DNA of 64,000 nucleotides from Abditibacterium sp. (GCA_965199495.1 CBDASK010000003.1:1312001-1376000), one strand, 5' to 3'. Numbered from the stretch's first letter, positions 1 to 64,000 are shown. A program made the numbers and translations. Notes: generated by a model from the letters alone, not told the origin.

Positions 1-1
1 C

Positions 2-352
2 GCCACGCAATTCAAAGCGTTTTGCAAACAGGTTCGCAGCAAATTCGCGCTCGATTCGATTATCAAAGGCGAGGCGCGCTGGCCGCAACAGCCCGAAGAC
101 CGCGACGTTTTATATTTCTTGGCGCAGAGTTTTCGCGCGCGCCTCGCCAAAGAGTTGCCGCTCGACAAAGCCAAACTCAGCGGCCACGCCGCCGAGTTGG
201 CGTTTCGCGCCAAAGCGATGATCAAAGATTTGGCCAACATCAGCCTCGAAATCGCGCAAATCGCAGTTTCGACCGAAGATGGTCAAGCATTGCCCGGTTG
301 GTTTTTAGCCGATGTTGTGCGCGATTTGCCGCGTTTGGTGGAGAAGAAGTAA
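2..352 (+). CDS. 3' end of a probable MoxR-like AAA+ ATPase (partial, starts before the window)
   Basis: Frame 2 is open from the window start (ATQFKAFCKQVRSKFALDSIIKGEARWP...DVVRDLPRLVEKK*). No Walker motifs are visible here; the call rests on its position upstream of a zincin/VWA gene. Confidence 0.55.
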   Translation, partial: ATQFKAFCKQVRSKFALDSIIKGEARWPQQPEDRDVLYFLAQSFRARLAKELPLDKAKLSGHAAELAFRAKAMIKDLANISLEIAQIAVSTEDGQALPGWFLADVVRDLPRLVEKK

Positions 353-355
353 GTA

Positions 356-650
356 AGCCACAGAGTTCGCAGAGAAACACACAGAGTGGCACAAAGAGAT
401 TTGATGTTTTCGGGAATGACGCAGTTAGCCCGCATTTGTCATTTCGAGCGCAGCCGAGAAATCTTGCGGCTCCGCGCCAGCGGGAATGAGGGGATTGCCT
501 TTTTGTAAAAGCCATTGAGACTTGCGCTGCCGCGCGGGCGTAAGATTTCTCGGCTGCGCTCGAAATGACAAATGCGGGCTAACTGCGTCATTCCCGAAAA
601 CATCAAATCTCTTTGTGTTTCTCTGTGTGTTCTCTGTGAACTCTGTGGCT
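356..650. repeat. Nested long palindrome (REP/MITE-like)
   Basis: Outer arms AGCCACAGAG.../...CTCTGTGGCT; perfect 76-bp inner arms at 390-465 and 542-617 containing GGGAATGACGCAGTT and GTCATTTCGAGC...GAGAAATCT. Confidence 0.95.
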
Positions 651-659
651 AAAAACGTC

Positions 660-2477
660 ATGCCCCGCAAAACCAAGCCGCAACCGCAAAACGACATCGC
701 CGCGCGCCAATTCGCGTTGGGTCAGCAACTGCTGAGCGAAAGCCCGCTCTTTAATCCGCTGTTGTTGCACGCCGAAATCGTGCGGCAACACAACGGCATC
801 GTGCCACGCGATGGCTGGGCGCTCGTGCGGCGCGATGGAACGATTTTCGTTCATCCGACGCGGCGCGCCGAACCGCAGGAGTGGCAGTGGATTTTGGGGC
901 ATTGCTTGCTGCACTTGGCGTTCGAGCATTTTCGCGAGGACAACTCGCCCGCGTGGAACGCGGCGTGCGATGCGGTTGTCGCGCGCTTTTTGGCCGATAC
1001 CAAAACCGGCGCGCCGCCGCTCGAATTGACGCAAATCCTGCCGCCATTGCCTTCGCGCGACGAACACCAGCTGGCGCGGCAGTTCGAGCGCGACGGCATT
1101 CCCGCTGCTTTTGGCAACATCGGAACGGCGGGCATCGGCGCGCTCGATATGCAATGGAGCGAGGCGCCGCGAAGGGATTGGTATCGCGGCGCGGCGCTCG
1201 ATTGGGCGCAGATTTTCGCCAACGGACTCAGCCACGCCGTCACTCATGCCGTGCGCGTGGCTGCGGGTGTCGCTGGCGAATTTGACCGCGACAATGGCAA
1301 ACAGACCCGCGCGCAAAAGGCGCGCAGTTGGTTTATCGCGTCCTATCCGCTTTTGGGCGCCCTCGCGGCGGCGTTCGAGTTGATTGAAGACAGGACGATT
1401 TGCGCGCAACAAGAAATCTTGGTCGCCGCGATTAACGTGCGGCGACGCATCATTTACATGAACCCGGCGGCGGGCATGAGCGAGGGCCAGTGCCGTTTCG
1501 TGATGGCGCACGAGTTCCTGCACGCGGCCCTGCGCCACGACGCAAGACGCGGCGGGCGCGACGCTTATCTCTGGAATATTTCGTGCGATTACGTTATCAA
1601 TGATTGGTTGCTCGAAATGGGCATCGGCGATGCGCCGACGTTTGGCATGTTGCACGATCCGGCGCTGCGCGGCCAGAGCGCCGAGGCGATTTACGATTTG
1701 GTGACCAAAGATTTGCGGCGTTATCGCAAGTTGCAGACGATGCGCGGCTTTGGCAAATCGGATATTCTGGGCGACGACACGCCGTGGTGGAAAATCGGCG
1801 AGGGCATGACGCTCGATGCGTGGTATCGCGGCGCACTTTGCCAAGGTTTGGCTTACCACGAAGGCGAAGGGCGCGGTTTGTTGCCCGCCGGGTTAGTGCA
1901 GGAAATTCGCGCTTTGGAAATGCCGGTCGTGCCGTGGGATGTCGAGTTGGCGCAGTGGTTTGATGCGCACTTCTCGCCACTCGAAAAGCGGCGTTCGTAT
2001 GCGCGACTCAGCCGCCGCCAGAGTTCGGCGCCCGACATCGTGATGCCCGCTTTTGTCACGCCCGAAGAAGCGCATTATTCGCGCACATTTGGCGTGGTTT
2101 TGGACACGTCGGGTTCGATGCCGCGCGAACTTTTGGGCAAAGCATTGGGCACGATTGCGTCGTATGCCATCGCGCACGAAGTGGCGGCGGTGCGCGTGGT
2201 TTTCTGCGACGCCAGCGCCTACGACGAGGGTTGGATGGCGCCCGAAGACATCGCCGGGAACGTCGTGATTCGCGGGCGCGGCGGCACGATTTTGCAGCCC
2301 GCCATTGATTTATTGGAAAGCGCGCCCGATTTTCCCAACAATGGCCCGATTTTGATTTTGACCGACGCGCAGTGCGAAAGCGATTTAATCGTGCATCGCG
2401 ATCACGCGTTCGTCGCGCCGAGGGGCGCGCGCTTTCCGTTTCGCCCGCGCGGGCCGGTGTTCGAGTTATCGGGATAA
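660..2477 (+). CDS. DUF2201-type metallopeptidase + VWA-like domain protein
   Basis: Two zincin-like repeats (HCLLH...WNAACD; HEFLH...WNISCD) and a C-terminal VWA MIDAS-like set (DTSGS, GGT, LTD). ATG 660 is preferred because the extension to 522 is palindrome sequence. Confidence 0.85.
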   Translation: MPRKTKPQPQNDIAARQFALGQQLLSESPLFNPLLLHAEIVRQHNGIVPRDGWALVRRDGTIFVHPTRRAEPQEWQWILGHCLLHLAFEHFREDNSPAWNAACDAVVARFLADTKTGAPPLELTQILPPLPSRDEHQLARQFERDGIPAAFGNIGTAGIGALDMQWSEAPRRDWYRGAALDWAQIFANGLSHAVTHAVRVAAGVAGEFDRDNGKQTRAQKARSWFIASYPLLGALAAAFELIEDRTICAQQEILVAAINVRRRIIYMNPAAGMSEGQCRFVMAHEFLHAALRHDARRGGRDAYLWNISCDYVINDWLLEMGIGDAPTFGMLHDPALRGQSAEAIYDLVTKDLRRYRKLQTMRGFGKSDILGDDTPWWKIGEGMTLDAWYRGALCQGLAYHEGEGRGLLPAGLVQEIRALEMPVVPWDVELAQWFDAHFSPLEKRRSYARLSRRQSSAPDIVMPAFVTPEEAHYSRTFGVVLDTSGSMPRELLGKALGTIASYAIAHEVAAVRVVFCDASAYDEGWMAPEDIAGNVVIRGRGGTILQPAIDLLESAPDFPNNGPILILTDAQCESDLIVHRDHAFVAPRGARFPFRPRGPVFELSG

Positions 2478-2858
2478 ATCGCCGCACGGAAAGCGGCCCG
2501 CGCGGTATTCCTGCCACAATGCACCCAGCCATTCGTCGCTATAATCGGCTTGTAACGCGCGCGCGAGCAAATCGAAATCGTCGGCGACGCAAGCAGCCAC
2601 GTCGGCGTGGCTGCTGATGGCGAGAGCGCGTTTGAATGCCCATTCGCAAAGTTCGTCAATCATCACATTTTTGGTTTGACGCTCGCCCTCGACTTCAATG
2701 TCTTGCACCGCGCTATAAACGCGCATCCATTCGGCATCGAAAATCTGGCTATCGCGCGCATTGAGCATTTGATTGGCGATTTTTGGATCGGAAAAATGGA
2801 GGGCGCCCAATAAATCGAGGGCGCACGCCTGAGCATTAAATTTGGAAACTTTGTCCAT
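2466..2858 (-). CDS. Hypothetical protein
   Basis: 130-aa ORF with host-like codon use, directly downstream of the ATPase gene on the same strand. Confidence 0.6.
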   Translation of the reverse strand: MDKVSKFNAQACALDLLGALHFSDPKIANQMLNARDSQIFDAEWMRVYSAVQDIEVEGERQTKNVMIDELCEWAFKRALAISSHADVAACVADDFDLLARALQADYSDEWLGALWQEYRAGRFPCGDLSR

Positions 2859-2919
2859 AATTCAGGGCGTGAGCAGAATACTTGCCGTTTCGCCCGCGCG
2901 GCAACTGCGTCACTCCTCT

Positions 2920-4506
2920 CTAATCTTCGTGGCCGACCAGAACTTTCATCGCTTGCTGCGGCGACAGATAACCGGCCAATAACTTGGCGCGCGCGTCGTC
3001 GCGCAGACTGGAAAAGCCTTCTTCGCGGGCGGCGCGGCGCAGTTCGTCGCTGTCTTTTTGCGCCATGATCGCGCGGCGCAGTTTCGGCCCGATTTCGAGC
3101 ATTTCGACAATCGCCACGCGGCCCTTGGTGCCCGTGCCGCCGCAATGTTCGCAACCAACGCCTTTCATCAATTGCGTGCCGACTGGCAAATCGAAAAAGT
3201 TCAGCCACTCTTCCATTTCGGGGTCGTCGGCGGGAATCGGTTGGCGACAAAAACGGCAACTCAGGCGGGCCAATCGTTGGGCCAAAACGCCTTCGAGCGC
3301 CGAGGCGATGAGGTAGGCCGGAATGCCCATGTCCTGCAAGCGCGTGATGGCCGCGACCGCCGAGTTGGTGTGTAGCGTTGCCAACAGCAAATGGCCGGTC
3401 AGGGCGGCGCGCACAGCCACGTCGGCGGTTTCTTGATCGCGAATTTCGCCGACCAGAATCGTATCGGGGTCTTGGCGCAAAATCGAACGCAACGCGCGCG
3501 CGAAAGTCAGGCCGATTTCGGAATGCACGCTGGTTTGTGTCACGCCGCGCAGTTCGTATTCGACCGGGTCTTCGACGGTGATGACGTTTTTGGTCTCGTC
3601 GCGCGAAGCCGCTAAGGCCGCGTAAAGCGTGGTGGTTTTGCCCGAACCGGTCGGGCCGGTCACCAAAATCATGCCGTGCGAACGCGTCAGCATCGAGTAA
3701 AAGCGCTTTTGATCTTTGGGCGAAAATCCCAGTTGGCCCAAATCGGTGACGAGCGACGAGTGATCCAACAAACGCATCACGATTTTTTCGCCGTGCAGGT
3801 TGGGCAACGTCGAGACGCGAAAATCGAAAGTGCGCGTGCCGTATTTGGCGCGAAAACGTCCGTCCTGGGGCAATCGCTGTTCGGTGATGTCAATGTTGGC
3901 CAGCACTTTGAAGCGCGAAATCAGCGGCAAACTCAAGTCGAGCGGCAAAATGCGGCGCGATTGCAGCAGCCCGTCAATGCGATAGCGCGGCAACAATCCT
4001 TCGGGCGTCGGTTCGAGGTGCAAGTCGGAAGCGCCATCGGCGATGGCCGCTTTGAGCATCTCGTTGGCGAAACGCACGACGGGCGCCAGCGCCGGGTCTT
4101 CCTCTTCGATTTCGGCGCCCTGAACGACGAAATTGCCTTCGATAGCGGCGACCTTGTTGGCGCCCAATCCGACTTCGCTGGCGGCGGGCGCGGCGGGCAT
4201 CGCCCGTTCGACGGGCGCTGGCGTGGCCGTCTCTACAACTCTGGGCGGGCGGGCCTGAAGCGGCTGCGATGCGCGCGGCGGCGCTTGATTTTGCCCGTTG
4301 GTTTGTCCGTTACCGGGCGCCGTGGCTGCATCGAGGGCGTTGGGGTCGAAGCGCAAAATTTCGCCGGGCGCGAGCGCGCCTAAACGCAACATCGTGCGCG
4401 AAAGCGATTCGCCTGTTAAGCGTTGCGCGGCGAAATCTTTGAGTTGATCGCGCGTCACCAAACCCGATCCATGCACGGCTCTTGCAAATTGTTCGTCAGT
4501 TATCAT
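2920..4506 (-). CDS. GspE/PilB family type II secretion/type IV pilus assembly ATPase
   Basis: ASDLHLEP, PQDGR, Walker A GPTGSGKTTT, TVEDPVE, RQDPDTILVGEIRD, TGHLLLATLH, Cys4 motif CRFC/CEHC; AGAGGA RBS upstream. Confidence 0.93.
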   Translation of the reverse strand: MITDEQFARAVHGSGLVTRDQLKDFAAQRLTGESLSRTMLRLGALAPGEILRFDPNALDAATAPGNGQTNGQNQAPPRASQPLQARPPRVVETATPAPVERAMPAAPAASEVGLGANKVAAIEGNFVVQGAEIEEEDPALAPVVRFANEMLKAAIADGASDLHLEPTPEGLLPRYRIDGLLQSRRILPLDLSLPLISRFKVLANIDITEQRLPQDGRFRAKYGTRTFDFRVSTLPNLHGEKIVMRLLDHSSLVTDLGQLGFSPKDQKRFYSMLTRSHGMILVTGPTGSGKTTTLYAALAASRDETKNVITVEDPVEYELRGVTQTSVHSEIGLTFARALRSILRQDPDTILVGEIRDQETADVAVRAALTGHLLLATLHTNSAVAAITRLQDMGIPAYLIASALEGVLAQRLARLSCRFCRQPIPADDPEMEEWLNFFDLPVGTQLMKGVGCEHCGGTGTKGRVAIVEMLEIGPKLRRAIMAQKDSDELRRAAREEGFSSLRDDARAKLLAGYLSPQQAMKVLVGHED

Positions 4507-4636
4507 CAAATAATTCCTCTGTCAGTTATTTACGGCGAGTTTAGACGAACGAAGGCAATTCTCGTTGCGAATGCGTCTTCCGTAAATCGTGGCGCATAGA
4601 AATTCAATCCAACATTTGAAGCAGACGAAATGGCAT

Positions 4637-4708
4637 CGGGGCTGACGCACCCTTCCAAGCGGCGGTCTTTCGAGGAACTCCGCCGATTGGAAGAGGGCGT
4701 CAGCCCCG
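4637..4708. repeat. Intergenic palindrome (REP-like or terminator)
   Basis: CGGGGCTGACGCACCCTTCCAA ... TTGGAAGAGGGCGTCAGCCCCG. Confidence 0.75.
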
Positions 4709-4764
4709 CAGAACTATGGAGAATTGCGACAAACTTCAATTGGCAGGATAAATGTTCAAACGCT

Positions 4765-5673
4765 TCAAACTTCCACTTCTACCAGCGCCCGCACTTCCTC
4801 AAAGCGCGCGATGCCCGCTTGCGCGCCGACGCATCTGGCTTTGAGCGCCGCCGCCGCGCTCGCCCAATTTAAACGTTTGCATAGCGGCCAATCCCACGCC
4901 AGCGTCGCCGCGTAGACGCCGTGAAATACGTCGCCGCAACCGGTCGTGTCCAAGACTTGCGCCGGGAAAGCCGCGACATGAATCGTTTCTTTGCCATCGA
5001 ACGCCCACGCGCCATTTTCGCCCGCCGTGACGACAACGACGGCGCGCATTGGATTCCACAGCGCGCGAGCAGCCACGGCGGGCGCGCGTTCGCCGCACAA
5101 TTGCGCGGCGAAGTTTTGGCCCAGCACCAAATGGTCAACGAGCGGGAAGAAATCGGCCCAATCCGGCACGTTATCGCGCTCGAAATCGGCGACAACCGGC
5201 ACGCCATTTTCGCGCGCGATGCGGGCGGCGCGCGTGTTGCCCGCGCCGCCATAATGGTCAATGAGCAACACGCGCGAGGCCGCGATTTCATTGGCTGGCG
5301 GCGCGTCGGGCGGCGCGCCAACTAAACCCGGTTTTTGAAAAAATATCGCCCGCGTGTGCGCGGTTTGGTCAACGACAATCGTCGAACGAATCGCCGCCGC
5401 ATCGGCGCGCCACGAAACCAAATCGGTCGCGATGTTTTCTTGTTCCAAAATTTGCGCGACCTGCCGCGAAGTCGCGTCAAACCCCAACATTCCGCCATAA
5501 GCGCAGGTCGCACCCAGGCGCGCGCCCGCCACCAAAGCCGTCGCTGTCAGTCCGCCGCCCTGCGTTTGAGAATCGTTGACCAACACTTTGCCGTCGGGCG
5601 CGGGATAATTGTCCACGAACAACAATTCGTCAATCGTGGCGCAACCCAGGCCGAGAATATCGCGAGTTTTCAT
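4765..5673 (-). CDS. PfkB family carbohydrate kinase
   Basis: GGGLTATA N-terminal signature and DTTGCGDVFHG C-terminal signature; start at MKTRDILGLG. Confidence 0.92.
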   Translation of the reverse strand: MKTRDILGLGCATIDELLFVDNYPAPDGKVLVNDSQTQGGGLTATALVAGARLGATCAYGGMLGFDATSRQVAQILEQENIATDLVSWRADAAAIRSTIVVDQTAHTRAIFFQKPGLVGAPPDAPPANEIAASRVLLIDHYGGAGNTRAARIARENGVPVVADFERDNVPDWADFFPLVDHLVLGQNFAAQLCGERAPAVAARALWNPMRAVVVVTAGENGAWAFDGKETIHVAAFPAQVLDTTGCGDVFHGVYAATLAWDWPLCKRLNWASAAAALKARCVGAQAGIARFEEVRALVEVEV

Positions 5674-5676
5674 CGT

Positions 5677-5777
5677 AAAGGGACAAGGAGCAGGGGACAA
5701 GGGACAAGGTAAATGGAAAGCGAGAAGGAGAAATGGCGACAACTCCTTGTTCCCTGTCCCCTGCTCCTTGTCCCTTT
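5677..5777. repeat. Inverted arrays of degenerate 7-mers (AAGGGAC-like)
   Basis: AAGGGAC AAGGAGC AGGGGAC AAGGGAC at 5677-5709 and its complement at 5745-5777. Confidence 0.8.
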
Positions 5778-6519
5778 AATTTCGCACGCATTTGAGCGCG
5801 ATATTGTAACTCAATTTGCCCCAGTTCACGTCGAAATCCCAGCCGCGCACACGGCGTAACGTCCGAAAATCTTGCCAGTAAGAGCGTTTGGAACTGAGCG
5901 CATCGTAAGCGTTTTCGACGCCGTAAAGCAACGGGTAAAGCAGCAATCCGCCGTAATAAATCTCTTCGACGCGCCAGTTTTTGCCCAGCAAATGACGCAA
6001 CTGGCCGTAAGTATAATGGCGATGCCAATCGAAATTGAAATTTTGATAAAATTTGCCGCCGCCCGGTTTGGGAATGCCCATTTTGGAAACGGTTTTGAGC
6101 AACGAATTCAACCGATTATCCGGGTCAAAGCCGCCGAATAATCCGCGATGCGGCGTCGAAAGCGCCAAAACGCCGCCGGGTTTGGTGACGCGCGCGATTT
6201 CGTTTAAAGTCGCGCGGTCATCGCGCGTGTGTTCCAAAACTTCGGTCAGCATGACGGCGCCAAACGACGCGTCGTCGAAGGGCAAATTTTCGCCGTTAGA
6301 AAAGACGAACTCGCATTCGGGAAACTCGGTTTTGGCCCAGTCCAAATTTTTCTGATTATGGTCAATGCCAACGGCGTGACCGCACTTTTTGCCGAGCCAT
6401 TGCGTATAAATCCCGTTGCCGCAACCGACATCGAGAACGGGGCCAGTTTCGGGCAACCAATCGTAGAGCAAGCGATAGCGGTCGAGCAGTTCGTGGCGAT
6501 AAGTGACGGGAGTGGACAC
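5776..6519 (-). CDS. Class I SAM-dependent methyltransferase
   Basis: VLDVGCGNG, LPFDDASF, EVLEH, KPGG motifs. Confidence 0.9.
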   Translation of the reverse strand: MSTPVTYRHELLDRYRLLYDWLPETGPVLDVGCGNGIYTQWLGKKCGHAVGIDHNQKNLDWAKTEFPECEFVFSNGENLPFDDASFGAVMLTEVLEHTRDDRATLNEIARVTKPGGVLALSTPHRGLFGGFDPDNRLNSLLKTVSKMGIPKPGGGKFYQNFNFDWHRHYTYGQLRHLLGKNWRVEEIYYGGLLLYPLLYGVENAYDALSSKRSYWQDFRTLRRVRGWDFDVNWGKLSYNIALKCVRN

Positions 6520-6524
6520 GAGGA

Positions 6525-6556
6525 AAGGATAAAGGATTAAGGCTGAAGGATAAAGG
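6525..6556. repeat. Degenerate 7-mer tandem (AAGGATA)
   Basis: AAGGATA AAGGATT AAGGCTG AAGGATA AAGG. Confidence 0.6.
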
Positions 6557-6684
6557 GGACTGCGTGAGTTGAACGGGCAATCGGGTGTATTTGCCGAATC
6601 GTAAAAGCGCGGCGAACCCGCCGTGGCTGTTTTGGCGCTGCGGGCCGATGCGCCGCCGACGGCAATGCAAATTTCGGCATATAA

Positions 6685-6713
6685 AACCCCGCGAATTTGG
6701 CGGTTCGCGGGGT
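6685..6713 (-). terminator. Probable intrinsic terminator after the prepilin-type gene
   Basis: ACCCCGCGAA-loop-TTCGCGGGGT with an adjacent A-tract that reads as a U-tract on the minus strand. Confidence 0.55.
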
Positions 6714-6794
6714 GTAGACATTGGAGTTTATGGGGAGTTTCTGTCGAAATTCGATGGCGGTTAGAAAGTCACGCAAACGTTTCGGCTGTTGGAA

Positions 6795-7640
6795 TTATGG
6801 CTTGGGAACGGGCGTAGGCGTGGGAGCGGTGGGGAGAGCCGCTATAGGTCTGCCGCAAGAATCATTTGCTTCTGCAGGAACGGCTGGAGGCTGAAGGCTG
6901 GAACCGGTGCCACTGCCAAACGCTCGATCATGGAAGCGAGGAGTGCCCGTCATACGAGTTTTGAAATCTGCTGGCACATCAGCGGACACCATGAACTTGA
7001 CGTGCCCATCGGCATAAAGCAAATTGCCACCGCCATTGTGACCATCAAATAACGCGTCGGTAGAACCTCCATCACTGGTGGCCCAGAAATACCCATCATT
7101 GATCGTTTTGCCCTCATCCACCAATAAAACGATGTCGCCCGGACTGGTAATTCGAGTGGCAGCAATGCCCGCGAGCGCACAGTTCATCGAATAACTCAGC
7201 TTTTTGCTGTTGGCATCGACCGCGCTGGGACAAACGTAAATTCCAGCCGATTTGGTATAGGCTGCTAACGCGCCTATTGAGTTCTGAGGATAGGCTTCAT
7301 GGTCAGGAACTGTCGCGAAAGTAGTGGGATTTGCCAATCCCATTTCAGTATCAGTGAAGTTTTTGGGAGTTCCTCCTGTTCCGCCAGTAACCCAATGCCC
7401 GCCAGAAGCCCATTTCTGATATTGGCCCGCCTGCGGATATTTGCCGCGCGAATCCTGTGTGTATAGCAAAAACGCGGTGCCCAACTGTTTCATGTTCGAC
7501 AAACATGCGGTTTTGCGACCGTTTTCGCGAGCGCGGCTAAACACGGGAAAGAGAATCGCGCTCAAAATGCCGATGATGGCGATGACGACCAAAATTTCGA
7601 CCAGGGTAAAAGCGCGACGCGGCGCGGGGAAATGTTTCAT
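6795..7640 (-). CDS. Prepilin-type N-terminal cleavage/methylation + H-X9-DG (DUF1559-like) protein
   Basis: AFTLVEILVVIAIIGILSAILFPVF, C-x-SNMKQLG, YVCPS, HNGGGNLLYADGHVK. Confidence 0.92.
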   Translation of the reverse strand: MKHFPAPRRAFTLVEILVVIAIIGILSAILFPVFSRARENGRKTACLSNMKQLGTAFLLYTQDSRGKYPQAGQYQKWASGGHWVTGGTGGTPKNFTDTEMGLANPTTFATVPDHEAYPQNSIGALAAYTKSAGIYVCPSAVDANSKKLSYSMNCALAGIAATRITSPGDIVLLVDEGKTINDGYFWATSDGGSTDALFDGHNGGGNLLYADGHVKFMVSADVPADFKTRMTGTPRFHDRAFGSGTGSSLQPPAVPAEANDSCGRPIAALPTAPTPTPVPKP

Positions 7641-7717
7641 GGGAAAATACTCTCTTAAATTCGGGTATGTTAGAGTTTACCCGCCCTCGCCGAGTTTCAA
7701 ACCTTTATCTCACAATT

Positions 7718-8587
7718 TTATGAGTTTTGCCAATATTGCGCGCACGCTTTTAAATGTTCCAGCACTTCCATCGGCACGCATTGTCCGCCGTTGACCTGCG
7801 CCAGTTTCACCGCCGGTTTGTTGGCGCCATGAAAATCGCTGCCGCCCGTGCTAATCAAACCGAATTGCTGCGCCATGCGATTCGTCCATTCGATTTCATC
7901 GGGCGTATAAGCGCCGTAATAAGTTTCGAGTCCGTCTAAACCCCATTCGCTCCACTGTTTTAGCATCGCTTCGCCGCGCTCGAAATCGAGCAGTGACGAA
8001 CGTTCCGAAGGCGCGCGCGTCGGGTGCGCCCACACAGCCACGCCGCCCGCGTCGTGAATCAGTTTCACGGCATCGGCGGGATGCAACGATTTTTTGCTCG
8101 AATAAGCCGGGCCACCTTCTTTAAGTAAATCGTCGAACGCTTCCTGAACGCTGCCAACCGCGCCGGTTTCGATCAAAGCCTGCGCGATGTGAGGCCGACC
8201 TATTTGCGCGTCCGGCCCGGCGATTTCGCGAATGCGCGCCATCGTGACTTTATGTCCCATTTGGTTGAGCGTGCCGACGATGCGCTGGTTGCGCGTGGCT
8301 CGTTCCTGTTGTAATTCGGTCAAAGCGCGGCCCAGTTCGCTATCGCGCTCGAAGTAATAGCCGAGCAGATGATATTTCTCGCCCTCGCCCGCGACCGAAA
8401 GTTCGATGCCCGGCACGACTTCAACGCCGAGTTCTGCGCCTGCGCGCATCGCTTCATCCCAGCCGCCAAACGTATCGTGATCAGTCAGGGCGATGGCTTG
8501 CAATCCAACTTCATGCGCGTGTTCAACAAGTTCGCGCGGCGTGAAGGTGCCATCGGAGGCGGTTGTGTGGGCGTGGAGATCAATCAT
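7718..8587 (-). CDS. PHP-domain metal-dependent phosphoesterase
   Basis: DLHAHTTASDG, LTDHD, GRPH, AHP, TGGSDFHG. Confidence 0.92.
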   Translation of the reverse strand: MIDLHAHTTASDGTFTPRELVEHAHEVGLQAIALTDHDTFGGWDEAMRAGAELGVEVVPGIELSVAGEGEKYHLLGYYFERDSELGRALTELQQERATRNQRIVGTLNQMGHKVTMARIREIAGPDAQIGRPHIAQALIETGAVGSVQEAFDDLLKEGGPAYSSKKSLHPADAVKLIHDAGGVAVWAHPTRAPSERSSLLDFERGEAMLKQWSEWGLDGLETYYGAYTPDEIEWTNRMAQQFGLISTGGSDFHGANKPAVKLAQVNGGQCVPMEVLEHLKACAQYWQNS

Positions 8588-8602
8588 GAATTGGGGAAAA
8601 CG

Positions 8603-9142
8603 TCAGTCAATTAAACCTTGATCGCGCAAATAATCCAAGATGCGCTGGAGCGAAACTTCCATCGGTTCGCTGTCCGAATGCGCCACGACTTCGGGATTGC
8701 GCGGCGCTTCATACGGGTCGGAAACGCCGGTAAAATTGGGGATTTCGCCCGCCAACGCGCGTTTATACAAACCTTTCACGTCGCGGCGCGACAATTCTTC
8801 AAGCGAACACTGCGTGTAAACCTCGACAAACGCGACGCCGTGGCTGCTGGCGAGGGCGCGGCATTCGTCGCGCACGCTGGCGAATGGCGAAATCGCCGCG
8901 CTGATCGCGATGACGCCGTTGCGCGCCAACAAATCGCACACGAAACCGATGCGCCGCACGTTGATGTCGCGGTCTTCGCGACTGAACGTCAACCCGGCGC
9001 TGAGGTTGGTGCGCACGATGTCGCCGTCCAAACGTTCGACGCGATAATCACGCGCGCGAAACTCGGCTTCGAGCGCCTCGGACAGCGTGCTTTTTCCCGA
9101 ACCGGACAAACCGGTGAACCATAAAACAAACCCTTGGTGCAT
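8603..9142 (-). CDS. cysC: Adenylyl-sulfate kinase
   Basis: [34 protein letters not shown]. Confidence 0.95.
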
Positions 9143-9145
9143 TTT

Positions 9146-9223
9146 CAGGAGACAGGATACAGGATACAGTTGCGATGCGGGCACACGTCTCCCCTGTTTC
9201 CTGTCTCCTGTCTTCTGTATCCT
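9146..9223. repeat. Inverted arrays of degenerate 7-mers (CAGGATA/CAGGAGA)
   Basis: CAGGAGA CAGGATA CAGGATA CAG and complement CCTGTTT CCTGTCT CCTGTCT TCTGTAT CCT, between divergent genes. Confidence 0.75.
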
Positions 9224-9231
9224 TGTAAGCC

Positions 9232-10011
9232 GTGCCGTTTACCTTTTCCAAAGGCATCTCCGAAAAGGCGCGTGGCGCCGCCGCCGATCCGAATTCATTG
9301 CAAGCCTCGCCACTGAGCGCGGGGCCGCACGCGCCCGATCATCCGCCGCCCGCGCCTCAGACGCCGATGCAAAAACTTTCCGATGCCCTCGCGCTGTTTT
9401 TGTCGGCGGTGTTGTCGCCCTATATCGTGATTCCCGTGGGCACGCTTTACGTGGTGTGGGCGAGGTCGCGCACACACCCCGAACAGTTCTGGCCGTGGCT
9501 GGGCGTTTCGCTGTTGTTTTCGACGATTTTGCCGGTTCTCTTTATTTTGTTTGGCATCTGGCGCGGCACCATCACCGACATTCACGTCATGGAGCGCACG
9601 CAGCGCGGCGGGCCGTTTGTGGTGGCAATCGTCGGCAGTCTGGTCGCCGCCGCCGTTTTGCATTGGATGGGCGCGCCGCGCAGCGTGTGGGCTTTGAGCG
9701 CGGTATTGGCGGTCAACGGTCTGGCGATGCTATTCATCACCAACTACACCAAAATCTCGATTCACGTCGCGGTTTTGTCGGCGACGATTCTGGGCGCTTC
9801 GATGCTCGAACCCGAACTGCCCGCCAAAATTTTATTGATGCTCATTCCCGCCTTGATGTGGGGCCGCTGGCGCCGAGGCCGCCATACGTGGGCGCAGGGA
9901 ATTATGGGATGCGTCGTCGCGTGCGTGCTCACGGCGGGCACGGTCTATTCGATTGACGGTTTGGCGCAACGCGTCCCGCAATATATCGAACGCGTCAAAC
10001 GCATGCTGTAA
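9232..10011 (+). CDS. Integral membrane protein, PAP2-like
   Basis: Multiple hydrophobic helices; KISIH and R...RHT...Q motifs. Confidence 0.7.
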
Positions 10012-10016
10012 ATTTG

Positions 10017-10203
10017 AATAGGAGTTACGCAGTTGGCTCCAATTTGTCATTTCGAGCTTGCCGAGAAATCTTACGGCCCCGCGCCAGCGGAAATGACACG
10101 TGAGTTGAACGTAAAAATGGCTTTTACTTGCGCTGCCGCGCGGGCGTAAGATTTCTCGGCAAGCTCGAAATGACAAACGCAGGCTAACTACGTAACTCCT
10201 ATT
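10017..10203. repeat. Palindromic element of the same family as the core of 356-650
   Basis: GGAGTTACGCAGTT...GTCATTTCGAGCTTGCCGAGAAATCTTAC / complement; the loop shares CCGCGCCAGCGG.AATGA and ACTTGCGCTGCCGCGCGGGCG with the first copy. Confidence 0.93.
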
Positions 10204-10212
10204 GAATTCCCA

Positions 10213-10788
10213 ATGAAATATCTGGCAATTGCCCTATTTTGCCTATTCGCAGTGGCCAAGGCAGCCACGGCGCAGGGAAACGCGACTTTTGGGGATCGGC
10301 AAACGACGACGATGACGTTGCAAAGCGCGCCCTTTTTCGCGATGGGCGGCGTGGGTTACGGTGGCCAACGCTCTTTTGGCGAACGGGCGTTGCGCGATTT
10401 AGCGCGCTTTGAAGACGCCGCCTTCGGCTTTGAAGCGGTATTGGATAACAGAAACGCTTCGCGCGCGGGACAACTTTACGCGTTGATCGGTTTGCGTTGG
10501 ACGAGCGAACGCGCTTTTCACGAGCGAATCGCGCCTTTTTTACTCGACAGAACTCCGCTTGAAGTTCGCGGTGGCTGTTTCGTTTTCAAAATGTCCGTCA
10601 GTTCTATCGCCCAAGAAATCGAGCGTGGCGCTTATAAACGTCCTCTGGTTCTCAATTACATTGCTCCCTCGATTGCAGCCGAGGCGCGCTGGCATCAGGC
10701 CAGATTATTCGCCCCTTTTTATATAAAAACCGGACTTCAAACAAAGAGCCGCTCAATCGCGCCGACGCAACGGCTCCAAAACCCATAA
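10213..10788 (+). CDS. Hypothetical exported protein
   Basis: N-terminal signal-peptide-like segment MKYLAIALFCLFAVAKA. Confidence 0.65.
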   Translation: MKYLAIALFCLFAVAKAATAQGNATFGDRQTTTMTLQSAPFFAMGGVGYGGQRSFGERALRDLARFEDAAFGFEAVLDNRNASRAGQLYALIGLRWTSERAFHERIAPFLLDRTPLEVRGGCFVFKMSVSSIAQEIERGAYKRPLVLNYIAPSIAAEARWHQARLFAPFYIKTGLQTKSRSIAPTQRLQNP

Positions 10789-11415
10789 TTGCGCTTGTCC
10801 CGGCAAATCATCGCGACTGATTTGACAACTCGCGCCGCTACGCACGATTTCGCCGGGCCATAATTTTTCCAATTCGCCAAGGGGCGCAAAGTTGCCGATG
10901 ACGCCCGGCAAACCGTAGTGCATCGGAATCACAATTTTGGCTTCGATGGCGCGCGCGAATTCGAGTAAATCGGGCAACGCAATCGTCGGCCCGGCGCCCG
11001 CTAAAGCCAGCAAGACGTCAATTTTGCCGCACGCTCGCGTTTGTTCTGGCGTCGGCAAATGTCCGCAATCGCCCATGTGCAACACGCGCAAATCGGCGGC
11101 TTCGATGAGCGTCATCGCATTGGGGCCGTCGTTGGGTAATTGCTCGAAAACTTCGAAGAAACGGATTTGGAACGGCCCGTTTTCGATGGTTTCGTTCAGA
11201 CATTCCAGCCCGCGAATCACGGTTTGGGCGCGCACATCGTCGAGGCACGAATGATATTTAAGGTTTTCGTGCGAAAGCGTGACGACATCCACGGTTTCAT
11301 CCACGGCGTCGTAGCCAATTTGCGGCGAATACGGATCGGTCAGCAGACGCATGCCATTGCATTCGAGCAATAAACAAGCGTGGCCGATGAAAGTGATTTC
11401 AAGCAGAGTGGGCAT
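10753..11415 (-). CDS. MBL-fold metallo-hydrolase
   Basis: ITFIGHACLL, LTDPY, LHMGD, IPMHY; the HxHxDH motif is degenerate (SHENLKYH). Confidence 0.85.
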   Translation of the reverse strand: MPTLLEITFIGHACLLLECNGMRLLTDPYSPQIGYDAVDETVDVVTLSHENLKYHSCLDDVRAQTVIRGLECLNETIENGPFQIRFFEVFEQLPNDGPNAMTLIEAADLRVLHMGDCGHLPTPEQTRACGKIDVLLALAGAGPTIALPDLLEFARAIEAKIVIPMHYGLPGVIGNFAPLGELEKLWPGEIVRSGASCQISRDDLPGQAQLWVLEPLRRRD

Positions 11416-11496
11416 CGCCAAAGTTTAAGCAGTTATCGCAGACCTACGCCGCGCGAAGCAACGAAGTTTTGGCGCAACCGTTTTAAACTTCATCTC

Positions 11497-12090
11497 ATGC
11501 GATTTATTGTGGCTTTGTCCGGCGCTTCGGGCGCGCTTTACGCGTTGCGTTTGCTCGACAAACTGACCGCGCAGGGCCACACCATTGACATCGTGGCCTC
11601 AGAACCAGCGTGCGTTTCTTTCGCCGCCGAAACCGATATTAAACTCAACGCGCACCATTTGGACGTGAGCAAATTGGTGCCAGTGGGCCGTGAACATTTG
11701 CTGACGGCGCACGGCCCGCGCGACATCGGCGCCTCGATTGCGTCGGGCAGCGTGCGGCATGACGGCATGATCGTGGTGCCCTGCTCGATGGGAAGTCTGG
11801 CGCGCATTGCCCACGGTTTTTCCGATGGTTTAGTCACGCGAGCCGCCGACGTTTGTCTGAAAGAGCGCCGCAAATTAGTTTTAGTCACGCGCGAAATGCC
11901 GCTTTCCCTCGTTCATCTGCGGAATATGGTCGCCGCCTCGGAAGCGGGCGCGTTGATTTGTCACGCGTCGCCGCACTTTTATCATCGCCCGCAAACTTTG
12001 GACGAAATCGCCGACACGGTTGTAGATCGGGTGTTGGATTATCTGGGCGTCAAAAGCGAGACGAAACGCTGGAAGGAAAGGAGCGAATAA
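11497..12090 (+). CDS. ubiX: Flavin prenyltransferase
   Basis: SGASG, IASGS, PCSMGSL, RAADVCLKERR, RE.P, FYHRP. Confidence 0.93.
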   Translation: MRFIVALSGASGALYALRLLDKLTAQGHTIDIVASEPACVSFAAETDIKLNAHHLDVSKLVPVGREHLLTAHGPRDIGASIASGSVRHDGMIVVPCSMGSLARIAHGFSDGLVTRAADVCLKERRKLVLVTREMPLSLVHLRNMVAASEAGALICHASPHFYHRPQTLDEIADTVVDRVLDYLGVKSETKRWKERSE

Positions 12091-12120
12091 CTTCGCAGCC
12101 ACACAACAAACCAACACCCA

Positions 12121-12993
12121 ATGACAGCCACGCCGCCACGCGCGCTTCAAGTCGCGCGCAATTATCTCGAACTCGTCAAATTTTCGCACACGATTTTCGC
12201 GTTGCCCTTCGCGCTCGCCGCGATGATTGTCGCCGCGCACGGTTGGCCCGAAGCGCGCATTTTCGTGTGGATCGTCGTCGCGATGGTCGGCGCGCGCACG
12301 GCGGCGATGGGCTTTAATCGCATCGTTGACCGCCAAATTGACGCGCGCAATCCGCGAACCGCCAACCGCGAATTACCGGCAGGCAAAGTCTCGCTCCAAG
12401 GCGCAATTGGTTTAGTTATCGTCGCTTCGATTACATTCTTCGTCGCCGCGTGGCAAATTAATCCGCTCGCGCTTTTGCTTTCGCCGCTCACGTTATTTGC
12501 GCTATTTTTCTATTCGTTTTGCAAGCGTTTCACCTCGCTCTCGCATTTCGTTCTGGGCTTGTGTCTGGGCATCGCGCCCGTCGGCGCGTGGGTCGCGGTG
12601 ACGGGGAAAATCGAAATTGCGCCGTGCGTTTTGTGCGCGGCGGTCATCGCGTGGGTCGCCGGTTTCGATATGATTTACGCGACGATGGATGTCGAGTTCG
12701 ACCGCCAAACCGGTTTAAACTCGATGGTCACCAAAATCGGAATTAGTCGCGCCTTGAATTTCGCGCGCTTTCTGCACGTCGCGTTCTTGGGATTACTCAT
12801 AGCGTTCGGCGCTTTAGCGGGTTTGGGCGCGCTCTATTACGGCGCCGTGGCTCTCATCGGCGGCTTCATCATTTACGAACACGCCTTGGTCAAACCAAAT
12901 GATTTGCGCCGCGTCAATGCCGCGTTTTTCACCATGAACGGCGCGATTAGCGTATTTTTTCTGGTCGCGATTGCGATTAGCGTTTTTTTATAG
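12121..12993 (+). CDS. UbiA-like polyprenyltransferase (MqnP/4-hydroxybenzoate type)
   Basis: KFSHTIFALPFA, NRIVDRQIDARNPRTANRELP, GFDMIYA..D.EFD; adjacent to ubiX. Confidence 0.9.
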   Translation: MTATPPRALQVARNYLELVKFSHTIFALPFALAAMIVAAHGWPEARIFVWIVVAMVGARTAAMGFNRIVDRQIDARNPRTANRELPAGKVSLQGAIGLVIVASITFFVAAWQINPLALLLSPLTLFALFFYSFCKRFTSLSHFVLGLCLGIAPVGAWVAVTGKIEIAPCVLCAAVIAWVAGFDMIYATMDVEFDRQTGLNSMVTKIGISRALNFARFLHVAFLGLLIAFGALAGLGALYYGAVALIGGFIIYEHALVKPNDLRRVNAAFFTMNGAISVFFLVAIAISVFL

Positions 12994-13080
12994 GCACAAA
13001 AAGAGCAAAAGGTTTGGATGCACTCGCGATTTTGCAATTGCATCCAAACCTTTTGCTCTTTTTGTGCCTTTTCGTGGCTA
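12992..13080. repeat. Palindrome between convergent ubiA-like and rnpB
   Basis: Perfect arms AGGCACAAAAAGAGCAAAAGGTTTGGATGCA and complement. Confidence 0.85.
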
Positions 13081-13088
13081 TAAAAATT

Positions 13089-13493
13089 GAAGTTCGCGCC
13101 TGTAAGCCGGATTTTGTAACGCCGTGGCTTACGCCAACAGCGCCGATGATCATTTCTCTGCCGCGACGATTGCTCGCCGCGTGATTTACGCCATTTCCAG
13201 CATAAATTGCGACCAACCCGAAGACTCGGCGGGCCGCGTCAACGTCTTCTGCTTGGTCTTGCACCGAACGAGGGTTGCCAGTCCGCGCCGTCGCCGACGC
13301 GCCGGTGCGCTCTTACTTTAAGCCGTTAGGCCGCACCTTTTCACCCTTACCGTTTGCACGGCGGTTTATTTTCTGTTGTCCTATCTCGTTCCAAACGTTC
13401 CCGTTTGAAAGGTCGCCGTTAGCGACCGTCCTGCCCTGCGGTGTCCGGACTTTCCTCACGATTAAAACCGCGCGATCATCCAGCGCAAACTTC
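13089..13493 (-). ncRNA. rnpB: RNase P RNA, bacterial class A
   Basis: Minus strand has GAGGAAAGTCCGG, ACAGAAA, GGGTGAAAAGGTGCGG, GTAAGAGCGCAC, AGAAATGAT and ACAAAATCCGGCTTA; ends GAAGTTTGCGC/GCGCGAACTTC pair as P1. Confidence 0.96.
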
Positions 13494-13502
13494 GGGGTGG
13501 AG

Positions 13503-13653
13503 TTTAGCCACAGAAGACACAGAGAACGCACAGAAAAACACAGAGCGCGCGAAGAATTTAAAACAGAAAAGGAAACCGCTTTCTTCTCGTTCAATAGCTT
13601 TCTTCGCGCGCTCTGTGTTTTTCTGTGCGTTCTCTGTGTCTTCTGTGGCTAAA
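13503..13653. repeat. GCCACAGA-type palindrome with perfect 54-bp arms
   Basis: TTTAGCCACAGAAGACACAGAGAACGCACAGAAAAACACAGAG... and exact complement; same family as the outer layer of 356-650. Confidence 0.93.
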
Positions 13654-14083
13654 CATTTTCCAATCGCGCTTTCGCCGCGCGATATTTCTCTAACCGTTGC
13701 AACTCATATTCGGTCGGGTTCGCCAATCGTTTCATATCCATATTATCCGCCAAATCGGCGAGTTTGACTTTTATCGCGATTGGATTGCGCATCACGCGTT
13801 CGATGGCTTTGTTGTAATCGGCCTTGCCTTCGTCGTCTTTGGTCAGATGTTCGACAGCGACGATGACGTTTTCGGGAAAGCCCTGCGTTTCCAACAGTTC
13901 GCGCGTGACGCCGCAATCTTCCATTGTGTCGTGCAGCAATGCGGCCATTTGATGTTCGAGCGGCACGTCCAAACCCAGATTATTCATCACGCGGAGCGGA
14001 TGCAAAATGTAAGGTCGCCCGGCTTTGTCGGTTTGGCCGCGATGCACGGCGGTCGCAAATAAAATCGTGTCTTCGAGAGTCAT
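13649..14083 (-). CDS. Stand-alone HD-domain protein (RelA/SpoT hydrolase-like)
   Basis: H.GQ.DKAG.PYILHP, ALLHDTMED, VKLADLADN. Confidence 0.88.
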   Translation of the reverse strand: MTLEDTILFATAVHRGQTDKAGRPYILHPLRVMNNLGLDVPLEHQMAALLHDTMEDCGVTRELLETQGFPENVIVAVEHLTKDDEGKADYNKAIERVMRNPIAIKVKLADLADNMDMKRLANPTEYELQRLEKYRAAKARLENV

Positions 14084-14088
14084 TGGAA

Positions 14089-15090
14089 TTAGTTTTCGTC
14101 GAGCGGGAATAGAAAATAGGCATCCACTTGATACACACAAATCGGTTGGCGCTCGCACACACCGATGCGCTCAATTTCCTCGACGGTAATGGGCGTTTGG
14201 TGATAGGCCGATTCAAATTCGAGCGCGAGTTTTTGGGCGCCATCGGCGTCAGCAGCCACGGCGAGCAATGGCGTGTAAAAACCTTTGATTTCGCCGTCGC
14301 TTTCGTCTTCGATTTCGCCGGACAGCATCACGCGAAACGTTTTATCGGCCAAAGGCAAATCCGGCGTGGCTTCGCGGCGCAAGAGCAACGCCTGTCCGTT
14401 GGTGCGATCAATTTCCAGGGCTGCATCGGCCCAATCTCGCGCGTTTTCGAGTTCATCGCAACCTTTGAGCGCCCAACCGATTTGCGAAAACGCGACCGAA
14501 ACTTGTGCGGCTTCGTCGGGTTCGAGTTCCAAATCTTCCTGCTGCGCGAACAACTGCGCGGCGCGCTGTTTCACTTCGTCGCAGCGCTTGAGCTGCGCCC
14601 ACAAATTCAATTGCAACGCGTCTCGTCTCCATTGCAAATCGAGCGCGGCATTGGCGAATTCGTGCGCTTCGATTTCGCGAAGCGCCGCTTTGGCGCGGCC
14701 TTCGCGCCACATCGCGGTCGCGCGATTGAGACACAATGCGCCTTGGTCGGCGTCCTCGATTTCTCCGGCGCGCTCGTAGGCTTCGAGCGCCGCCTCGAAC
14801 TGGCCACCGTCCGACAAAATGTTGCCCTTGAGTTGCCACAAACTCCACAAATCGGGCACCGCTTCGACGCCTTCATCCAAAACTTCGAGAGCGCGCGCGG
14901 GCTGATTTTGGTCGAGCGCCAACAGCGCCTCGATTTCAAAGCACGACGAATAGTGCATCACGCGCAGTTCGGCGCAAATTTCGGCGACGCGCGCGCCCTC
15001 GCCATTTTCGAGCGCGGCGTAGGCATCTTCGGTCAATTGTTGGGCGAGTTCCGCCGCTTCATCGTCGGTCATGGAATTGGAATCGGACAT
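14089..15090 (-). CDS. TPR-repeat protein
   Basis: TPR-like helices (LWQLKGNILSDGGQFEAALEAYERA); acidic composition. Confidence 0.75.
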   Translation of the reverse strand: MSDSNSMTDDEAAELAQQLTEDAYAALENGEGARVAEICAELRVMHYSSCFEIEALLALDQNQPARALEVLDEGVEAVPDLWSLWQLKGNILSDGGQFEAALEAYERAGEIEDADQGALCLNRATAMWREGRAKAALREIEAHEFANAALDLQWRRDALQLNLWAQLKRCDEVKQRAAQLFAQQEDLELEPDEAAQVSVAFSQIGWALKGCDELENARDWADAALEIDRTNGQALLLRREATPDLPLADKTFRVMLSGEIEDESDGEIKGFYTPLLAVAADADGAQKLALEFESAYHQTPITVEEIERIGVCERQPICVYQVDAYFLFPLDEN

Positions 15091-15118
15091 AATTTGGGGA
15101 TATAAAAGTTCATTTTAT

Positions 15119-15284
15119 GAGTTGTGCAATTGGGCTGTCATTTTGAGCGAAGTGAGGCACGAACGAAGTCGAAGAATCCATAACATTTCGATGAGGTGAC
15201 AGTGTAGTTAGAACGCGACCGATGGATTCTTCGACTTCGTTCGTGCCTCACTTCGCTCAGAATGACAGCCCAATTACGCAACTC
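15119..15284. repeat. Palindromic element (GTCATTYTGAGCG family)
   Basis: GTCATTTTGAGCGAAGTGAGGCACGAACGAAGTCGAAGAATCCAT / complement; the core recurs at about 48154-48250. Confidence 0.92.
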
Positions 15285-15311
15285 CCCTCTACTCTCAGAG
15301 AGAAGACCGCG

Positions 15312-15866
15312 TTATTCAAGGGCCAGTTTTTCCAGCGCGCGCCGAAACTCGTGATGTTCGGCGCCGCCAAACATCGCGAAAGTGACGCGATCTAACGAAG
15401 TTTCGGGATGATTCTTCAGGAAGTAAGCCGCCGTGGCAAGGGCGATGGGCGCGGCGCGTTCGAGCGGAAACCCGTAAACGCCCGTCGAAAGCGACGGAAG
15501 CGCCAGCGATTCCAAACCGCGCACATCGGCCTCGGCCAGACAGTTATAGTAAGCCGCCGCCAGTTCGTCTTCGCACGATTCGTGTGTTTCGGGCCGATTG
15601 GTTTTCCAAATCGGCCCGGCGACATGAAAGACGAACTTCTGCGGCAAATCGTAGGCGCGCGTCACCACGACTTCGGCGGTTTGCGCACCGTCGGGCGCAA
15701 CTTCGACGAGTTCGTCCAACATCTGCGGCCCCGCCGCGTTGTGAATCGCGCCATCAAGAGCACTGCCGCCGCGCATGCCTTTATTGGCGGCGTTCACGAT
15801 GGCATCGGCCTTACATTCCAGCACGCTACCGCGCACCACTTCAATTTGGGTTTGATTGATTTGCAT
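15312..15866 (-). CDS. Macro-domain protein (YmdB-like ADP-ribose hydrolase)
   Basis: DAIVNAAN, GGSALDGAIH.AAG, HVAGP, PSLSTGVYGFP. Confidence 0.92.
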   Translation of the reverse strand: MQINQTQIEVVRGSVLECKADAIVNAANKGMRGGSALDGAIHNAAGPQMLDELVEVAPDGAQTAEVVVTRAYDLPQKFVFHVAGPIWKTNRPETHESCEDELAAAYYNCLAEADVRGLESLALPSLSTGVYGFPLERAAPIALATAAYFLKNHPETSLDRVTFAMFGGAEHHEFRRALEKLALE

Positions 15867-15874
15867 ATTTCGAT

Positions 15875-17311
15875 TTAAACCGCGCTGCCCCACAGCGCGC
15901 CGTCGTCCCATTTTTCGACGTTAAATTCCAACAACTCACCAATTTCAACTTTGCGCGCGCCTAACTCGACGCGCGCTTTGACATACGATGGCGTTAAGCC
16001 CAACGCATAACCATCTTGGATTTGTTCAACCAAAATTTCGCCGCTTTGACCGACGAACTGCACCGCGAATTCGGCGCTCATTTGTGCGCCCAATTCGATG
16101 AGTTGCGCCACGCGACGCTTTTGCACATCGGGCGAAACCAAACCGCCCAACGCTTCCAAATGATCGGCGGCGAAAGTTTCGGGGCGCGGCGAATACGGGA
16201 AAACGTGAATGTCCGAAAAACGCGCCTGTCGGCAGGTTTCCAGCGTTTCGCGCCATTCGTCTTCGGTTTCGCCGGGAAATCCGACGATAACATCGGTCGT
16301 CAATCCGGCGTCGGGCCGGATTTCGCGCCATCTTTTGGCCCATTTCAAATACGTCTCTTTGGAATAGCGCCGCCGCATCCGGCGCAGTGTCGCGCTGCAA
16401 CCGCTTTGCAGCGCCAGATGAATATGCGGCATCACGCCGGGCGTAGCAGCCACGGCGCGCAGCCAGTTCTCGTCTACGTCCGCCGGATCGAGCGAACTGG
16501 TGCGCACGCGGCTCAAACCTTCGATTTGCGCGACAGTGCGCAACAGTTCGTTGAGCGGCGCGTTGCGATTGTCGCGCGGCGCGTCATTCATAATCGAAAA
16601 ATCGCCCATCGAAACGCCGGTCACGACTAATTCGCGCGCGCCCTCGGCGGCCATGATTTCGGCTTCGGCGAATAACTCTTTTTGGCTTTTTATCACTGAT
16701 TCGCCGCGCATTCGTGGAATGATACAATACGAACAGCGATGGTTGCAGCCGTCCTGAATTTTCAAAACCGCGCGTTCGCGCGTCGGGCTGGGAATCGGTT
16801 CGCTGCCGGTTTGCGCGCGCAAATCGGCGTAAGTCTGCGCCCAATTTTCGATGCTCTTCAATCGATCCAACGCGCGCGCTGGCAGTTCAAACTTCTGGGC
16901 GTTGTTCAAAACCAAGGCGCCGGGCGCGGCCCTTTCAAACTGCAACGCGTCTTTAGTCGCGGCGCAACCGGTCACAGCCACGACGGCGTCGGGGTTTTTG
17001 GCGTGGGCGCGCGAAGCCGCTTTGCGCGATTTCTTGTCGGCCTCGGCGGTCACGGTGCAAGTGTCAATCACATACAAATCGGCGACCTCGCGAAACGCGA
17101 CTTGCCGAAAACCCTGCGCCACCAACATGCGCGCGATCTGGTGCGAATCGTATTGATTGACCTTGCAACCCAACGTGTAAAGCGCGAAAGTCGGGCGCAC
17201 CAAAGTTTCGTCCGTGCGCGCGCGCGCCGCGACGTGCGAACGCGTGGCATCGCGCAGAGCGCTCTGCGCATCGGCGGACAAAGAGGGAAGCAGCGAGATC
17301 GTTTGCGACAT
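15875..17311 (-). CDS. mtaB: MtaB-like radical SAM tRNA methylthiotransferase
   Basis: TLGCKVNQYDS, DTCTVT, VTGC, KIQDGCNHRCSYCIIP, IVGFPGET, HVFPYSPRP. Confidence 0.88.
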   Translation of the reverse strand: MSQTISLLPSLSADAQSALRDATRSHVAARARTDETLVRPTFALYTLGCKVNQYDSHQIARMLVAQGFRQVAFREVADLYVIDTCTVTAEADKKSRKAASRAHAKNPDAVVAVTGCAATKDALQFERAAPGALVLNNAQKFELPARALDRLKSIENWAQTYADLRAQTGSEPIPSPTRERAVLKIQDGCNHRCSYCIIPRMRGESVIKSQKELFAEAEIMAAEGARELVVTGVSMGDFSIMNDAPRDNRNAPLNELLRTVAQIEGLSRVRTSSLDPADVDENWLRAVAATPGVMPHIHLALQSGCSATLRRMRRRYSKETYLKWAKRWREIRPDAGLTTDVIVGFPGETEDEWRETLETCRQARFSDIHVFPYSPRPETFAADHLEALGGLVSPDVQKRRVAQLIELGAQMSAEFAVQFVGQSGEILVEQIQDGYALGLTPSYVKARVELGARKVEIGELLEFNVEKWDDGALWGSAV

Positions 17312-17412
17312 GGGGAAACTGGATGAAACTGGGCGCGCGGGGTTTGGCAATTATTGTGAGCCGTAATAGTTTACTTTGTGCCCGAAAGGTGGGCGAAAGA
17401 GGAGAATTTTCG

Positions 17413-17712
17413 ATGCTAATTTTAGTCTTGATCGGGGCGATTCTGTTTTACGCAATCGTCTATATTTTGTGGGCGATGTCACATTCGCGGCTTAACTCGG
17501 TCGAGAGCTGGCTTCACATCGGCAACAACTTCGCGGTGATGCCGGATAATCTGGTGTTTCTTATTTTGCGCGGCCTGATTTTCGTGGCCGCGCTTTATGT
17601 CTTTGGAGATTGGCTAAAATCTTTCATCGAAAATAACAAGCGTAAACGGCGCGAGAGACTCGAAAAAGAGCAAGCTCCGCGTCTGGGGTATAAAAAACCG
17701 CCGACGGTTTGA
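17413..17712 (+). CDS. Small membrane protein
   Basis: GAGGAG RBS before ATG 17413; two hydrophobic segments and a basic tail. Confidence 0.7.
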   Translation: MLILVLIGAILFYAIVYILWAMSHSRLNSVESWLHIGNNFAVMPDNLVFLILRGLIFVAALYVFGDWLKSFIENNKRKRRERLEKEQAPRLGYKKPPTV

Positions 17713-17911
17713 AATGAGAACTACTATTATCCGAGTTATTTTTTCAAATATAAATATTTCGTAAAAAAATTGTCTTTTTCTCGCGATTTTTGTCTGGTCA
17801 AAGGTCTAATTCTTTGATAAGATTAAATAGAGTATTCACGCAATATTCGCCCATCGTTACGCCCCATTTGTCTGCCGTTTCGATTTAACTCTCCCCTGCT
17901 CGTTTCCTCCG

Positions 17912-19123
17912 ATGTTGCGCTCCTTTTCCTTTCGCCCATTTGTCTCGAAAACTTCATATTGCGTCAGTGGCTTAACCAAACAAAATTTGATGGCGGCGTT
18001 GCTTTTATCAACGCTTGGCATGGTAGCGACGGGCGCGCGCGCCGACGAGTTTTCGCCAGTTCCGATGGGCGATCCGATTTATCGCCAGTTGAGCGCGCTC
18101 GATTCGTCCGATCCGACCGTCGCCAAAGCGAGCGCCGGTTTGACGCGCTACGAAGCGGCGCTCCAAGTCGCGCGCATCATCACGCGCGTTTCCAACGATA
18201 GTTCGGCGCAACTTTCGCGCGTCGGCTGGCGCGCACTGCGCGATTTGAGCGGTTCGCTCAAAAGCGAGTTGAGCCAACTGGGCATTGACGTGGCGGCGGC
18301 GCAAAAGCTGGCCGATGACAAACTCAAAGCGCCCTCGACCAAAGCAGCCACGCCGAGTTCGGTGGATTTGAGCGCGACTAATGCTTCGGGCGGTGGGCGC
18401 GCTTTGCCGCCGAGCATCGTGCGCGGCGCGGCGGGCGAAACCTTGTTGGGCAGCGGCGCCATCGGCTCGCCATTTTCTCAATCAAGCGCGGCGTTTGCGC
18501 CCGGCGTGCAAAGCAGCCAGTTCAGCGCCTCCATCGTTCCGCGTTTGCGCGTGGGCGCGGCGCTGCAAGCGTTGCAGCGCGCCGAAGACGATCCGTTCAA
18601 AAGTTCGGGCGCCGGTCAGGCGTTGCTCAGCGCGGGCAACCATTCGCGCATTCTGGGCAGCGACACGTCTGTAGATTACGGCGTGACCTCGTGGCTGCAT
18701 GTGGGCGCTCAGTCGTCGCAGCGTTCGCTGGCCAATGTGCCCAATCTATCGCCGCTCTATCGCTCCGCGTTGTTCGATGGCGCGACGCAAGCGCGCAGCA
18801 CGGGCGGCGGTGTGGGCATTGATGTCGGCGATCTCTCGTTTTCGACCAAATTCGAGCGTCTCTCGACGGACACCGGTTCACGCGCCACCAGCATTGACGG
18901 CGGCGTTCGTCTATCGGCGTGGCAAAATCGCCTCTCGCTTTCGGCGCACATGGCGCGCCTCCAACCCGAAGATCGCGCCGTCGTGCCGATGACCAAAACC
19001 GAATTGGGCATTCAAGCCAACGTCTCGCAGCGCCTGAGTCTGAGCCTGTTTTATCAGGGCTTGTTCACCCAACAAAACAACGCGTCCGAACGCGTCGCGG
19101 GCGGCTTGAATTTGAGCTTTTAA
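17912..19123 (+). CDS. Exported protein with SLH-like N-terminus and C-terminal beta-barrel (OmpM/SlpA-like architecture)
   Basis: Signal peptide; FSPVP...IYRQL...LTRYEAA; LRDL...LKSELSQLG; alternating beta-strands ending GLNLSF. Start uncertain (17912 or a later ATG). Confidence 0.65.
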   Translation: MLRSFSFRPFVSKTSYCVSGLTKQNLMAALLLSTLGMVATGARADEFSPVPMGDPIYRQLSALDSSDPTVAKASAGLTRYEAALQVARIITRVSNDSSAQLSRVGWRALRDLSGSLKSELSQLGIDVAAAQKLADDKLKAPSTKAATPSSVDLSATNASGGGRALPPSIVRGAAGETLLGSGAIGSPFSQSSAAFAPGVQSSQFSASIVPRLRVGAALQALQRAEDDPFKSSGAGQALLSAGNHSRILGSDTSVDYGVTSWLHVGAQSSQRSLANVPNLSPLYRSALFDGATQARSTGGGVGIDVGDLSFSTKFERLSTDTGSRATSIDGGVRLSAWQNRLSLSAHMARLQPEDRAVVPMTKTELGIQANVSQRLSLSLFYQGLFTQQNNASERVAGGLNLSF

Positions 19124-19143
19124 GGTTTCAAATCGACAATATA

Positions 19144-19183
19144 AAAAATAGAGCCAGCGAATTCGTTCGCTGGCTCTATTTTT
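19144..19183. terminator. Intrinsic terminator
   Basis: AAAAATAGAGCCAGCGAA-TTCG-TTCGCTGGCTCTATTTTT; the core resembles the ends of the 27487-27615 palindrome. Confidence 0.85.
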
Positions 19184-19263
19184 GTGAAACCCGACGATTC
19201 ACATTTGCGCGCTTTTCTTGGCGCCGCGCTGTCCAATGAGAAAGTTAAACTGCGCCCGCGCTT

Positions 19264-20955
19264 ATGTCCCGTCGCCTTCCTCGAATTTCGCCCGCCCTTT
19301 TGTTGTTGCCCGTCGCCGTGGCTGCCTCGCCCGCCCGCGCGCAAACCGGCGTTTCGCCCGAAGCGGCGCCCGCCGCGCCCGAAGCCACGTCGCCGCAAAT
19401 CAACCCGACCGGGCCGCAATCCGAAACCACGCCAGTCAATCCGCCCGCCGCCGCGCCCGAAGTTATCGCGCCCAACGAGAGTAAACTGAACGAGACAACC
19501 GAAACGCCGGACGCGACGCCCGCGCCATCGAAATTGCAAGCGGCGAGCGTGAGTTACGAAGGCGCGACCATCGTCGCGAGCGGAACGCCCGATCAGCCGG
19601 TGCGATTTCAGAGCGCGGCGGGTTTGATCATGGCGCAGGAGATTCGGCTCGATACGGAAACGCAACAACTCAAGGCGAGCGGCACGGTTTCGTTCGAGCG
19701 CGAGCGTCAGGTCGAGCGCAAAGAGTTGCGCCCGCGCCGTTTGCCCACGACGACCAAAACCGAAACCGTGCGCGAAACGGCGTTTGGCGACAATCTGTTT
19801 TATGACTTTAAAACCGGCAAAGGCACGCTCGACAGCGCGCGTTTGCGCTTGGCGACGATTTCGATTTCGACTGAATCGCTGACGATTAACGGCAAATCGT
19901 ATAAGGCGCGCAACGTGGTGCTACGGCCCGGCGGTTTGAGCGACGAAGAACTCAAAATTTATGGCACGCCGCCGTTTACTTTGCGCGCGCGCGAGATAAC
20001 AGCCACGCCGGTCGAAGTTCGCGGCAAGGACGCAAATCGGGTCACAGTTCGGGGCGGCGGTTTGTATTTCAAGAGCACGCGAATTTTGCCGGTGCCGTCG
20101 TATTCATTTGTTGCGGGCGGCCCGAAAAACGAGGGCACGCGACTGATTCCGGGCATCTCGTTCAATTCGGGCGACCGCGTTTTGGTCACGACGAACTTTA
20201 TTTTTCCGATCAACAAGCTCGATCCCGACCGCCTGAACGCCGTTGCCGATGTCGGTTATTCGGCGCGCGTCGGTTTTCGCGGCGGATTGAGTTTGAATTC
20301 AACGCTTCCGGCGGGCCGTTTTGAACTCAGCGCGCGCAGAAACGATGTGGTTTCGACGCAACTGACCAACCGCATCGTGCTGGATCGGCGCCCCGAATTG
20401 ACGTATAGTTCGCCCGCGTTTTTGCAATTTAATCTGGGCAAACAGCGCGCGGGTTTCACCTTCGACGCCAGTCTGGGCGATTTTCGCGAACGCTTGCTGG
20501 GCAGCAACACGCGCGTTTCGGACACGCGCGCGCGGGGACGCGTGGTTTTGACGACGCGTTTGCAGCCCGGCCCCGGCGGATTCGCGCGCCTGTTCTCGGC
20601 CTATTCCAGCTATGGCAAAGGCGGCAACTATCGCAATAACGGCGTCGAATTGGGTTACGATGGCCAGTTGTTCAAGCGTCTGCGCGGCGAAGTTTCAGTG
20701 CGATTGACCGACATCAAAGGCCAAACGCCGTTTCGCTTCGATCAAGTCGAAATCGCCCGCGAACTGCGCGCGACGGCAGATTATCAACTGTCGCCGCGCT
20801 ACATTTTGCCGTTCGATCTGCGTTACGATTTGCAACGTAACCGCTTTCGCGACGAAACATTCGGCATTTTGCGTTCCTATAAAACCTTCGCTTACGGCGT
20901 GACGTATCAGACCGCGCGCCGCGATTTGCGATTAGAAATCCGCGAGGGATTTTAA
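19264..20955 (+). CDS. LptD-like outer-membrane beta-barrel protein
   Basis: Signal peptide, Pro-rich linker, OstA-like strands (AQEIRLD, GDNLFYDFKTGKGTL), PFRFD motif, amphipathic strands, terminal Phe. Confidence 0.6.
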   Translation: MSRRLPRISPALLLLPVAVAASPARAQTGVSPEAAPAAPEATSPQINPTGPQSETTPVNPPAAAPEVIAPNESKLNETTETPDATPAPSKLQAASVSYEGATIVASGTPDQPVRFQSAAGLIMAQEIRLDTETQQLKASGTVSFERERQVERKELRPRRLPTTTKTETVRETAFGDNLFYDFKTGKGTLDSARLRLATISISTESLTINGKSYKARNVVLRPGGLSDEELKIYGTPPFTLRAREITATPVEVRGKDANRVTVRGGGLYFKSTRILPVPSYSFVAGGPKNEGTRLIPGISFNSGDRVLVTTNFIFPINKLDPDRLNAVADVGYSARVGFRGGLSLNSTLPAGRFELSARRNDVVSTQLTNRIVLDRRPELTYSSPAFLQFNLGKQRAGFTFDASLGDFRERLLGSNTRVSDTRARGRVVLTTRLQPGPGGFARLFSAYSSYGKGGNYRNNGVELGYDGQLFKRLRGEVSVRLTDIKGQTPFRFDQVEIARELRATADYQLSPRYILPFDLRYDLQRNRFRDETFGILRSYKTFAYGVTYQTARRDLRLEIREGF

Positions 20956-20966
20956 AGTTCAATTTC

Positions 20967-21269
20967 ATGCCCACTCCCGACCAACCCTTTTACGACCGCG
21001 CCGACGCGCACATTCGCCTGTCCAACGAGCAAACGTTGGAAATTGGCGCGGGCAAAGTCAGTGCTTCGATGCTGTTTGCCAGCGCGCGCTTCGCGGCGTG
21101 GCTGACGGCGCGCGGCTTCGATTCGAGCGCCGCAATGCAAGCCAAGCGCAACGAGAATATCGAGTATTTCGTGAAAGAATATCGCGCGATGCTGGCGGAC
21201 AACATGGACGATTACATCGAAAATTTCGACGATTATATGAAAGAGAAGCTGAATGAAGATAGCCGTTAG
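20967..21269 (+). CDS. DUF3144-like protein
   Basis: FYDRADAHI.LSN, VSASMLFASARF, Y..ML..N.DDY pattern. Confidence 0.8.
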   Translation: MPTPDQPFYDRADAHIRLSNEQTLEIGAGKVSASMLFASARFAAWLTARGFDSSAAMQAKRNENIEYFVKEYRAMLADNMDDYIENFDDYMKEKLNEDSR

Positions 21270-21310
21270 AATTTGTCAGAAGCGGCGCTGACATTGCCAT
21301 ACTTTAGGTT

Positions 21311-23956
21311 ATGCTTTCGCCTCAAGACCACTATCTGCCGCCCGATCACGACGCTTTTATTCGGGCCGAACCTTCGACGGGTCGCATTTTGATTATCGCG
21401 CCCACGCGCGCGGCGTGCGAGACCATCGAAATCGGTTTGACGCTCGATATTGAAACTTATTTAGAGAAAAATTATGGCGAGCGCGTGCGCGAACTGGCGC
21501 GGTCGGGCGCGGGTTTCGGTATCGTCGCGGGCACGGGCACCGGCAAAACGCTGGCGGTGCGACCGATTGCCCTTGAGATTCTCAAGGCGCCACTAAAAAT
21601 CGGCGTCGTCAATCGCGAACGAGAAGCCACCCCGGAACTGCCGAATTATAACGTCATAGTGATTACGACTGGAATCGCGCGGCGCTGGTTTCAAGACGGG
21701 GATATTTTGCCGACCGATACCTTAGTCATTGACGAAATTCATCAAACTTCGGCGGAGTTGGAATTGTGTCTGGCGCTGGGCAAGCGTGTTGGCTGTCGCT
21801 TTATCTGGCTGAGTGCGACGGTTGATCCGAATTTTTATCGCGAGTATTTGAACAGCGCCGATGTGTTGGAGGTTTATTCGTTCGACCCGACTAAAGCCGC
21901 CCTCGTGCGCGTGGTTGATGCTGATCCGCTTCAATTTATGGACGAGAAATTCGCCGCACAAGTCGCGCGCGAAGAGCGCGGCGTCGGCGTGTTTTTGCCG
22001 ACCAGAGCGGGCGTCGAAGCGGTCGCGCGCGAACTGGAATGGCGCGCGCCGCAAATCAACGCGGCTTATTATCATGGCGGCGAACCGGTGCGCGTGATTC
22101 GGCCCTTTCTGGAAGACGAAGGTGCGCCGCGCCCGTTTGTTTTGGCGATGACGGCGGCGGGCCAGAGCGCGCTCAACGTGCGCGGTTTGGATACGGTCGT
22201 TATCGAGGACGCGCGCTATTCCAACGTAATTACGCGCGGGCGCAACGTGTTGACGCGGCAACATTTGGGCAGCAACGAAATTTTGCAGATGGCCGGGCGC
22301 GTTCACGGGCGCGTCGAGGGCGGACGCGTTTTCATTCTGTCCAATCGCGCGATTGATTTCGCGCATCTTAAACCGACGGCGCCCGAATTTCAATTGGCGG
22401 GCGATTCGGAGCGCGTGGCTCTGACCTGCGCCGATTTGGGCGTGCGCGCCGACGAACTCGAATTGCCGGTTCCGCTCGATAAATTGGCGTATCGCAACGC
22501 CCTCGACGAATTGCAAAATCGCGGGATTATCAACCAAAACGGGCGATTGTCCAAATACGGCAAAGCCGTCGAAGCTCTGCCAGTTGACCGCGCGTGGGCC
22601 GAACTCATCGTCAACGCCGACGAAGATTTATTGCCGTATTTAGCGGTGATGAGTTCAATTGAAAGTTTGCATCGCATGACGCGCGAAGAACGCAATTTGC
22701 GTGGCCTCATCGTCGAGGGCAGCGACCATTTGACGGCTTATAATCTCTACGCCGAAGCGTATCAAAGCGCCGGTTATGTCGGCGAAGTTTATGGAATGCC
22801 GCGCCATTTGTTTGAATCGGAGGCGATGGCGAAATGGGCCGAGGAACGCGGCGTTTTGGTCAAAGCCATCGAAGACGCGGCCCTCGCCACGGCGTGTTTA
22901 TTTCGCGGCGTGAACTTGAAATTGCCGCAGAAGATGCCGATTGCGAGCAAGGGCATCGCCGATAAATTCTTGAATTTGCTGGCGAAGTGGATGCCGTTCG
23001 ATTTGGCGATTGACGAGACGTTGGCCGACGGCAGCGAAGCGCGCGTCGGGAGAAGTTCGATGTGCGGGCCGGATGGCGCGATTATCGGCGATTTGCGTTA
23101 TTTCGCCGACCGCAACGGAATCCCGCGCGCCTCGATTGAAGGCACGCAATTGTCACTCGAACGATTGAAAAAGTTCGCCAAACCGACGGCAGTCGAAATC
23201 GAATACAACGCCAATCGGCCCGCCGCGCCCTTAACAGCCACGACGACCGTCGAGTATTTCGGGTTTGTCTTTGAACGGCGCGTCGAAACGTTGAAAAAGT
23301 GGCCCAAGCATCTGGAAAAGCAAGTGCGTCACGCGCTGGCTTTAGCGGTTGCGCGCGGCGAGGCGCATCATAACGCGGTGCAGGTCAATCGGCCCAAAGT
23401 CGAAGAAATCCGCGAGATTTACGCGCGTTCTGTCGGGCGAACCGCGTCGCTCGATGAAGCCGAATTGACGTTGCTTTATCAGGAACAATTGGACGATCAG
23501 CAAATTAATTCGCTGTTGGATTTTCGCAACGCGAAGTTGGATTTGGATGTCGCCGATTATCTATCGGACACCGAGCGCGAGCGTTATTGGAAGTTGCCAT
23601 CGGAAGCCGTAGTTCGAGATTTTCGTGTGCCCATCGAATATGAAATCGAGGACGGCGGCGGCGTGGCTGCTCTTGAGTTGCCGGAGAAATTAGCGCGCGA
23701 TGTTCGGCAAGACGAATTGCCGAAGTTGGACAGACCGCTGCGATTTCTCGTCAGTCGCGGTTCGCGCGGTAGCGTGAGCGCCGAAACGTTGGGCGAATTG
23801 CAGGAAAAATTGGAGGGCCAATGGCAGCCCGATTTCGGCTCAGCCAATCGCAAAGGGCGGCGCCAGATGGCGCAGGGCAAGACGCGTCCGAAACCCAAAT
23901 CGCGCGGCGGTTTGCCGCGTCCGCCGCGTCCTCCCAAACGCGGCGGGCGACGGTAA
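21311..23956 (+). CDS. DExH-box SF2 helicase (HrpA/HrpB-like, atypical)
   Basis: GTGTGKT, DEIH, SAT, VFLP, QMAGR motifs; basic C-terminal tail. Confidence 0.88.
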   Translation: MLSPQDHYLPPDHDAFIRAEPSTGRILIIAPTRAACETIEIGLTLDIETYLEKNYGERVRELARSGAGFGIVAGTGTGKTLAVRPIALEILKAPLKIGVVNREREATPELPNYNVIVITTGIARRWFQDGDILPTDTLVIDEIHQTSAELELCLALGKRVGCRFIWLSATVDPNFYREYLNSADVLEVYSFDPTKAALVRVVDADPLQFMDEKFAAQVAREERGVGVFLPTRAGVEAVARELEWRAPQINAAYYHGGEPVRVIRPFLEDEGAPRPFVLAMTAAGQSALNVRGLDTVVIEDARYSNVITRGRNVLTRQHLGSNEILQMAGRVHGRVEGGRVFILSNRAIDFAHLKPTAPEFQLAGDSERVALTCADLGVRADELELPVPLDKLAYRNALDELQNRGIINQNGRLSKYGKAVEALPVDRAWAELIVNADEDLLPYLAVMSSIESLHRMTREERNLRGLIVEGSDHLTAYNLYAEAYQSAGYVGEVYGMPRHLFESEAMAKWAEERGVLVKAIEDAALATACLFRGVNLKLPQKMPIASKGIADKFLNLLAKWMPFDLAIDETLADGSEARVGRSSMCGPDGAIIGDLRYFADRNGIPRASIEGTQLSLERLKKFAKPTAVEIEYNANRPAAPLTATTTVEYFGFVFERRVETLKKWPKHLEKQVRHALALAVARGEAHHNAVQVNRPKVEEIREIYARSVGRTASLDEAELTLLYQEQLDDQQINSLLDFRNAKLDLDVADYLSDTERERYWKLPSEAVVRDFRVPIEYEIEDGGGVAALELPEKLARDVRQDELPKLDRPLRFLVSRGSRGSVSAETLGELQEKLEGQWQPDFGSANRKGRRQMAQGKTRPKPKSRGGLPRPPRPPKRGGRR

Positions 23957-24036
23957 GACGAGAGTGAGCGAAATCATTCTCACTTGCAAGCGCTCTTGGT
24001 CGCCAATATAATTGTCATTAACTTTCTCCACAAAAA

Positions 24037-27000
24037 ATGACAACACCCCTTCGCCGCGCGCTTTTCGCGCTCGCTCTGAGCTTTGCTGTGCCGCTCGCGC
24101 CAACCTCGGTTTGGGCTACGCCAGCGCAAACGGCGCCCGCAACCGTGACTTTGCGCGCGAGGGTTTCCGATGCGGCGGGCCAGGCGGTTGTAGGCGCCGA
24201 TGTCGTTGTTGTGCAGCGCGACGACGACTATAAACCCAAAATCACCGCGTTCAAGACCGATGCGCAAGGGCGCTTTGAAATCGCCGGAGTGAAACCGAAA
24301 TTCGGCGTCGAGGCGTTTGTTTACCTCGCTGGTTACGCCTTGCAACGCGAGTTTGTTGTGCCCGATAGCGACAATGGTATCACGCTCAAAAAGGGCGAAT
24401 CGGCGAGCGGCAAAGTCGTTGATGCCGATGGCAAACCGGTGGCGGGCGCGCGCGTAAAAATGACGCGGTTGGTTTTGTCTGCCGAGGATGCGGGAGATTT
24501 TCGGTTTCGTTATGTGCAGATCGATGCGCTGGAAAATTCGGTTTTGACGCGCGCGCTCGAAACGAAAACCGATGCCAACGGCGTCTGGGAATTGGCCGAT
24601 TTGCCGATTGGTTCGCAGGGCACATTTCAATTGGACGATCCGCGTTTCGCGCGCGATGAGAAGTTCGGATCGCCGGGCGAAAACAAACAAATCGTGCCCG
24701 ATTTGAAAGCAACGCCGGGCGCGAACTTGAAGGGCCGCGTCGTCGCGCCCGATGGAAAACCGGTCGCGGGCGCGCAAATTAACGTGAATGTTGGTGAGAA
24801 ACAGAGCAGCTATGCCGAAACGGTGACGGCGAAAGACGGCACTTACTCGCTGCAAAGTTTGCCGCCGGGCGACGCGGCGATCAAAGTCAAATCGCCCGAT
24901 TCGCCCCTCGCGCCGACGAGCATCAAGGGCGTGGCTGTTGTGGCGGGCGGGACAGCCACGGCGCCCGACATCAAGTTGGGCGCTGGCGTTTTGCTGACCG
25001 GAAAAATCATAGATAAAGACAGCAAAGCGCCGGTCGCGGGCGCGCGCGTGATGATACAGGGCGATTTCGGCGATGTGCCCACGACAGTTAGCGGCAAAGA
25101 CGGCACCTATCAAGCGCGCGTGCCGCAGGGCAAAATCCGATTTTACATTTACTCATATCCCCGCGGGTATGTGCAAGAGGATTTTGCCGACGCCAATTCC
25201 AACATCACGGCAGCCAGCACCAAGGCTCCCGATTTCACGATTGCGCGCGGCCTGACGCTGACTGGAAAGGCGCTCGATGAAACCGGCGCGCCCGCCGCGA
25301 AAGCGACGATTATCGCGGGCAGCGATTGGGACGGCGCGCAAAGCAGCGTTGACGATGCGGGAAACTGGACGATTGAAGGCGTTGACAACAAGCCAAACGG
25401 ACGCAATGGCAAAGTGCGCTTGAAAACCGATGGCGATTGGCAAATCGTCGGCGACGGTTTAGTGGCGGCGCGCGAGGGCGATAAAATCGCGTTGACATTG
25501 CGACGCATCGAGTGTCAAGACGTGACGCTGCGCATCGTTACGCCCGAAGGCGAACCGGTTGAGGGCGCCAAAGTGCGTTTCGATATTATGTTCGACCCGA
25601 CGAACCATTCGACGCGCTTTGAAACCGCCGTTTCCAACGCGCGCGGCGAAGTGACGGTCAAGCGTTTGCGGCCCGACGAAAGCGTCGAAGTCAAGCCCGA
25701 AAAAGTGGGTTATGCGCTGCAAAAAGCGGGCGTTATCACGATGATCGAAGCTAACAAAACGCGCGCGACCGATGCGATTATGACGCCGAAAAACGGCGTT
25801 TTGCGCGGGCGCGTCGTGGACGCGGACGGCGTGGCTGTTGTGGGCGCGCGCATCGCGGTGTTGTGGCCGGGCGATTTGCGCGATGCGAAAACGTTGGCGC
25901 AAAGCGGCGCGGATGGGAAGTTTGAACTGAATAATCTGCGCGCGGGCGAACTGCTCGTCGGCGCGGCGCACGGGCGCGATTTCGGGCAAGTCAAAGCGCA
26001 GACGGGCGGCGAAATCGAGATCAAGCTGGCAGCAGCCACGCCGCAACCGTTGCCTCAAGATCGCGCGTTGGCGCGGCAGGTTTTGGAGCGTTGGTTCGCC
26101 GATTCCAAGCCAGCGGCGGGCGCGACGTTAGCGAATTTCGCGGCCAACATCGCGAACACCAGTTCGCAGGACGACGGAAATTTCGCGACTCGCAGCACGG
26201 ACGGTCAATTGTGGTTCGAGCGCGAGCAGACGCCGGAACTTGTGCAAGCGCAGCAACAGCAAGCGATTCAAACGGCGCGCGCCAAAATAGAGGCCGCCCA
26301 AAATCTCGAAGCGCGCGATGGCGCTCTACTCGATTTGGCGACTCTGCTTTTGCAAAACGGCGATAAAGAAGGCGCACGCGCGGCCTACGAAAGAGCGGAG
26401 CCTGATCTTATCAACGCGAGCAAAACTAACGCAGCCGATGTGAGTTCGCTCTATCGTTACGCGCAACTCGCCGGAATTACCAGCGCTATAGAACATCGTA
26501 ACGCCAGTTTTTGGATCGAGATATTGGATCGCGCGTTGCCAGAAAAGCCCACCGATGAAATGATGTTCGGCATCGGCAGCTATATGAAAACCTTCGCCGA
26601 GAATGACATTGATGGCGCGCTCGATTTCATGGAAACGTTGGCGCCCATTGCTCAAATTCGCGCTTCCGAAGACGTGATTCCCATCGTCGCCAAGCGTGAT
26701 TTGCCGCGCGCGCAGGAGTTGCTAACCAAAATGGATGCGCTGTTCGCGCGCGGAGATATTCCAATCGAGCCAGATCGCAACGACGGGATGTATCGCCCGA
26801 CGCCCGCGCGTTCGCTGGACGTGGCGCGCGCCGCGATTATCCGCGCGCTTTTGCCGACCGATGCGCGCGCGGCTTATGCGCAATCGCTGAAAATCACCGA
26901 TGAAAACGGCTACGGCTTGGCGAGTCTGCAAACCGAAACCGCGTTGCGTTTGCCCGTTGCCGAAGTGTTGCCGATTTTGCGCGCGCAGTTCGCGCAGGCG

Positions 27001-27474
27001 CAGAACAAAGACAATCGTTCGGTTGGTGCAATGGCGAAGTTGGCGAAATTAGCGGCGCCGTTCGATGCCAAGTTGAGCGAGCAATGGTTTGAAATGGCGC
27101 GCCAACGCTTGACCGAAAACCCTTATGGCGACGACAGAACGCGCGAAATGGCGGCGAATTACGCGTTTTATCGCGCCGATAGCGATCCGGCGGAAAGCCG
27201 GTTGTTGTTGGAAAATGAGTGGCAACGCAACATCAAAACCAAATCGGACGACGAATATTACAACGCCTCGCGCTTGCAATATATCATGTGGGCGATGGTG
27301 CCCGTGGACTGGGAGCGCGCTCTGCAAATGATAGGCGAAAGCAAAGGAAAATTGGATTCTCGCTACGTCGACGACCTGATGACGCAACACAACCTGACGG
27401 CGTGGCTGCTCGCCTCGGAGCAAGAGCGGCGCGAAATGGATTTCGATAGGCCGAGCGCGGAATTGTTGAAGTGA
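24037..27474 (+). CDS. Large exported protein with carboxypeptidase-regulatory-like repeats and a helical C-terminal region
   Basis: Signal peptide; repeated G.VVD.DGKPVAGA.V...TD..G.F/Y modules. Confidence 0.85.
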   Translation: MTTPLRRALFALALSFAVPLAPTSVWATPAQTAPATVTLRARVSDAAGQAVVGADVVVVQRDDDYKPKITAFKTDAQGRFEIAGVKPKFGVEAFVYLAGYALQREFVVPDSDNGITLKKGESASGKVVDADGKPVAGARVKMTRLVLSAEDAGDFRFRYVQIDALENSVLTRALETKTDANGVWELADLPIGSQGTFQLDDPRFARDEKFGSPGENKQIVPDLKATPGANLKGRVVAPDGKPVAGAQINVNVGEKQSSYAETVTAKDGTYSLQSLPPGDAAIKVKSPDSPLAPTSIKGVAVVAGGTATAPDIKLGAGVLLTGKIIDKDSKAPVAGARVMIQGDFGDVPTTVSGKDGTYQARVPQGKIRFYIYSYPRGYVQEDFADANSNITAASTKAPDFTIARGLTLTGKALDETGAPAAKATIIAGSDWDGAQSSVDDAGNWTIEGVDNKPNGRNGKVRLKTDGDWQIVGDGLVAAREGDKIALTLRRIECQDVTLRIVTPEGEPVEGAKVRFDIMFDPTNHSTRFETAVSNARGEVTVKRLRPDESVEVKPEKVGYALQKAGVITMIEANKTRATDAIMTPKNGVLRGRVVDADGVAVVGARIAVLWPGDLRDAKTLAQSGADGKFELNNLRAGELLVGAAHGRDFGQVKAQTGGEIEIKLAAATPQPLPQDRALARQVLERWFADSKPAAGATLANFAANIANTSSQDDGNFATRSTDGQLWFEREQTPELVQAQQQQAIQTARAKIEAAQNLEARDGALLDLATLLLQNGDKEGARAAYERAEPDLINASKTNAADVSSLYRYAQLAGITSAIEHRNASFWIEILDRALPEKPTDEMMFGIGSYMKTFAENDIDGALDFMETLAPIAQIRASEDVIPIVAKRDLPRAQELLTKMDALFARGDIPIEPDRNDGMYRPTPARSLDVARAAIIRALLPTDARAAYAQSLKITDENGYGLASLQTETALRLPVAEVLPILRAQFAQAQNKDNRSVGAMAKLAKLAAPFDAKLSEQWFEMARQRLTENPYGDDRTREMAANYAFYRADSDPAESRLLLENEWQRNIKTKSDDEYYNASRLQYIMWAMVPVDWERALQMIGESKGKLDSRYVDDLMTQHNLTAWLLASEQERREMDFDRPSAELLK

Positions 27475-27486
27475 TTAGACGAAATA

Positions 27487-27615
27487 CCAGCGAATGAATT
27501 CGCGGCAACGTAGAGCAAAGTCCGCCTACGCGGACTGTAGGCGAACTCTTCGGAGTTGTAATTTCAGTCCGCGTAGGCGGACTTTGCTCTACGTTGCCGC
27601 GAATTCATTCGCTGG
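27487..27615. repeat. Palindrome with perfect 51-bp arms, each arm carrying small hairpins
   Basis: CCAGCGAATGAATTCGCGGCAACGTAGAGCAAAGTCCGCCTACGCGGACTG and exact complement, between convergent genes. Confidence 0.95.
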
Positions 27616-27628
27616 CTTGAATCGGTAA

Positions 27629-28507
27629 TTATCGAAACGATTGCGTCAACATTTCGACTTGCTCGCTCGATAATTCGATGTCGGCGGCGCGGGCGCTATC
27701 TTCGACGCTTGCGATGCGACTGGCGCCGGGAATCGGCAATTCGCGGTCGTATTGCGCCAGATGCCACGCCAGCACAATCTGTTGTGGGCTGACGTTCATT
27801 TCGTCGGCCAGTTTTTCCAAGGCGCCTTTTTCGCCGATTTGCTTGGCGCCGCCCATGCCGCCGAGCGGACTCCACGGCAGAAACGCGATGCCATCCGCGC
27901 GGCATTTTTCCAGAACGCCATCGTTAATGGGCGCCAGATGCGTCGGGCTGTATTGGTTTTGCACGCTGGTAACCGGCACGATTTTTTGCGCGATTTCGAT
28001 CTGTTCGACGCTGACGTTGGAAAGTCCGGCGAACTGAATTTTGCCCGCATCCAAAGCCTCGCGCAGCACGCCGACCGAATCGGCGTAATCCACGTTTGGG
28101 TCGGGGCGATGAAATTGGTAAAGTGGAATCACGTCCAATTCGAGCGCCTTTAAGCTCGCGTCCAACGCCGCGCGTAAATGTTCGGGGCGTCCATCGGTCA
28201 CCCAATTTCCGTTGGGCCGGATGTGTCCACCTTTGGTCGCCACGACGACCGTGTCGCGCAAATCGGCGGGCAATTGTTTCAATGCGGCGGCGAATAATCG
28301 TTCGTTGTGGCCGGTTTCACTATCGTTTTGGCAATAGGCGTCGGCGGTGTCCCACAGCGTCAAGCCGAGTTCGGCGGCGCGCGTTAAGACGGCAATGCCT
28401 TGCGATTGACTGACGCGGTCGGCGTCCGATTTGACTGACATGGGCATGCCGCCCAGACCAATTGCTCCCACCATCGGGCCGTTTGGCCCCAGTTGTCGTT
28501 GTTTCAT
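27629..28507 (-). CDS. Aldo/keto reductase
   Basis: IGLGGM, DTADAY, VATKGG, LYQFHRPD, GLSN, PWSPLGG, PIPG. Confidence 0.95.
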   Translation of the reverse strand: MKQRQLGPNGPMVGAIGLGGMPMSVKSDADRVSQSQGIAVLTRAAELGLTLWDTADAYCQNDSETGHNERLFAAALKQLPADLRDTVVVATKGGHIRPNGNWVTDGRPEHLRAALDASLKALELDVIPLYQFHRPDPNVDYADSVGVLREALDAGKIQFAGLSNVSVEQIEIAQKIVPVTSVQNQYSPTHLAPINDGVLEKCRADGIAFLPWSPLGGMGGAKQIGEKGALEKLADEMNVSPQQIVLAWHLAQYDRELPIPGASRIASVEDSARAADIELSSEQVEMLTQSFR

Positions 28508-28598
28508 GCTAAAATTTCCTCTTGGAAGCGGTTGAGTTCAGCGAATCGAGTGCCACAAAGCAGCGGCACCGTAGGCGCGAACTCCGCTCCAATACATC

Positions 28599-29450
28599 AT
28601 GCAATGGAAAAATGCTCGACAGAGTGATAACGTCGAAGATCAGCGCGGCAGCGGCGGCATGGTCGGCGGCGGTATCGGAATCGGCACGCTGGTTTTAGCG
28701 GCCATCGTTTATTTTATGGGCGGCAACCCGATGACCGTTTTGGAAGGCGGATCGAGTGGCCCGCAACCGTCGTCGCAGAGTTCGCAACAGGCAACCGCCA
28801 ATGGCGCTAACGACCAAGAATTGCAGTTCGTCAAAGCCGTTCTGGGCAGCACCGAAGACGTGTGGAGCGACCAGTTTCGCAAACGCGGCAAGGTTTATCA
28901 CCCGCCCAAATTGGTGCTTTTCACCAATCAGGTGCAATCGGCCTGCGGCGTGGCTGGCAGTTCGACCGGGCCGTTTTATTGTCCCGGCGACCAAAAGGTC
29001 TATCTCGATCTGGCGTTTTTCCGCCAGTTGAAAGAACAGTTCGGCGCGCCCGGCGATTTCGCGCGCGCCTATGTCATCGCCCACGAAGTCGGACATCACG
29101 TTCAAGACGAATTGGGCACAATGCAAAAAGTCAACGCCCTCGAAGACCGCGCCAGCAAAACTCAAGCGAACGCGTTGTCGGTCAAGTTGGAGTTACAGGC
29201 CGATTTTTACGCGGGCGTGTGGGCGCATTACGCGCAGGAACAAGGAAAAGGATTGGTCGAAAAAGGCGACATTGACGAGGCTCTAAACGCCGCCAGCGCC
29301 GTGGGCGACGACCGTTTGCAAAAAGAAACGCAGGGTTACGTCGTGCCTGACTCGTTTACGCATGGCACTTCGGCGCAGCGACAGCAATGGTTTATGCGTG
29401 GTTTCCAGAGCGGCGACTTGACTCAGGGCAATACGGGCAGCAAAGAGTAA
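28599..29450 (+). CDS. Neutral zinc metallopeptidase (YpfJ family)
   Basis: GPFYCPGD, AHEVGHHVQ, ELQAD, SFTHGTS. Confidence 0.93.
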   Translation: MQWKNARQSDNVEDQRGSGGMVGGGIGIGTLVLAAIVYFMGGNPMTVLEGGSSGPQPSSQSSQQATANGANDQELQFVKAVLGSTEDVWSDQFRKRGKVYHPPKLVLFTNQVQSACGVAGSSTGPFYCPGDQKVYLDLAFFRQLKEQFGAPGDFARAYVIAHEVGHHVQDELGTMQKVNALEDRASKTQANALSVKLELQADFYAGVWAHYAQEQGKGLVEKGDIDEALNAASAVGDDRLQKETQGYVVPDSFTHGTSAQRQQWFMRGFQSGDLTQGNTGSKE

Positions 29451-29632
29451 TATTAATAAAAGTAAGTGGAGGGTAATACCTTTGTTAATTGTCGCATTAT
29501 AAATAAGCCGCTAACCCCAATCAAAGGTGAATAATTTTTCGCTTTCCACTTTTGCATTTGCGGTCTTCGCCAGAAGCGTGCTTTTTCACGCGACTTCTGG
29601 TAAATTTACAGAGCAGCAATTGCCGACTGTGA

Positions 29633-29757
29633 CTTCTATGTTATGGGAATTACGCAGTTGGAAATTTTCACGACTGAACGTGGAATGGGAAAACGCAAAA
29701 ACGGTTCCCGTTCACGCTCAGAAATTTCCAATTGCGTAATTCCCATAACATAGAAGA
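29633..29757. repeat. Palindrome sharing the GGAATTACGCAGTT terminal motif
   Basis: CTTCTATGTTATGGGAATTACGCAGTTGGAAATTT ... AAATTTCCAATTGCGTAATTCCCATAACATAGAAG. Confidence 0.85.
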
Positions 29758-29925
29758 TTACTCGCAAAGTATTTTAAGATCTGAGACATCTAACGATAGT
29801 TTGGGCCCCTCAATTTGCGTGGCCAAAACTGACATCATCATGTCGTTTGAACACGAAACTATTTGCGGCGTCTTTTCTCAGTTCTGCTTCCCCCTTTTGG
29901 TTTCTGGGGCGACGGAGGTTCATTA

Positions 29926-31203
29926 ATGCGTATCTGTGTGTTGACCGAATACTTTCACCCTGACAATACTGGCGGCACCGGGCCGGTCATGTCGAGTTTG
30001 ATCAGACATTTAAAAGACAATTATGACGGAATAGAGATTGATGTTATTACCAGTCTCAATTTATTTCGTGGCACATCGGACGCGCCCCTGATCCGCGAAA
30101 ACTGGAATGGCGTTTCGATTCGTCGCATTCCCTCGCCTCCGGCGGCCAAGAATTCGACGCGCCGTCGTCTGCTCTCCAATCTCTTATTTACTAACGCCGC
30201 GCTCCGCACCTTATTGTTGAGCCGCAACAAATATGATCTGATTTTAGTCGTGACGGCGCCGCCGACATTGCCGATGGCCGCGCGGGTTTATCGCGCGTTA
30301 ACCGGCACGCCCTACGTTTATCTGGTTCACGATCTGTTCCTCGATATGGCGTTGGCAATGAATTTGGTGAAGGACAAAGGACGCAGGACGCGCACCATGC
30401 ACAGCGTGCAACGCAAGTGGTTCGATAAAGCCGCACGCATTGTCGTTTTGGGGCGCTGTATGCGCGATTACGTGAGCAATCATTATCAGGTGAGCGCGGA
30501 AAAAATGAAAATCATTCCGATTCCCGCCAATATTCAGCAAATTCGCGTGACGAACCATCAAACGTGTTTCCGCGAAAAGAATAATTTGGATGGTTTCGTG
30601 GTGTTATACGCGGGCAATTTCGCGCGTTATCAGGATTTCGACACCCTGCTCGATGCCGCCGCCAATTTGCGAGATCGCAGCGATATTACCTTTGTTTTTG
30701 TGGGCGATGGTGCGCGGCGAGAACATATCGAAGCGCGCGTCGCCCACGAAAATTTGACCAATGTGCGCCTGTTACCGTTCGTGCCCGCATCCGAACTCAA
30801 CGATATGTTGGCCTCGGCCAGCGTCTCTCTGGTGAGTCTGGAAAAAGAGATCGCTGGTTTGGCGGTGCCTTCCAAATTCTATAACATCATGGCATCGGGG
30901 CGCCCCACGGTGGCCGTTGTCAATGACAAAAGCGAGGTCGGTTATATCATCAAGGAAGTCCAATGTGGCGTGCAAGTCGATCCCGAAGATAGCGCCTTTT
31001 TGGAACAGGCGCTACGACAACTGGCCGACAATCCAGAGCAGGTGCGCCAAATGGGACTTAATGCACGCGCGGTTTGCGAAGAACGCTTTTCGCGTGAACA
31101 CATCGGGCACCAATTTTATCAACTCTTTGAAGAAGTCATTAGCGAACGCGCGCGCGCCAAAAAATCGCCCAGGAAACAGCAAGTCAAACCGCAGACGATG
31201 TAA
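29926..31203 (+). CDS. Glycosyltransferase family 4 (WbuB-like)
   Basis: EYFHPD, YAGN, FVGDG, PSKFYNIMASGRP. Confidence 0.92.
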   Translation: MRICVLTEYFHPDNTGGTGPVMSSLIRHLKDNYDGIEIDVITSLNLFRGTSDAPLIRENWNGVSIRRIPSPPAAKNSTRRRLLSNLLFTNAALRTLLLSRNKYDLILVVTAPPTLPMAARVYRALTGTPYVYLVHDLFLDMALAMNLVKDKGRRTRTMHSVQRKWFDKAARIVVLGRCMRDYVSNHYQVSAEKMKIIPIPANIQQIRVTNHQTCFREKNNLDGFVVLYAGNFARYQDFDTLLDAAANLRDRSDITFVFVGDGARREHIEARVAHENLTNVRLLPFVPASELNDMLASASVSLVSLEKEIAGLAVPSKFYNIMASGRPTVAVVNDKSEVGYIIKEVQCGVQVDPEDSAFLEQALRQLADNPEQVRQMGLNARAVCEERFSREHIGHQFYQLFEEVISERARAKKSPRKQQVKPQTM

Positions 31204-31237
31204 GAATTCATTTGATTCTTACCATCGCAGTTTGAAC

Positions 31238-32428
31238 TCAAGGTTTTTTGCGGGCTAAATTGCGTTCGATAACGGCCAACAAACTGCGCGCGGCGCCGCC
31301 GATTTCAAAGCGCGCGTTGAAGCAAGCCACGGCGTCTGCACGCATGCGCTGCATTTCTTCAGAAGAGGTCGCCAGCCACGATTCCAGATTGGCGAGCGTG
31401 CCTTCGCGCGTATCGGGCGCCACGAAGCCGACTTTATCGGCGACGATTTCGCGCCAGATGTTGACTTTGTCTGAAATCAAAACCGGCACACCGCACGCCA
31501 GAGCTTCGGCCACCACGATGCCAAAGTTTTCCTGATGCGAGGGCAGAGCGAAAACCTCGGCCACGCGAAAGGCGCCCCATTTCAAGTCGCCCTGCAACAT
31601 GCCCGTCCAGGTGATGCGCTCGGCCACACCCAACTTTTGCGCCTGATTTTGCAGTTCGGCCTGCAAACCCTGCTGATCGGGGCCGGCCATCACCAGATGC
31701 AAATTCGGATCGCGATTCGCGATTTGCGCGAAGGCTTCAATGAGCAAATCGGCGCCTTTTTTGACGTGAATCCGTGAGAGGAATAGCACAACGCGCTTGT
31801 CACGCAATTGCGGAAATTGCTTCAGAAACAGTTCGCGTTGTGCCTCGCCGTGGCTCGGTGGCGCGGCGGTGCCATAATTGACGACGGTTTCGCGAGCGCG
31901 ATATAAGCCAAACGATTGGCGCGCCAGCACGCGCTCTTCTTCTGAGGTGAAGCAAACGGCGCGCGCATCGCGCAAAACGCGATATTCGCCCCACGGCCAA
32001 TACAAACACTTCTTCAAATGCTTGAGCGGATAGGTCGTTTTAAACCACGGATCAAGCATTCCGTGCGGATAAACCAGATAAGGGGTCGAGGTATTGCGTA
32101 ACGCTTTCCACGTCGCGTAACCGCCGAATTGCCACAAGCCGCGCACCAATACCATATCGTAGTTGCGGCGATTGGCCCGCAGCCAGTGCGTGAGGCGAGG
32201 AGCGTAGGCATAGCCGGTTTTCGCCGGGCCGAACGCGCGAATTTTCAGTGGCGAGTCACGCAGCCACGGCGCGTCGGGCGCATCAAGAGAGGCGATTTCA
32301 AAGCGATGCTCGTCTCCCAAAAACCGGTTCATCTGCGTAATGTTTTCGATGGGGCCGCCGCCCGTCGGATCCGTCGAGGTGATGACGTTGAGAATTCTCA
32401 AGCCGCCTCCTAATTTTTCTTGACTCAT
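31238..32428 (-). CDS. Glycosyltransferase family 4
   Basis: PHGML, FLSRIHVKKG, ENFGIVVAEALACG. Confidence 0.93.
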   Translation of the reverse strand: MSQEKLGGGLRILNVITSTDPTGGGPIENITQMNRFLGDEHRFEIASLDAPDAPWLRDSPLKIRAFGPAKTGYAYAPRLTHWLRANRRNYDMVLVRGLWQFGGYATWKALRNTSTPYLVYPHGMLDPWFKTTYPLKHLKKCLYWPWGEYRVLRDARAVCFTSEEERVLARQSFGLYRARETVVNYGTAAPPSHGEAQRELFLKQFPQLRDKRVVLFLSRIHVKKGADLLIEAFAQIANRDPNLHLVMAGPDQQGLQAELQNQAQKLGVAERITWTGMLQGDLKWGAFRVAEVFALPSHQENFGIVVAEALACGVPVLISDKVNIWREIVADKVGFVAPDTREGTLANLESWLATSSEEMQRMRADAVACFNARFEIGGAARSLLAVIERNLARKKP

Positions 32429-34278
32429 GAGGTTTGATGCTTATAAACGGTGCGCGCCCACGCGCCCCACTCACGGTTGAGATCGCGCGCCGAATCGTCA
32501 GCGGCTTTTTCGCCGCCGTGCTGGGTCAGCCAGAGCGCGACCGGCACCGAGAACCCGCTTTTGGCGCGATTCACGATGGCATCGGGCAAAGGCCTGCGCG
32601 GCGTCGCGGCCAAGTCGGCTTTGGTCAGAGTTTTGTGTGCGCTCAAAGCCACCACTTTGCGCAGCAATTCGATGTCAACGAGCGGCGTGCGCACTTCGAG
32701 CGAATGCGCCATGCTCGCCCAATCAGTGTCGCGTAATAACTGGTTCTTCATATACCACGCGGTTTCGAGCGCCGATATTTTCAAATGGGGCGTGCGCAGT
32801 CCGCGCGCCGTCGTGTTGAGGCGCGCCATCGTTTGCAGTTCGCGCCAACCCGCGCGCACCATTTCGCCGTCCATGAATTGCGGCAGTTCCCACGGCATGA
32901 ACAAGCCACGTCGCAGCAGATAGGCGCCGCCGTAAGTCCCGCCGTATTCTAGTAGGCTTGCATACTTCGGCGATGTGCGTTCGCGCAATAATCGGGCGCC
33001 GACCACGCGAAATCCTTTGCCCAGAACGCCGCCCAGCGGCGCCATTTGAAGGGGACGAGTGGCGCTTACCAAACGCGGGATTTGCGCGAAACTTGGATAA
33101 CCGCCAAAAATTTCGTCGCCGCCCAGTCCAGAAAGCGCGACTTTGGCGCCGATGGACGCTGCCGCCCGACTGACCAAATAGGAGTTCACGCCGTCAATCG
33201 TCGGTTGATCCATCGCGTGAAACAATTTTTCGATCTGGTCGCGGAAATCGGCGCCGCGCACCCGAATCGAATGCTGTCGCATGCCGTAATGGCGCGCGAC
33301 CTCTTCGGCCAAAGGCGTTTCATCGCGGTCGGTTCCGACGTATTCGTCAAAGCCCAGCGTCACCGTCGAGAGCGGTTCCTGCGTGACTTCGCTGGCCAAC
33401 GCCGCCAACGTGGCCGAGTCGCGGCCCGCCGAAAGAAACAGGCTGACTGGCACATCCGAAAGCAAGTGATGCTTCAGACTGTCGCGTAGGGCGTCGCCCA
33501 GTTGCTCCAGATTTTCCGCGTGTGCCCGCGCTTGTCGCGCCGAAGTTTGCGAGCGCGCCGCCTCGCGAGCGAGAGCGTCCGTATGGCGCATTTCGCGCGG
33601 AATATTGCAATAGACACGCGGTGTGCGCGCGCCATTTTCGTCAATCCACAGCGAATGGCCAGCGGGCAAAGCGCGGATGCCGCGATAGAGGGTGTAAGGC
33701 TGCGGCACCGATCCCCACAGAAAAAATCCGACGTGTCCGGCGGGTTCGGGCGCGGTGTCTATTTTGCCACCGGCCAACAACGCTTTGACCTGTGAAGCGA
33801 AACGGATGGCCGAGCCGTTGTCCGCGTAGTAGAGCGGCTTCATGCCGAACGGATCGCAGGCCAAAAGTAGGGCGCGTTTATGGGCATCCCACAAACCAAA
33901 GGCAAACATCCCGCGCAAATCGCCCAACATCGCCTCGCCTTTTTGCGCGTAGAGATGCAGCAAAACTTCGGTATCGCAATCCGAGGTGAATCGGACGCCT
34001 CGCGCTTCTAAGCCGCGCCGCAATTCGGGATAATTGTAGATTTCGCCGTTGAACGTGACAACGAGCGAACCGTCCGCCGAGGCCATCGGTTGCGCGCCAG
34101 CCTCGCTGAGATCAAGAATGGAAAGGCGCCGGTGCGCCAATCCCAGACGCTCGTCCGAGTTCAGATAAATCCCGGCGCCGTCGGGGCCGCGAGAACACAT
34201 ATAATCGCGAACTCGCAGCAACTCTTCTTGTTGCACAGGGCCGTTGTTATAGGAATAGATTCCGGAAATACCGCACAT
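32425..34278 (-). CDS. asnB: Asparagine synthase (glutamine-hydrolysing)-family amidotransferase
   Basis: N-terminal MCGI, RGPDG, HRRLSI, FNGEIYN, GMKPLYY, LSGLGGDEIFGGY. Confidence 0.92.
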   Translation of the reverse strand: MCGISGIYSYNNGPVQQEELLRVRDYMCSRGPDGAGIYLNSDERLGLAHRRLSILDLSEAGAQPMASADGSLVVTFNGEIYNYPELRRGLEARGVRFTSDCDTEVLLHLYAQKGEAMLGDLRGMFAFGLWDAHKRALLLACDPFGMKPLYYADNGSAIRFASQVKALLAGGKIDTAPEPAGHVGFFLWGSVPQPYTLYRGIRALPAGHSLWIDENGARTPRVYCNIPREMRHTDALAREAARSQTSARQARAHAENLEQLGDALRDSLKHHLLSDVPVSLFLSAGRDSATLAALASEVTQEPLSTVTLGFDEYVGTDRDETPLAEEVARHYGMRQHSIRVRGADFRDQIEKLFHAMDQPTIDGVNSYLVSRAAASIGAKVALSGLGGDEIFGGYPSFAQIPRLVSATRPLQMAPLGGVLGKGFRVVGARLLRERTSPKYASLLEYGGTYGGAYLLRRGLFMPWELPQFMDGEMVRAGWRELQTMARLNTTARGLRTPHLKISALETAWYMKNQLLRDTDWASMAHSLEVRTPLVDIELLRKVVALSAHKTLTKADLAATPRRPLPDAIVNRAKSGFSVPVALWLTQHGGEKAADDSARDLNREWGAWARTVYKHQTS

Positions 34279-34301
34279 AAGACTGAAGGAAACTGAAGGG
34301 A

Positions 34302-35456
34302 TTAGCGACGCGTCTGCGCCACAATTTGTTCGTAGGCGCGCACGTAACATTCTACCATATGCGCCGCCGAAAACTTCTCTGCCTGGCGCAAACCAGCAGT
34401 CACGCGCACTTGCTTTTCGGCTGCGGTTTCGTCCAAAACGGCGCGCAATCGCACGGCGGCGGCGGTTTCCTCTTTGGGATCAAGGTAAACCGCCGCCTCA
34501 CCGCCGACTTCGGTCATCGGCGCCTCTCCCGTCGTAACGACCCGGCATCCGCACGCCTGAGCTTCGGCAATCGGCCAGCCAAACCCTTCGGCCAGTGAAG
34601 GAAAAAGCAGCGCATCAGCCAACGAATACAATGCGCGCAACGCTTCATTGGGAGGCCGCTCGACAAATATCATCTCGTTTTCTAAATTCTGCGTTTGCAC
34701 GACTTCGCGACTGGCTTCGTCGATCGGCTTGCCCGCCAGCACGAGCAGAGGCGCGCGGTCGGCATCCTCGCGCCGCAAATGATCGTAAATGCGCAGCACG
34801 CCAATCCGATTTTTATACCAGTCGTTGGCTCCGACATGCAACACGAAGCCACGCGCCATCGCTTCGTCGGCACGCGGGCTAAGTAGCACGCGCAAATATT
34901 CGAGCGCCTCGGCTTCGGGCATCGGCGCATAGGGATAATTGAGACCCATTTCGATGACCGTCGTGTTTTGCGGAGAACGCGTCGAAACTTCGAGCAGTTC
35001 GCGGCGCGTATTTTCCGAAATACAGGCGATATGAGGCGCGCGATTTAGACCGCGCAAAATCAAATTTTGCAAAATTTTTCCGGTCGTGCCCGTTGGGTTT
35101 TGCGGCACCAATCCCAGCGCCGAACGGATGGCCAACACATCGTTACAAGTCACCAAAAGCGGTTTATTGCACAAATGCCGCACATACATCGCATTAGAAT
35201 GATCGGTGATATGAACGATGTCGGCGCGCCGTGACGCGCGCTTGAGTAGCGCCGGGAACAAAACGAACTTATCAATGTAACCCAGCCATTTCGCGTTGCC
35301 GGAGGGCGGCGCCCCCGTGCGATTAAGCCGCGCCCGTGGCTGCAACAATTGAACGCGATGACCGCGCGCCCTCAATTCGCTTTTGAGAAGCCTGGCGAAA
35401 CGCTGCATACTTTCCTGACGGTCGGGAGCGTAGTTGCCGATGAGCAGTATTTTCAT
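34302..35456 (-). CDS. Glycosyltransferase family 4
   Basis: FPSLAEGFGWPIAEAQACG. Confidence 0.92.
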   Translation of the reverse strand: MKILLIGNYAPDRQESMQRFARLLKSELRARGHRVQLLQPRARLNRTGAPPSGNAKWLGYIDKFVLFPALLKRASRRADIVHITDHSNAMYVRHLCNKPLLVTCNDVLAIRSALGLVPQNPTGTTGKILQNLILRGLNRAPHIACISENTRRELLEVSTRSPQNTTVIEMGLNYPYAPMPEAEALEYLRVLLSPRADEAMARGFVLHVGANDWYKNRIGVLRIYDHLRREDADRAPLLVLAGKPIDEASREVVQTQNLENEMIFVERPPNEALRALYSLADALLFPSLAEGFGWPIAEAQACGCRVVTTGEAPMTEVGGEAAVYLDPKEETAAAVRLRAVLDETAAEKQVRVTAGLRQAEKFSAAHMVECYVRAYEQIVAQTRR

Positions 35457-35640
35457 AAATAATTGTGGGGGAACTTTTCACAGTCCACGATGACTCGCTA
35501 AAAGCACTGCTTTCGTATCACGCGGCGATTTATAGATGTTCCGGAAAACATTGCCCACATGAAAATCAAGTGAGCGAGACTAAGCTATTCGAATTGGCTA
35601 TATTTACAAATGATGTCGAAAATGAATCACATGTGAACAA

Positions 35641-37035
35641 CTACGAAGATTTAATGCGCTGAGTCATTTTCATTGATGCGCAGCATAATCCTGAGATAAA
35701 AGCCGCAAAACCCAATGCCGTCGGCTGAGGAAACATTCCGTTGAGAATGAGAACTCCGCAAATGGCGAACAAGAGTAGCGGCAAAACATTACTAAGGATT
35801 GCACACCGCACCGACATCCATCCCAAGTACAAAGTTAAAGCGACACGCCAAAGAATAAAAGCGCTCCCTAAAATGGGGCCGCTCTCCAATATGTTGCGCG
35901 ACCATTCGCCTTCTTGCGAAATAAAATAAGCGCCAGCACCGGCTAAGGCAATACCACCATTTGTTCCCAATCCCAAGCCATGCCCTAAAAATGGAGCACT
36001 AAAAAGCGCAAAAACCGGTCTTGTAAATTCATCTAATACTCGAATAACCATATCGCTACCGACAGCTCCAGTTGAACTGGCTGCCCCCTCACTACGATAC
36101 AACAACAAACCAAAACCCAGTTGCACGATGGGAATATTGGAAGCCCCGAAAAGAAGCATTGTCGTAAGACAAATACCAAGCAACCAGCGCGTAATATACT
36201 GCGGTTGCAAAAATACCGCAGCCACAAAACCGAAGACGAATACCAAACCGACATTAACGATCAAAGAGCGACTAATAGAAACGGACATTGCCAATAACAA
36301 TGCGGCAGCAGCGAACGCGGTTAATGCTTTTGCTTGGCGTGCTGATCCATGACTGAATTGCTCATTGACCAAAAATGCAGCAACCGCACCAAAGAAGTAA
36401 ATCGGTCCGGTGACAAACGAAAAAGTCGCCGGGGGACGAATACGGCCACCGGCTCCTGTTATTTGTTCAAAATCGCCCATCACTCCTGCATTGACGATAG
36501 AAAGGGGAGGAGCTAAAAACTGTAGAACCATTAAAATCGCCAATGGGATCGAAAGCACAAACGTCCAATAACCAAATTGCTTGATGTCTTTTGAAGTAAG
36601 CAAATGCCCCATCACAAAGATGAGAGGCAAATGTAAAAAGTCGGCGCGAAAACCATAAAGAGCTGTCGGCACACTACTCGAAGTCAACAACACCCCCACC
36701 GCAAGAGACACAATCGCGATCACACCCAGTGTCGACACAAAAACATTGCGAGGAAAAACACCCGCGCGCCAAGCAAAAAAATAGATCGCGATCACGATGG
36801 GATCGCGAACCACGAGCAACGGCGTTGAAAGGGAAGGCACAATCCACTTGCGCAAAGATCCTTCAAAAATCAAAAGCCAGAAATAAATCCATATTAATTT
36901 TTTGGCGCGCTCAATATCGCGGGCACGCTTCATCCTTGCAATTGCGACTTGTTTTTGTTGCCCGAAATCCTTCGGTACATCTGGTAAGTTCAGAGTTACC
37001 GGCGAGGAGCCGTTAAAAGTTGTGGTCTCGTTCAT
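35641..37035 (-). CDS. Polytopic membrane protein, putative polysaccharide polymerase/ligase
   Basis: Many TM helices; EGSLRKW, RPPATFSF, G.GLG.G motifs; lies inside the glycosyltransferase cluster. Confidence 0.65.
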   Translation of the reverse strand: MNETTTFNGSSPVTLNLPDVPKDFGQQKQVAIARMKRARDIERAKKLIWIYFWLLIFEGSLRKWIVPSLSTPLLVVRDPIVIAIYFFAWRAGVFPRNVFVSTLGVIAIVSLAVGVLLTSSSVPTALYGFRADFLHLPLIFVMGHLLTSKDIKQFGYWTFVLSIPLAILMVLQFLAPPLSIVNAGVMGDFEQITGAGGRIRPPATFSFVTGPIYFFGAVAAFLVNEQFSHGSARQAKALTAFAAAALLLAMSVSISRSLIVNVGLVFVFGFVAAVFLQPQYITRWLLGICLTTMLLFGASNIPIVQLGFGLLLYRSEGAASSTGAVGSDMVIRVLDEFTRPVFALFSAPFLGHGLGLGTNGGIALAGAGAYFISQEGEWSRNILESGPILGSAFILWRVALTLYLGWMSVRCAILSNVLPLLLFAICGVLILNGMFPQPTALGFAAFISGLCCASMKMTQRIKSS

Positions 37036-37042
37036 TACAGTT

Positions 37043-38218
37043 CTATTGTTTCGATTGGTTGTGCGCGATGCCAATGAGTTTCTCAAAAAGAGACACCATT
37101 TTATCTCCGTATTCGTTCCAACCACCCATGTTTTGCACGCGCTGCAAAGCGGCACTCGACATCTGTGCGCGTAGTTCTGGCGTGTCAGCCAAAAGCTGAA
37201 GACGTTCGGCGAGCGCGATAGGGTCGCGGATTGGCAATATAAATCCTTGCACGCATTCTTCTATCAAGTCTTCAACACCCGAATTCGTTGTGCCGATGAC
37301 CGGGCAGGCGCAGGCCATCGCTTGGGCCTGCACCATTGCCAATCCCTCTTCTACACTCGGCAAAACCAAGACATGGCTGCGGCTCATAACCTCTTTCAAG
37401 CGTTCTTGAGGCATATGTCCGGTGCAAGTCACACTCTGGGTTTGAGTATATCTTTCTAAAAAACGTTCGATTTCAGGCGCTCTGCTACCAACGATGGTAA
37501 GAGACTTGTTGGGATGTCGCAACTGTTCAAAGCCTTCTAAGAGATAGCGAATTCCTTTACGTGGCGTCACCGATCCAACGAATAGGACATCGAAACGATT
37601 AGGATCAGGCGTAGCGACCGGCGTGAAACGTGATAGGTCAACACCGTAAGGCACCAGATGAATCTTGCCAGGTTCGAAACCCATTTCCAGAAAAGAACGC
37701 CGCGCGAAACTGGATCCCACAGTAATGGCATCCGCCTGCTCATACTCGCGTTCTTCGCGCTCGACAATCCGGGGGTCGACCTGAAATTTCAAATTGTAGC
37801 GAGCGTACTCCTCGCGCAGAATAGCGTCTTGATTGCGAATATGAGAGCCAGGGCGATCACAAATATAAATGGCACCGCGCGACTGGGCAACTTTGCCAGA
37901 GCGTAAACCCGTGTTTGCCAGCGCCATGAATATATCGCATGCAGGCAGGCGTCCCGCAACATAGCGATCCAACAGGCAGTTGGATCGCCACGCCATCTCA
38001 TCGCTTATCCATTGACCCGACAAACCTAATTTACCGCGCGCCATGTAAAGTGTTTGCAATGGCGGAAAGGAACGAATAAGTTGCGAGGGAAGTTCTTCGC
38101 CGCGCAGTTTAAAGCGTGGATAACCAGTAAAAATAGCCGTCAACTGCTCGCGCAGGTAAAGTTGCCGTGCCAGATCGAAAGTATGAAATTTACCAATTGT
38201 GGAAAGGACAACGTTCAT
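37043..38218 (-). CDS. Glycosyltransferase family 4
   Basis: FVGSVTPRKG, LPSVEEGLAMVQAQAMAC. Confidence 0.92.
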   Translation of the reverse strand: MNVVLSTIGKFHTFDLARQLYLREQLTAIFTGYPRFKLRGEELPSQLIRSFPPLQTLYMARGKLGLSGQWISDEMAWRSNCLLDRYVAGRLPACDIFMALANTGLRSGKVAQSRGAIYICDRPGSHIRNQDAILREEYARYNLKFQVDPRIVEREEREYEQADAITVGSSFARRSFLEMGFEPGKIHLVPYGVDLSRFTPVATPDPNRFDVLFVGSVTPRKGIRYLLEGFEQLRHPNKSLTIVGSRAPEIERFLERYTQTQSVTCTGHMPQERLKEVMSRSHVLVLPSVEEGLAMVQAQAMACACPVIGTTNSGVEDLIEECVQGFILPIRDPIALAERLQLLADTPELRAQMSSAALQRVQNMGGWNEYGDKMVSLFEKLIGIAHNQSKQ

Positions 38219-39429
38219 AATTCGCGCGCTCCAATCGTATATTCCAGAGCCGCCAACAAGCCTTCTAAGTCTTGCTGAAAACTCCATCCGTTGATAATTC
38301 GCAGACTTTCTTGCCCCATACGCCGGGCGCATTCGGGATCGGAAGTGATTTTTCGCAAATGCTCGCCCAGAAGATGGACATCGCCGACGGGCACGACAAA
38401 ACCGTTCTTTCCCTCTTTCACCAGATCGGGAGCCGAACCTACGCCTTCCGTCACAATCAACGGTTTGCCCGCGTTCATGACTTCGTTCACGACCAATCCC
38501 CAGGGTTCACGCTCCGAGGGTAGCACAAAGACATCGCAGAGATCATAAAACGCGGGCAGTTCGGTTTGATTCTTAAAGCCTAAAAATTTTATGCTCGACC
38601 AACCCAGTTTATCCGCGTTCGCTCCCAGCATATGTCCCTGCTCACCATCGCCAATGAAGAGGAGGTAAGGCAATGGCTCACGTTTTCCATCGGGCGAGAG
38701 GCGCGCGTAAGCCTCAATTAAATCACCGGCTCGTTTACGCGCAATAAATTTGGAGGCGAACAAAATAACCGGACGATCAGGCTCCAACCCCAATTCGGCG
38801 CGCAGAATTTCTCGCCGTGGCTGTGCTGCGGCGACGCGCGCTTGAAAAAAAGCGTTATCTACCGCATAGGGCATTGAAAAAATGCGCTCGTTAGGCACGC
38901 CATAATGGCGATAGTATTCGCGATTGGGCGAACCGATGGACAGAAAACCGTCCGCGCGATTAAAGATATAACGTAATAAAGCTTCTTTTAATTGGACGGT
39001 GCCACGCGCGCGCAACGCGCTATCCATTTGAGATTCAGCGCGCAGTAACACCTTAATTCCCAACATTTTCGCGAGAGCCAGCGCGCGAAGATTGACGTTG
39101 TGAGCGTAACCGTGCATCCAGAGCGCATCGAAGCCACCGCTTTTCAAGCGCCAGCGTAAACCGCGCGACAACGGGCGCAAAGCATTCACCGGATCTGTGC
39201 TACCGTAAGCGGGCAAAAAATCGTGCTGGTAACCTTCGGTCAATGGTACGTCCCACGTTACGGTTCCACCAAAACCCTCGTCTTGATAACTTCTCATGGA
39301 AAAATCAGACAAAAAGAACGTCTTGAGTTCAATTTCTGGTTGCGACGAAACGAAACGCAGCAGTGGCGCTTGATATTGAATAGGATGCGAAACCAAATAG
39401 GCAACGCGGTAAGGACGAGTTAATTTCAA
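38215..39429 (-). CDS. Glycosyltransferase family 4
   Basis: HPIQY, EPWGLVVNEVM. Confidence 0.92.
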   Translation of the reverse strand: MKLTRPYRVAYLVSHPIQYQAPLLRFVSSQPEIELKTFFLSDFSMRSYQDEGFGGTVTWDVPLTEGYQHDFLPAYGSTDPVNALRPLSRGLRWRLKSGGFDALWMHGYAHNVNLRALALAKMLGIKVLLRAESQMDSALRARGTVQLKEALLRYIFNRADGFLSIGSPNREYYRHYGVPNERIFSMPYAVDNAFFQARVAAAQPRREILRAELGLEPDRPVILFASKFIARKRAGDLIEAYARLSPDGKREPLPYLLFIGDGEQGHMLGANADKLGWSSIKFLGFKNQTELPAFYDLCDVFVLPSEREPWGLVVNEVMNAGKPLIVTEGVGSAPDLVKEGKNGFVVPVGDVHLLGEHLRKITSDPECARRMGQESLRIINGWSFQQDLEGLLAALEYTIGAREL

Positions 39430-39708
39430 GAGATCATTTCCTTTTGCACTATATCGTGGAGCGTGATCAGATTATTAATTTTCAATTCATCTGATAATAT
39501 TTTTATATTTGCGAAGGGCAAAATATAATTGTATTTCTTCAAATTAATTTCACAAAAACAACTTCTAATTAATTTAATTTTCATTTTTCCACCAAGCGAT
39601 TAGAATTTACGTAATTGCTCCTGTCATAGTAGTTCAACTCGGTATTGATTACGAGTGCACAGACAAACTACACGAAAAATAGTAAATTCGCGCTCAAATG
39701 CGTAGCCT

Positions 39709-40329
39709 TTAGCGAGGTTCATCTTCAATCATTTCACGGCCTTCTTTGCCGATCCACGCGTCTTGAAAAGCCAAGAATCGCACCGGACTGTAACGCAATT
39801 TGTGAATACGCTTTTCTTTTTTAATTATAGCGGGATTACCGATGGCCAACGCATAATCGGGCACGTCTCGGCTCACTACGGTAGCCGCACCGACAACTGC
39901 GCCTCGCCCAATTTTCACTCCTGGCAAAATAGTCGAACCCGTCGCAATCCAAGCGTAATCGCCGATGTGAACTTCGCCCAATTTGTGACGCCATAAAGGA
40001 TCTCGTAAATCGTGACTTGCCGTAAGTATCGTCACACCATCATTGATGCAAACAAAGGAGCCAATCGACAATTTATCGTGCAACATAATCGTCGCTCGTC
40101 CGATAAAAGAAGCATTGCCTACGATCAAATTGCTCATCTGACCTTGAATATCCGTTTCGCCAATACAAGCGTCAACGGCGATGTTCGCGCCGCTCCGGAT
40201 AAGGCGATGGCGCCGAGATGCGACTCGCAACAATCCCGGTAAAGTCAGAATACGCTTAGCCCAAGCTTTGAAAAACTCCTGCGAGCCGACGGGCGGGCGG
40301 CTGCGGTGGCTCCACAAATAAGAGAACAT
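39709..40329 (-). CDS. Hexapeptide-repeat (LbH) O-acetyltransferase
   Basis: ILTASHD, IGDYAWI, LPGVKIGRGAVVGA, GNPA. Confidence 0.9.
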   Translation of the reverse strand: MFSYLWSHRSRPPVGSQEFFKAWAKRILTLPGLLRVASRRHRLIRSGANIAVDACIGETDIQGQMSNLIVGNASFIGRATIMLHDKLSIGSFVCINDGVTILTASHDLRDPLWRHKLGEVHIGDYAWIATGSTILPGVKIGRGAVVGAATVVSRDVPDYALAIGNPAIIKKEKRIHKLRYSPVRFLAFQDAWIGKEGREMIEDEPR

Positions 40330-40335
40330 AGCGAA

Positions 40336-41520
40336 TTAGTGACTGAGGCTTTGCGCCTTCAATTGCCGCACAAATCTGGCAGCGACAACGGGCAAACTTT
40401 CTTGAGGAGCGCGCTTTTGCAGGTTCAGCGAAGTGGAAGGCGATGCACCATCAAAGCGTTGTAAACGCGGGTCGTTCGGAGGAGGCACGGCTTCCTTACC
40501 ACGCCAGTGCCAATCATGACGATTAACGATGACGGGCAGACCGTGATCCAGTATAGTTGCCGTGGAACTGCTCTTTTCGATCAACTGCCAGGGAGAAGCA
40601 GAAATCCCAAAATCAGCTTTTTGGAGCAAGCGCGAGACATGATCTGCGGATTGCTTGCCCCAAAATACGAAAGTTATATCAGCAGCATATTTACGCTTCA
40701 TCTCTTCCCAAATTGCTTCACCAGCGCTTCCCAATCGTCCGATAGCCATTAAGCGCAACCGTCTTTGCCGTTGTGTGGCCATTTCTATCAAGACGCTTAA
40801 TAAAGGTTCTGCTTCCCACTGGTTATAAAGTGCGCCGAAGAACACACCTGTCCATAGGGGAAACGATTGCTGAGATGAAGCAATAGACGCAGTCTTTTCC
40901 AGCCAAAACGTCTCGAATTGTCTCTGCGCCTCAGGGTCGTCGTTTGATGCGATTGGGATGTTAGCAAACAATGGTAAGTGAGCGGCCTGAAATCCATCGC
41001 GGGTGAGAATCGCCATGTAAACGCCATTGGACGTGGCTATCGCGGCGGGCCGCAACTGACGAGTCATTTGCAGAACATAATGCCGTTGCAGTTTGCCCAC
41101 CGCTCTCTCTTTCAGATTGGCTTCGATGGTCTCCCCGATCCACAATTCATGGAACATGATGTGGAGACGACGTTCTTCGACGAGCTGTCGCAGATTGGCC
41201 GCCAAGCCGCTCACAACGCCTTTGGGATGAAACGCGTAGGGCACGAATTGCAAACTGACCCAATCGGGAGCGAACTCGTCCAAAAAATTGCGAGCGAGTT
41301 CGATGCGTTCATGCCAAGATAAGCTATCGGGCAATCTCAATTGTGAAATTCCATCGTCATTGCGTTGCGGTGTGGTAACATGAGGATCGCTCAACGCCAC
41401 GATCTGGCATTTGACATGGGGTTGCTGGCGCTCGATTTCCCGAGCCAATAAACAGCTGTAATCGCCAACTCCATTGGCGCCCGGTTCCAAGCCACCAACT
41501 AAAAACGTGATCTTCGTCAT
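40336..41520 (-). CDS. GT-B fold glycosyltransferase
   Basis: GVGDY, MFHELW, KSS...HGLPV. Confidence 0.78.
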   Translation of the reverse strand: MTKITFLVGGLEPGANGVGDYSCLLAREIERQQPHVKCQIVALSDPHVTTPQRNDDGISQLRLPDSLSWHERIELARNFLDEFAPDWVSLQFVPYAFHPKGVVSGLAANLRQLVEERRLHIMFHELWIGETIEANLKERAVGKLQRHYVLQMTRQLRPAAIATSNGVYMAILTRDGFQAAHLPLFANIPIASNDDPEAQRQFETFWLEKTASIASSQQSFPLWTGVFFGALYNQWEAEPLLSVLIEMATQRQRRLRLMAIGRLGSAGEAIWEEMKRKYAADITFVFWGKQSADHVSRLLQKADFGISASPWQLIEKSSSTATILDHGLPVIVNRHDWHWRGKEAVPPPNDPRLQRFDGASPSTSLNLQKRAPQESLPVVAARFVRQLKAQSLSH

Positions 41521-41583
41521 GATATTTTGAGAGTTCTCATCAGTGTTAAAAGCAGTCACATCAAATTAACAATAAATTTGAGG

Positions 41584-42486
41584 CTATATAGTTTGTCCAT
41601 TGGTTCTAAATGGCGCGGCAGATTTAATGCGCTCCTGAACTTTTCCCACATCTTTTATATATATTGTGTTGCCTGACTTCATATTTTTGCCATTGAGAGG
41701 CTTCAACTTCCGACGAAAAGGCGAATAGGTGAAGGTTTTAAAGCCATAACTCATCATCTTTTTATGAAGCGCAGCTTCGTCAAATCCATAGCGATTGCCG
41801 CTTCCATTTAATTCCATGATGACCGCGAGCAATGATTCTTGAGATAAAGTAGCCTCCGCGCCTTTAATGACATTGGTTTCAAAACCTTCAACATCAATTT
41901 TGATAATGGTGGGATGCTGTTCTGCGATAAGGCTATCCAATGTTTTTATGGGAACAGAAATGGAATCCAAATCTTCTTCATCTGTAGATATGACGTGATT
42001 AACGGTGTCTAATCCTGCGGTGAATTTAAGTTCGCCATTTTCGTGACCGACACCAATATTTTTAGCATCTACGTGTCCATAAATACCGTTTAAATCTATG
42101 TTTTTCACCAGGTTGTAATAAGTCGTTGGTATTGGTTCAAAAGATACACATTTTGCTCCAATGACAGCACCCGCTAAAACAGTGTAGGATCCCACATTGG
42201 CACCAACGTCCACGAATACATCTTCTTTTCGCAAAGCGTGGAGCACAAAACCCATATCCTCAAATTCATGCAATCCCGTATAGACGTTTTGGGTGGCTCC
42301 TGTCATACCTGGACTTACGAGTAATTGGGAGTCATTCACGAAACTAACGGCCACGGCCCCAGGCGCTAACCTGCTGCCGATTTGCCAGGCAACAAAGCGT
42401 TTGATAGATGCTAATTTTCGCTTTCTGTTCAAAGGATGATTAGTAATAAATCGCAGCAAATGGAGGATATTGAGTATTTGGTTCAT
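41584..42486 (-). CDS. FkbM family methyltransferase
   Basis: DVGANVG, FEP, IKIDVEGFE. Confidence 0.93.
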   Translation of the reverse strand: MNQILNILHLLRFITNHPLNRKRKLASIKRFVAWQIGSRLAPGAVAVSFVNDSQLLVSPGMTGATQNVYTGLHEFEDMGFVLHALRKEDVFVDVGANVGSYTVLAGAVIGAKCVSFEPIPTTYYNLVKNIDLNGIYGHVDAKNIGVGHENGELKFTAGLDTVNHVISTDEEDLDSISVPIKTLDSLIAEQHPTIIKIDVEGFETNVIKGAEATLSQESLLAVIMELNGSGNRYGFDEAALHKKMMSYGFKTFTYSPFRRKLKPLNGKNMKSGNTIYIKDVGKVQERIKSAAPFRTNGQTI

Positions 42487-42915
42487 ATTTTTTTCACAAA
42501 GAAATATTGCTCTTGCAACTTATCTTACATGAAGCTTTAGTTTCGGCGCAATCCCCAAGGAAGAGTTGCTCAGGATCCTGCTCCAAAAACCGGAGAGTGG
42601 ATCAAATGAAGAAAATGTTACAAAAAAGTGGCAATTGCTCGGCAAACATAAACACATTTCAATAATATCGGTAAAGGAGTAAATAAAATGCTTGCTCCAA
42701 TGAGGCGAGAGGCAAGTGATACAAATAAATAGCCCGTGCAAAAATCTGAGTGTGTTTACGAATGCAGAGGAATTGAGTGTGAATTAAATCCAACTCACGC
42801 GCGCTAAGTTAGATTTAATCCAGAAAGCAAGTTTCCGACGCATATGCGCCACGTTCAGATTTTTGCACGGACTATTGATGAATCAGAGCTTCTCTTAGCG
42901 TTCAAAGAACAGAAA

Positions 42916-43719
42916 TTACGCCGGGCGAATGAAACTCACGGCCATGCCGGTATGCAGTTTACGGCGTAAAGGTAGAGGTAGAGTGCGCGAAGAGCGTTCG
43001 ATCAGTTGAACCAAACGTGAAGGCATAAATTTCAGCAGCATTCCCATTTTGAGATGACCATTTGTTAAGGGGTTGGTGTAGAGCTGAACGTTTTTTATCT
43101 GAAGACCCGCTTTGTCGGCTAAGACTTCTAATTCGTCGGTGTGCAATAGAAAAATGTGACCGTCCGAATTGGGTTTGAATTGTATGCTCTCGAATTGAGA
43201 AGGGTCAGCACACTGAGAGAATTTAGGCAATTTGTTAAGAAGGTAACCACCGTTTGGCGTAGTCATTACGATGTGTCCTCCTGGTTTGACAAGTGCAGCG
43301 ACCGAAGCAAGAAATTCGTCGGGGTGCGCGACATGCTCGATGATTTCAGTAATTAGAACTGCATCGAATTTTTCATCGAAATCCAACTCGAACGCGTTTC
43401 CAGGCGCGTAATGAACGATGCCTTTTTCATGCTTGAGCTTGACATAATCCATCAACTCGGTGCGCAAATCGTTCCATGTCACTTCGTAGCCCATCTCGGA
43501 TAGAGACAGAGTGAAGTTGCCTTGCGCAGCCGCAACATCAAGGATTTTAGCGCCTGGAACACACACTTGCTTTATGAGTTCAAGTGTGTGCTGACGCCGA
43601 TCATCATAAGCATAAGCGTAACCTTTGACTGTTTGAGTACCGAAAACTTCAAGCAAATCATACTCGTAACTGCTGGACCAGCTTTCGGGCCATTGTGCAT
43701 TGGGAATGGGTTGTTTCAT
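42916..43719 (-). CDS. Class I SAM-dependent methyltransferase
   Basis: ILDVAAAQG, EIIEHV, KPGG..TTPN. Confidence 0.88.
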   Translation of the reverse strand: MKQPIPNAQWPESWSSSYEYDLLEVFGTQTVKGYAYAYDDRRQHTLELIKQVCVPGAKILDVAAAQGNFTLSLSEMGYEVTWNDLRTELMDYVKLKHEKGIVHYAPGNAFELDFDEKFDAVLITEIIEHVAHPDEFLASVAALVKPGGHIVMTTPNGGYLLNKLPKFSQCADPSQFESIQFKPNSDGHIFLLHTDELEVLADKAGLQIKNVQLYTNPLTNGHLKMGMLLKFMPSRLVQLIERSSRTLPLPLRRKLHTGMAVSFIRPA

Positions 43720-43754
43720 GATGTATGGGAAAGAGCAAAAAATTAGCGCAACAG

Positions 43755-44315
43755 TTAAGAAAACAGGCGGCAGTAAGAAACTGAGTGTAGGAGATCAGGA
43801 TTGCGTTTGGCGATTACACGTGCAGGCACGCCAGCTACAATACTCAACGGCTCGACAGTTTTCGTCACAGTAGCTCCCGCCGCAACAATGGCTCCTCTGC
43901 CAATGGCGACACCAGGCAAGATCATTGCTCGCGTGCCAATAAAAACGTAGTCTTCAATAATTACACCGTTCATGCGTCCTTCAAAAGTAGCGCTCTGTGG
44001 ATCATGATCCGCTGTGAGAATACACACTTCGGCTGATATCGAAACGTTATCGCCAATAATAATGCCACCACGGTTATCCATACGGCACTTTTGGTTAATA
44101 GTCGAGTTAAAGCCCATGCGGAATTCGCCTCTGGAATCGAACCATGCATCCATAAAAATGAAGCTACCTTTTCCAATCTTACAGCGCAAAGCGCGGCGGT
44201 AGAACCACAGACGAAAAGCGTGAGATGGAATGCGAGCTATAATACGGTTAGTTAAATATAGCAATCCATCGAAGTGAATCCGACGAGCAAAATTTTTCAT
44301 TTCAAGATAGCTCAA
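43755..44315 (-). CDS. LbH O-acetyltransferase
   Basis: ILTADHD, IEDYVFIG, LPGVAIGRG, GVPA; alternative start at 44300. Confidence 0.9.
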   Translation of the reverse strand: MSYLEMKNFARRIHFDGLLYLTNRIIARIPSHAFRLWFYRRALRCKIGKGSFIFMDAWFDSRGEFRMGFNSTINQKCRMDNRGGIIIGDNVSISAEVCILTADHDPQSATFEGRMNGVIIEDYVFIGTRAMILPGVAIGRGAIVAAGATVTKTVEPLSIVAGVPARVIAKRNPDLLHSVSYCRLFS

Positions 44316-45140
44316 TTATTTGTGTTTATCACCACTTCTCCTCTTTAAGAGTTGGAGACGATATTGAATATAGGGAATCCCAAGCAGTTTCAGGCAACGT
44401 AAAAATGCCAATTTATGCCGAACTTCACTCGAGGGCGGTCCAACCGACCAGTTTTCGTTTTCGGCGCCGAATAAGCGTTTCCATTCACGTTCAGCTTCTG
44501 TTTGCCCAACAGACCAAATTGTGGAACTTTTATTATCAGGGTGACAACGAAAACAACCTAAATAGTCATCAATTTTGCAGAAGAGTCCTACTTGGTAAAG
44601 TCGTGAAAAAAACTCTAAATCCATAGCAAAACGCAAACTGGCGTTCAGTAGACCGATTTTATCCATCGCATTACGCCGCCAGAATGCCGTCTCTGAACAA
44701 ACATTAAAGCCATAGCATTGAGGATTGAAGGGCGGTAAGGCTGTCCATCCTACGACATGATTATCTGCATCAATAAGAATTCGGTCGCCATGAACCACAA
44801 TACAATCAGGATTCTTCTTAAATGCACCGATCACTTTGAGAAAAGCGCCTTTTACGTAGGTATCATCACTATTGAGCCAACCTATGATTTCTCCTGTCGA
44901 ACGACGAATTCCCTTGTTGATAGCATCGGCCTGGCCATCGTCCTTCTCCGAAATCCAGTAAGACAAGTGTTTCTCATACTTTTTAATAATATCAACCGAG
45001 TTGTCTGTGCTTCCGCCATCAATAATGATGTATTCGAGATCAGGATAATTTTGATCGAGAACCGATTGAATAGTCACTTCCAAAAACCGGCCTTGGTTAT
45101 AACTGGGCGTCACTATAGAAATTTTAGGGTAGTTTTTCAT
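44316..45140 (-). CDS. Glycosyltransferase family 2
   Basis: SIVTPSYNQG, DGGSTD, WLNSDD. Confidence 0.95.
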   Translation of the reverse strand: MKNYPKISIVTPSYNQGRFLEVTIQSVLDQNYPDLEYIIIDGGSTDNSVDIIKKYEKHLSYWISEKDDGQADAINKGIRRSTGEIIGWLNSDDTYVKGAFLKVIGAFKKNPDCIVVHGDRILIDADNHVVGWTALPPFNPQCYGFNVCSETAFWRRNAMDKIGLLNASLRFAMDLEFFSRLYQVGLFCKIDDYLGCFRCHPDNKSSTIWSVGQTEAEREWKRLFGAENENWSVGPPSSEVRHKLAFLRCLKLLGIPYIQYRLQLLKRRSGDKHK

Positions 45141-45167
45141 CGGAGAAGAACACATATACAATGTTCG

Positions 45168-46415
45168 TTACAACAAAGTTGTGTAGAGTTGAGCATAGCG
45201 TTGTGCTTGAAGATTGAGAGAATACTCGGATAAAGCGATGCTACGACATTTTACCCTTAATTTGTCTTGTGAATCAAGATCACCAAAAATATATGTTAGA
45301 GTAGAGTGTAGCTCTGAAACATCTTTGGGACTCACCAACCATCCCGTGACGTTAGGACGCACCATATCTGTGATACCACCAGATGCAAAACCCACCACCG
45401 GAGTTCCACAGGCAAGCGATTCGAGAACAGTATTGGGTAAATTGTCTTCAAGCGAAGGAATGATGAATACATCAGCGGCACTATAAATCATGGAAAGCAA
45501 ACGCTCGCTGGCGATGTGACCGAGATGTAAGTGTGGCATTTCGATGTTTAGCACAGGACTGTTTTTTCCTACCGAAATAAGAAATCCCTTTGGTAACTTC
45601 AAATTCTGCAATGCTTCGGTTAAATACGCCAATCCCTTGCGCGTTTCATCGAGAGCATCCGCGACAAATAACATCACCTGAGCATCTTGTGGCACGCCCA
45701 GCACATCGCGCGCAGATCGTCGGTCTCGCGGCGCAAAAGCGTCTGTATCTACTCCGTAGGGTATGGTAGCCTTGGGAAAGCGGCCCAATAAACTGCTGCG
45801 ACCTGCTTCCTCGGTTAGCCACCGACTAGGAGCAACAACACGTAACTGTTCACTTCGGAGATGAGTGAATGCTTGATTTTTGCGAGTCCAACTTTCGCGC
45901 GAAAAATCGTTTTCTTTGTCTGATCCCAATTGAGGGCACGCGCCACACTGCTGCGAGAATTTGTCGCACCCCGAGCTATAATGGCATCCCCCAGTGAAAG
46001 GATTCATGTCATGTAGAGTCCATACCAACTTTTGATTTGCTGGCAATCCTGAGAAAACATCCTGATAATCTAAAAACCACGTGGTCCAATGTAAATTGAG
46101 GATGTCACACTCTGGCAACTGTTCCAAAATATCGCGCCCGTAAATGCTCCGATCTGTGGAAAAATAGTTGCCGTCAGCAGGGCGATTGGGGTAACGCTTC
46201 AACTCTCTGTAAATCAAGGTTTTCTTTACGCGTTTCAGAGGAGATTGCAACAAATTCCCTTCGCGCAATTCCACCACAGTTGCATCTTCCGACGAGCGGC
46301 GCAACACAAACATCGAAGAATCAACGCCGGCTTGACATAACCCTTGGTGAAGACGATACGCGGCTCGTGCGGCTCCACCTTGAATATCACTGGTCGCAAA
46401 ATGAACAACTTTCAC
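45168..46415 (-). CDS. Glycosyltransferase family 4 (WcaC-like)
   Basis: GGAARAAYRLH, WTLHD..PFTGGCHY, DNLPNTVLESLACG. Confidence 0.92.
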   Translation of the reverse strand: MKVVHFATSDIQGGAARAAYRLHQGLCQAGVDSSMFVLRRSSEDATVVELREGNLLQSPLKRVKKTLIYRELKRYPNRPADGNYFSTDRSIYGRDILEQLPECDILNLHWTTWFLDYQDVFSGLPANQKLVWTLHDMNPFTGGCHYSSGCDKFSQQCGACPQLGSDKENDFSRESWTRKNQAFTHLRSEQLRVVAPSRWLTEEAGRSSLLGRFPKATIPYGVDTDAFAPRDRRSARDVLGVPQDAQVMLFVADALDETRKGLAYLTEALQNLKLPKGFLISVGKNSPVLNIEMPHLHLGHIASERLLSMIYSAADVFIIPSLEDNLPNTVLESLACGTPVVGFASGGITDMVRPNVTGWLVSPKDVSELHSTLTYIFGDLDSQDKLRVKCRSIALSEYSLNLQAQRYAQLYTTLL

Positions 46416-47320
46416 AGATTTTCACTCTCTCTTTGCATATTTGTAACTTCGGGTTTCCACGCATAAAGATGTAAAAGGCCTTTGCCATCTGGCACGGATG
46501 CATAAGGAGTTGGAATTTTCTCGCCTGGTAAGTCTGAGGCAATTCGAGCATGATTAAAAACAAAGGAGAATCCGGCGGAAGATAAAGAAGAGAGAAGCTT
46601 ACCTAATGCTGCGTCATCAGATTGGCGAATATGAACTTCGCAAACTAGTCGATCAACCCATTTCATCTTGTCAGCCCGGCACAAGTCCTCCAAAACACGA
46701 TATTCTGCTCCCTCAACATCCATTTTTAACAAATCAACACGTTGATTGATGTAATTGGCTAATCGTGTAGCTTTAACCTCGCCTGTCCCCGACTTCTCAT
46801 TCACGAACCCTGCATCAGATTGATCAGATGCAAAGGATATTTTACAGTCTTCATCCCAAACTGCAGCTTCGATGATGTCAACCGATGTTAGAGCCAAATT
46901 ACGAATATTGAGTCCTAATATTTGACATATTTTAGGATCAGCTTCAAAAACAACAATGCTGCTATTTGGATACTGGCGCTTAAATCGCAACACACTCAGA
47001 CCAATGTTGCCGCCACAATCTATAATAAACGGGTTGCTGCGCTCGCAATGAAAATCATATCCGCGTTCTACAAAAATCTCATTGAATTGGGACTCCAAAG
47101 AAGCAATATCAACATAATGAAATTTCCCAAAAGGGAAACTAAAAATCCCGGCAACGCGACGAGAGGTTTTCCTAACATCCATGCTCAGGCGCGCGGACAC
47201 TTCCTCTGTATTTTTTGCTCTCAGGCCGAGCCTTTTTCTTGTTTTATAGTAAAAATTTAAGCAACGTGGAGAAAATTTGAGTAATTTTTTTATACTTTTC
47301 ATGAGATTCAACTGTTTCAA
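46412..47320 (-). CDS. FkbM family methyltransferase
   Basis: IDCGGNIG, FEAD, LKMDVEGAE; alternative start at 47302. Confidence 0.92.
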   Translation of the reverse strand: MKQLNLMKSIKKLLKFSPRCLNFYYKTRKRLGLRAKNTEEVSARLSMDVRKTSRRVAGIFSFPFGKFHYVDIASLESQFNEIFVERGYDFHCERSNPFIIDCGGNIGLSVLRFKRQYPNSSIVVFEADPKICQILGLNIRNLALTSVDIIEAAVWDEDCKISFASDQSDAGFVNEKSGTGEVKATRLANYINQRVDLLKMDVEGAEYRVLEDLCRADKMKWVDRLVCEVHIRQSDDAALGKLLSSLSSAGFSFVFNHARIASDLPGEKIPTPYASVPDGKGLLHLYAWKPEVTNMQRESENL

Positions 47321-47462
47321 TCTTTCTTATCCTTTTCTGACAGAGGTCTTCCTGCAGTTTGTTCGTAGTAGCGTCTGCAAGAAGACCTTTACTCCTTTTC
47401 TGTTGAAGAGCACTTTCTAAATATTATCACTATAAAAAGTGCATGGTATTATCACACTACTA

Positions 47463-48050
47463 TCAAGCACGTTTACGCAATGCGCGAGCTGGCACGCCGA
47501 CTACCACTAAATTAGAGTTTAATGATTTATTGACAACTGCACCAGCACCTACAACACAACCTTTACCAATAGTTACCCCATCCAATATCCTAACGCCACA
47601 GCCGATCCAAACATTTTCTTCTATATTGATTCCCACGCTTGTCTCTATTTGCTCCCGTATGGGAACCCTTAAATCTAAAAATCCATGACTATTAGGGATA
47701 ATTACTGTATGAGCAGCAATTAGGGTGTCTTTACCAATTCGCAAGCCGCCATGCCCATAAAGAACGCAATAAGGCCCAATAAACACATTTTCTTCAATAT
47801 CTATTCTCCCTCCAGAAGTTGCTAAAATCACTCCTTCTGATATAGTAACGCCTTCAGACACATGAATATGGCCACCTCCAATTCCAGTTGCCTCAGTTTG
47901 AAGTAGAGCACTGGCTGAAATGACTGCGCTGTTGGCAACGTAAACACCTGCTCGTTTGTTAAGTAGGAAGCGTCTCATCCTCCAACGAATTTTCAGAAAG
48001 CGAACTTTAACTGAACGTAACGCTAATTCACAGATGCCAATGATATTCAT
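47463..48050 (-). CDS. LbH O-acetyltransferase
   Basis: IEENVWIG, LDGVTIGKGCVVGAG, GVPA. Confidence 0.9.
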   Translation of the reverse strand: MNIIGICELALRSVKVRFLKIRWRMRRFLLNKRAGVYVANSAVISASALLQTEATGIGGGHIHVSEGVTISEGVILATSGGRIDIEENVFIGPYCVLYGHGGLRIGKDTLIAAHTVIIPNSHGFLDLRVPIREQIETSVGINIEENVWIGCGVRILDGVTIGKGCVVGAGAVVNKSLNSNLVVVGVPARALRKRA

Positions 48051-48108
48051 AAAAATAGGAGTCGTTAATTTATTGTAATGTATTTTTGCCTTCTTTCCTT
48101 ATTATCTA

Positions 48109-48284
48109 GCCCCGTGTGCAAGTTCTTTTTACGTTTAGGAGAAGAGCCAAATTGTCATTCTGAGCGTGGAGAGGCACGAACGAAGTCGAAGAATCCTGAA
48201 CTTCATGCATTCTTCGACTTCGTTCGTGCCTCTCCACGCTCAGAATGACAGAAGAAATCGTGAAAACGAACTCGCACATGGGGT
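48109..48284. mobile_element. MITE-like element with 17-bp imperfect TIRs, 6-bp flanking direct repeat and an internal palindrome
   Basis: TATCTA|GCCCCGTGTGCAAGTTC ... GAACTCGCACATGGGGT|TATCTA; the internal GTCATTCTGAGCG palindrome is related to 15119-15284. Confidence 0.75.
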
Positions 48285-48430
48285 TATCTATTTAGAAAAT
48301 ACAACTTAAAGAATTGAATTCAGTGAATTTTCAGAAGAATACGTTTCTTAGCTTCTCAAAAAAGCTCTTTTGGACAGATGTATCTGCGAACATGATCAGG
48401 AATGTAGATTTGTCTGCTTCTTCATTCCTC

Positions 48431-48908
48431 TCAATACTTAATGGGTACTGGAGATAACAAAATCCAATTCATCTGTGTAGAAATGTGGGCGATGTAGTCC
48501 GCCATTTCCTCACCGGAGTGTGTTCTGACGGCTTGATCATACATTTATAATTTGATCCATGTGTGGCGAGAATGTTGGCTTGCATCTCCAGTTCCGAGAG
48601 CATGGAACGAATCCAAGTAAATCCGACAAATCTGCTTCAGATCTGGAACCGTAACTCGCAGAATTCCTCATTCCTCCGGGTTTGAGAACTCGAAAACATT
48701 CTCGAATGAACAGTGTGCCATCAACACGCCCAAAATGCTCTAAGACATTGGAATGATAAATGGCATCAAAGCTCTTGTTACTGAAGGGCAATTCTTGGAG
48801 CAGGTCGTGAGTGATGACGCGTTCGTCGCTAAACACGAAATCTACGATCGTCCAACGCGAGTCGTTGCAAAATCGCGTGCCATGCCTCAGGTTAAGTAAT
48901 TTGGCCAT
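48431..48908 (-). pseudogene. Disrupted SAM-dependent methyltransferase
   Basis: LPF...SFD, VLEH, RVLKPGG, then a 7-bp duplication (48663-48676) causing a frameshift; the restored frame reads ILRVTVPDL...WIKL*MYDQAVR. Confidence 0.85.
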
Positions 48909-49029
48909 AAATTTTTCTCACTCGTAAATTATCAGATTTATTGACTACAAATCAACTGTGTCGGATTTGGAGTAAGCCCAGCGCATGAATTTTAAATATA
49001 GTGTTCTGACTCATTTGATTTGCTGAATT

Positions 49030-50292
49030 TTACCGAGCAATTATTTCGCATTCACCTTGCAAGAACATGAGTCCATGAGAAGCTTGAAGTTGGAATCCGT
49101 TGTCATACACATCACATTCCATAACGTCAAATTGCATCGCGTTTTCTATAAAATCGAGCATTCTAATGTTATGTTGTGCAACGGCGATATCGATAGTGTA
49201 ACTTCCTGGAAGAAAAAACATTTTGGGTAAAGAAAATATAACTTTTTCTAAATTGTGGCGGGGTTGCTGTATCTTTGAGTGCGTCATATTAGTGGCAAAA
49301 GTCGCCAGAGTTTGACCATTTAAAGTTTTAAATACAATGCCAACCAGTGCTTCTTGGAATTCGCTCAAACCCTCGACTTCAACGATAAATTTAAAGGATT
49401 CTCCCATGACCAAAACGTCTGTCATCTGCCCTTTGGCATCAAGTAGACACATTTTTTGTATGATTAGAGAACCGGGCAAATGCGCGTTGTTACGTTCACT
49501 TAACCCCTTCTTCTCCGCACTGCCATCGAGATTGCGGCTCGATTTATTATAAACCTCAATGGCTTGGTCGGTATCGCCTACATACGCAACTTCACCATGT
49601 CTCATCACGATGCAATTAGTGCAGAGCTTTTGCACTGCGCTCATATTATGGCTGACGAACAACACGGTTTTGCCTTCTTGCTCCGAAACGTCTTGCATCT
49701 TTCCCAAACACTTCTTCTGAAACTGTGCGTCGCCAACCGCCAACACTTCGTCAACGATCAAAATTTCGGGATTCAAATGAGCAGCCACGGCGAACGCCAG
49801 TCGCACATACATTCCACTACTATAACGCTTCACTGGCGTGTCCAGAAATTGCTCGACTTCAGCGAAATCCACGATAGCGTCGAACTGGCGAACAATTTCG
49901 CCTTTCCTCATTCCCAAAATTGCACCGTTTAGGTAGATATTTTCACGGCCCGTCAATTCGGAATGAAAGCCCGTTCCGACTTCGAGCAAGCTTCCGACTC
50001 GTCCATAAAGCCTAACTTCACCTTGCGTGGGTTCTGTAATCTGGCTCAAAATTTTCAGCAAGGTGCTTTTGCCTGCGCCGTTACGCCCAACAATACCAAC
50101 AACATCGCCTCTTTTTACGTCAAATGAAACATCTTGAAGCGCCCAAAAAATTTCTTTTTCGACCTTTTCAATAGGATTTTTCAGTCGGTGAATCAAAGCT
50201 TCTCGCACCGTAGTATGACGAGTATCGTTATGGGCAATTGTATATGACTTGGATAGTCTACGAACCGAAACCGCAATATCTTTAGATGACAT
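49030..50292 (-). CDS. wzt: Polysaccharide ABC transporter ATP-binding protein with C-terminal Wzt domain
   Basis: GRNGAGKST, YSSGMYVRLAF, DEVLAVGD, VSH. Confidence 0.95.
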   Translation of the reverse strand: MSSKDIAVSVRRLSKSYTIAHNDTRHTTVREALIHRLKNPIEKVEKEIFWALQDVSFDVKRGDVVGIVGRNGAGKSTLLKILSQITEPTQGEVRLYGRVGSLLEVGTGFHSELTGRENIYLNGAILGMRKGEIVRQFDAIVDFAEVEQFLDTPVKRYSSGMYVRLAFAVAAHLNPEILIVDEVLAVGDAQFQKKCLGKMQDVSEQEGKTVLFVSHNMSAVQKLCTNCIVMRHGEVAYVGDTDQAIEVYNKSSRNLDGSAEKKGLSERNNAHLPGSLIIQKMCLLDAKGQMTDVLVMGESFKFIVEVEGLSEFQEALVGIVFKTLNGQTLATFATNMTHSKIQQPRHNLEKVIFSLPKMFFLPGSYTIDIAVAQHNIRMLDFIENAMQFDVMECDVYDNGFQLQASHGLMFLQGECEIIAR

Positions 50293-51226
50293 CGGCGAAC
50301 CTCCTTTCCATTTTCTTGAACGCAAACGCACCAACAACAAAAAGTGATATGGAACACAGCGCCGAATAAATGACCGCGCCCCATACCGGTTCTTGGCCAC
50401 CCAATATGGACCAACGAAAAGCTTCCAGTAATCCGGCCATGGGGTTAGCTAAAAAAGCTCGACTTGCCCATGTCGCCATTTCAGGTGAAAGTTTGCCTGA
50501 AATTTTTTCTGTCACAGTCGCAATTGAGTAAGCCACGGGGCTAGCGTAAAGTAGAAAGTTCATCATCACTGGCACTACATATTGCACGTCGCGGTAAGAA
50601 ACCATGAGCGCAGATAGGTATAATCCACAACCAATAGCAAACAGCAAAGTCAGGGCCATCCAAAGAGGCAATAGTAACAAGCTCCAACTTGGCACGACGT
50701 GATAAATTGCCATCAGCAAAGCCATCATGATTGCTGCCACACCAAAATCAATCAATGACGAATAGACTGTGGAAAGTGGCAAAACTAAGCGCGGGAAGTA
50801 AACCTTTGAAACTAGATTTGCGTTCTGCACCAGCACGCCACTTGATTTCGTTAGTGTGCTGGAGAACAAGTTCCAGCACAGTAATCCGGCGTAAGAGAAC
50901 ACAATGAACGGCACGCCACCCGACGGCAATCCGGCTACAGCGCCAAAGACAAAAGAGAAGATACCCGCCGCGATGAGCGGTTGCAATATGACCCAGATAG
51001 CGCCTAATGCCGTCTGGCGGTAACGCAATTTCACATCGCGTTGCGCGAGTGTATTGAGCAAATCGCGGAACTGCCAGACCTGCCGCAGATCGAGCGCCTG
51101 CCATCCGCTACTAGGACGAATGATGAGATGCGGCTCCGGCTCATCTATTGAAGCAGACACATCAGGCGTAAGAGACTCACTGTGAATATCTAACTTAGCT
51201 GGTGGGGGACTCGTAGTTTGTTCCAT
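50282..51226 (-). CDS. wzm: Polysaccharide ABC transporter permease
   Basis: RDVKLRYRQTALG..W, KVYFPR, YRD, NP, FADVI. Confidence 0.95.
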   Translation of the reverse strand: MEQTTSPPPAKLDIHSESLTPDVSASIDEPEPHLIIRPSSGWQALDLRQVWQFRDLLNTLAQRDVKLRYRQTALGAIWVILQPLIAAGIFSFVFGAVAGLPSGGVPFIVFSYAGLLCWNLFSSTLTKSSGVLVQNANLVSKVYFPRLVLPLSTVYSSLIDFGVAAIMMALLMAIYHVVPSWSLLLLPLWMALTLLFAIGCGLYLSALMVSYRDVQYVVPVMMNFLLYASPVAYSIATVTEKISGKLSPEMATWASRAFLANPMAGLLEAFRWSILGGQEPVWGAVIYSALCSISLFVVGAFAFKKMERRFADVI

Positions 51227-51537
51227 TGAAAATATGCCTTTAATCTTAAGTCACTTTTGTCGGTGACAGACTCTCTGGCCAAAGGGATAGAGAGTCATTG
51301 CCATGTATCCATGTATATCACAAGGTCAAGGGGAGGTTCTTGTCAGTCACGGCTATCTTCGGATCTATTCACCGATATTATTGGAATTCAGCCATAATTC
51401 GGTGTTGGGTGAAGGGCGTTAAGGAAGGCGAAAATAACTCAACGCGCTAAACAGGCTGGCTTCCGCCAAAGCATAGCGGGAGCGCGCTCATAGCAGTGTG
51501 CGAGGGCACCCTTTGTAAGAGCGCCCCTTACTACAGA

Positions 51538-53532
51538 CTAACGAAAGATGGTGAACAGACTAGCCGCTCCGAGAGCGTCGCTCAATTGGAAACCGCGTCC
51601 TTTGGATGGGATGAAGAGCACGTCGTTGGGTTGGAGCATCACGTTTTGGGTGGTCGCTCCTTTTTTACCACCGTAGAGGGCTTCCAAGTCAATCGGGATC
51701 GGCGTGACTTGACCGCCTACCACACGGACGATGCGCGCGTCTTTGAGGTCAGCGCTTCCGGCGCCGCGCGTGCCGGTTGGGCCGCCAGCGTTGTTGATGG
51801 CGTTGAGTACGGTGGCATCCGAGGGCGAGTCGGGATAGGCAAACTTGCCCGGCGCGTTGACCTGGCCAACTACGGTGTAGAACACGGTGACTTGTGGAAT
51901 GACCAGCGCGTCGCCCGCTTTTAAGCGGAAGCCGGTGAGCGAAGGTTGATCTTTGGTGCCGCTTAAAAACACGTTCAAATCGAGCGGGATTTTGACGCCC
52001 TGACGCAAAACATAGGCCTTGCTCAGCGCGGCTTTGTCGTTGCCGTTGCCCGCCTGCGCCAACAGCGAAACCACACTTAAATCGTCGGTCAGATTGTAAA
52101 CGCCCGGACGCGCAATCGCGCCACTGACGGTGACTTGATCGGAAATATCGGGCACGCGAATCACGTCGCCGCGCAGCAAACGGAAACTTGAAATTTGCGG
52201 ATCGAGCGCGTTTTCGACCAAAACCGGACGCAAATCCATTTGGATTTGCTTGCCATCACGCAAGACCGAAACGTTGCGCAAGCTGGCATTTTTGGTCGGG
52301 TCGCCCGCTTTGGCGAGGGCCGAGAGCAGAGTTTCGTTGTCGGTTATCGGATACGAACCCGGCGTAGCCACGGCGCCGCTGATGATAACGTTGGAATCGC
52401 GTTTGGGCACGAACAAAACGTCATCGGGCCGCAAAATCGTGTTGTCGGGCGCGGTGCCGTTTTGAATCGCCGCCACGTCAATCGGCGTGATACGTTGCTC
52501 GCCATTGACAACGCGCGTCAGCGTTACTTTGGATAAATCGGCGCCTTCGCCCGGCCCGCCAGCCTGCGCCAAGAGGCGCAAAAGCGTGGCGTCCGCCGGG
52601 TCTTCGGGCAGAGGATAAAAGTTGGGCTGTTTCACTTCGCCGGTCACGCCGATGCGGTCGGTGTTGGCGGGCACCGTCAACACATCGCCCAATTCAAACT
52701 GAAAATTGTTGAGCGGCGAATCAGCCGGAATGCGGCCCGATTCGACGGCGCTCAAATCGAGCGGGATGTTTTTTCCAGCGCGCAAAATGTAGGCGTTGCG
52801 CGCCGATGCGCCCGTTTTCAGACCGCCCGCCTGAGCCAGCAAACTGGCAACGGTCAGGTTTTCGTTCAAATCGTAGTTGCCGGGTACGTTCACGTTGCCG
52901 GTCACGGTGAGTTGTTTGGTGAAATCCTGCGCGTCCAAAATTATCAAATCGTCGGCGCGTAGCGGCAAATTAGCGGTACTCGTCGGATCGGAAATAGCGC
53001 CCGCGACATCAAAGGGAATATCGCGGCCTTGGCGGATAATGCGTCCTTTGATACGCGTGGGTTTGGTAGACAAACCACCCGCCAGACTAATCAAATCAAC
53101 GGCGCGCGTTCCGGTTTTGAATGGATAGGGGCCGGGGGCTTTGACGGCGCCCGAAATGACCGCCTGTTTCAACGCCGCCGCCCTGACGGTGACTTGCACG
53201 CTCGCATTGTTAAGCGTGCGCCCCAAACGGCGCTCGATCTCTTTGGCCAATGCCAACGCGGTTTTCCCCTGCGCCATCACTTCGCCGACACCGGGCACGG
53301 TGATTTTTCCATCGGGGCGCACCACAACTTCGCCTCCGACATCGGGATGATTGGAAACGGTGATTTGCAATGTATCGCCCACACCCAATTGATATTGGGC
53401 GCCCAAAGCGGGCGCAGTCGAGGGTAAGGGCGCGGCCCATGACGGCGTCACGCCAGCGAGGGCACCGCCGCACAAAACTAAAGCCAGCTTCAAGCGGCGT
53501 GGGGGAAAAGATACAAAGAAGAGATGAGACAT
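51538..53532 (-). CDS. wza: Polysaccharide export protein with multiple SLBB repeats (Wza/OPX)
   Basis: Y.LG.GD.L, VRPDGKI, about six V.G.V..PG.Y...AGG repeats; start at MSHLFF. Confidence 0.9.
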   Translation of the reverse strand: MSHLFFVSFPPRRLKLALVLCGGALAGVTPSWAAPLPSTAPALGAQYQLGVGDTLQITVSNHPDVGGEVVVRPDGKITVPGVGEVMAQGKTALALAKEIERRLGRTLNNASVQVTVRAAALKQAVISGAVKAPGPYPFKTGTRAVDLISLAGGLSTKPTRIKGRIIRQGRDIPFDVAGAISDPTSTANLPLRADDLIILDAQDFTKQLTVTGNVNVPGNYDLNENLTVASLLAQAGGLKTGASARNAYILRAGKNIPLDLSAVESGRIPADSPLNNFQFELGDVLTVPANTDRIGVTGEVKQPNFYPLPEDPADATLLRLLAQAGGPGEGADLSKVTLTRVVNGEQRITPIDVAAIQNGTAPDNTILRPDDVLFVPKRDSNVIISGAVATPGSYPITDNETLLSALAKAGDPTKNASLRNVSVLRDGKQIQMDLRPVLVENALDPQISSFRLLRGDVIRVPDISDQVTVSGAIARPGVYNLTDDLSVVSLLAQAGNGNDKAALSKAYVLRQGVKIPLDLNVFLSGTKDQPSLTGFRLKAGDALVIPQVTVFYTVVGQVNAPGKFAYPDSPSDATVLNAINNAGGPTGTRGAGSADLKDARIVRVVGGQVTPIPIDLEALYGGKKGATTQNVMLQPNDVLFIPSKGRGFQLSDALGAASLFTIFR

Positions 53533-53560
53533 AATGAAAAACGGCAAAACGCAGAGACGC

Positions 53561-55834
53561 CTAATTTTCTTTCGGGGCGCGTCCAAACGGGTCTTCGCCG
53601 GTTTCAACGGATTGCGCTTCGAGAGTTTGGGCCGCGCCGTTGCTCGCGCCGTGGCCGTTGTTTTCGGGTGATGTGCCGTTGGGAGTGGCCGCAAGATTGG
53701 TTTTGAGCGAGCGCGGGCCGGAGCCGTCGGAATCGAGCAATTTCTCATTTTCCGACCCCTGTTCCAATGAATAATAACCGCTGTAGTATTCGTAGGAGAG
53801 CGCGCCCTTGCCGTTGTTGACTTTGTTGAAGACGATGCCGATCAAATTGGCGTGCGCCTGGCGCAAGAGTTCGAAGGCGCGCTGGGTGCCCGAACGCGCC
53901 ACGCTACCCATTTGCATCACGAAAACCACGCCATCAACTTTGGCCGCGAGCAACTGCGAATCCGCAGTCGCCAGCAGTGGTGGCGTATCAATAATGACCA
54001 AATCGGCGTCGGCTTCGAGTTCGCGCAATACCGCGTCCATCGCGGGCGAGTTGAGCAGTTCCGCCGGGTTAGGCGGCAACGCGCCCGCACTGAGGAGTCG
54101 CAGACCGGGCACATGGGTTTGCTGCAACGCATCTTTGAGCGCGACTTCGCCCACCAAAACGTTGGTCAGACCGGGCTGACGCTTGCCACCCAGGCGCTCG
54201 TGCATCGTCGGACGATGCAAGTCGGCGTCGACCAAAACCACGCGACGTCCATCAAGCGCCATTGTAATGGCCAGGTTGGAAGTGACATAGCTTTTGCCTT
54301 CGCTGGGGACGGCGCTGGTGATTTGCAGTTTCTTGCCCTGGGTATTGACGAGAGCAAACTGCACGTTGGAGCGCAGAGCGCGGAACGATTCCAGCATCAA
54401 ACGGTCGGGGTTTTCCAGATTAATAATTTGGTTTTGGTCATCGCCGGACAAACGCGGGAAGTAACCCAAAATGGGCGCGCCCAACAGTTGGCGCGCTTCC
54501 TCTTCGTCACGCACGCGATCGTCGAGCGCATCGTGAATCAATGCGGCAGCGCAAGCCAGTAACGCGCCTAAGAAGACCCCCAGGATCAGGCTGCGCTTGG
54601 GCTGGGGCGCGATTTTCTCGGCGGAACCACTGGGCGCAATCGTGGTCACGGGCGCGCTCGCGGCTCCGAGAGCGTTGCTTCTCACGGTCAGATCGCGCAC
54701 GTTGGCGCCGCCGTCTTGCACCGCTTTGCGCGTGGATTCCAATTGACGGTTGAGTTGCGCGCCCTCACGTTGGGTTTGGGTGAAACCTTTGAGTCCCTGT
54801 TCCTGCGCGGCGATTTGCTTTTGCAACTCCCCAATCGCGGCTTGCTGGGCCTGCAAATCGGCGCGCACGCTGGCGATTTTGTTTCGGGTGTCCACAACGG
54901 CAGGGTTGGGCGTGCGGCTGTTGGTGGTGATAGTGGGCGGCGTGTTTGAGATGCGGCGCTCCAAATCCTTGATTTTGGCCGCGTTCTGGCGCATCGGATC
55001 GGCGTTGTCTTTATAAAGGAATGAGAGGCGATTGCGCTCGCTTTTGAGATCAGCCAACTGGTTGCGCAGCAGCTCGATTTGCGGATTGGTCGTGGTAACA
55101 GGCGTATTGATAAAGGGCGGCAAACCGCTGAGTTCGGATTGAAGCGCGGCGATTTGCGCCTGCAAACTGGAAGCATTGGCGCGCGCGCTGTCCAGGGACG
55201 CTTTGCTTTGCGAAAGCGCAGCGATGGCGTTATTGGCTTCGCTATCAACGTCCACGATACCTTTACTGTTTTTGAAATCGGTCAGCGCGCGTTCGGTGTC
55301 CTGCAATTTCTGAGTTTGGGTTTTTAAATCCTGCGTGGCAAAGTTGAGTTGCGCCCTGACTTCGCGTAAGCGGTCATTGCTGCGATTATCCCGATAAACT
55401 TCGGGCAACGCAGCCATGAATTTTTCCACGCCCTCTTTGGACTGTGACACGCCCGTGAGCAAAATCGCGCGTGAGGTTCCTACGCGCGTGGCGGTCAAAT
55501 CGACTGAATTAGGATTGATTTTAGCTTCTTTATAAACACTGTTCAAAATCAACGGCGAAGTCACGAGTTGCATCTGCGTCTCGATCTCCAAATTGGTCTG
55601 CGTATTGAAAATCGCCTCCAGATCACCACTGCTGGAAGAGCTTTTACTCTGATCTTCCAGAATAACAGTCGTCGAAGCGAGGTATTGCGGCTTGGTCAAA
55701 AGCGTCATCAGGATGACCGCCGCCAACACCGCAACAAAAGTGATGAACGCAGTGCTGCGCCGCCGCGAAAGCACGGCCAGAAAATCGCGCAATGACAGCG
55801 AGGGCACCAGAACTTCGGAATCTTCAGTGTTCAT
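53561..55834 (-). CDS. wzc: Polysaccharide copolymerase / tyrosine autokinase
   Basis: Two TM segments around a coiled coil; ESFRALR, TSAVPSEGKS, DADL, IDTPP, Tyr cluster YEYYSGYY. Confidence 0.93.
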   Translation of the reverse strand: MNTEDSEVLVPSLSLRDFLAVLSRRRSTAFITFVAVLAAVILMTLLTKPQYLASTTVILEDQSKSSSSSGDLEAIFNTQTNLEIETQMQLVTSPLILNSVYKEAKINPNSVDLTATRVGTSRAILLTGVSQSKEGVEKFMAALPEVYRDNRSNDRLREVRAQLNFATQDLKTQTQKLQDTERALTDFKNSKGIVDVDSEANNAIAALSQSKASLDSARANASSLQAQIAALQSELSGLPPFINTPVTTTNPQIELLRNQLADLKSERNRLSFLYKDNADPMRQNAAKIKDLERRISNTPPTITTNSRTPNPAVVDTRNKIASVRADLQAQQAAIGELQKQIAAQEQGLKGFTQTQREGAQLNRQLESTRKAVQDGGANVRDLTVRSNALGAASAPVTTIAPSGSAEKIAPQPKRSLILGVFLGALLACAAALIHDALDDRVRDEEEARQLLGAPILGYFPRLSGDDQNQIINLENPDRLMLESFRALRSNVQFALVNTQGKKLQITSAVPSEGKSYVTSNLAITMALDGRRVVLVDADLHRPTMHERLGGKRQPGLTNVLVGEVALKDALQQTHVPGLRLLSAGALPPNPAELLNSPAMDAVLRELEADADLVIIDTPPLLATADSQLLAAKVDGVVFVMQMGSVARSGTQRAFELLRQAHANLIGIVFNKVNNGKGALSYEYYSGYYSLEQGSENEKLLDSDGSGPRSLKTNLAATPNGTSPENNGHGASNGAAQTLEAQSVETGEDPFGRAPKEN

Positions 55835-56463
55835 AATCTGCGGATTTCGCGGTGTAATTTGGGTGGATATAGAGATAGGTGCTCCTTCTTGGATGTATAT
55901 GACCGTTTTCCAAACGGCTTTGTTTAACGTTTGTTCCTATCCGCGCCAAACAACCCACGTTGATTGTAAAGTTGACGCAAACTAAGTAGCGAATTCACGG
56001 CGTTCAGGCGCTAATATTGAGCGACAAGCGGCAATTCGCACGAGGAATTCGCCATAGTTTAAGCCATTGGCATTCCCATCGCCCATGCGCAAGTCATGGA
56101 AAAAGCGGTTTTGGCTCACGATTTTTGTGTTTCCGGCGTTTGATGCCGATTCTCTACGGCATGAACACCGCAATTTTTGACCGTGAGCAGAGGCGAATTG
56201 TCCCAGACAAGCCAAATTTGATTGTCCCAAATTTTGGGTTTATAAATCTAATCTCATGCTTTTGCCCTGGGGCAGTATCGCCTAAGCCGCCAAGTTGCAC
56301 CTGCAAACAGGTAAAATATCTTTCCGTCCTTATGGGCTTTATTGCATGAATCAGAAGCGCAATGGTTTCCACATTTAGCTTGGATTCGGCAGCTTTGCGG
56401 CTGCGCATCAGTTTAAGCGTGAACTTCGCGCTTTTTTGGATTTGTGTAACAAAACCATCCTTT

Positions 56464-58932
56464 ATGCAAATTATAACTCTCCCGACAGAGTGGCAACTGT
56501 GCGCCGTAGGCCGCACCGACCAAGTTCCCGATAACGTTTTAAACCGCGAAATTCCCGCCCAAGTGCCGGGTTGCGTGCATCTCGATTTGATGCGCGAAAA
56601 TTTGATTCCCGATCCATATCTCGATTTAAACGAAGCCTTAGTTCAATGGATCGGCTTCACCGACTGGGAATATTCGACGCGTTTTGAAATCGGCAAAAAC
56701 GATTTAGCCGAAGAACGCGTGGATTTGGTGTGCGAAGGTTTGGATACCATCGCCACGGTTTGGGTCAACGATGTCGAAGTCGGCCATTCCGAAAATATGC
56801 ACGTCGAGCGGCGTTATTCGATCAAAGAGCAGTTGCGCGAAGGTGAGAACACGATTCGGATTCGCTTCGATTCGGCGGTTTATTATGCGCGCGCGCGCCG
56901 CGACGAACTGGGCGATTTGCCGCACGCGAACGTGTCGGGCGCCGAGCCGTTTCACTTCATCCGCAAGAACGCCTGTAACTTCGGCTGGGATTGGGGGCCG
57001 GGCCTTACGACGGCGGGCGTGTGGAAGCCGATTCGTCTGGAGGCGTGGAGCGTCGCGCGCATCAAAAGCGTGCGGCCTCTGGTGAAAGTCGCCAACGAGA
57101 AAGTCGCGGTTGTCGATGTGGAAGTTGAATATGAAACAACGGGCGACTTTACGACTTACGGCTTCTCTGGAATGATTTCAACTGAAGACGCAGATTACAA
57201 TTTTCCTGCGCCAACTTCCGGCGGACGCGATGAGAATAAAGACACTTGGACTTTTTATAATCAAAATCCGAGATTATGGTGGCCCCGTGGCTATGGCGAG
57301 CAGAACCTTTATAATCTTAGAATTTCCATTTCTGGCGAATCAATGAAAAAGTTGGACACGTTCGAGTGCCAAATCGGTCTCCGCGAAGTCGAACTCGACA
57401 CTTCGCCCGATGAGATTGGCGCGGCTTGGACGGTGAAGATTAACGGCAAAGAGGTTTGGTGCAAGGGCGCCAACTGGATTCCCGATGATGTGTTTCTCAC
57501 GCGCGCCAATGATCCGGCACGGTTGCGGGCGCGCTTGACGCAGGCGCGCGACGCGGGCATGAATATGATGCGCATCTGGGGCGGCGGCATCTACGAAACC
57601 GACGACTTTTACGACATCTGCGACGAACTCGGTCTGCTCGTCTGGCAGGACTTTACCTTCGCCTGCGCCGCCTACCCCGAAGATGCAGCCACGGCGGCCA
57701 GCATCGAGGAAGAGGCGCGCTTTAACGTGACGCGTTTGAGCCGTCATCCGAGTCTGGTTTTGTGGAACGGCTGCAACGAGAATATCTGGGGCTACTTCGA
57801 TTGGGGTTGGGAAGCCAAATTGGACGGCAAACCGTGGGGCGCGCTCTATTATTTCGATGTGCTGCCGAAGGTTGTGGCCGAACTCGATCCGACGCGGCCC
57901 TACTGGGCGGGTTCGCCCTTTAGCGGCTCGATGGAGATTCATCCCAACGCCGACGCCTACGGCAACAAGCATATGTGGGACACCTGGAACGACGTGAATT
58001 TCACCTTTTTCAGACGCTATAGTCCGCGCTTCGCCAGCGAGTTCGGCCATCAGGCGCCGCCGAATTACTCGACATTGGCGCGCGCGATTCCCACCGACAA
58101 ACGCGATCCGATGTCGGTTTCGATGCTATCGCATCAGAAAGCGCACGGCGGCAACGAGAAGTTGCACGCGCGCTTGTTGGAACATTTCGCCATGCCCGAA
58201 GGTTTGGACGATTGGCTTTATCTGACGCAATTAGTTCAGGCCAGAGCCATGACGACGGCGTGCGAATGGTTTCGCACGCGCTCGCAGTGCCGGGGCGCGT
58301 TGTATTGGCAACTCAACGATTGTTGGCCGGTGATATCGTGGGCCGCAATTGACGGCGACGGCCAACCGAAGCCGCTGTATTACGCGACGAAACGTTTCTT
58401 TCGCGAGCGATTGCTAACGATTCAGCCGGACGGCGCGGGGCTGGCGTTGTGGGCGCATAATGATAGCGACGAAGTTTGGGTTGATGATTGTTGGATTCAA
58501 CAATATTCGATGGAATATAAACAGATAGAATGGTTTCATCTACCTTTACTCATCCAGCCACGCACCTTAATTAAAGTTGATACATTGGAGCCTTTTGCGC
58601 CAAACAAAGATAGCTTCTTGGTAGCAAACACGAAGGAGGGCGAGCGTTACGGTGAAGCGTTCTGGTTCTTCGACGCCGACAAAAATCTGCGCTATCCCGA
58701 ACCGAAATGGACGACCGAGATTGACGGTTCAACATTGCGCGTCAAAGCGGCGACGTTGTTGCGCGATTTGACAATTAACGTGGATCGGTTCGGCGGTTCT
58801 ATCGCCGAGAATGGCGTGACTCTGTTGCCGGGCGAGACTTGGGAAATCGAGATTACGGGCGCGGATTTGGCGGCGGTGGACTTCGGCGGGCGCCCGATTG
58901 TGCAGTGCGCGAATTGGTATGGGGCGAAGTAG
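56464..58932 (+). CDS. Glycoside hydrolase family 2, beta-mannosidase
   Basis: FGWDWGP, KGANWIP, RIWGGG, WQDF, WNGCNE, SEFG, YWQLNDCWP. Confidence 0.93.
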   Translation: MQIITLPTEWQLCAVGRTDQVPDNVLNREIPAQVPGCVHLDLMRENLIPDPYLDLNEALVQWIGFTDWEYSTRFEIGKNDLAEERVDLVCEGLDTIATVWVNDVEVGHSENMHVERRYSIKEQLREGENTIRIRFDSAVYYARARRDELGDLPHANVSGAEPFHFIRKNACNFGWDWGPGLTTAGVWKPIRLEAWSVARIKSVRPLVKVANEKVAVVDVEVEYETTGDFTTYGFSGMISTEDADYNFPAPTSGGRDENKDTWTFYNQNPRLWWPRGYGEQNLYNLRISISGESMKKLDTFECQIGLREVELDTSPDEIGAAWTVKINGKEVWCKGANWIPDDVFLTRANDPARLRARLTQARDAGMNMMRIWGGGIYETDDFYDICDELGLLVWQDFTFACAAYPEDAATAASIEEEARFNVTRLSRHPSLVLWNGCNENIWGYFDWGWEAKLDGKPWGALYYFDVLPKVVAELDPTRPYWAGSPFSGSMEIHPNADAYGNKHMWDTWNDVNFTFFRRYSPRFASEFGHQAPPNYSTLARAIPTDKRDPMSVSMLSHQKAHGGNEKLHARLLEHFAMPEGLDDWLYLTQLVQARAMTTACEWFRTRSQCRGALYWQLNDCWPVISWAAIDGDGQPKPLYYATKRFFRERLLTIQPDGAGLALWAHNDSDEVWVDDCWIQQYSMEYKQIEWFHLPLLIQPRTLIKVDTLEPFAPNKDSFLVANTKEGERYGEAFWFFDADKNLRYPEPKWTTEIDGSTLRVKAATLLRDLTINVDRFGGSIAENGVTLLPGETWEIEITGADLAAVDFGGRPIVQCANWYGAK

Positions 58933-59023
58933 AGACAGCGATTTATCGTGTCTAAAACGTCGGAGTTGCTTCAATTGTAGAAGAGAATCGAATATTTTAG
59001 ACACGACAAGTCGGTGTCTCTAC
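58929..59023. repeat. GTAG-type REP doublet
   Basis: GTAGAGACAGCGATTTATCGTGTCTAAAA ... TTTTAGACACGACAAGTCGGTGTCTCTAC. Confidence 0.85.
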
Positions 59024-59107
59024 AAGGCGCAGTAACACCAATTCGTAACGCAACGCCTCGCCAACGCCACGGGAAAACGCCAAACTGGTCGAAACTTAAA
59101 ATAGCCA

Positions 59108-61420
59108 ATGTCCTTTCGCAGCAACTTATCTCCCGACCAGAAGATGATCATCATCGTGGCGATCTGGGCGCTTGTCATCGGCGCGACCGCCATCACGCTT
59201 TACGAACTCACGCCGCCGCCCGCTCCGCCAACGCCCGTCGTGCCCGCCACCGTCGGTGAATCGGCGCCCGCGACTGGCGAAGAGCGCGTTTTCACCGCGC
59301 CCGGCGCGCCCGCGCCGAGCGAAACCCCCGCGCCCGACGCGCCGAATCAGCCACAAGTTTTTACCGCGCCCGGCGCACAGCCACCGGGCGCGCAACCGCA
59401 AAGCGGGCCGGGCGGAGCGCCGCCGAACAATGGGCCGCGCATCGCCAACAATTCGGGCATGGGCAATCGCCCGATGCCGATTCCGCAAATGCAGCCACCG
59501 CGTTCGATGAATGCTGGCGGCCCATTGCCGATGCTTCCGCCGCCACCGGGCGCGAACCGCAATCGGCCTTCGACGCCGCAGGTCAACGCGGGCGCGCAAC
59601 AGGCGTTCGAGGCGGGCAACGCGGCGTTGCGCGCGGGCGATAAGAACAAAGCCGCGTCCGAGTTCGCACGCGCGGTGCAGTTGGCGCCCGATAATATGCC
59701 GTCGCGTTTGAATTTGGCGAGCGTTTATTTGGACTTGAAGCAACCGGACAAAGCGATTCCGCATTTGCGCGAAGTCGCCACGCGTGACCCGAAAAACGCG
59801 GGCGTGCAGTTCACCCTCGCGCGCGCACTGTTGTCGCAAAAGCAGTTGGACGAAGCCCTGCCCTATCTGCGTAAAACCGTTCAGTTGGCGCCGCAAGAAC
59901 GCGAAGCGAAAGTTTTGTTGGCGCAGGTTTTGTTCGATAAAAAGCAGCCGCAAGAATCTTATAAACAGTGGGCGAGTTTGGCGCAGCAAAATCCCAAAGA
60001 CCTCGAAGCGCAGATGCAAGCGGCGGGTTTGGCAAACGACGTTTTGAAGCAACCGGCGCAGGCAGAAAAGTGGTTGCGCCGCGCCGTGGCTGCCGCGCCG
60101 CGCGCGCCGCAACCAGCATTGATGTTGGGCCAAATTTTGTTAAGTCGCAAAGACGCCAAAGGCGCCGCCGCCGTTTTAACCAAAGCCGCGCAAGCCAATA
60201 CGGGCGAGTTCGCGGTTTATCCGTTATTAGCCGACGCGCGCACGGCGGCGGGCGATACCAAAGGCGCGGCGAGCGCGCTGCAAAGCGCGTTGGGCAAATT
60301 GCCAAGCGGCAAAACCGACGCGCAACGCGCCAATATTCGCGCGACCGAAGGGGCGCTTCGTCTGGCTCTGGGCCGCACTTTGGGCGCGGATAAACAGAAT
60401 AAAGAAGCGCGCGTCCAATTCGATAAAGCGGCGGCACTCTTGCCCAAAGACCCGCAGCCACGCGCGCTGGGCGCCATTGCGGCGCTGCAACTCAAGGACG
60501 ATGCGGGCGCGATTAGCGGTTTCAAAAGCGCTTTGGCGCTCGATCCCAAGCGCGCGCAAGACCGCAAAACTTTGGCGCAGTTGTTGGCGCAAAACAAACA
60601 GTGGAAAGAGGCCGACGCGCAGTTCGCGACCTACGCGCAGAGCCAGCCCGGCGACGCCGACGCGTTGTTGCAATGGGCGAGCGTCGCCGACCAACTCAAA
60701 GACCCGGCGCGTTCGGCGCAGGTTTTGGGCAAAGCCGTCCAAGCCGCGCCCCGCAACGCGGCGGCTTGGACGCAGTTGGCACTGGCCCAACGCGCAAGCG
60801 GCGATAAAAAAGGCGCGTTGGCTTCGTTTAACCAACTGAATAAATTGAAGCCAAACGACGCCGATTCGCTTTACGAAACCGCGCGATTGCAAAGCGAATT
60901 GGGCGACAACACAGCGGCGTTTAGCAATTTCAAAAGCGCCATCGCGGCGCGTCCCCAAGCGACCGAGGCGTATGGGGCGATGCTCGAAGCCGCCGACAAA
61001 GCCGGGCAAAACGCGAGCGCGCGCCAGTTTTTGGTGAGCCAGATGGCGAAAAAAGAGAACGTCGCCGCGCTCAAACAGGTGTTGGATTTTTATCAACGCA
61101 AAAATCAGAGCGCACAGGCGCGCGATTTTTTGACCGACTTAGTCGCGCGCGCGCCCAAACAAGATGCTGCCCGCACCGCGCTCGACGCAATGAAAGGCGC
61201 GTCTGCCGCGCCCGCCTCGGCGCCGTTGCCGACCAAAACGCCGCCGATAAAATTAGCCGCCGTTCCCACGCCGGAGCCGACTGCGACACCAATGGTGCAA
61301 CCCGCGACGCAACCGGTGGCTGTGCCGACGATGAAATCGGTTATCGCGCCGCGCAAAGCGGTGAAGCATCAGGCAATCTCTCAAGATGTTCCGTTGGTTT
61401 CGACACAACCGACGCCTTAA
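59108..61420 (+). CDS. Membrane-anchored multi-TPR protein with Pro-rich linkers
   Basis: N-terminal TM helix, Pro-rich region, many TPR repeats. Confidence 0.88.
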   Translation: MSFRSNLSPDQKMIIIVAIWALVIGATAITLYELTPPPAPPTPVVPATVGESAPATGEERVFTAPGAPAPSETPAPDAPNQPQVFTAPGAQPPGAQPQSGPGGAPPNNGPRIANNSGMGNRPMPIPQMQPPRSMNAGGPLPMLPPPPGANRNRPSTPQVNAGAQQAFEAGNAALRAGDKNKAASEFARAVQLAPDNMPSRLNLASVYLDLKQPDKAIPHLREVATRDPKNAGVQFTLARALLSQKQLDEALPYLRKTVQLAPQEREAKVLLAQVLFDKKQPQESYKQWASLAQQNPKDLEAQMQAAGLANDVLKQPAQAEKWLRRAVAAAPRAPQPALMLGQILLSRKDAKGAAAVLTKAAQANTGEFAVYPLLADARTAAGDTKGAASALQSALGKLPSGKTDAQRANIRATEGALRLALGRTLGADKQNKEARVQFDKAAALLPKDPQPRALGAIAALQLKDDAGAISGFKSALALDPKRAQDRKTLAQLLAQNKQWKEADAQFATYAQSQPGDADALLQWASVADQLKDPARSAQVLGKAVQAAPRNAAAWTQLALAQRASGDKKGALASFNQLNKLKPNDADSLYETARLQSELGDNTAAFSNFKSAIAARPQATEAYGAMLEAADKAGQNASARQFLVSQMAKKENVAALKQVLDFYQRKNQSAQARDFLTDLVARAPKQDAARTALDAMKGASAAPASAPLPTKTPPIKLAAVPTPEPTATPMVQPATQPVAVPTMKSVIAPRKAVKHQAISQDVPLVSTQPTP

Positions 61421-61439
61421 CGCTCGTTCTAAAACTCCC

Positions 61440-61970
61440 ATGACAATCGTTGAGCGCGTTACTCGCTGGCCTTATTTTTGGGGATTTTTTGTGGGCGGAG
61501 CTGCTTTGCCGCTATTTTATTGGATAAGTTGGGCTTTTTTCTTGTTCATATTTCCGCGAGTTCGCTCGGAGTTGCAAGGCGATTCAATCATTGACGAAGT
61601 TCAATTTTTGGCTATCGGCGCGACTTTTTTGCAACTCTTTCGCGGAGCGTTGCTCGGTTGGGCGACCGAGTTATGGTTTCATGCCCACATGAGCGAATCT
61701 TGGATGGCTCGCCCTTTGGCGATTCTTACGGGCGCCATTGGCATCTGGTTTTTCGGCCCGATGGTGTGGCTCAACTGGAATGCGCTTCCGCTTCTTCTGA
61801 ACCATTATGAAGAAGCACCACGTTTAGCCGAAGCGGTTCATCTCGCCTTTGTTGATGCTGGCTCCTTGCTGTGGTCAATCGCTTTAATACTCGCTGGTGT
61901 TTTTGCGCCTAAACCATCAAAGCGCGGGGGAAAACCGAACCTTGAACAGCGCTTTAGTTCGCAATTCTAA
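61440..61970 (+). CDS. Hypothetical membrane protein
   Basis: About four hydrophobic helices. Confidence 0.65.
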   Translation: MTIVERVTRWPYFWGFFVGGAALPLFYWISWAFFLFIFPRVRSELQGDSIIDEVQFLAIGATFLQLFRGALLGWATELWFHAHMSESWMARPLAILTGAIGIWFFGPMVWLNWNALPLLLNHYEEAPRLAEAVHLAFVDAGSLLWSIALILAGVFAPKPSKRGGKPNLEQRFSSQF

Positions 61971-62394
61971 TCTCCACGCGTCGCCCGTTCCCTTCGATAC
62001 TAATGGCGATATTCCATGTCGCGCGTGGCAGCCACGCCGCGATCATCGAAGGCCACTCGACGACTCGCACGGCATCGGTGCGACCGAAAAAATCTTCCAA
62101 TCCGGTGTCGCGCAGTTCGTCCCAACCCAGATTTTCCATGCGATAGGCGTCCAAATGCAACAACGGCGGTGAGCCAGGATATTCGTTCATCAACACAAAC
62201 GTCGGCGAAGTCACATCTTCCCGAATGCCCAGGGCGCGCGCTAAACCTTGCGTCAGAGTCGTTTTGCCTGCGCCCAATGGGCCGCTCAGCGTCACAAGGT
62301 CGCCGGGCTGGAGACGTGCGCCCAATGCTTCGCCCCACGCGCGCAATGCAGGGGCGTCGGGGAGAAATTGGCTTTGTTGTAAGTCGGGTTGCAT
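61954..62394 (-). CDS. tsaE: tRNA t6A biosynthesis ATPase
   Basis: LSGPLGAGKTT, VTSPTF, HLDAYR, VEW. Confidence 0.95.
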   Translation of the reverse strand: MQPDLQQSQFLPDAPALRAWGEALGARLQPGDLVTLSGPLGAGKTTLTQGLARALGIREDVTSPTFVLMNEYPGSPPLLHLDAYRMENLGWDELRDTGLEDFFGRTDAVRVVEWPSMIAAWLPRATWNIAISIEGNGRRVEIRIAN

Positions 62395-62443
62395 CAAAAA
62401 AGGGAAATCTATCGAAATGGCCAAAACGCGGTAAGTAAAAAAA

Positions 62444-62473
62444 TTGACAAAGTTTGCGGCGTAAACCTACAAT
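62444..62473 (+). promoter_or_regulatory. Sigma70-type promoter
   Basis: TTGACA-18 nt-TACAAT preceded by an A-tract. Confidence 0.6.
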
Positions 62474-62689
62474 TTATCAGGGGATGCGAGCGCAATCATG
62501 GCGCCAAAAAGTTGAGTTAAGGCCAAGGCTATGCAAGTAGTGGAAAAGTGTGGAATAACTTGAGCAAGCCGTGACTGTGGCTGATTTGGCGATTTCGCAT
62601 CCAAAGTTTGGCAGAGTTGTCCCATTGTTAGCTTTTTGGCTTCGAGTAAACGCGCATTTGCGCAATTTGTCGGTGTTTCAGGAAAATCT

Positions 62690-63652
62690 ATGATCTCTCG
62701 TCTTCGGCCCTGTGGCCCTCTTCGCACTTCGCGTTTGCGCACCTCGCGCGCGCTGGGCTTGCTGCCCGTTTTGGCGCTTTCGGGCGCGTTGCTTTTGAGT
62801 TCTGCCGCGCACGCGCAGACGACCATCACCAAAGATGGCAGTTCCGCCGTCGGTTTCGTGCCCGGCTCGCCCACGCGCGCCGGAGCCGTCACGGTTGTGG
62901 CGGCTGCCGTTGATACGTCGGGCGATGCTGAAGTCGCCAAGCGCGCGCTGGCTTATGCCAACCAAGCGCTCAAAGCCACGCCGGGTTACAGCCCGATGGC
63001 CGATTCGGATTACAAACCGCTCAGCGAAAAGCTGGCCAAGGAGGCCACCAAAACCGATTGGGGCTGGCCCTTCACCGCGAGCGATTACCAGAAAATCGGC
63101 AAGCTGGGCAAAACGCCCAACGCCATGACGATCACGGTTTCGCCGACGGGCAACGGCTACGACGCGGTCGCCGAAATGTATGACACCGCGCGCGGCGCTC
63201 TCGTTGGCTATGGCAAAGCCAGCGCGACTGGCGATGATGCATTGCAAAATTCCATCGGTGACGCAGTGACGCAGTTGGGCGCAACCGTCACGCTCGATGG
63301 CATCGTGATTTCCAAGCCCAACGGTTATCTGGCGCGTCTGTCGCTGGGCACGCTGGCGGGCGCGCGCGGCGGGGCGCGCGTCGAATATTTGGACGGCGCA
63401 GGCAACCCGATTGCTTATGGCACCATTTTCGACATCGCGCCCGGCGAAGCTCTGGCGACTGTCGCGCCCGAAACGGCCTATTCGCAATTGTTCGTCAATA
63501 CCAAAGTGCGTTTGGTCAACAACCCGACGCTCAAACGCGCCCTGCCCGATTTTACCAAACAGTCCGAGCAAGAATTCAACAAATTCCAGAACCAATTCGG
63601 CGTGGCTGTGGCGGCGGCGGCGGCGATTTATTATATCGCGGGCGGCAAATAA
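62690..63652 (+). CDS. Hypothetical exported protein with hydrophobic C-terminus
   Basis: Signal peptide ending AHA|Q; host-like codon use; followed by a terminator. Confidence 0.75.
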   Translation: MISRLRPCGPLRTSRLRTSRALGLLPVLALSGALLLSSAAHAQTTITKDGSSAVGFVPGSPTRAGAVTVVAAAVDTSGDAEVAKRALAYANQALKATPGYSPMADSDYKPLSEKLAKEATKTDWGWPFTASDYQKIGKLGKTPNAMTITVSPTGNGYDAVAEMYDTARGALVGYGKASATGDDALQNSIGDAVTQLGATVTLDGIVISKPNGYLARLSLGTLAGARGGARVEYLDGAGNPIAYGTIFDIAPGEALATVAPETAYSQLFVNTKVRLVNNPTLKRALPDFTKQSEQEFNKFQNQFGVAVAAAAAIYYIAGGK

Positions 63653-63672
63653 ACTTAAAAGCCAACACTTCT

Positions 63673-63716
63673 CAAACGTTTCGAGGGTGAAAAACCCTCG
63701 GAACGTTTTGTTTTTT
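63673..63716 (+). terminator. Intrinsic terminator
   Basis: AAACGTTTCGAGGGT-GAAAA-ACCCTCGGAACGTTT followed by a T-tract. Confidence 0.85.
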
Positions 63717-64000
63717 GCTGCTTTTCACGGGTAAATAAAAATAACAGAGTTGACTTGCGTGCGTTTACGGTAAAATAAAAGGAAGAAACATCGCGTTCCT
63801 TTCAACCAACGAGCGAATCGGGCCTGATGGCAGTTGCGGCAATTGACAGCAGCCACGGCGCGTTCTAAAATTTAGACACCTCGCTTTTTCCGTTTTCAAG
63901 GCGCTCTTGCAAAAGGGCGACGATGCGAAGGACGGAATGGGCGCGCGATTCCAATCTGTTTCATCGAACGTCAGTAACTCAAACAACTATGCTATTTCTG

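What the first reader, a model, noticed from the sequence alone, without database searches (positions are those of the whole stretch)
1229..63860. Highly iterated non-palindromic motif RCAGCCACGNCG: candidate new DNA uptake sequence
Seen: about 40 exact CAGCCACG/CGTGGCTG copies by hand count, at 1229, 1256, 2594, 2606, 3414, 4321, 5070, 6622, 8035, 8839, 9494, 10262, 12125, 14253, 16447, 16975, 18345, 18690, 19317, 20000, 21097, 23235, 23662, 24930, 24953, 25830, 26033, 27401, 28949, 31373, 32261, 35335, 38816, 49782, 57686, 60085, 60455, 62029, 63601 and 63850. Of these, 33 continue as NCG and 35 follow a purine. One-mismatch copies (12846, 13123, 14365, 19382, 52365, 62973) also keep NCG. 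A rough base-composition estimate gives about 3 chance copies of the 8-mer and fewer than 1 of the extended form. Orientation is balanced (22 vs 18). The motif is read in several frames (AAT/TAT, VAA/VAV, xWL, SH, QPR), occurs outside called genes (6622, 63850), and brings in codons that look uncommon here (ATA ACA GCC ACG at 20000; GTG GCT GTT). Established: Neisseria DUS and Pasteurellaceae USS are non-palindromic, strand-unbiased, mostly in coding DNA, at about one per kb; this motif matches neither. Inference: a self-recognition or uptake signal for natural transformation in this lineage. A PilB/GspE ATPase and a prepilin-type gene in the window are compatible but not proof. Alternatives are a nucleoid-protein binding site or a methylation/repair-driven iterated motif like cyanobacterial HIP1.
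Basis: partly seen in the sequence, partly recalled or inferred. Interest (0 to 1): 0.88.

Follow-up and report, generated by a model that had tools for sequence, protein, structure and literature searches.

The report
Genome-wide DNA word, uptake-signal-like
One short DNA word, CAGCCACG followed by NCG, is written about 3,000 times into the chromosome of an environmental bacterium and its two closest relatives, against their own codon habits, much like the "self" tags that Neisseria and Haemophilus use to recognise their own DNA during uptake, but what reads it is not known.

Summary
The window has 41 exact copies of CAGCCACG against about 2 expected. The 4.72-Mb chromosome has 3,083 (0.65/kb). 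The plasmid and the phage-like replicon have 2 and 6.

- **A DNA-level signal:** the excess is 11-fold over a shuffle that keeps amino acids and codons, and 37-fold for CAGCCACG[C/G/T]CG. It is 13-fold in both genes and spacers.
- **No polarity:** the word is strand-symmetric and more evenly spaced than 61 of 61 control words.
- **Origin:** it arose in place by substitutions, often to rare codons.
- **Conservation:** its silent positions are conserved threefold better than flanking ones between two species.
- **Distribution:** only 3 of 27 genomes of the family carry it, and they form a tight subclade. One of them has a dialect, partly in ~50-nt intergenic hairpins.

Function is unproven. An uptake or self-recognition signal is the best reading (about 0.4). 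A HIP1-like internal drive or an intracellular reader remains open.

This scan has noted comparable hyper-abundant words, with other sequences, in other phyla and in giant viruses.

The parts
1229..1236 (+). exact core copy; tight inverted pair with 1256, inside a gene
1256..1263 (-). exact core copy
2594..2601 (+). exact core copy + TCG; inverted pair with 2606 (12 nt start to start), between convergent long genes 522-2477(+) and 2920-4509(-); my caller places a 130-aa ORF (2466-2858, -) over it
2606..2613 (-). exact core copy + CCG
3414..3421 (+). exact core copy + TCG
4321..4328 (-). exact core copy + GCG
5070..5077 (+). exact core copy + GCG
6622..6629 (-). exact core copy + GCG, intergenic
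8035..8042 (+). exact core copy + CCG
8839..8846 (-). exact core copy + GCG
9494..9501 (-). exact core copy (no NCG)
10262..10269 (+). exact core copy + GCG
12125..12132 (+). exact core copy + CCG
14253..14260 (+). exact core copy + GCG
16447..16454 (+). exact core copy + GCG
16975..16982 (+). exact core copy + ACG
18345..18352 (+). exact core copy + CCG
18690..18697 (-). exact core copy (no NCG)
19317..19324 (-). exact core copy + GCG
20000..20007 (+). exact core copy + CCG (ACA GCC ACG, rare ACA codon)
21097..21104 (-). exact core copy + CCG
23235..23242 (+). exact core copy + ACG; ACA GCC ACG in G000 and G011, GTC GCC ACG in G004, unrelated codons (V-L-K type) in the 10 other genus members
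23662..23669 (-). exact core copy + CCG; GTG GCT G here and in G004, GTG GCG in most non-carriers (preferred GCG replaced by rare GCT)
24930..24937 (-). exact core copy; inverted pair with 24953, inside a gene
24953..24960 (+). exact core copy + GCG
25830..25837 (-). exact core copy + CCG
26033..26040 (+). exact core copy + CCG
27401..27408 (-). exact core copy + CCG
28949..28956 (-). exact core copy + CCG
31373..31380 (+). exact core copy (no NCG)
32261..32268 (+). exact core copy + GCG
35335..35342 (-). exact core copy (no NCG)
38816..38823 (-). exact core copy + GCG; one of only 2 copies in 36001-52000
49782..49789 (+). exact core copy + GCG; second copy in the low-GC stretch
57686..57693 (+). 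exact core copy + GCG
60085..60092 (-). exact core copy + GCG
60455..60462 (+). exact core copy (no NCG)
62029..62036 (+). exact core copy + CCG
63601..63608 (-). exact core copy + CCG
63850..63857 (+). exact core copy + GCG, intergenic
12846..12853 (-). one-mismatch copy (first base G) + GCG
13123..13130 (-). one-mismatch copy (first base A) + GCG; lies inside the RNase P RNA gene
14365..14372 (-). one-mismatch copy (first base A) + CCG
19382..19389 (+). one-mismatch copy (first base A) + TCG
52365..52372 (+). one-mismatch copy (first base T) + GCG
62973..62980 (+). one-mismatch copy (first base A) + CCG
36001..52000 (.). word-poor low-GC (43-48%) polysaccharide gene stretch (glycosyltransferases, FkbM and other methyltransferases, Wzm/Wzt-type ABC exporter): 2 copies in 16 kb against 39 in the other 48 kb; read as recently acquired DNA
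2920..4509 (-). context only: PilB/GspE-family ATPase (T2SSE); one of at least 7 such ORFs in the genome; no link to the word shown
6795..7640 (-). context only: prepilin-type protein (N_methyl + DUF1559); 58-145 such paralogues per genome in this genus; no link to the word shown

Best explanation
The word a-G-CAGCCACG-N-C-G is a DNA-level self-recognition tag. It is maintained across the native chromosome of a three-species subclade. The nearest named records are Abditibacteriaceae MAGs.

The most likely mechanism is the one known for DUS and USS. A surface or periplasmic DNA receptor of the type IV pilus/ComEA/ComEC uptake route would prefer fragments carrying the word. Homologous recombination would then fix word-bearing alleles (molecular drive). 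Copies would therefore build up by point substitution wherever proteins tolerate them, stay conserved at silent sites, remain strand-neutral and spread evenly. DNA that arrived recently by other routes would lack them.

Shown here: the statistical excess, its independence from coding, its origin by substitution, its silent-site conservation, its restriction to one clade with a dialect, and its scarcity in foreign DNA.

For: **Excess.**
- 3,083 chromosomal copies against 161-248 expected by low-order Markov models.
- 2,830 copies in coding sequence against about 263 after 30 synonymous-codon shuffles. The extended form has 1,930 against about 52.
- The fold excess is the same in genes (2,830 against about 215) and in spacers (248 against about 19).

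**Independence from coding.**
- All six reading frames are used. The two main frames put word positions 2, 5 and 8 at wobble sites.
- The word forces rare codons: GCA 6%, GCT 10%, ACA 9%.

**Strand and spacing.**
- Strand-neutral: 50.6% against 49.4%.
- Spacing CV is 0.928, lower than all 61 control 8-mers of similar count, which range 0.957-1.475.

**Scarce in foreign DNA.**
- Near background on the plasmid C1 (2 copies in 24.7 kb) and the phage-like C2 (6 in 64.6 kb).
- Missing from the CRISPR array and from low-GC gaps.

**Clade restriction.**
- Only G000, G011 and G004 are enriched among 27 genomes of the family: 1,783, 1,411 and 972 copies of GCAGCCACG against 28-176 in the rest.
- These three form a subclade. 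One 881-aa protein is 96% and 90% identical among them, against 64-69% for the 10 other genus members.

**Origin and conservation.**
- Orthologous sites are shared in 25 of 37 cases with G011, 14 of 71 with G004, and 3 of 101 with six non-carriers. Differences are mostly substitutions; 14 of 101 lie near gaps.
- Between G000 and G011, synonymous differences occur in 7 of 109 word codons against 76 of 372 flanking codons (p = 4.5e-4). Amino-acid differences are equal, 10.1% against 10.8%.

**Dialect.**
- In G004 the dispersed sites read AG-CAGCCACG-T-C-C. An 18-nt form occurs as inverted arms of intergenic hairpins with variable loops.

**Uptake genes.**
- ComEC, ComEA, DprA, secretins and a pilB-pilT-pilC-pilD cluster with four pilin-like genes are present.
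Against: - There is no functional evidence of uptake or transformation. I found no paper on competence in this lineage; two searches were search listings only.
- The competence genes do not discriminate. ComEC is in 13 of 13 genus genomes and ComEA in 12 of 13, including the 10 without the word.
- All four pilin-like genes of the pilus cluster have orthologues in the three non-carriers tested, so no receptor candidate emerges.
- 92% of copies lie in genes (2,830 of 3,083), and 62 of 77 tight inverted pairs lie inside genes. In Neisseriaceae and Pasteurellaceae about half of all copies, and over 90% of inverted repeats, sit in predicted terminators (passages of bioRxiv 10.1101/2025.10.24.684340).
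- Scarcity in foreign DNA, silent-site conservation, even spacing and clade restriction are all equally expected for any long-acting chromosome-internal drive or selected binding site.
- The scan's own notes list similar hyper-abundant words in giant viruses, which do not transform (unchecked notes).
- The genome has almost no GC skew or gene-strand bias, so lack of polarity is a weaker argument here than it would be elsewhere.
Confidence: 0.42

Rival explanations
1. HIP1-like internal drive. The word is the target of a DNA methyltransferase and/or a sequence-biased repair or gene-conversion activity inside the cell. That activity converts near-matches into matches over time, without any role in DNA uptake.
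For: - The statistics match those reported for HIP1 in cyanobacteria: hyper-abundance in genes, conservation at silent positions and quasi-regular spacing. I saw only the abstracts of PMC5861425 and PMC13756078 in the listing.
- All genus genomes carry several N6/N4 and N6 methyltransferase genes. G000 has 6 and 10 matching stretches. It also has C5 methyltransferase matches, 4 stretches in 2 ORFs.
- A specific enzyme shared by the three carriers cannot be excluded from these counts.
- Substitution-based origin fits a conversion process.
Against: - A Vsr-type very-short-patch endonuclease is not shared by the carriers. It passes threshold only in G004, on a 4.7-kb contig next to a C5 methylase. 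G000 scores 24.5 bits, below the cut-off. G011 has none, at 87% completeness.
- C5, N6 and N6/N4 methylase families occur in carriers and non-carriers alike.
- The word is non-palindromic with an 11-13-nt information span, which is longer than usual methylase sites (established knowledge, recalled).
- The resident plasmid and the phage-like replicon are not enriched, although their residence time is unknown.
Confidence: 0.2
2. Binding or recognition site for an intracellular DNA machine. Candidates are a Chi-like regulator of an AddAB/AdnAB-type helicase-nuclease, a self tag read by a defence system, or a nucleoid or condensin-type protein. The site would be selected because it protects or organises native DNA.
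For: - The word is over-represented in the native chromosome and near background in plasmid, phage-like and island DNA, as Chi is in core genomes (recalled).
- An ORF of 1,433 aa with a PD-(D/E)XK nuclease domain exists.
- Tight inverted pairs are strongly preferred over direct pairs, 99 against 6 within 60 nt, with peaks at 12-15 nt. This could reflect a dimeric binder.
- Because GC skew and gene-strand bias are nearly absent, a polar signal might not show polarity here.
Against: - No polarity at all: 50.6%, and at most 51.7% for the best possible two-arm split. Chi and KOPS are clearly polar (recalled).
- RecC was not found in a genome that is 95% complete.
- The information span (11-13 nt) and the 37- to 126-fold excess of the extended form exceed those of known Chi sites of 5-8 nt (recalled).
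- A site needed by a conserved housekeeping machine would not be expected to appear in 3 of 13 species of one genus and be at background in the other 10.
Confidence: 0.25
3. Footprint of a small mobile or REP-type element (RAYT-style or MITE-like) that inserts copies of itself.
For: In G004, 61 of 141 core copies in 200 kb carry the long form, and 47 of those 61 are intergenic. In one search, 5 of 6 folded examples form 20-27-bp perfect or near-perfect hairpins (z -7.9 to -15.2).
Against: - In G000 nothing is conserved beyond about 13 nt, in genes or in spacers.
- 92% of copies are inside genes, in all six frames.
- Orthologous sites differ from non-carriers by substitutions, not insertions (87 of 101 without a nearby gap).
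- The G004 hairpins have conserved arms but unrelated loops. That fits two independently maintained arms better than copies of one element.
- I did not search for RAYT or Y1-transposase genes.
Confidence: 0.03
4. By-product of protein composition, codon bias or chance.
For: The two commonest frames encode common Ala/Thr/Val tripeptides (A-A-T and A-V-A).
Against: - The excess is 11-fold (core) and 37-fold (extended) over shuffles that keep every protein and each gene's codon counts.
- The fold excess is the same in non-coding DNA.
- The word uses rare codons.
- Ten genus members with similar composition are at control level.
Confidence: 0.01

Closest known systems
DNA uptake sequence (DUS) of Neisseriaceae and its dialects (receptor: minor pilin ComP)
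   Same: - Both are non-palindromic words of about 10-12 nt at roughly one per 1-1.5 kb.
- Both are strand-neutral and scarce in plasmids, phages and islands.
- Related species share a core and differ in the flanks (a dialect in G004).
- Inverted pairs can form hairpins, which are common in G004.
- Copies inside genes favour a few reading frames.
   Different: - The sequence differs, and the lineage is a different phylum (nearest named records are Abditibacteriaceae MAGs).
- 92% of copies are in genes, and most tight inverted pairs are in genes. About half of DUS copies lie in terminators.
- The word is confined to 3 of 13 species of a genus rather than a whole family.
- No ComP-type receptor was identified, and uptake bias is untested.
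Uptake signal sequence (USS) of Pasteurellaceae
   Same: - Both have a short conserved core with weaker flanking preferences.
- Many copies lie inside genes, in frames that encode common peptides.
- Both are more evenly spaced than random.
- Both arise by point substitution.
   Different: - No helically phased AT-rich flanks: the logo is flat beyond about 3 nt on each side.
- The core is GC-rich.
- The taxon differs and the receptor is unknown.
HIP1 (GCGATCGC) of cyanobacteria
   Same: Both are hyper-abundant words written through genes, conserved beyond codon usage, quasi-regularly spaced and lineage-specific, with a cause still debated (abstracts listed).
   Different: HIP1 is a palindrome and a known methylase target. 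This word is asymmetric, longer (11-13 nt), and no methylase link was found.
Chi sites (RecBCD/AddAB) and KOPS (FtsK)
   Same: All are short asymmetric words over-represented in native chromosomal DNA.
   Different: Those words are polar with respect to replication and are 5-8 nt long. This word shows no polarity, is longer, has a far higher fold excess, and RecC was not found.

Membership tests
DNA uptake sequences in the broad sense (DUS/USS kind) | Short non-palindromic word, hundreds to thousands of copies, far above composition- and codon-based expectation | tested here: met
   3,083 copies against 161-248 (Markov order 1-3). 2,830 against about 263 after synonymous shuffles. Extended form 1,930 against about 52.
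DNA uptake sequences in the broad sense (DUS/USS kind) | No strand or replichore polarity | tested here: met
   1,558 + against 1,525 -. 50.6% by the GC-skew origin and terminus, and at most 51.7% for the best two-arm split. Caveat: the genome has very weak GC skew.
DNA uptake sequences in the broad sense (DUS/USS kind) | Scarce in recently acquired DNA (plasmids, phages, islands) | tested here: met
   0.08/kb on plasmid C1 and 0.09/kb on phage-like C2 against 0.65/kb on the chromosome. 2 copies in the 16-kb low-GC stretch of the window. None across the CRISPR array.
DNA uptake sequences in the broad sense (DUS/USS kind) | Shared by close relatives, with dialects | tested here: met
   3 of 27 genomes of the family are enriched. 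G011 has the same word. G004 has the same core with a TCC extension and an 18-nt hairpin form.
DNA uptake sequences in the broad sense (DUS/USS kind) | Word-bearing DNA is preferentially taken up or transforms better | not testable with these tools
   This needs uptake or transformation competition assays.
DNA uptake sequences in the broad sense (DUS/USS kind) | Competence machinery present (type IV pilus, ComEA, ComEC, DprA) | tested here: met
   This does not discriminate: ComEC is in 13 of 13 and ComEA in 12 of 13 genus genomes.
DNA uptake sequences in the broad sense (DUS/USS kind) | Large share of copies, and most inverted repeats, in intergenic terminators | tested here: not met
   In G000, 248 of 3,083 copies are intergenic and 62 of 77 tight inverted pairs are inside genes. 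In G004 the long form is intergenic in 47 of 61 cases and forms hairpins. Comparator: passages of bioRxiv 10.1101/2025.10.24.684340.
Neisseriaceae DUS proper | Neisseriaceae host with a ComP minor-pilin receptor | tested here: not met
   The nearest named records are Abditibacteriaceae MAGs at 55-60% identity. I did not search for ComP itself.
Pasteurellaceae USS proper | 9-nt core plus phased AT-rich flanking tracts | tested here: not met
   The logo is flat beyond positions -2 and +12 relative to the core start.
Chi / KOPS type polar words | Strong co-orientation with replication | tested here: not met
Chi / KOPS type polar words | RecBCD present | tested here: not met
   The RecC family (PF04257) was not found in G000, which is 95% complete. 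A 1,433-aa ORF with a PD-(D/E)XK domain exists.
HIP1-type words | Palindromic, coincides with a methylase site | tested here: not met
   The word is asymmetric. A methylase link is inconclusive, since these families occur in carriers and non-carriers alike. No methylome was available.
REP / MITE elements | Intergenic, hairpin-forming, conserved over 20 nt or more, spread by insertion | tested here: not met
   In G000 conservation spans about 13 nt, 92% of copies are in genes, and sites originate by substitution. The G004 hairpin form meets the first three features.

The most novel reading that the evidence does not exclude
This is the first DNA uptake or self-recognition signal outside the Proteobacteria, in a barely studied lineage close to Abditibacteriaceae, and it was caught soon after its birth.

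- It is present in a three-species subclade and at background in the 10 other species of the genus and 14 further family members.
- It has already split into two dialects.
- In one species it has been recruited into intergenic hairpins.

That would make the origin of uptake specificity, and its unknown receptor, directly traceable by comparing very close genomes.
Probability: 0.38. Interest if true: 0.88.

Novelty: new variant of a known kind. Interest (0 to 1): 0.72.

Why it matters
Sequence-specific DNA uptake is experimentally established only in Neisseriaceae and Pasteurellaceae. A 2025 survey still treats these two families as the whole set (abstract and passages of bioRxiv 10.1101/2025.10.24.684340).

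A word with the same genomic signature in a distant, poorly known lineage has two possible meanings. Either self-preferring transformation is much wider than thought, or another unknown process can write a word thousands of times into a chromosome against codon preference.

The contrast within one genus makes this unusually tractable: 3 carriers against 10 non-carriers at 64-69% protein identity, plus a dialect.

The word also works as a practical marker of native against acquired DNA in these genomes.

Tried and rejected
1. **Coding by-product.** Rejected by the synonymous-codon and codon-order shuffles and by the equal excess in spacers.
2. **Chi/KOPS polarity.** Rejected, with the caveat that GC skew is weak.
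3. **Insertion of a mobile unit.** Rejected for G000.
4. **Genus-wide dialects.** Not found. Six of six sampled non-carriers (100-180 kb each: G002, G003, G006, G009, G010, G012) showed no dispersed hyper-abundant word. Their top words came from a CRISPR-like array, a CAG repeat or local repeats. G001, G005, G007 and G008 were only counted for the word itself.
5. **Vsr-driven repair.** Not shared by the carriers.
6. **Methylase presence or absence** (C5, N6/N4, N6). No pattern separates carriers from non-carriers at the family level. Orthologue-level resolution was not attempted.
7. **Competence genes as discriminators.** They are present in carriers and non-carriers alike.
8. **Receptor hunt.** All four pilin-like genes after pilB-pilT-pilC-pilD have orthologues in the two carriers and the three non-carriers tested. 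With 58-145 prepilin-like paralogues per genome, no candidate could be singled out.
9. **Excess of close pairs as such.** Absent: 105 observed against 119 expected within 60 nt. Only their orientation is biased.
10. **Literature search for the word itself.** It returned only primers and unrelated sequences (listing of 20 of 2,476 papers). Searches for competence in Abditibacteria found nothing relevant in the listings.
11. **Look-up of this scan's notes by sequence.** Nothing found.
12. **Markov models of order 5 and maximal order.** Uninformative, because the word's own sub-words fill their tables.

Full report
**Observation.**
- The window holds 41 exact copies of CAGCCACG/CGTGGCTG. The mean in 100 dinucleotide-preserving shuffles is 2.04 and the maximum is 6.
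- 33 of 41 copies continue as NCG and 35 of 41 follow a purine. The six listed one-mismatch copies all keep AGCCACG plus NCG.
- The window is G000:C3:1312001-1376000 of a three-contig genome.

**Whole genome.**
- The 4.72-Mb chromosome carries 3,083 copies (1,558 + and 1,525 -; 0.65/kb). The two small contigs carry 2 and 6 (0.08 and 0.09/kb).
- Among 12-mers the word's own forms top the list; GCAGCCACGGCG occurs 690 times.
- The logo is a-G-CAGCCACG-N(not A)-C-G and is flat further out, in genes and in spacers alike.
- Markov models of order 1-3 expect 161-248 copies of the core and 2.3-3.9 of the 12-mer. Models of order 5 and above are dominated by the word's own sub-words and say nothing.

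**Not a coding by-product.**
- I built a simple codon-score gene caller: 3,586 genes and 85% coding. It is not a standard gene finder.
- 2,830 copies lie in genes, 248 in spacers and 5 on boundaries.
- All six frames are used. The two main frames are xCA-GCC-ACG (841 copies) and, on the other strand, xxC-GTG-GCT-Gxx (1,202 copies). Both put word positions 2, 5 and 8 at wobble sites.
- Thirty shuffles that permute synonymous codons within each gene give about 263 core copies against 2,830 observed. For CAGCCACG[C/G/T]CG they give about 52 against 1,930. Codon-order shuffles give fewer still.
- Against compartment-specific Markov models the excess is 13-fold in genes and 13-fold in spacers. For the extended form it is 74-fold in genes and 126-fold in spacers.
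- The word uses codons that are rare elsewhere in the genome: GCA 6% and GCT 10% of Ala, ACA 9% of Thr.

**Strand, spacing and pairs.**
- With origin and terminus taken from the weak GC skew, the two orientations split 50.6% to 49.4%. No two-arm division of the chromosome gives more than 51.7%.
- This rules out Chi- or KOPS-like polarity. The caveat is that the genome has almost no GC skew or gene-strand bias.
- Copy spacing has a CV of 0.928, lower than every one of 61 control 8-mers of similar abundance (0.957-1.475). Short gaps are depleted.
- Adjacent copies within 60 nt are no more frequent than Poisson (105 against 119). But 99 are inverted and only 6 direct, with peaks at 12-15 nt. 62 of 77 pairs within 30 nt lie inside genes.

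**Foreign DNA lacks the word.**
- C1 is a mobilisable plasmid (RepA, MobA/MobL, a TraG/TraD-type coupling protein, ArdC). C2 is phage-like (Mu-type portal, S49 protease, tape measure).
- The largest word-free gaps are low-GC stretches, a cluster of gaps between 1.12 and 1.22 Mb, and a 131-repeat CRISPR array.
- In the window, the 43-48% GC polysaccharide gene stretch 36-52 kb has 2 copies. The remaining 48 kb has 39.

**Relatives.**
- The nearest named records for one window protein are Abditibacteriaceae MAGs at 55-60% identity. The genome's own records are withheld by the tool, so the placement is an inference.
- Of 27 genomes of the family, only G000, G011 and G004 are enriched for GCAGCCACG: 1,783, 1,411 and 972 copies. 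The other 24 have 28-176, which equals the reversed-pattern control.
- The three carriers form a tight subclade. An 881-aa protein is 96% (G011) and 90% (G004) identical to G000, against 64-69% in all 10 other genus members. Nucleotide identity of sampled DNA is 83.6% and 78.6%, against 70-73%.
- K-mer scans of 100-180 kb from six non-carriers found no other dispersed hyper-abundant word. The rest of the genus therefore has no dialect of its own in those samples.

**How copies arise and persist.**
- In aligned blocks, 25 of 37 G000 sites are shared by G011, and 25 of 28 in the reverse direction. 14 of 71 are shared by G004. 3 of 101 are shared by the six non-carriers.
- The differences are 1-6 substitutions, most often at the wobble-placed positions. 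Only 14 of 101 lie near a gap.
- In the helicase-like gene of the window, site 23235 reads ACA-GCC-ACG in G000 and G011, GTC-GCC-ACG in G004, and V-L-K-type codons elsewhere. Site 23662 differs from most non-carriers by GCG to the rare GCT.
- Between G000 and G011, synonymous differences occur in 7 of 109 word codons against 76 of 372 flanking codons (Fisher p = 4.5e-4). Amino-acid differences are equal.
- Against the non-carriers, amino-acid change at word codons is only mildly raised: 74 of 215 against 205 of 732 (p = 0.07).
- These counts rest on samples: 100 kb of G011, 220 kb of G004 and 720 kb of non-carriers.

**A dialect.**
- In 200 kb of G004, 61 of 141 core copies carry a long form, cGACAC-CAGCCACG-TCCTAc. 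Of these, 47 are intergenic.
- They occur as inverted arms of hairpins with unrelated loops. Five of six folded examples have 20-27-bp stems (z -7.9 to -15.2).
- The dispersed G004 copies read AG-CAGCCACG-T-C-C, not N-C-G.
- The long words are not enriched in G000; CAGCCACGTCCTA occurs twice.

**Machinery and rivals.**
- G000 has ComEC, DprA, a ComEA-type protein, at least six secretin ORFs and at least seven PilB/PilT-family ATPase ORFs. It also has a pilB-pilT-pilC-pilD cluster followed by four large pilin-like genes.
- None of this separates carriers from non-carriers.
- Vsr passes threshold only in G004. C5, N6/N4 and N6 methylase families occur throughout the genus.
- RecC was not found. 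One 1,433-aa ORF carries a PD-(D/E)XK domain.

**Comparison with what is known.**
- The signature matches the DUS/USS kind in abundance, strand neutrality, scarcity in foreign DNA, origin by substitution, frame preference and dialects.
- It differs in three ways: it is overwhelmingly intragenic in G000, it lacks USS-type flanks, and it is confined to part of one genus.
- A 2025 survey reports about half of DUS/USS copies, and over 90% of inverted repeats, in predicted terminators. It treats Neisseriaceae and Pasteurellaceae as the known set (abstract and passages).
- HIP1 shares the hyper-abundance and silent-site conservation, but it is a palindromic methylase site (abstracts listed).
- I found no report of this word. 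One search gave a listing only, and the hits were primers.
- Notes of this scan describe analogous words of other sequence in Verrucomicrobiota, Gemmatimonadaceae, Truepera and giant viruses (unchecked). This suggests the phenomenon is wider than the literature says. Because viruses show it too, uptake need not be the only cause.

**Verdict.**
- The feature is real, strong and lineage-specific, and it is maintained at the DNA level.
- An uptake or self-recognition signal is the best single explanation (about 0.42).
- An internal HIP1-like drive (about 0.2) and an intracellular reader (about 0.25) remain open.
- Mobile-element and coding explanations are rejected for G000.

Noticed in passing
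G000:C3:2766480-2775003 (outside the window): A single CRISPR array of 131 repeats with period 66. It coincides with one of the largest word-free gaps. This is the source of the 131-copy 14-mers in the k-mer table.
   Followed up: partly
window 13087-13491 (-): Bacterial RNase P RNA class A (199.8 bits). A one-mismatch copy of the word (13123) lies inside it.
   Followed up: no
window 36001-52000: Low-GC (43-48%) polysaccharide gene stretch: glycosyltransferases, FkbM-type and other methyltransferases, acetyltransferases and a Wzm/Wzt-type ABC exporter. It is flanked at 51.5-55.8 kb by Wza-like and Wzz/tyrosine-kinase-like export genes. It looks horizontally acquired.
   Followed up: partly
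G000:C1 (24.7 kb) and G000:C2 (64.6 kb): C1 is a mobilisable plasmid (RepA, MobA/MobL, TraG/TraD-like, ArdC). C2 encodes a Mu-type portal, an S49 protease, a 2,400-aa tape-measure protein and a LAGLIDADG-containing protein, so it is a phage or phage-plasmid replicon.
   Followed up: partly
L040-L049 (G004:C3:200001-400000), e.g. L040:250-320: About 50-nt intergenic hairpin elements. Each has two inverted 18-22-nt arms containing the core word and a variable loop (z down to -15). They may act as terminators. I did not search for a RAYT transposase.
   Followed up: partly
L140 (G004:C5:1-1865) and G004:C5:1203-2294: A 4.7-kb contig carrying a Vsr endonuclease (102 bits) next to a C5 cytosine methyltransferase. 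It looks like a small plasmid-borne Dcm/Vsr pair and is found only in this species of the genus.
   Followed up: no
L158:13592-15448 (G000:C3:868592-870448): A 618-aa pilin-like protein in the pilB-pilT-pilC-pilD cluster is only 57% identical between G000 and G011. Its three pilin-like neighbours are 78-86% identical. It is a fast-evolving pilus component.
   Followed up: partly
whole genus: Each genome encodes 58-145 stretches matching the prepilin N-terminus of one query. This is a very large family of N_methyl/DUF1559-type proteins, of which window 6795-7640 is one.
   Followed up: no
G000:C3 whole chromosome: Almost no GC skew (cumulative range 6,319 over 4.72 Mb) and no gene-strand bias. 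The putative origin and terminus from skew are asymmetric (1.92 Mb and 0.18 Mb).
   Followed up: no
G000:C3:1119395-1224542: A cluster of the largest word-free gaps (about 100 kb in all, several stretches at 48-50% GC) holds a type I-like N6 methylase (1138716) and a further 1,440-aa N6_Mtase-matching ORF (1185445). It is probably one or more large integrated elements.
   Followed up: no
L013-L017 (G006:C24:1-100000): A 32-copy repeat whose k-mers look like a CRISPR repeat, of a different sequence from the G000 array.
   Followed up: no
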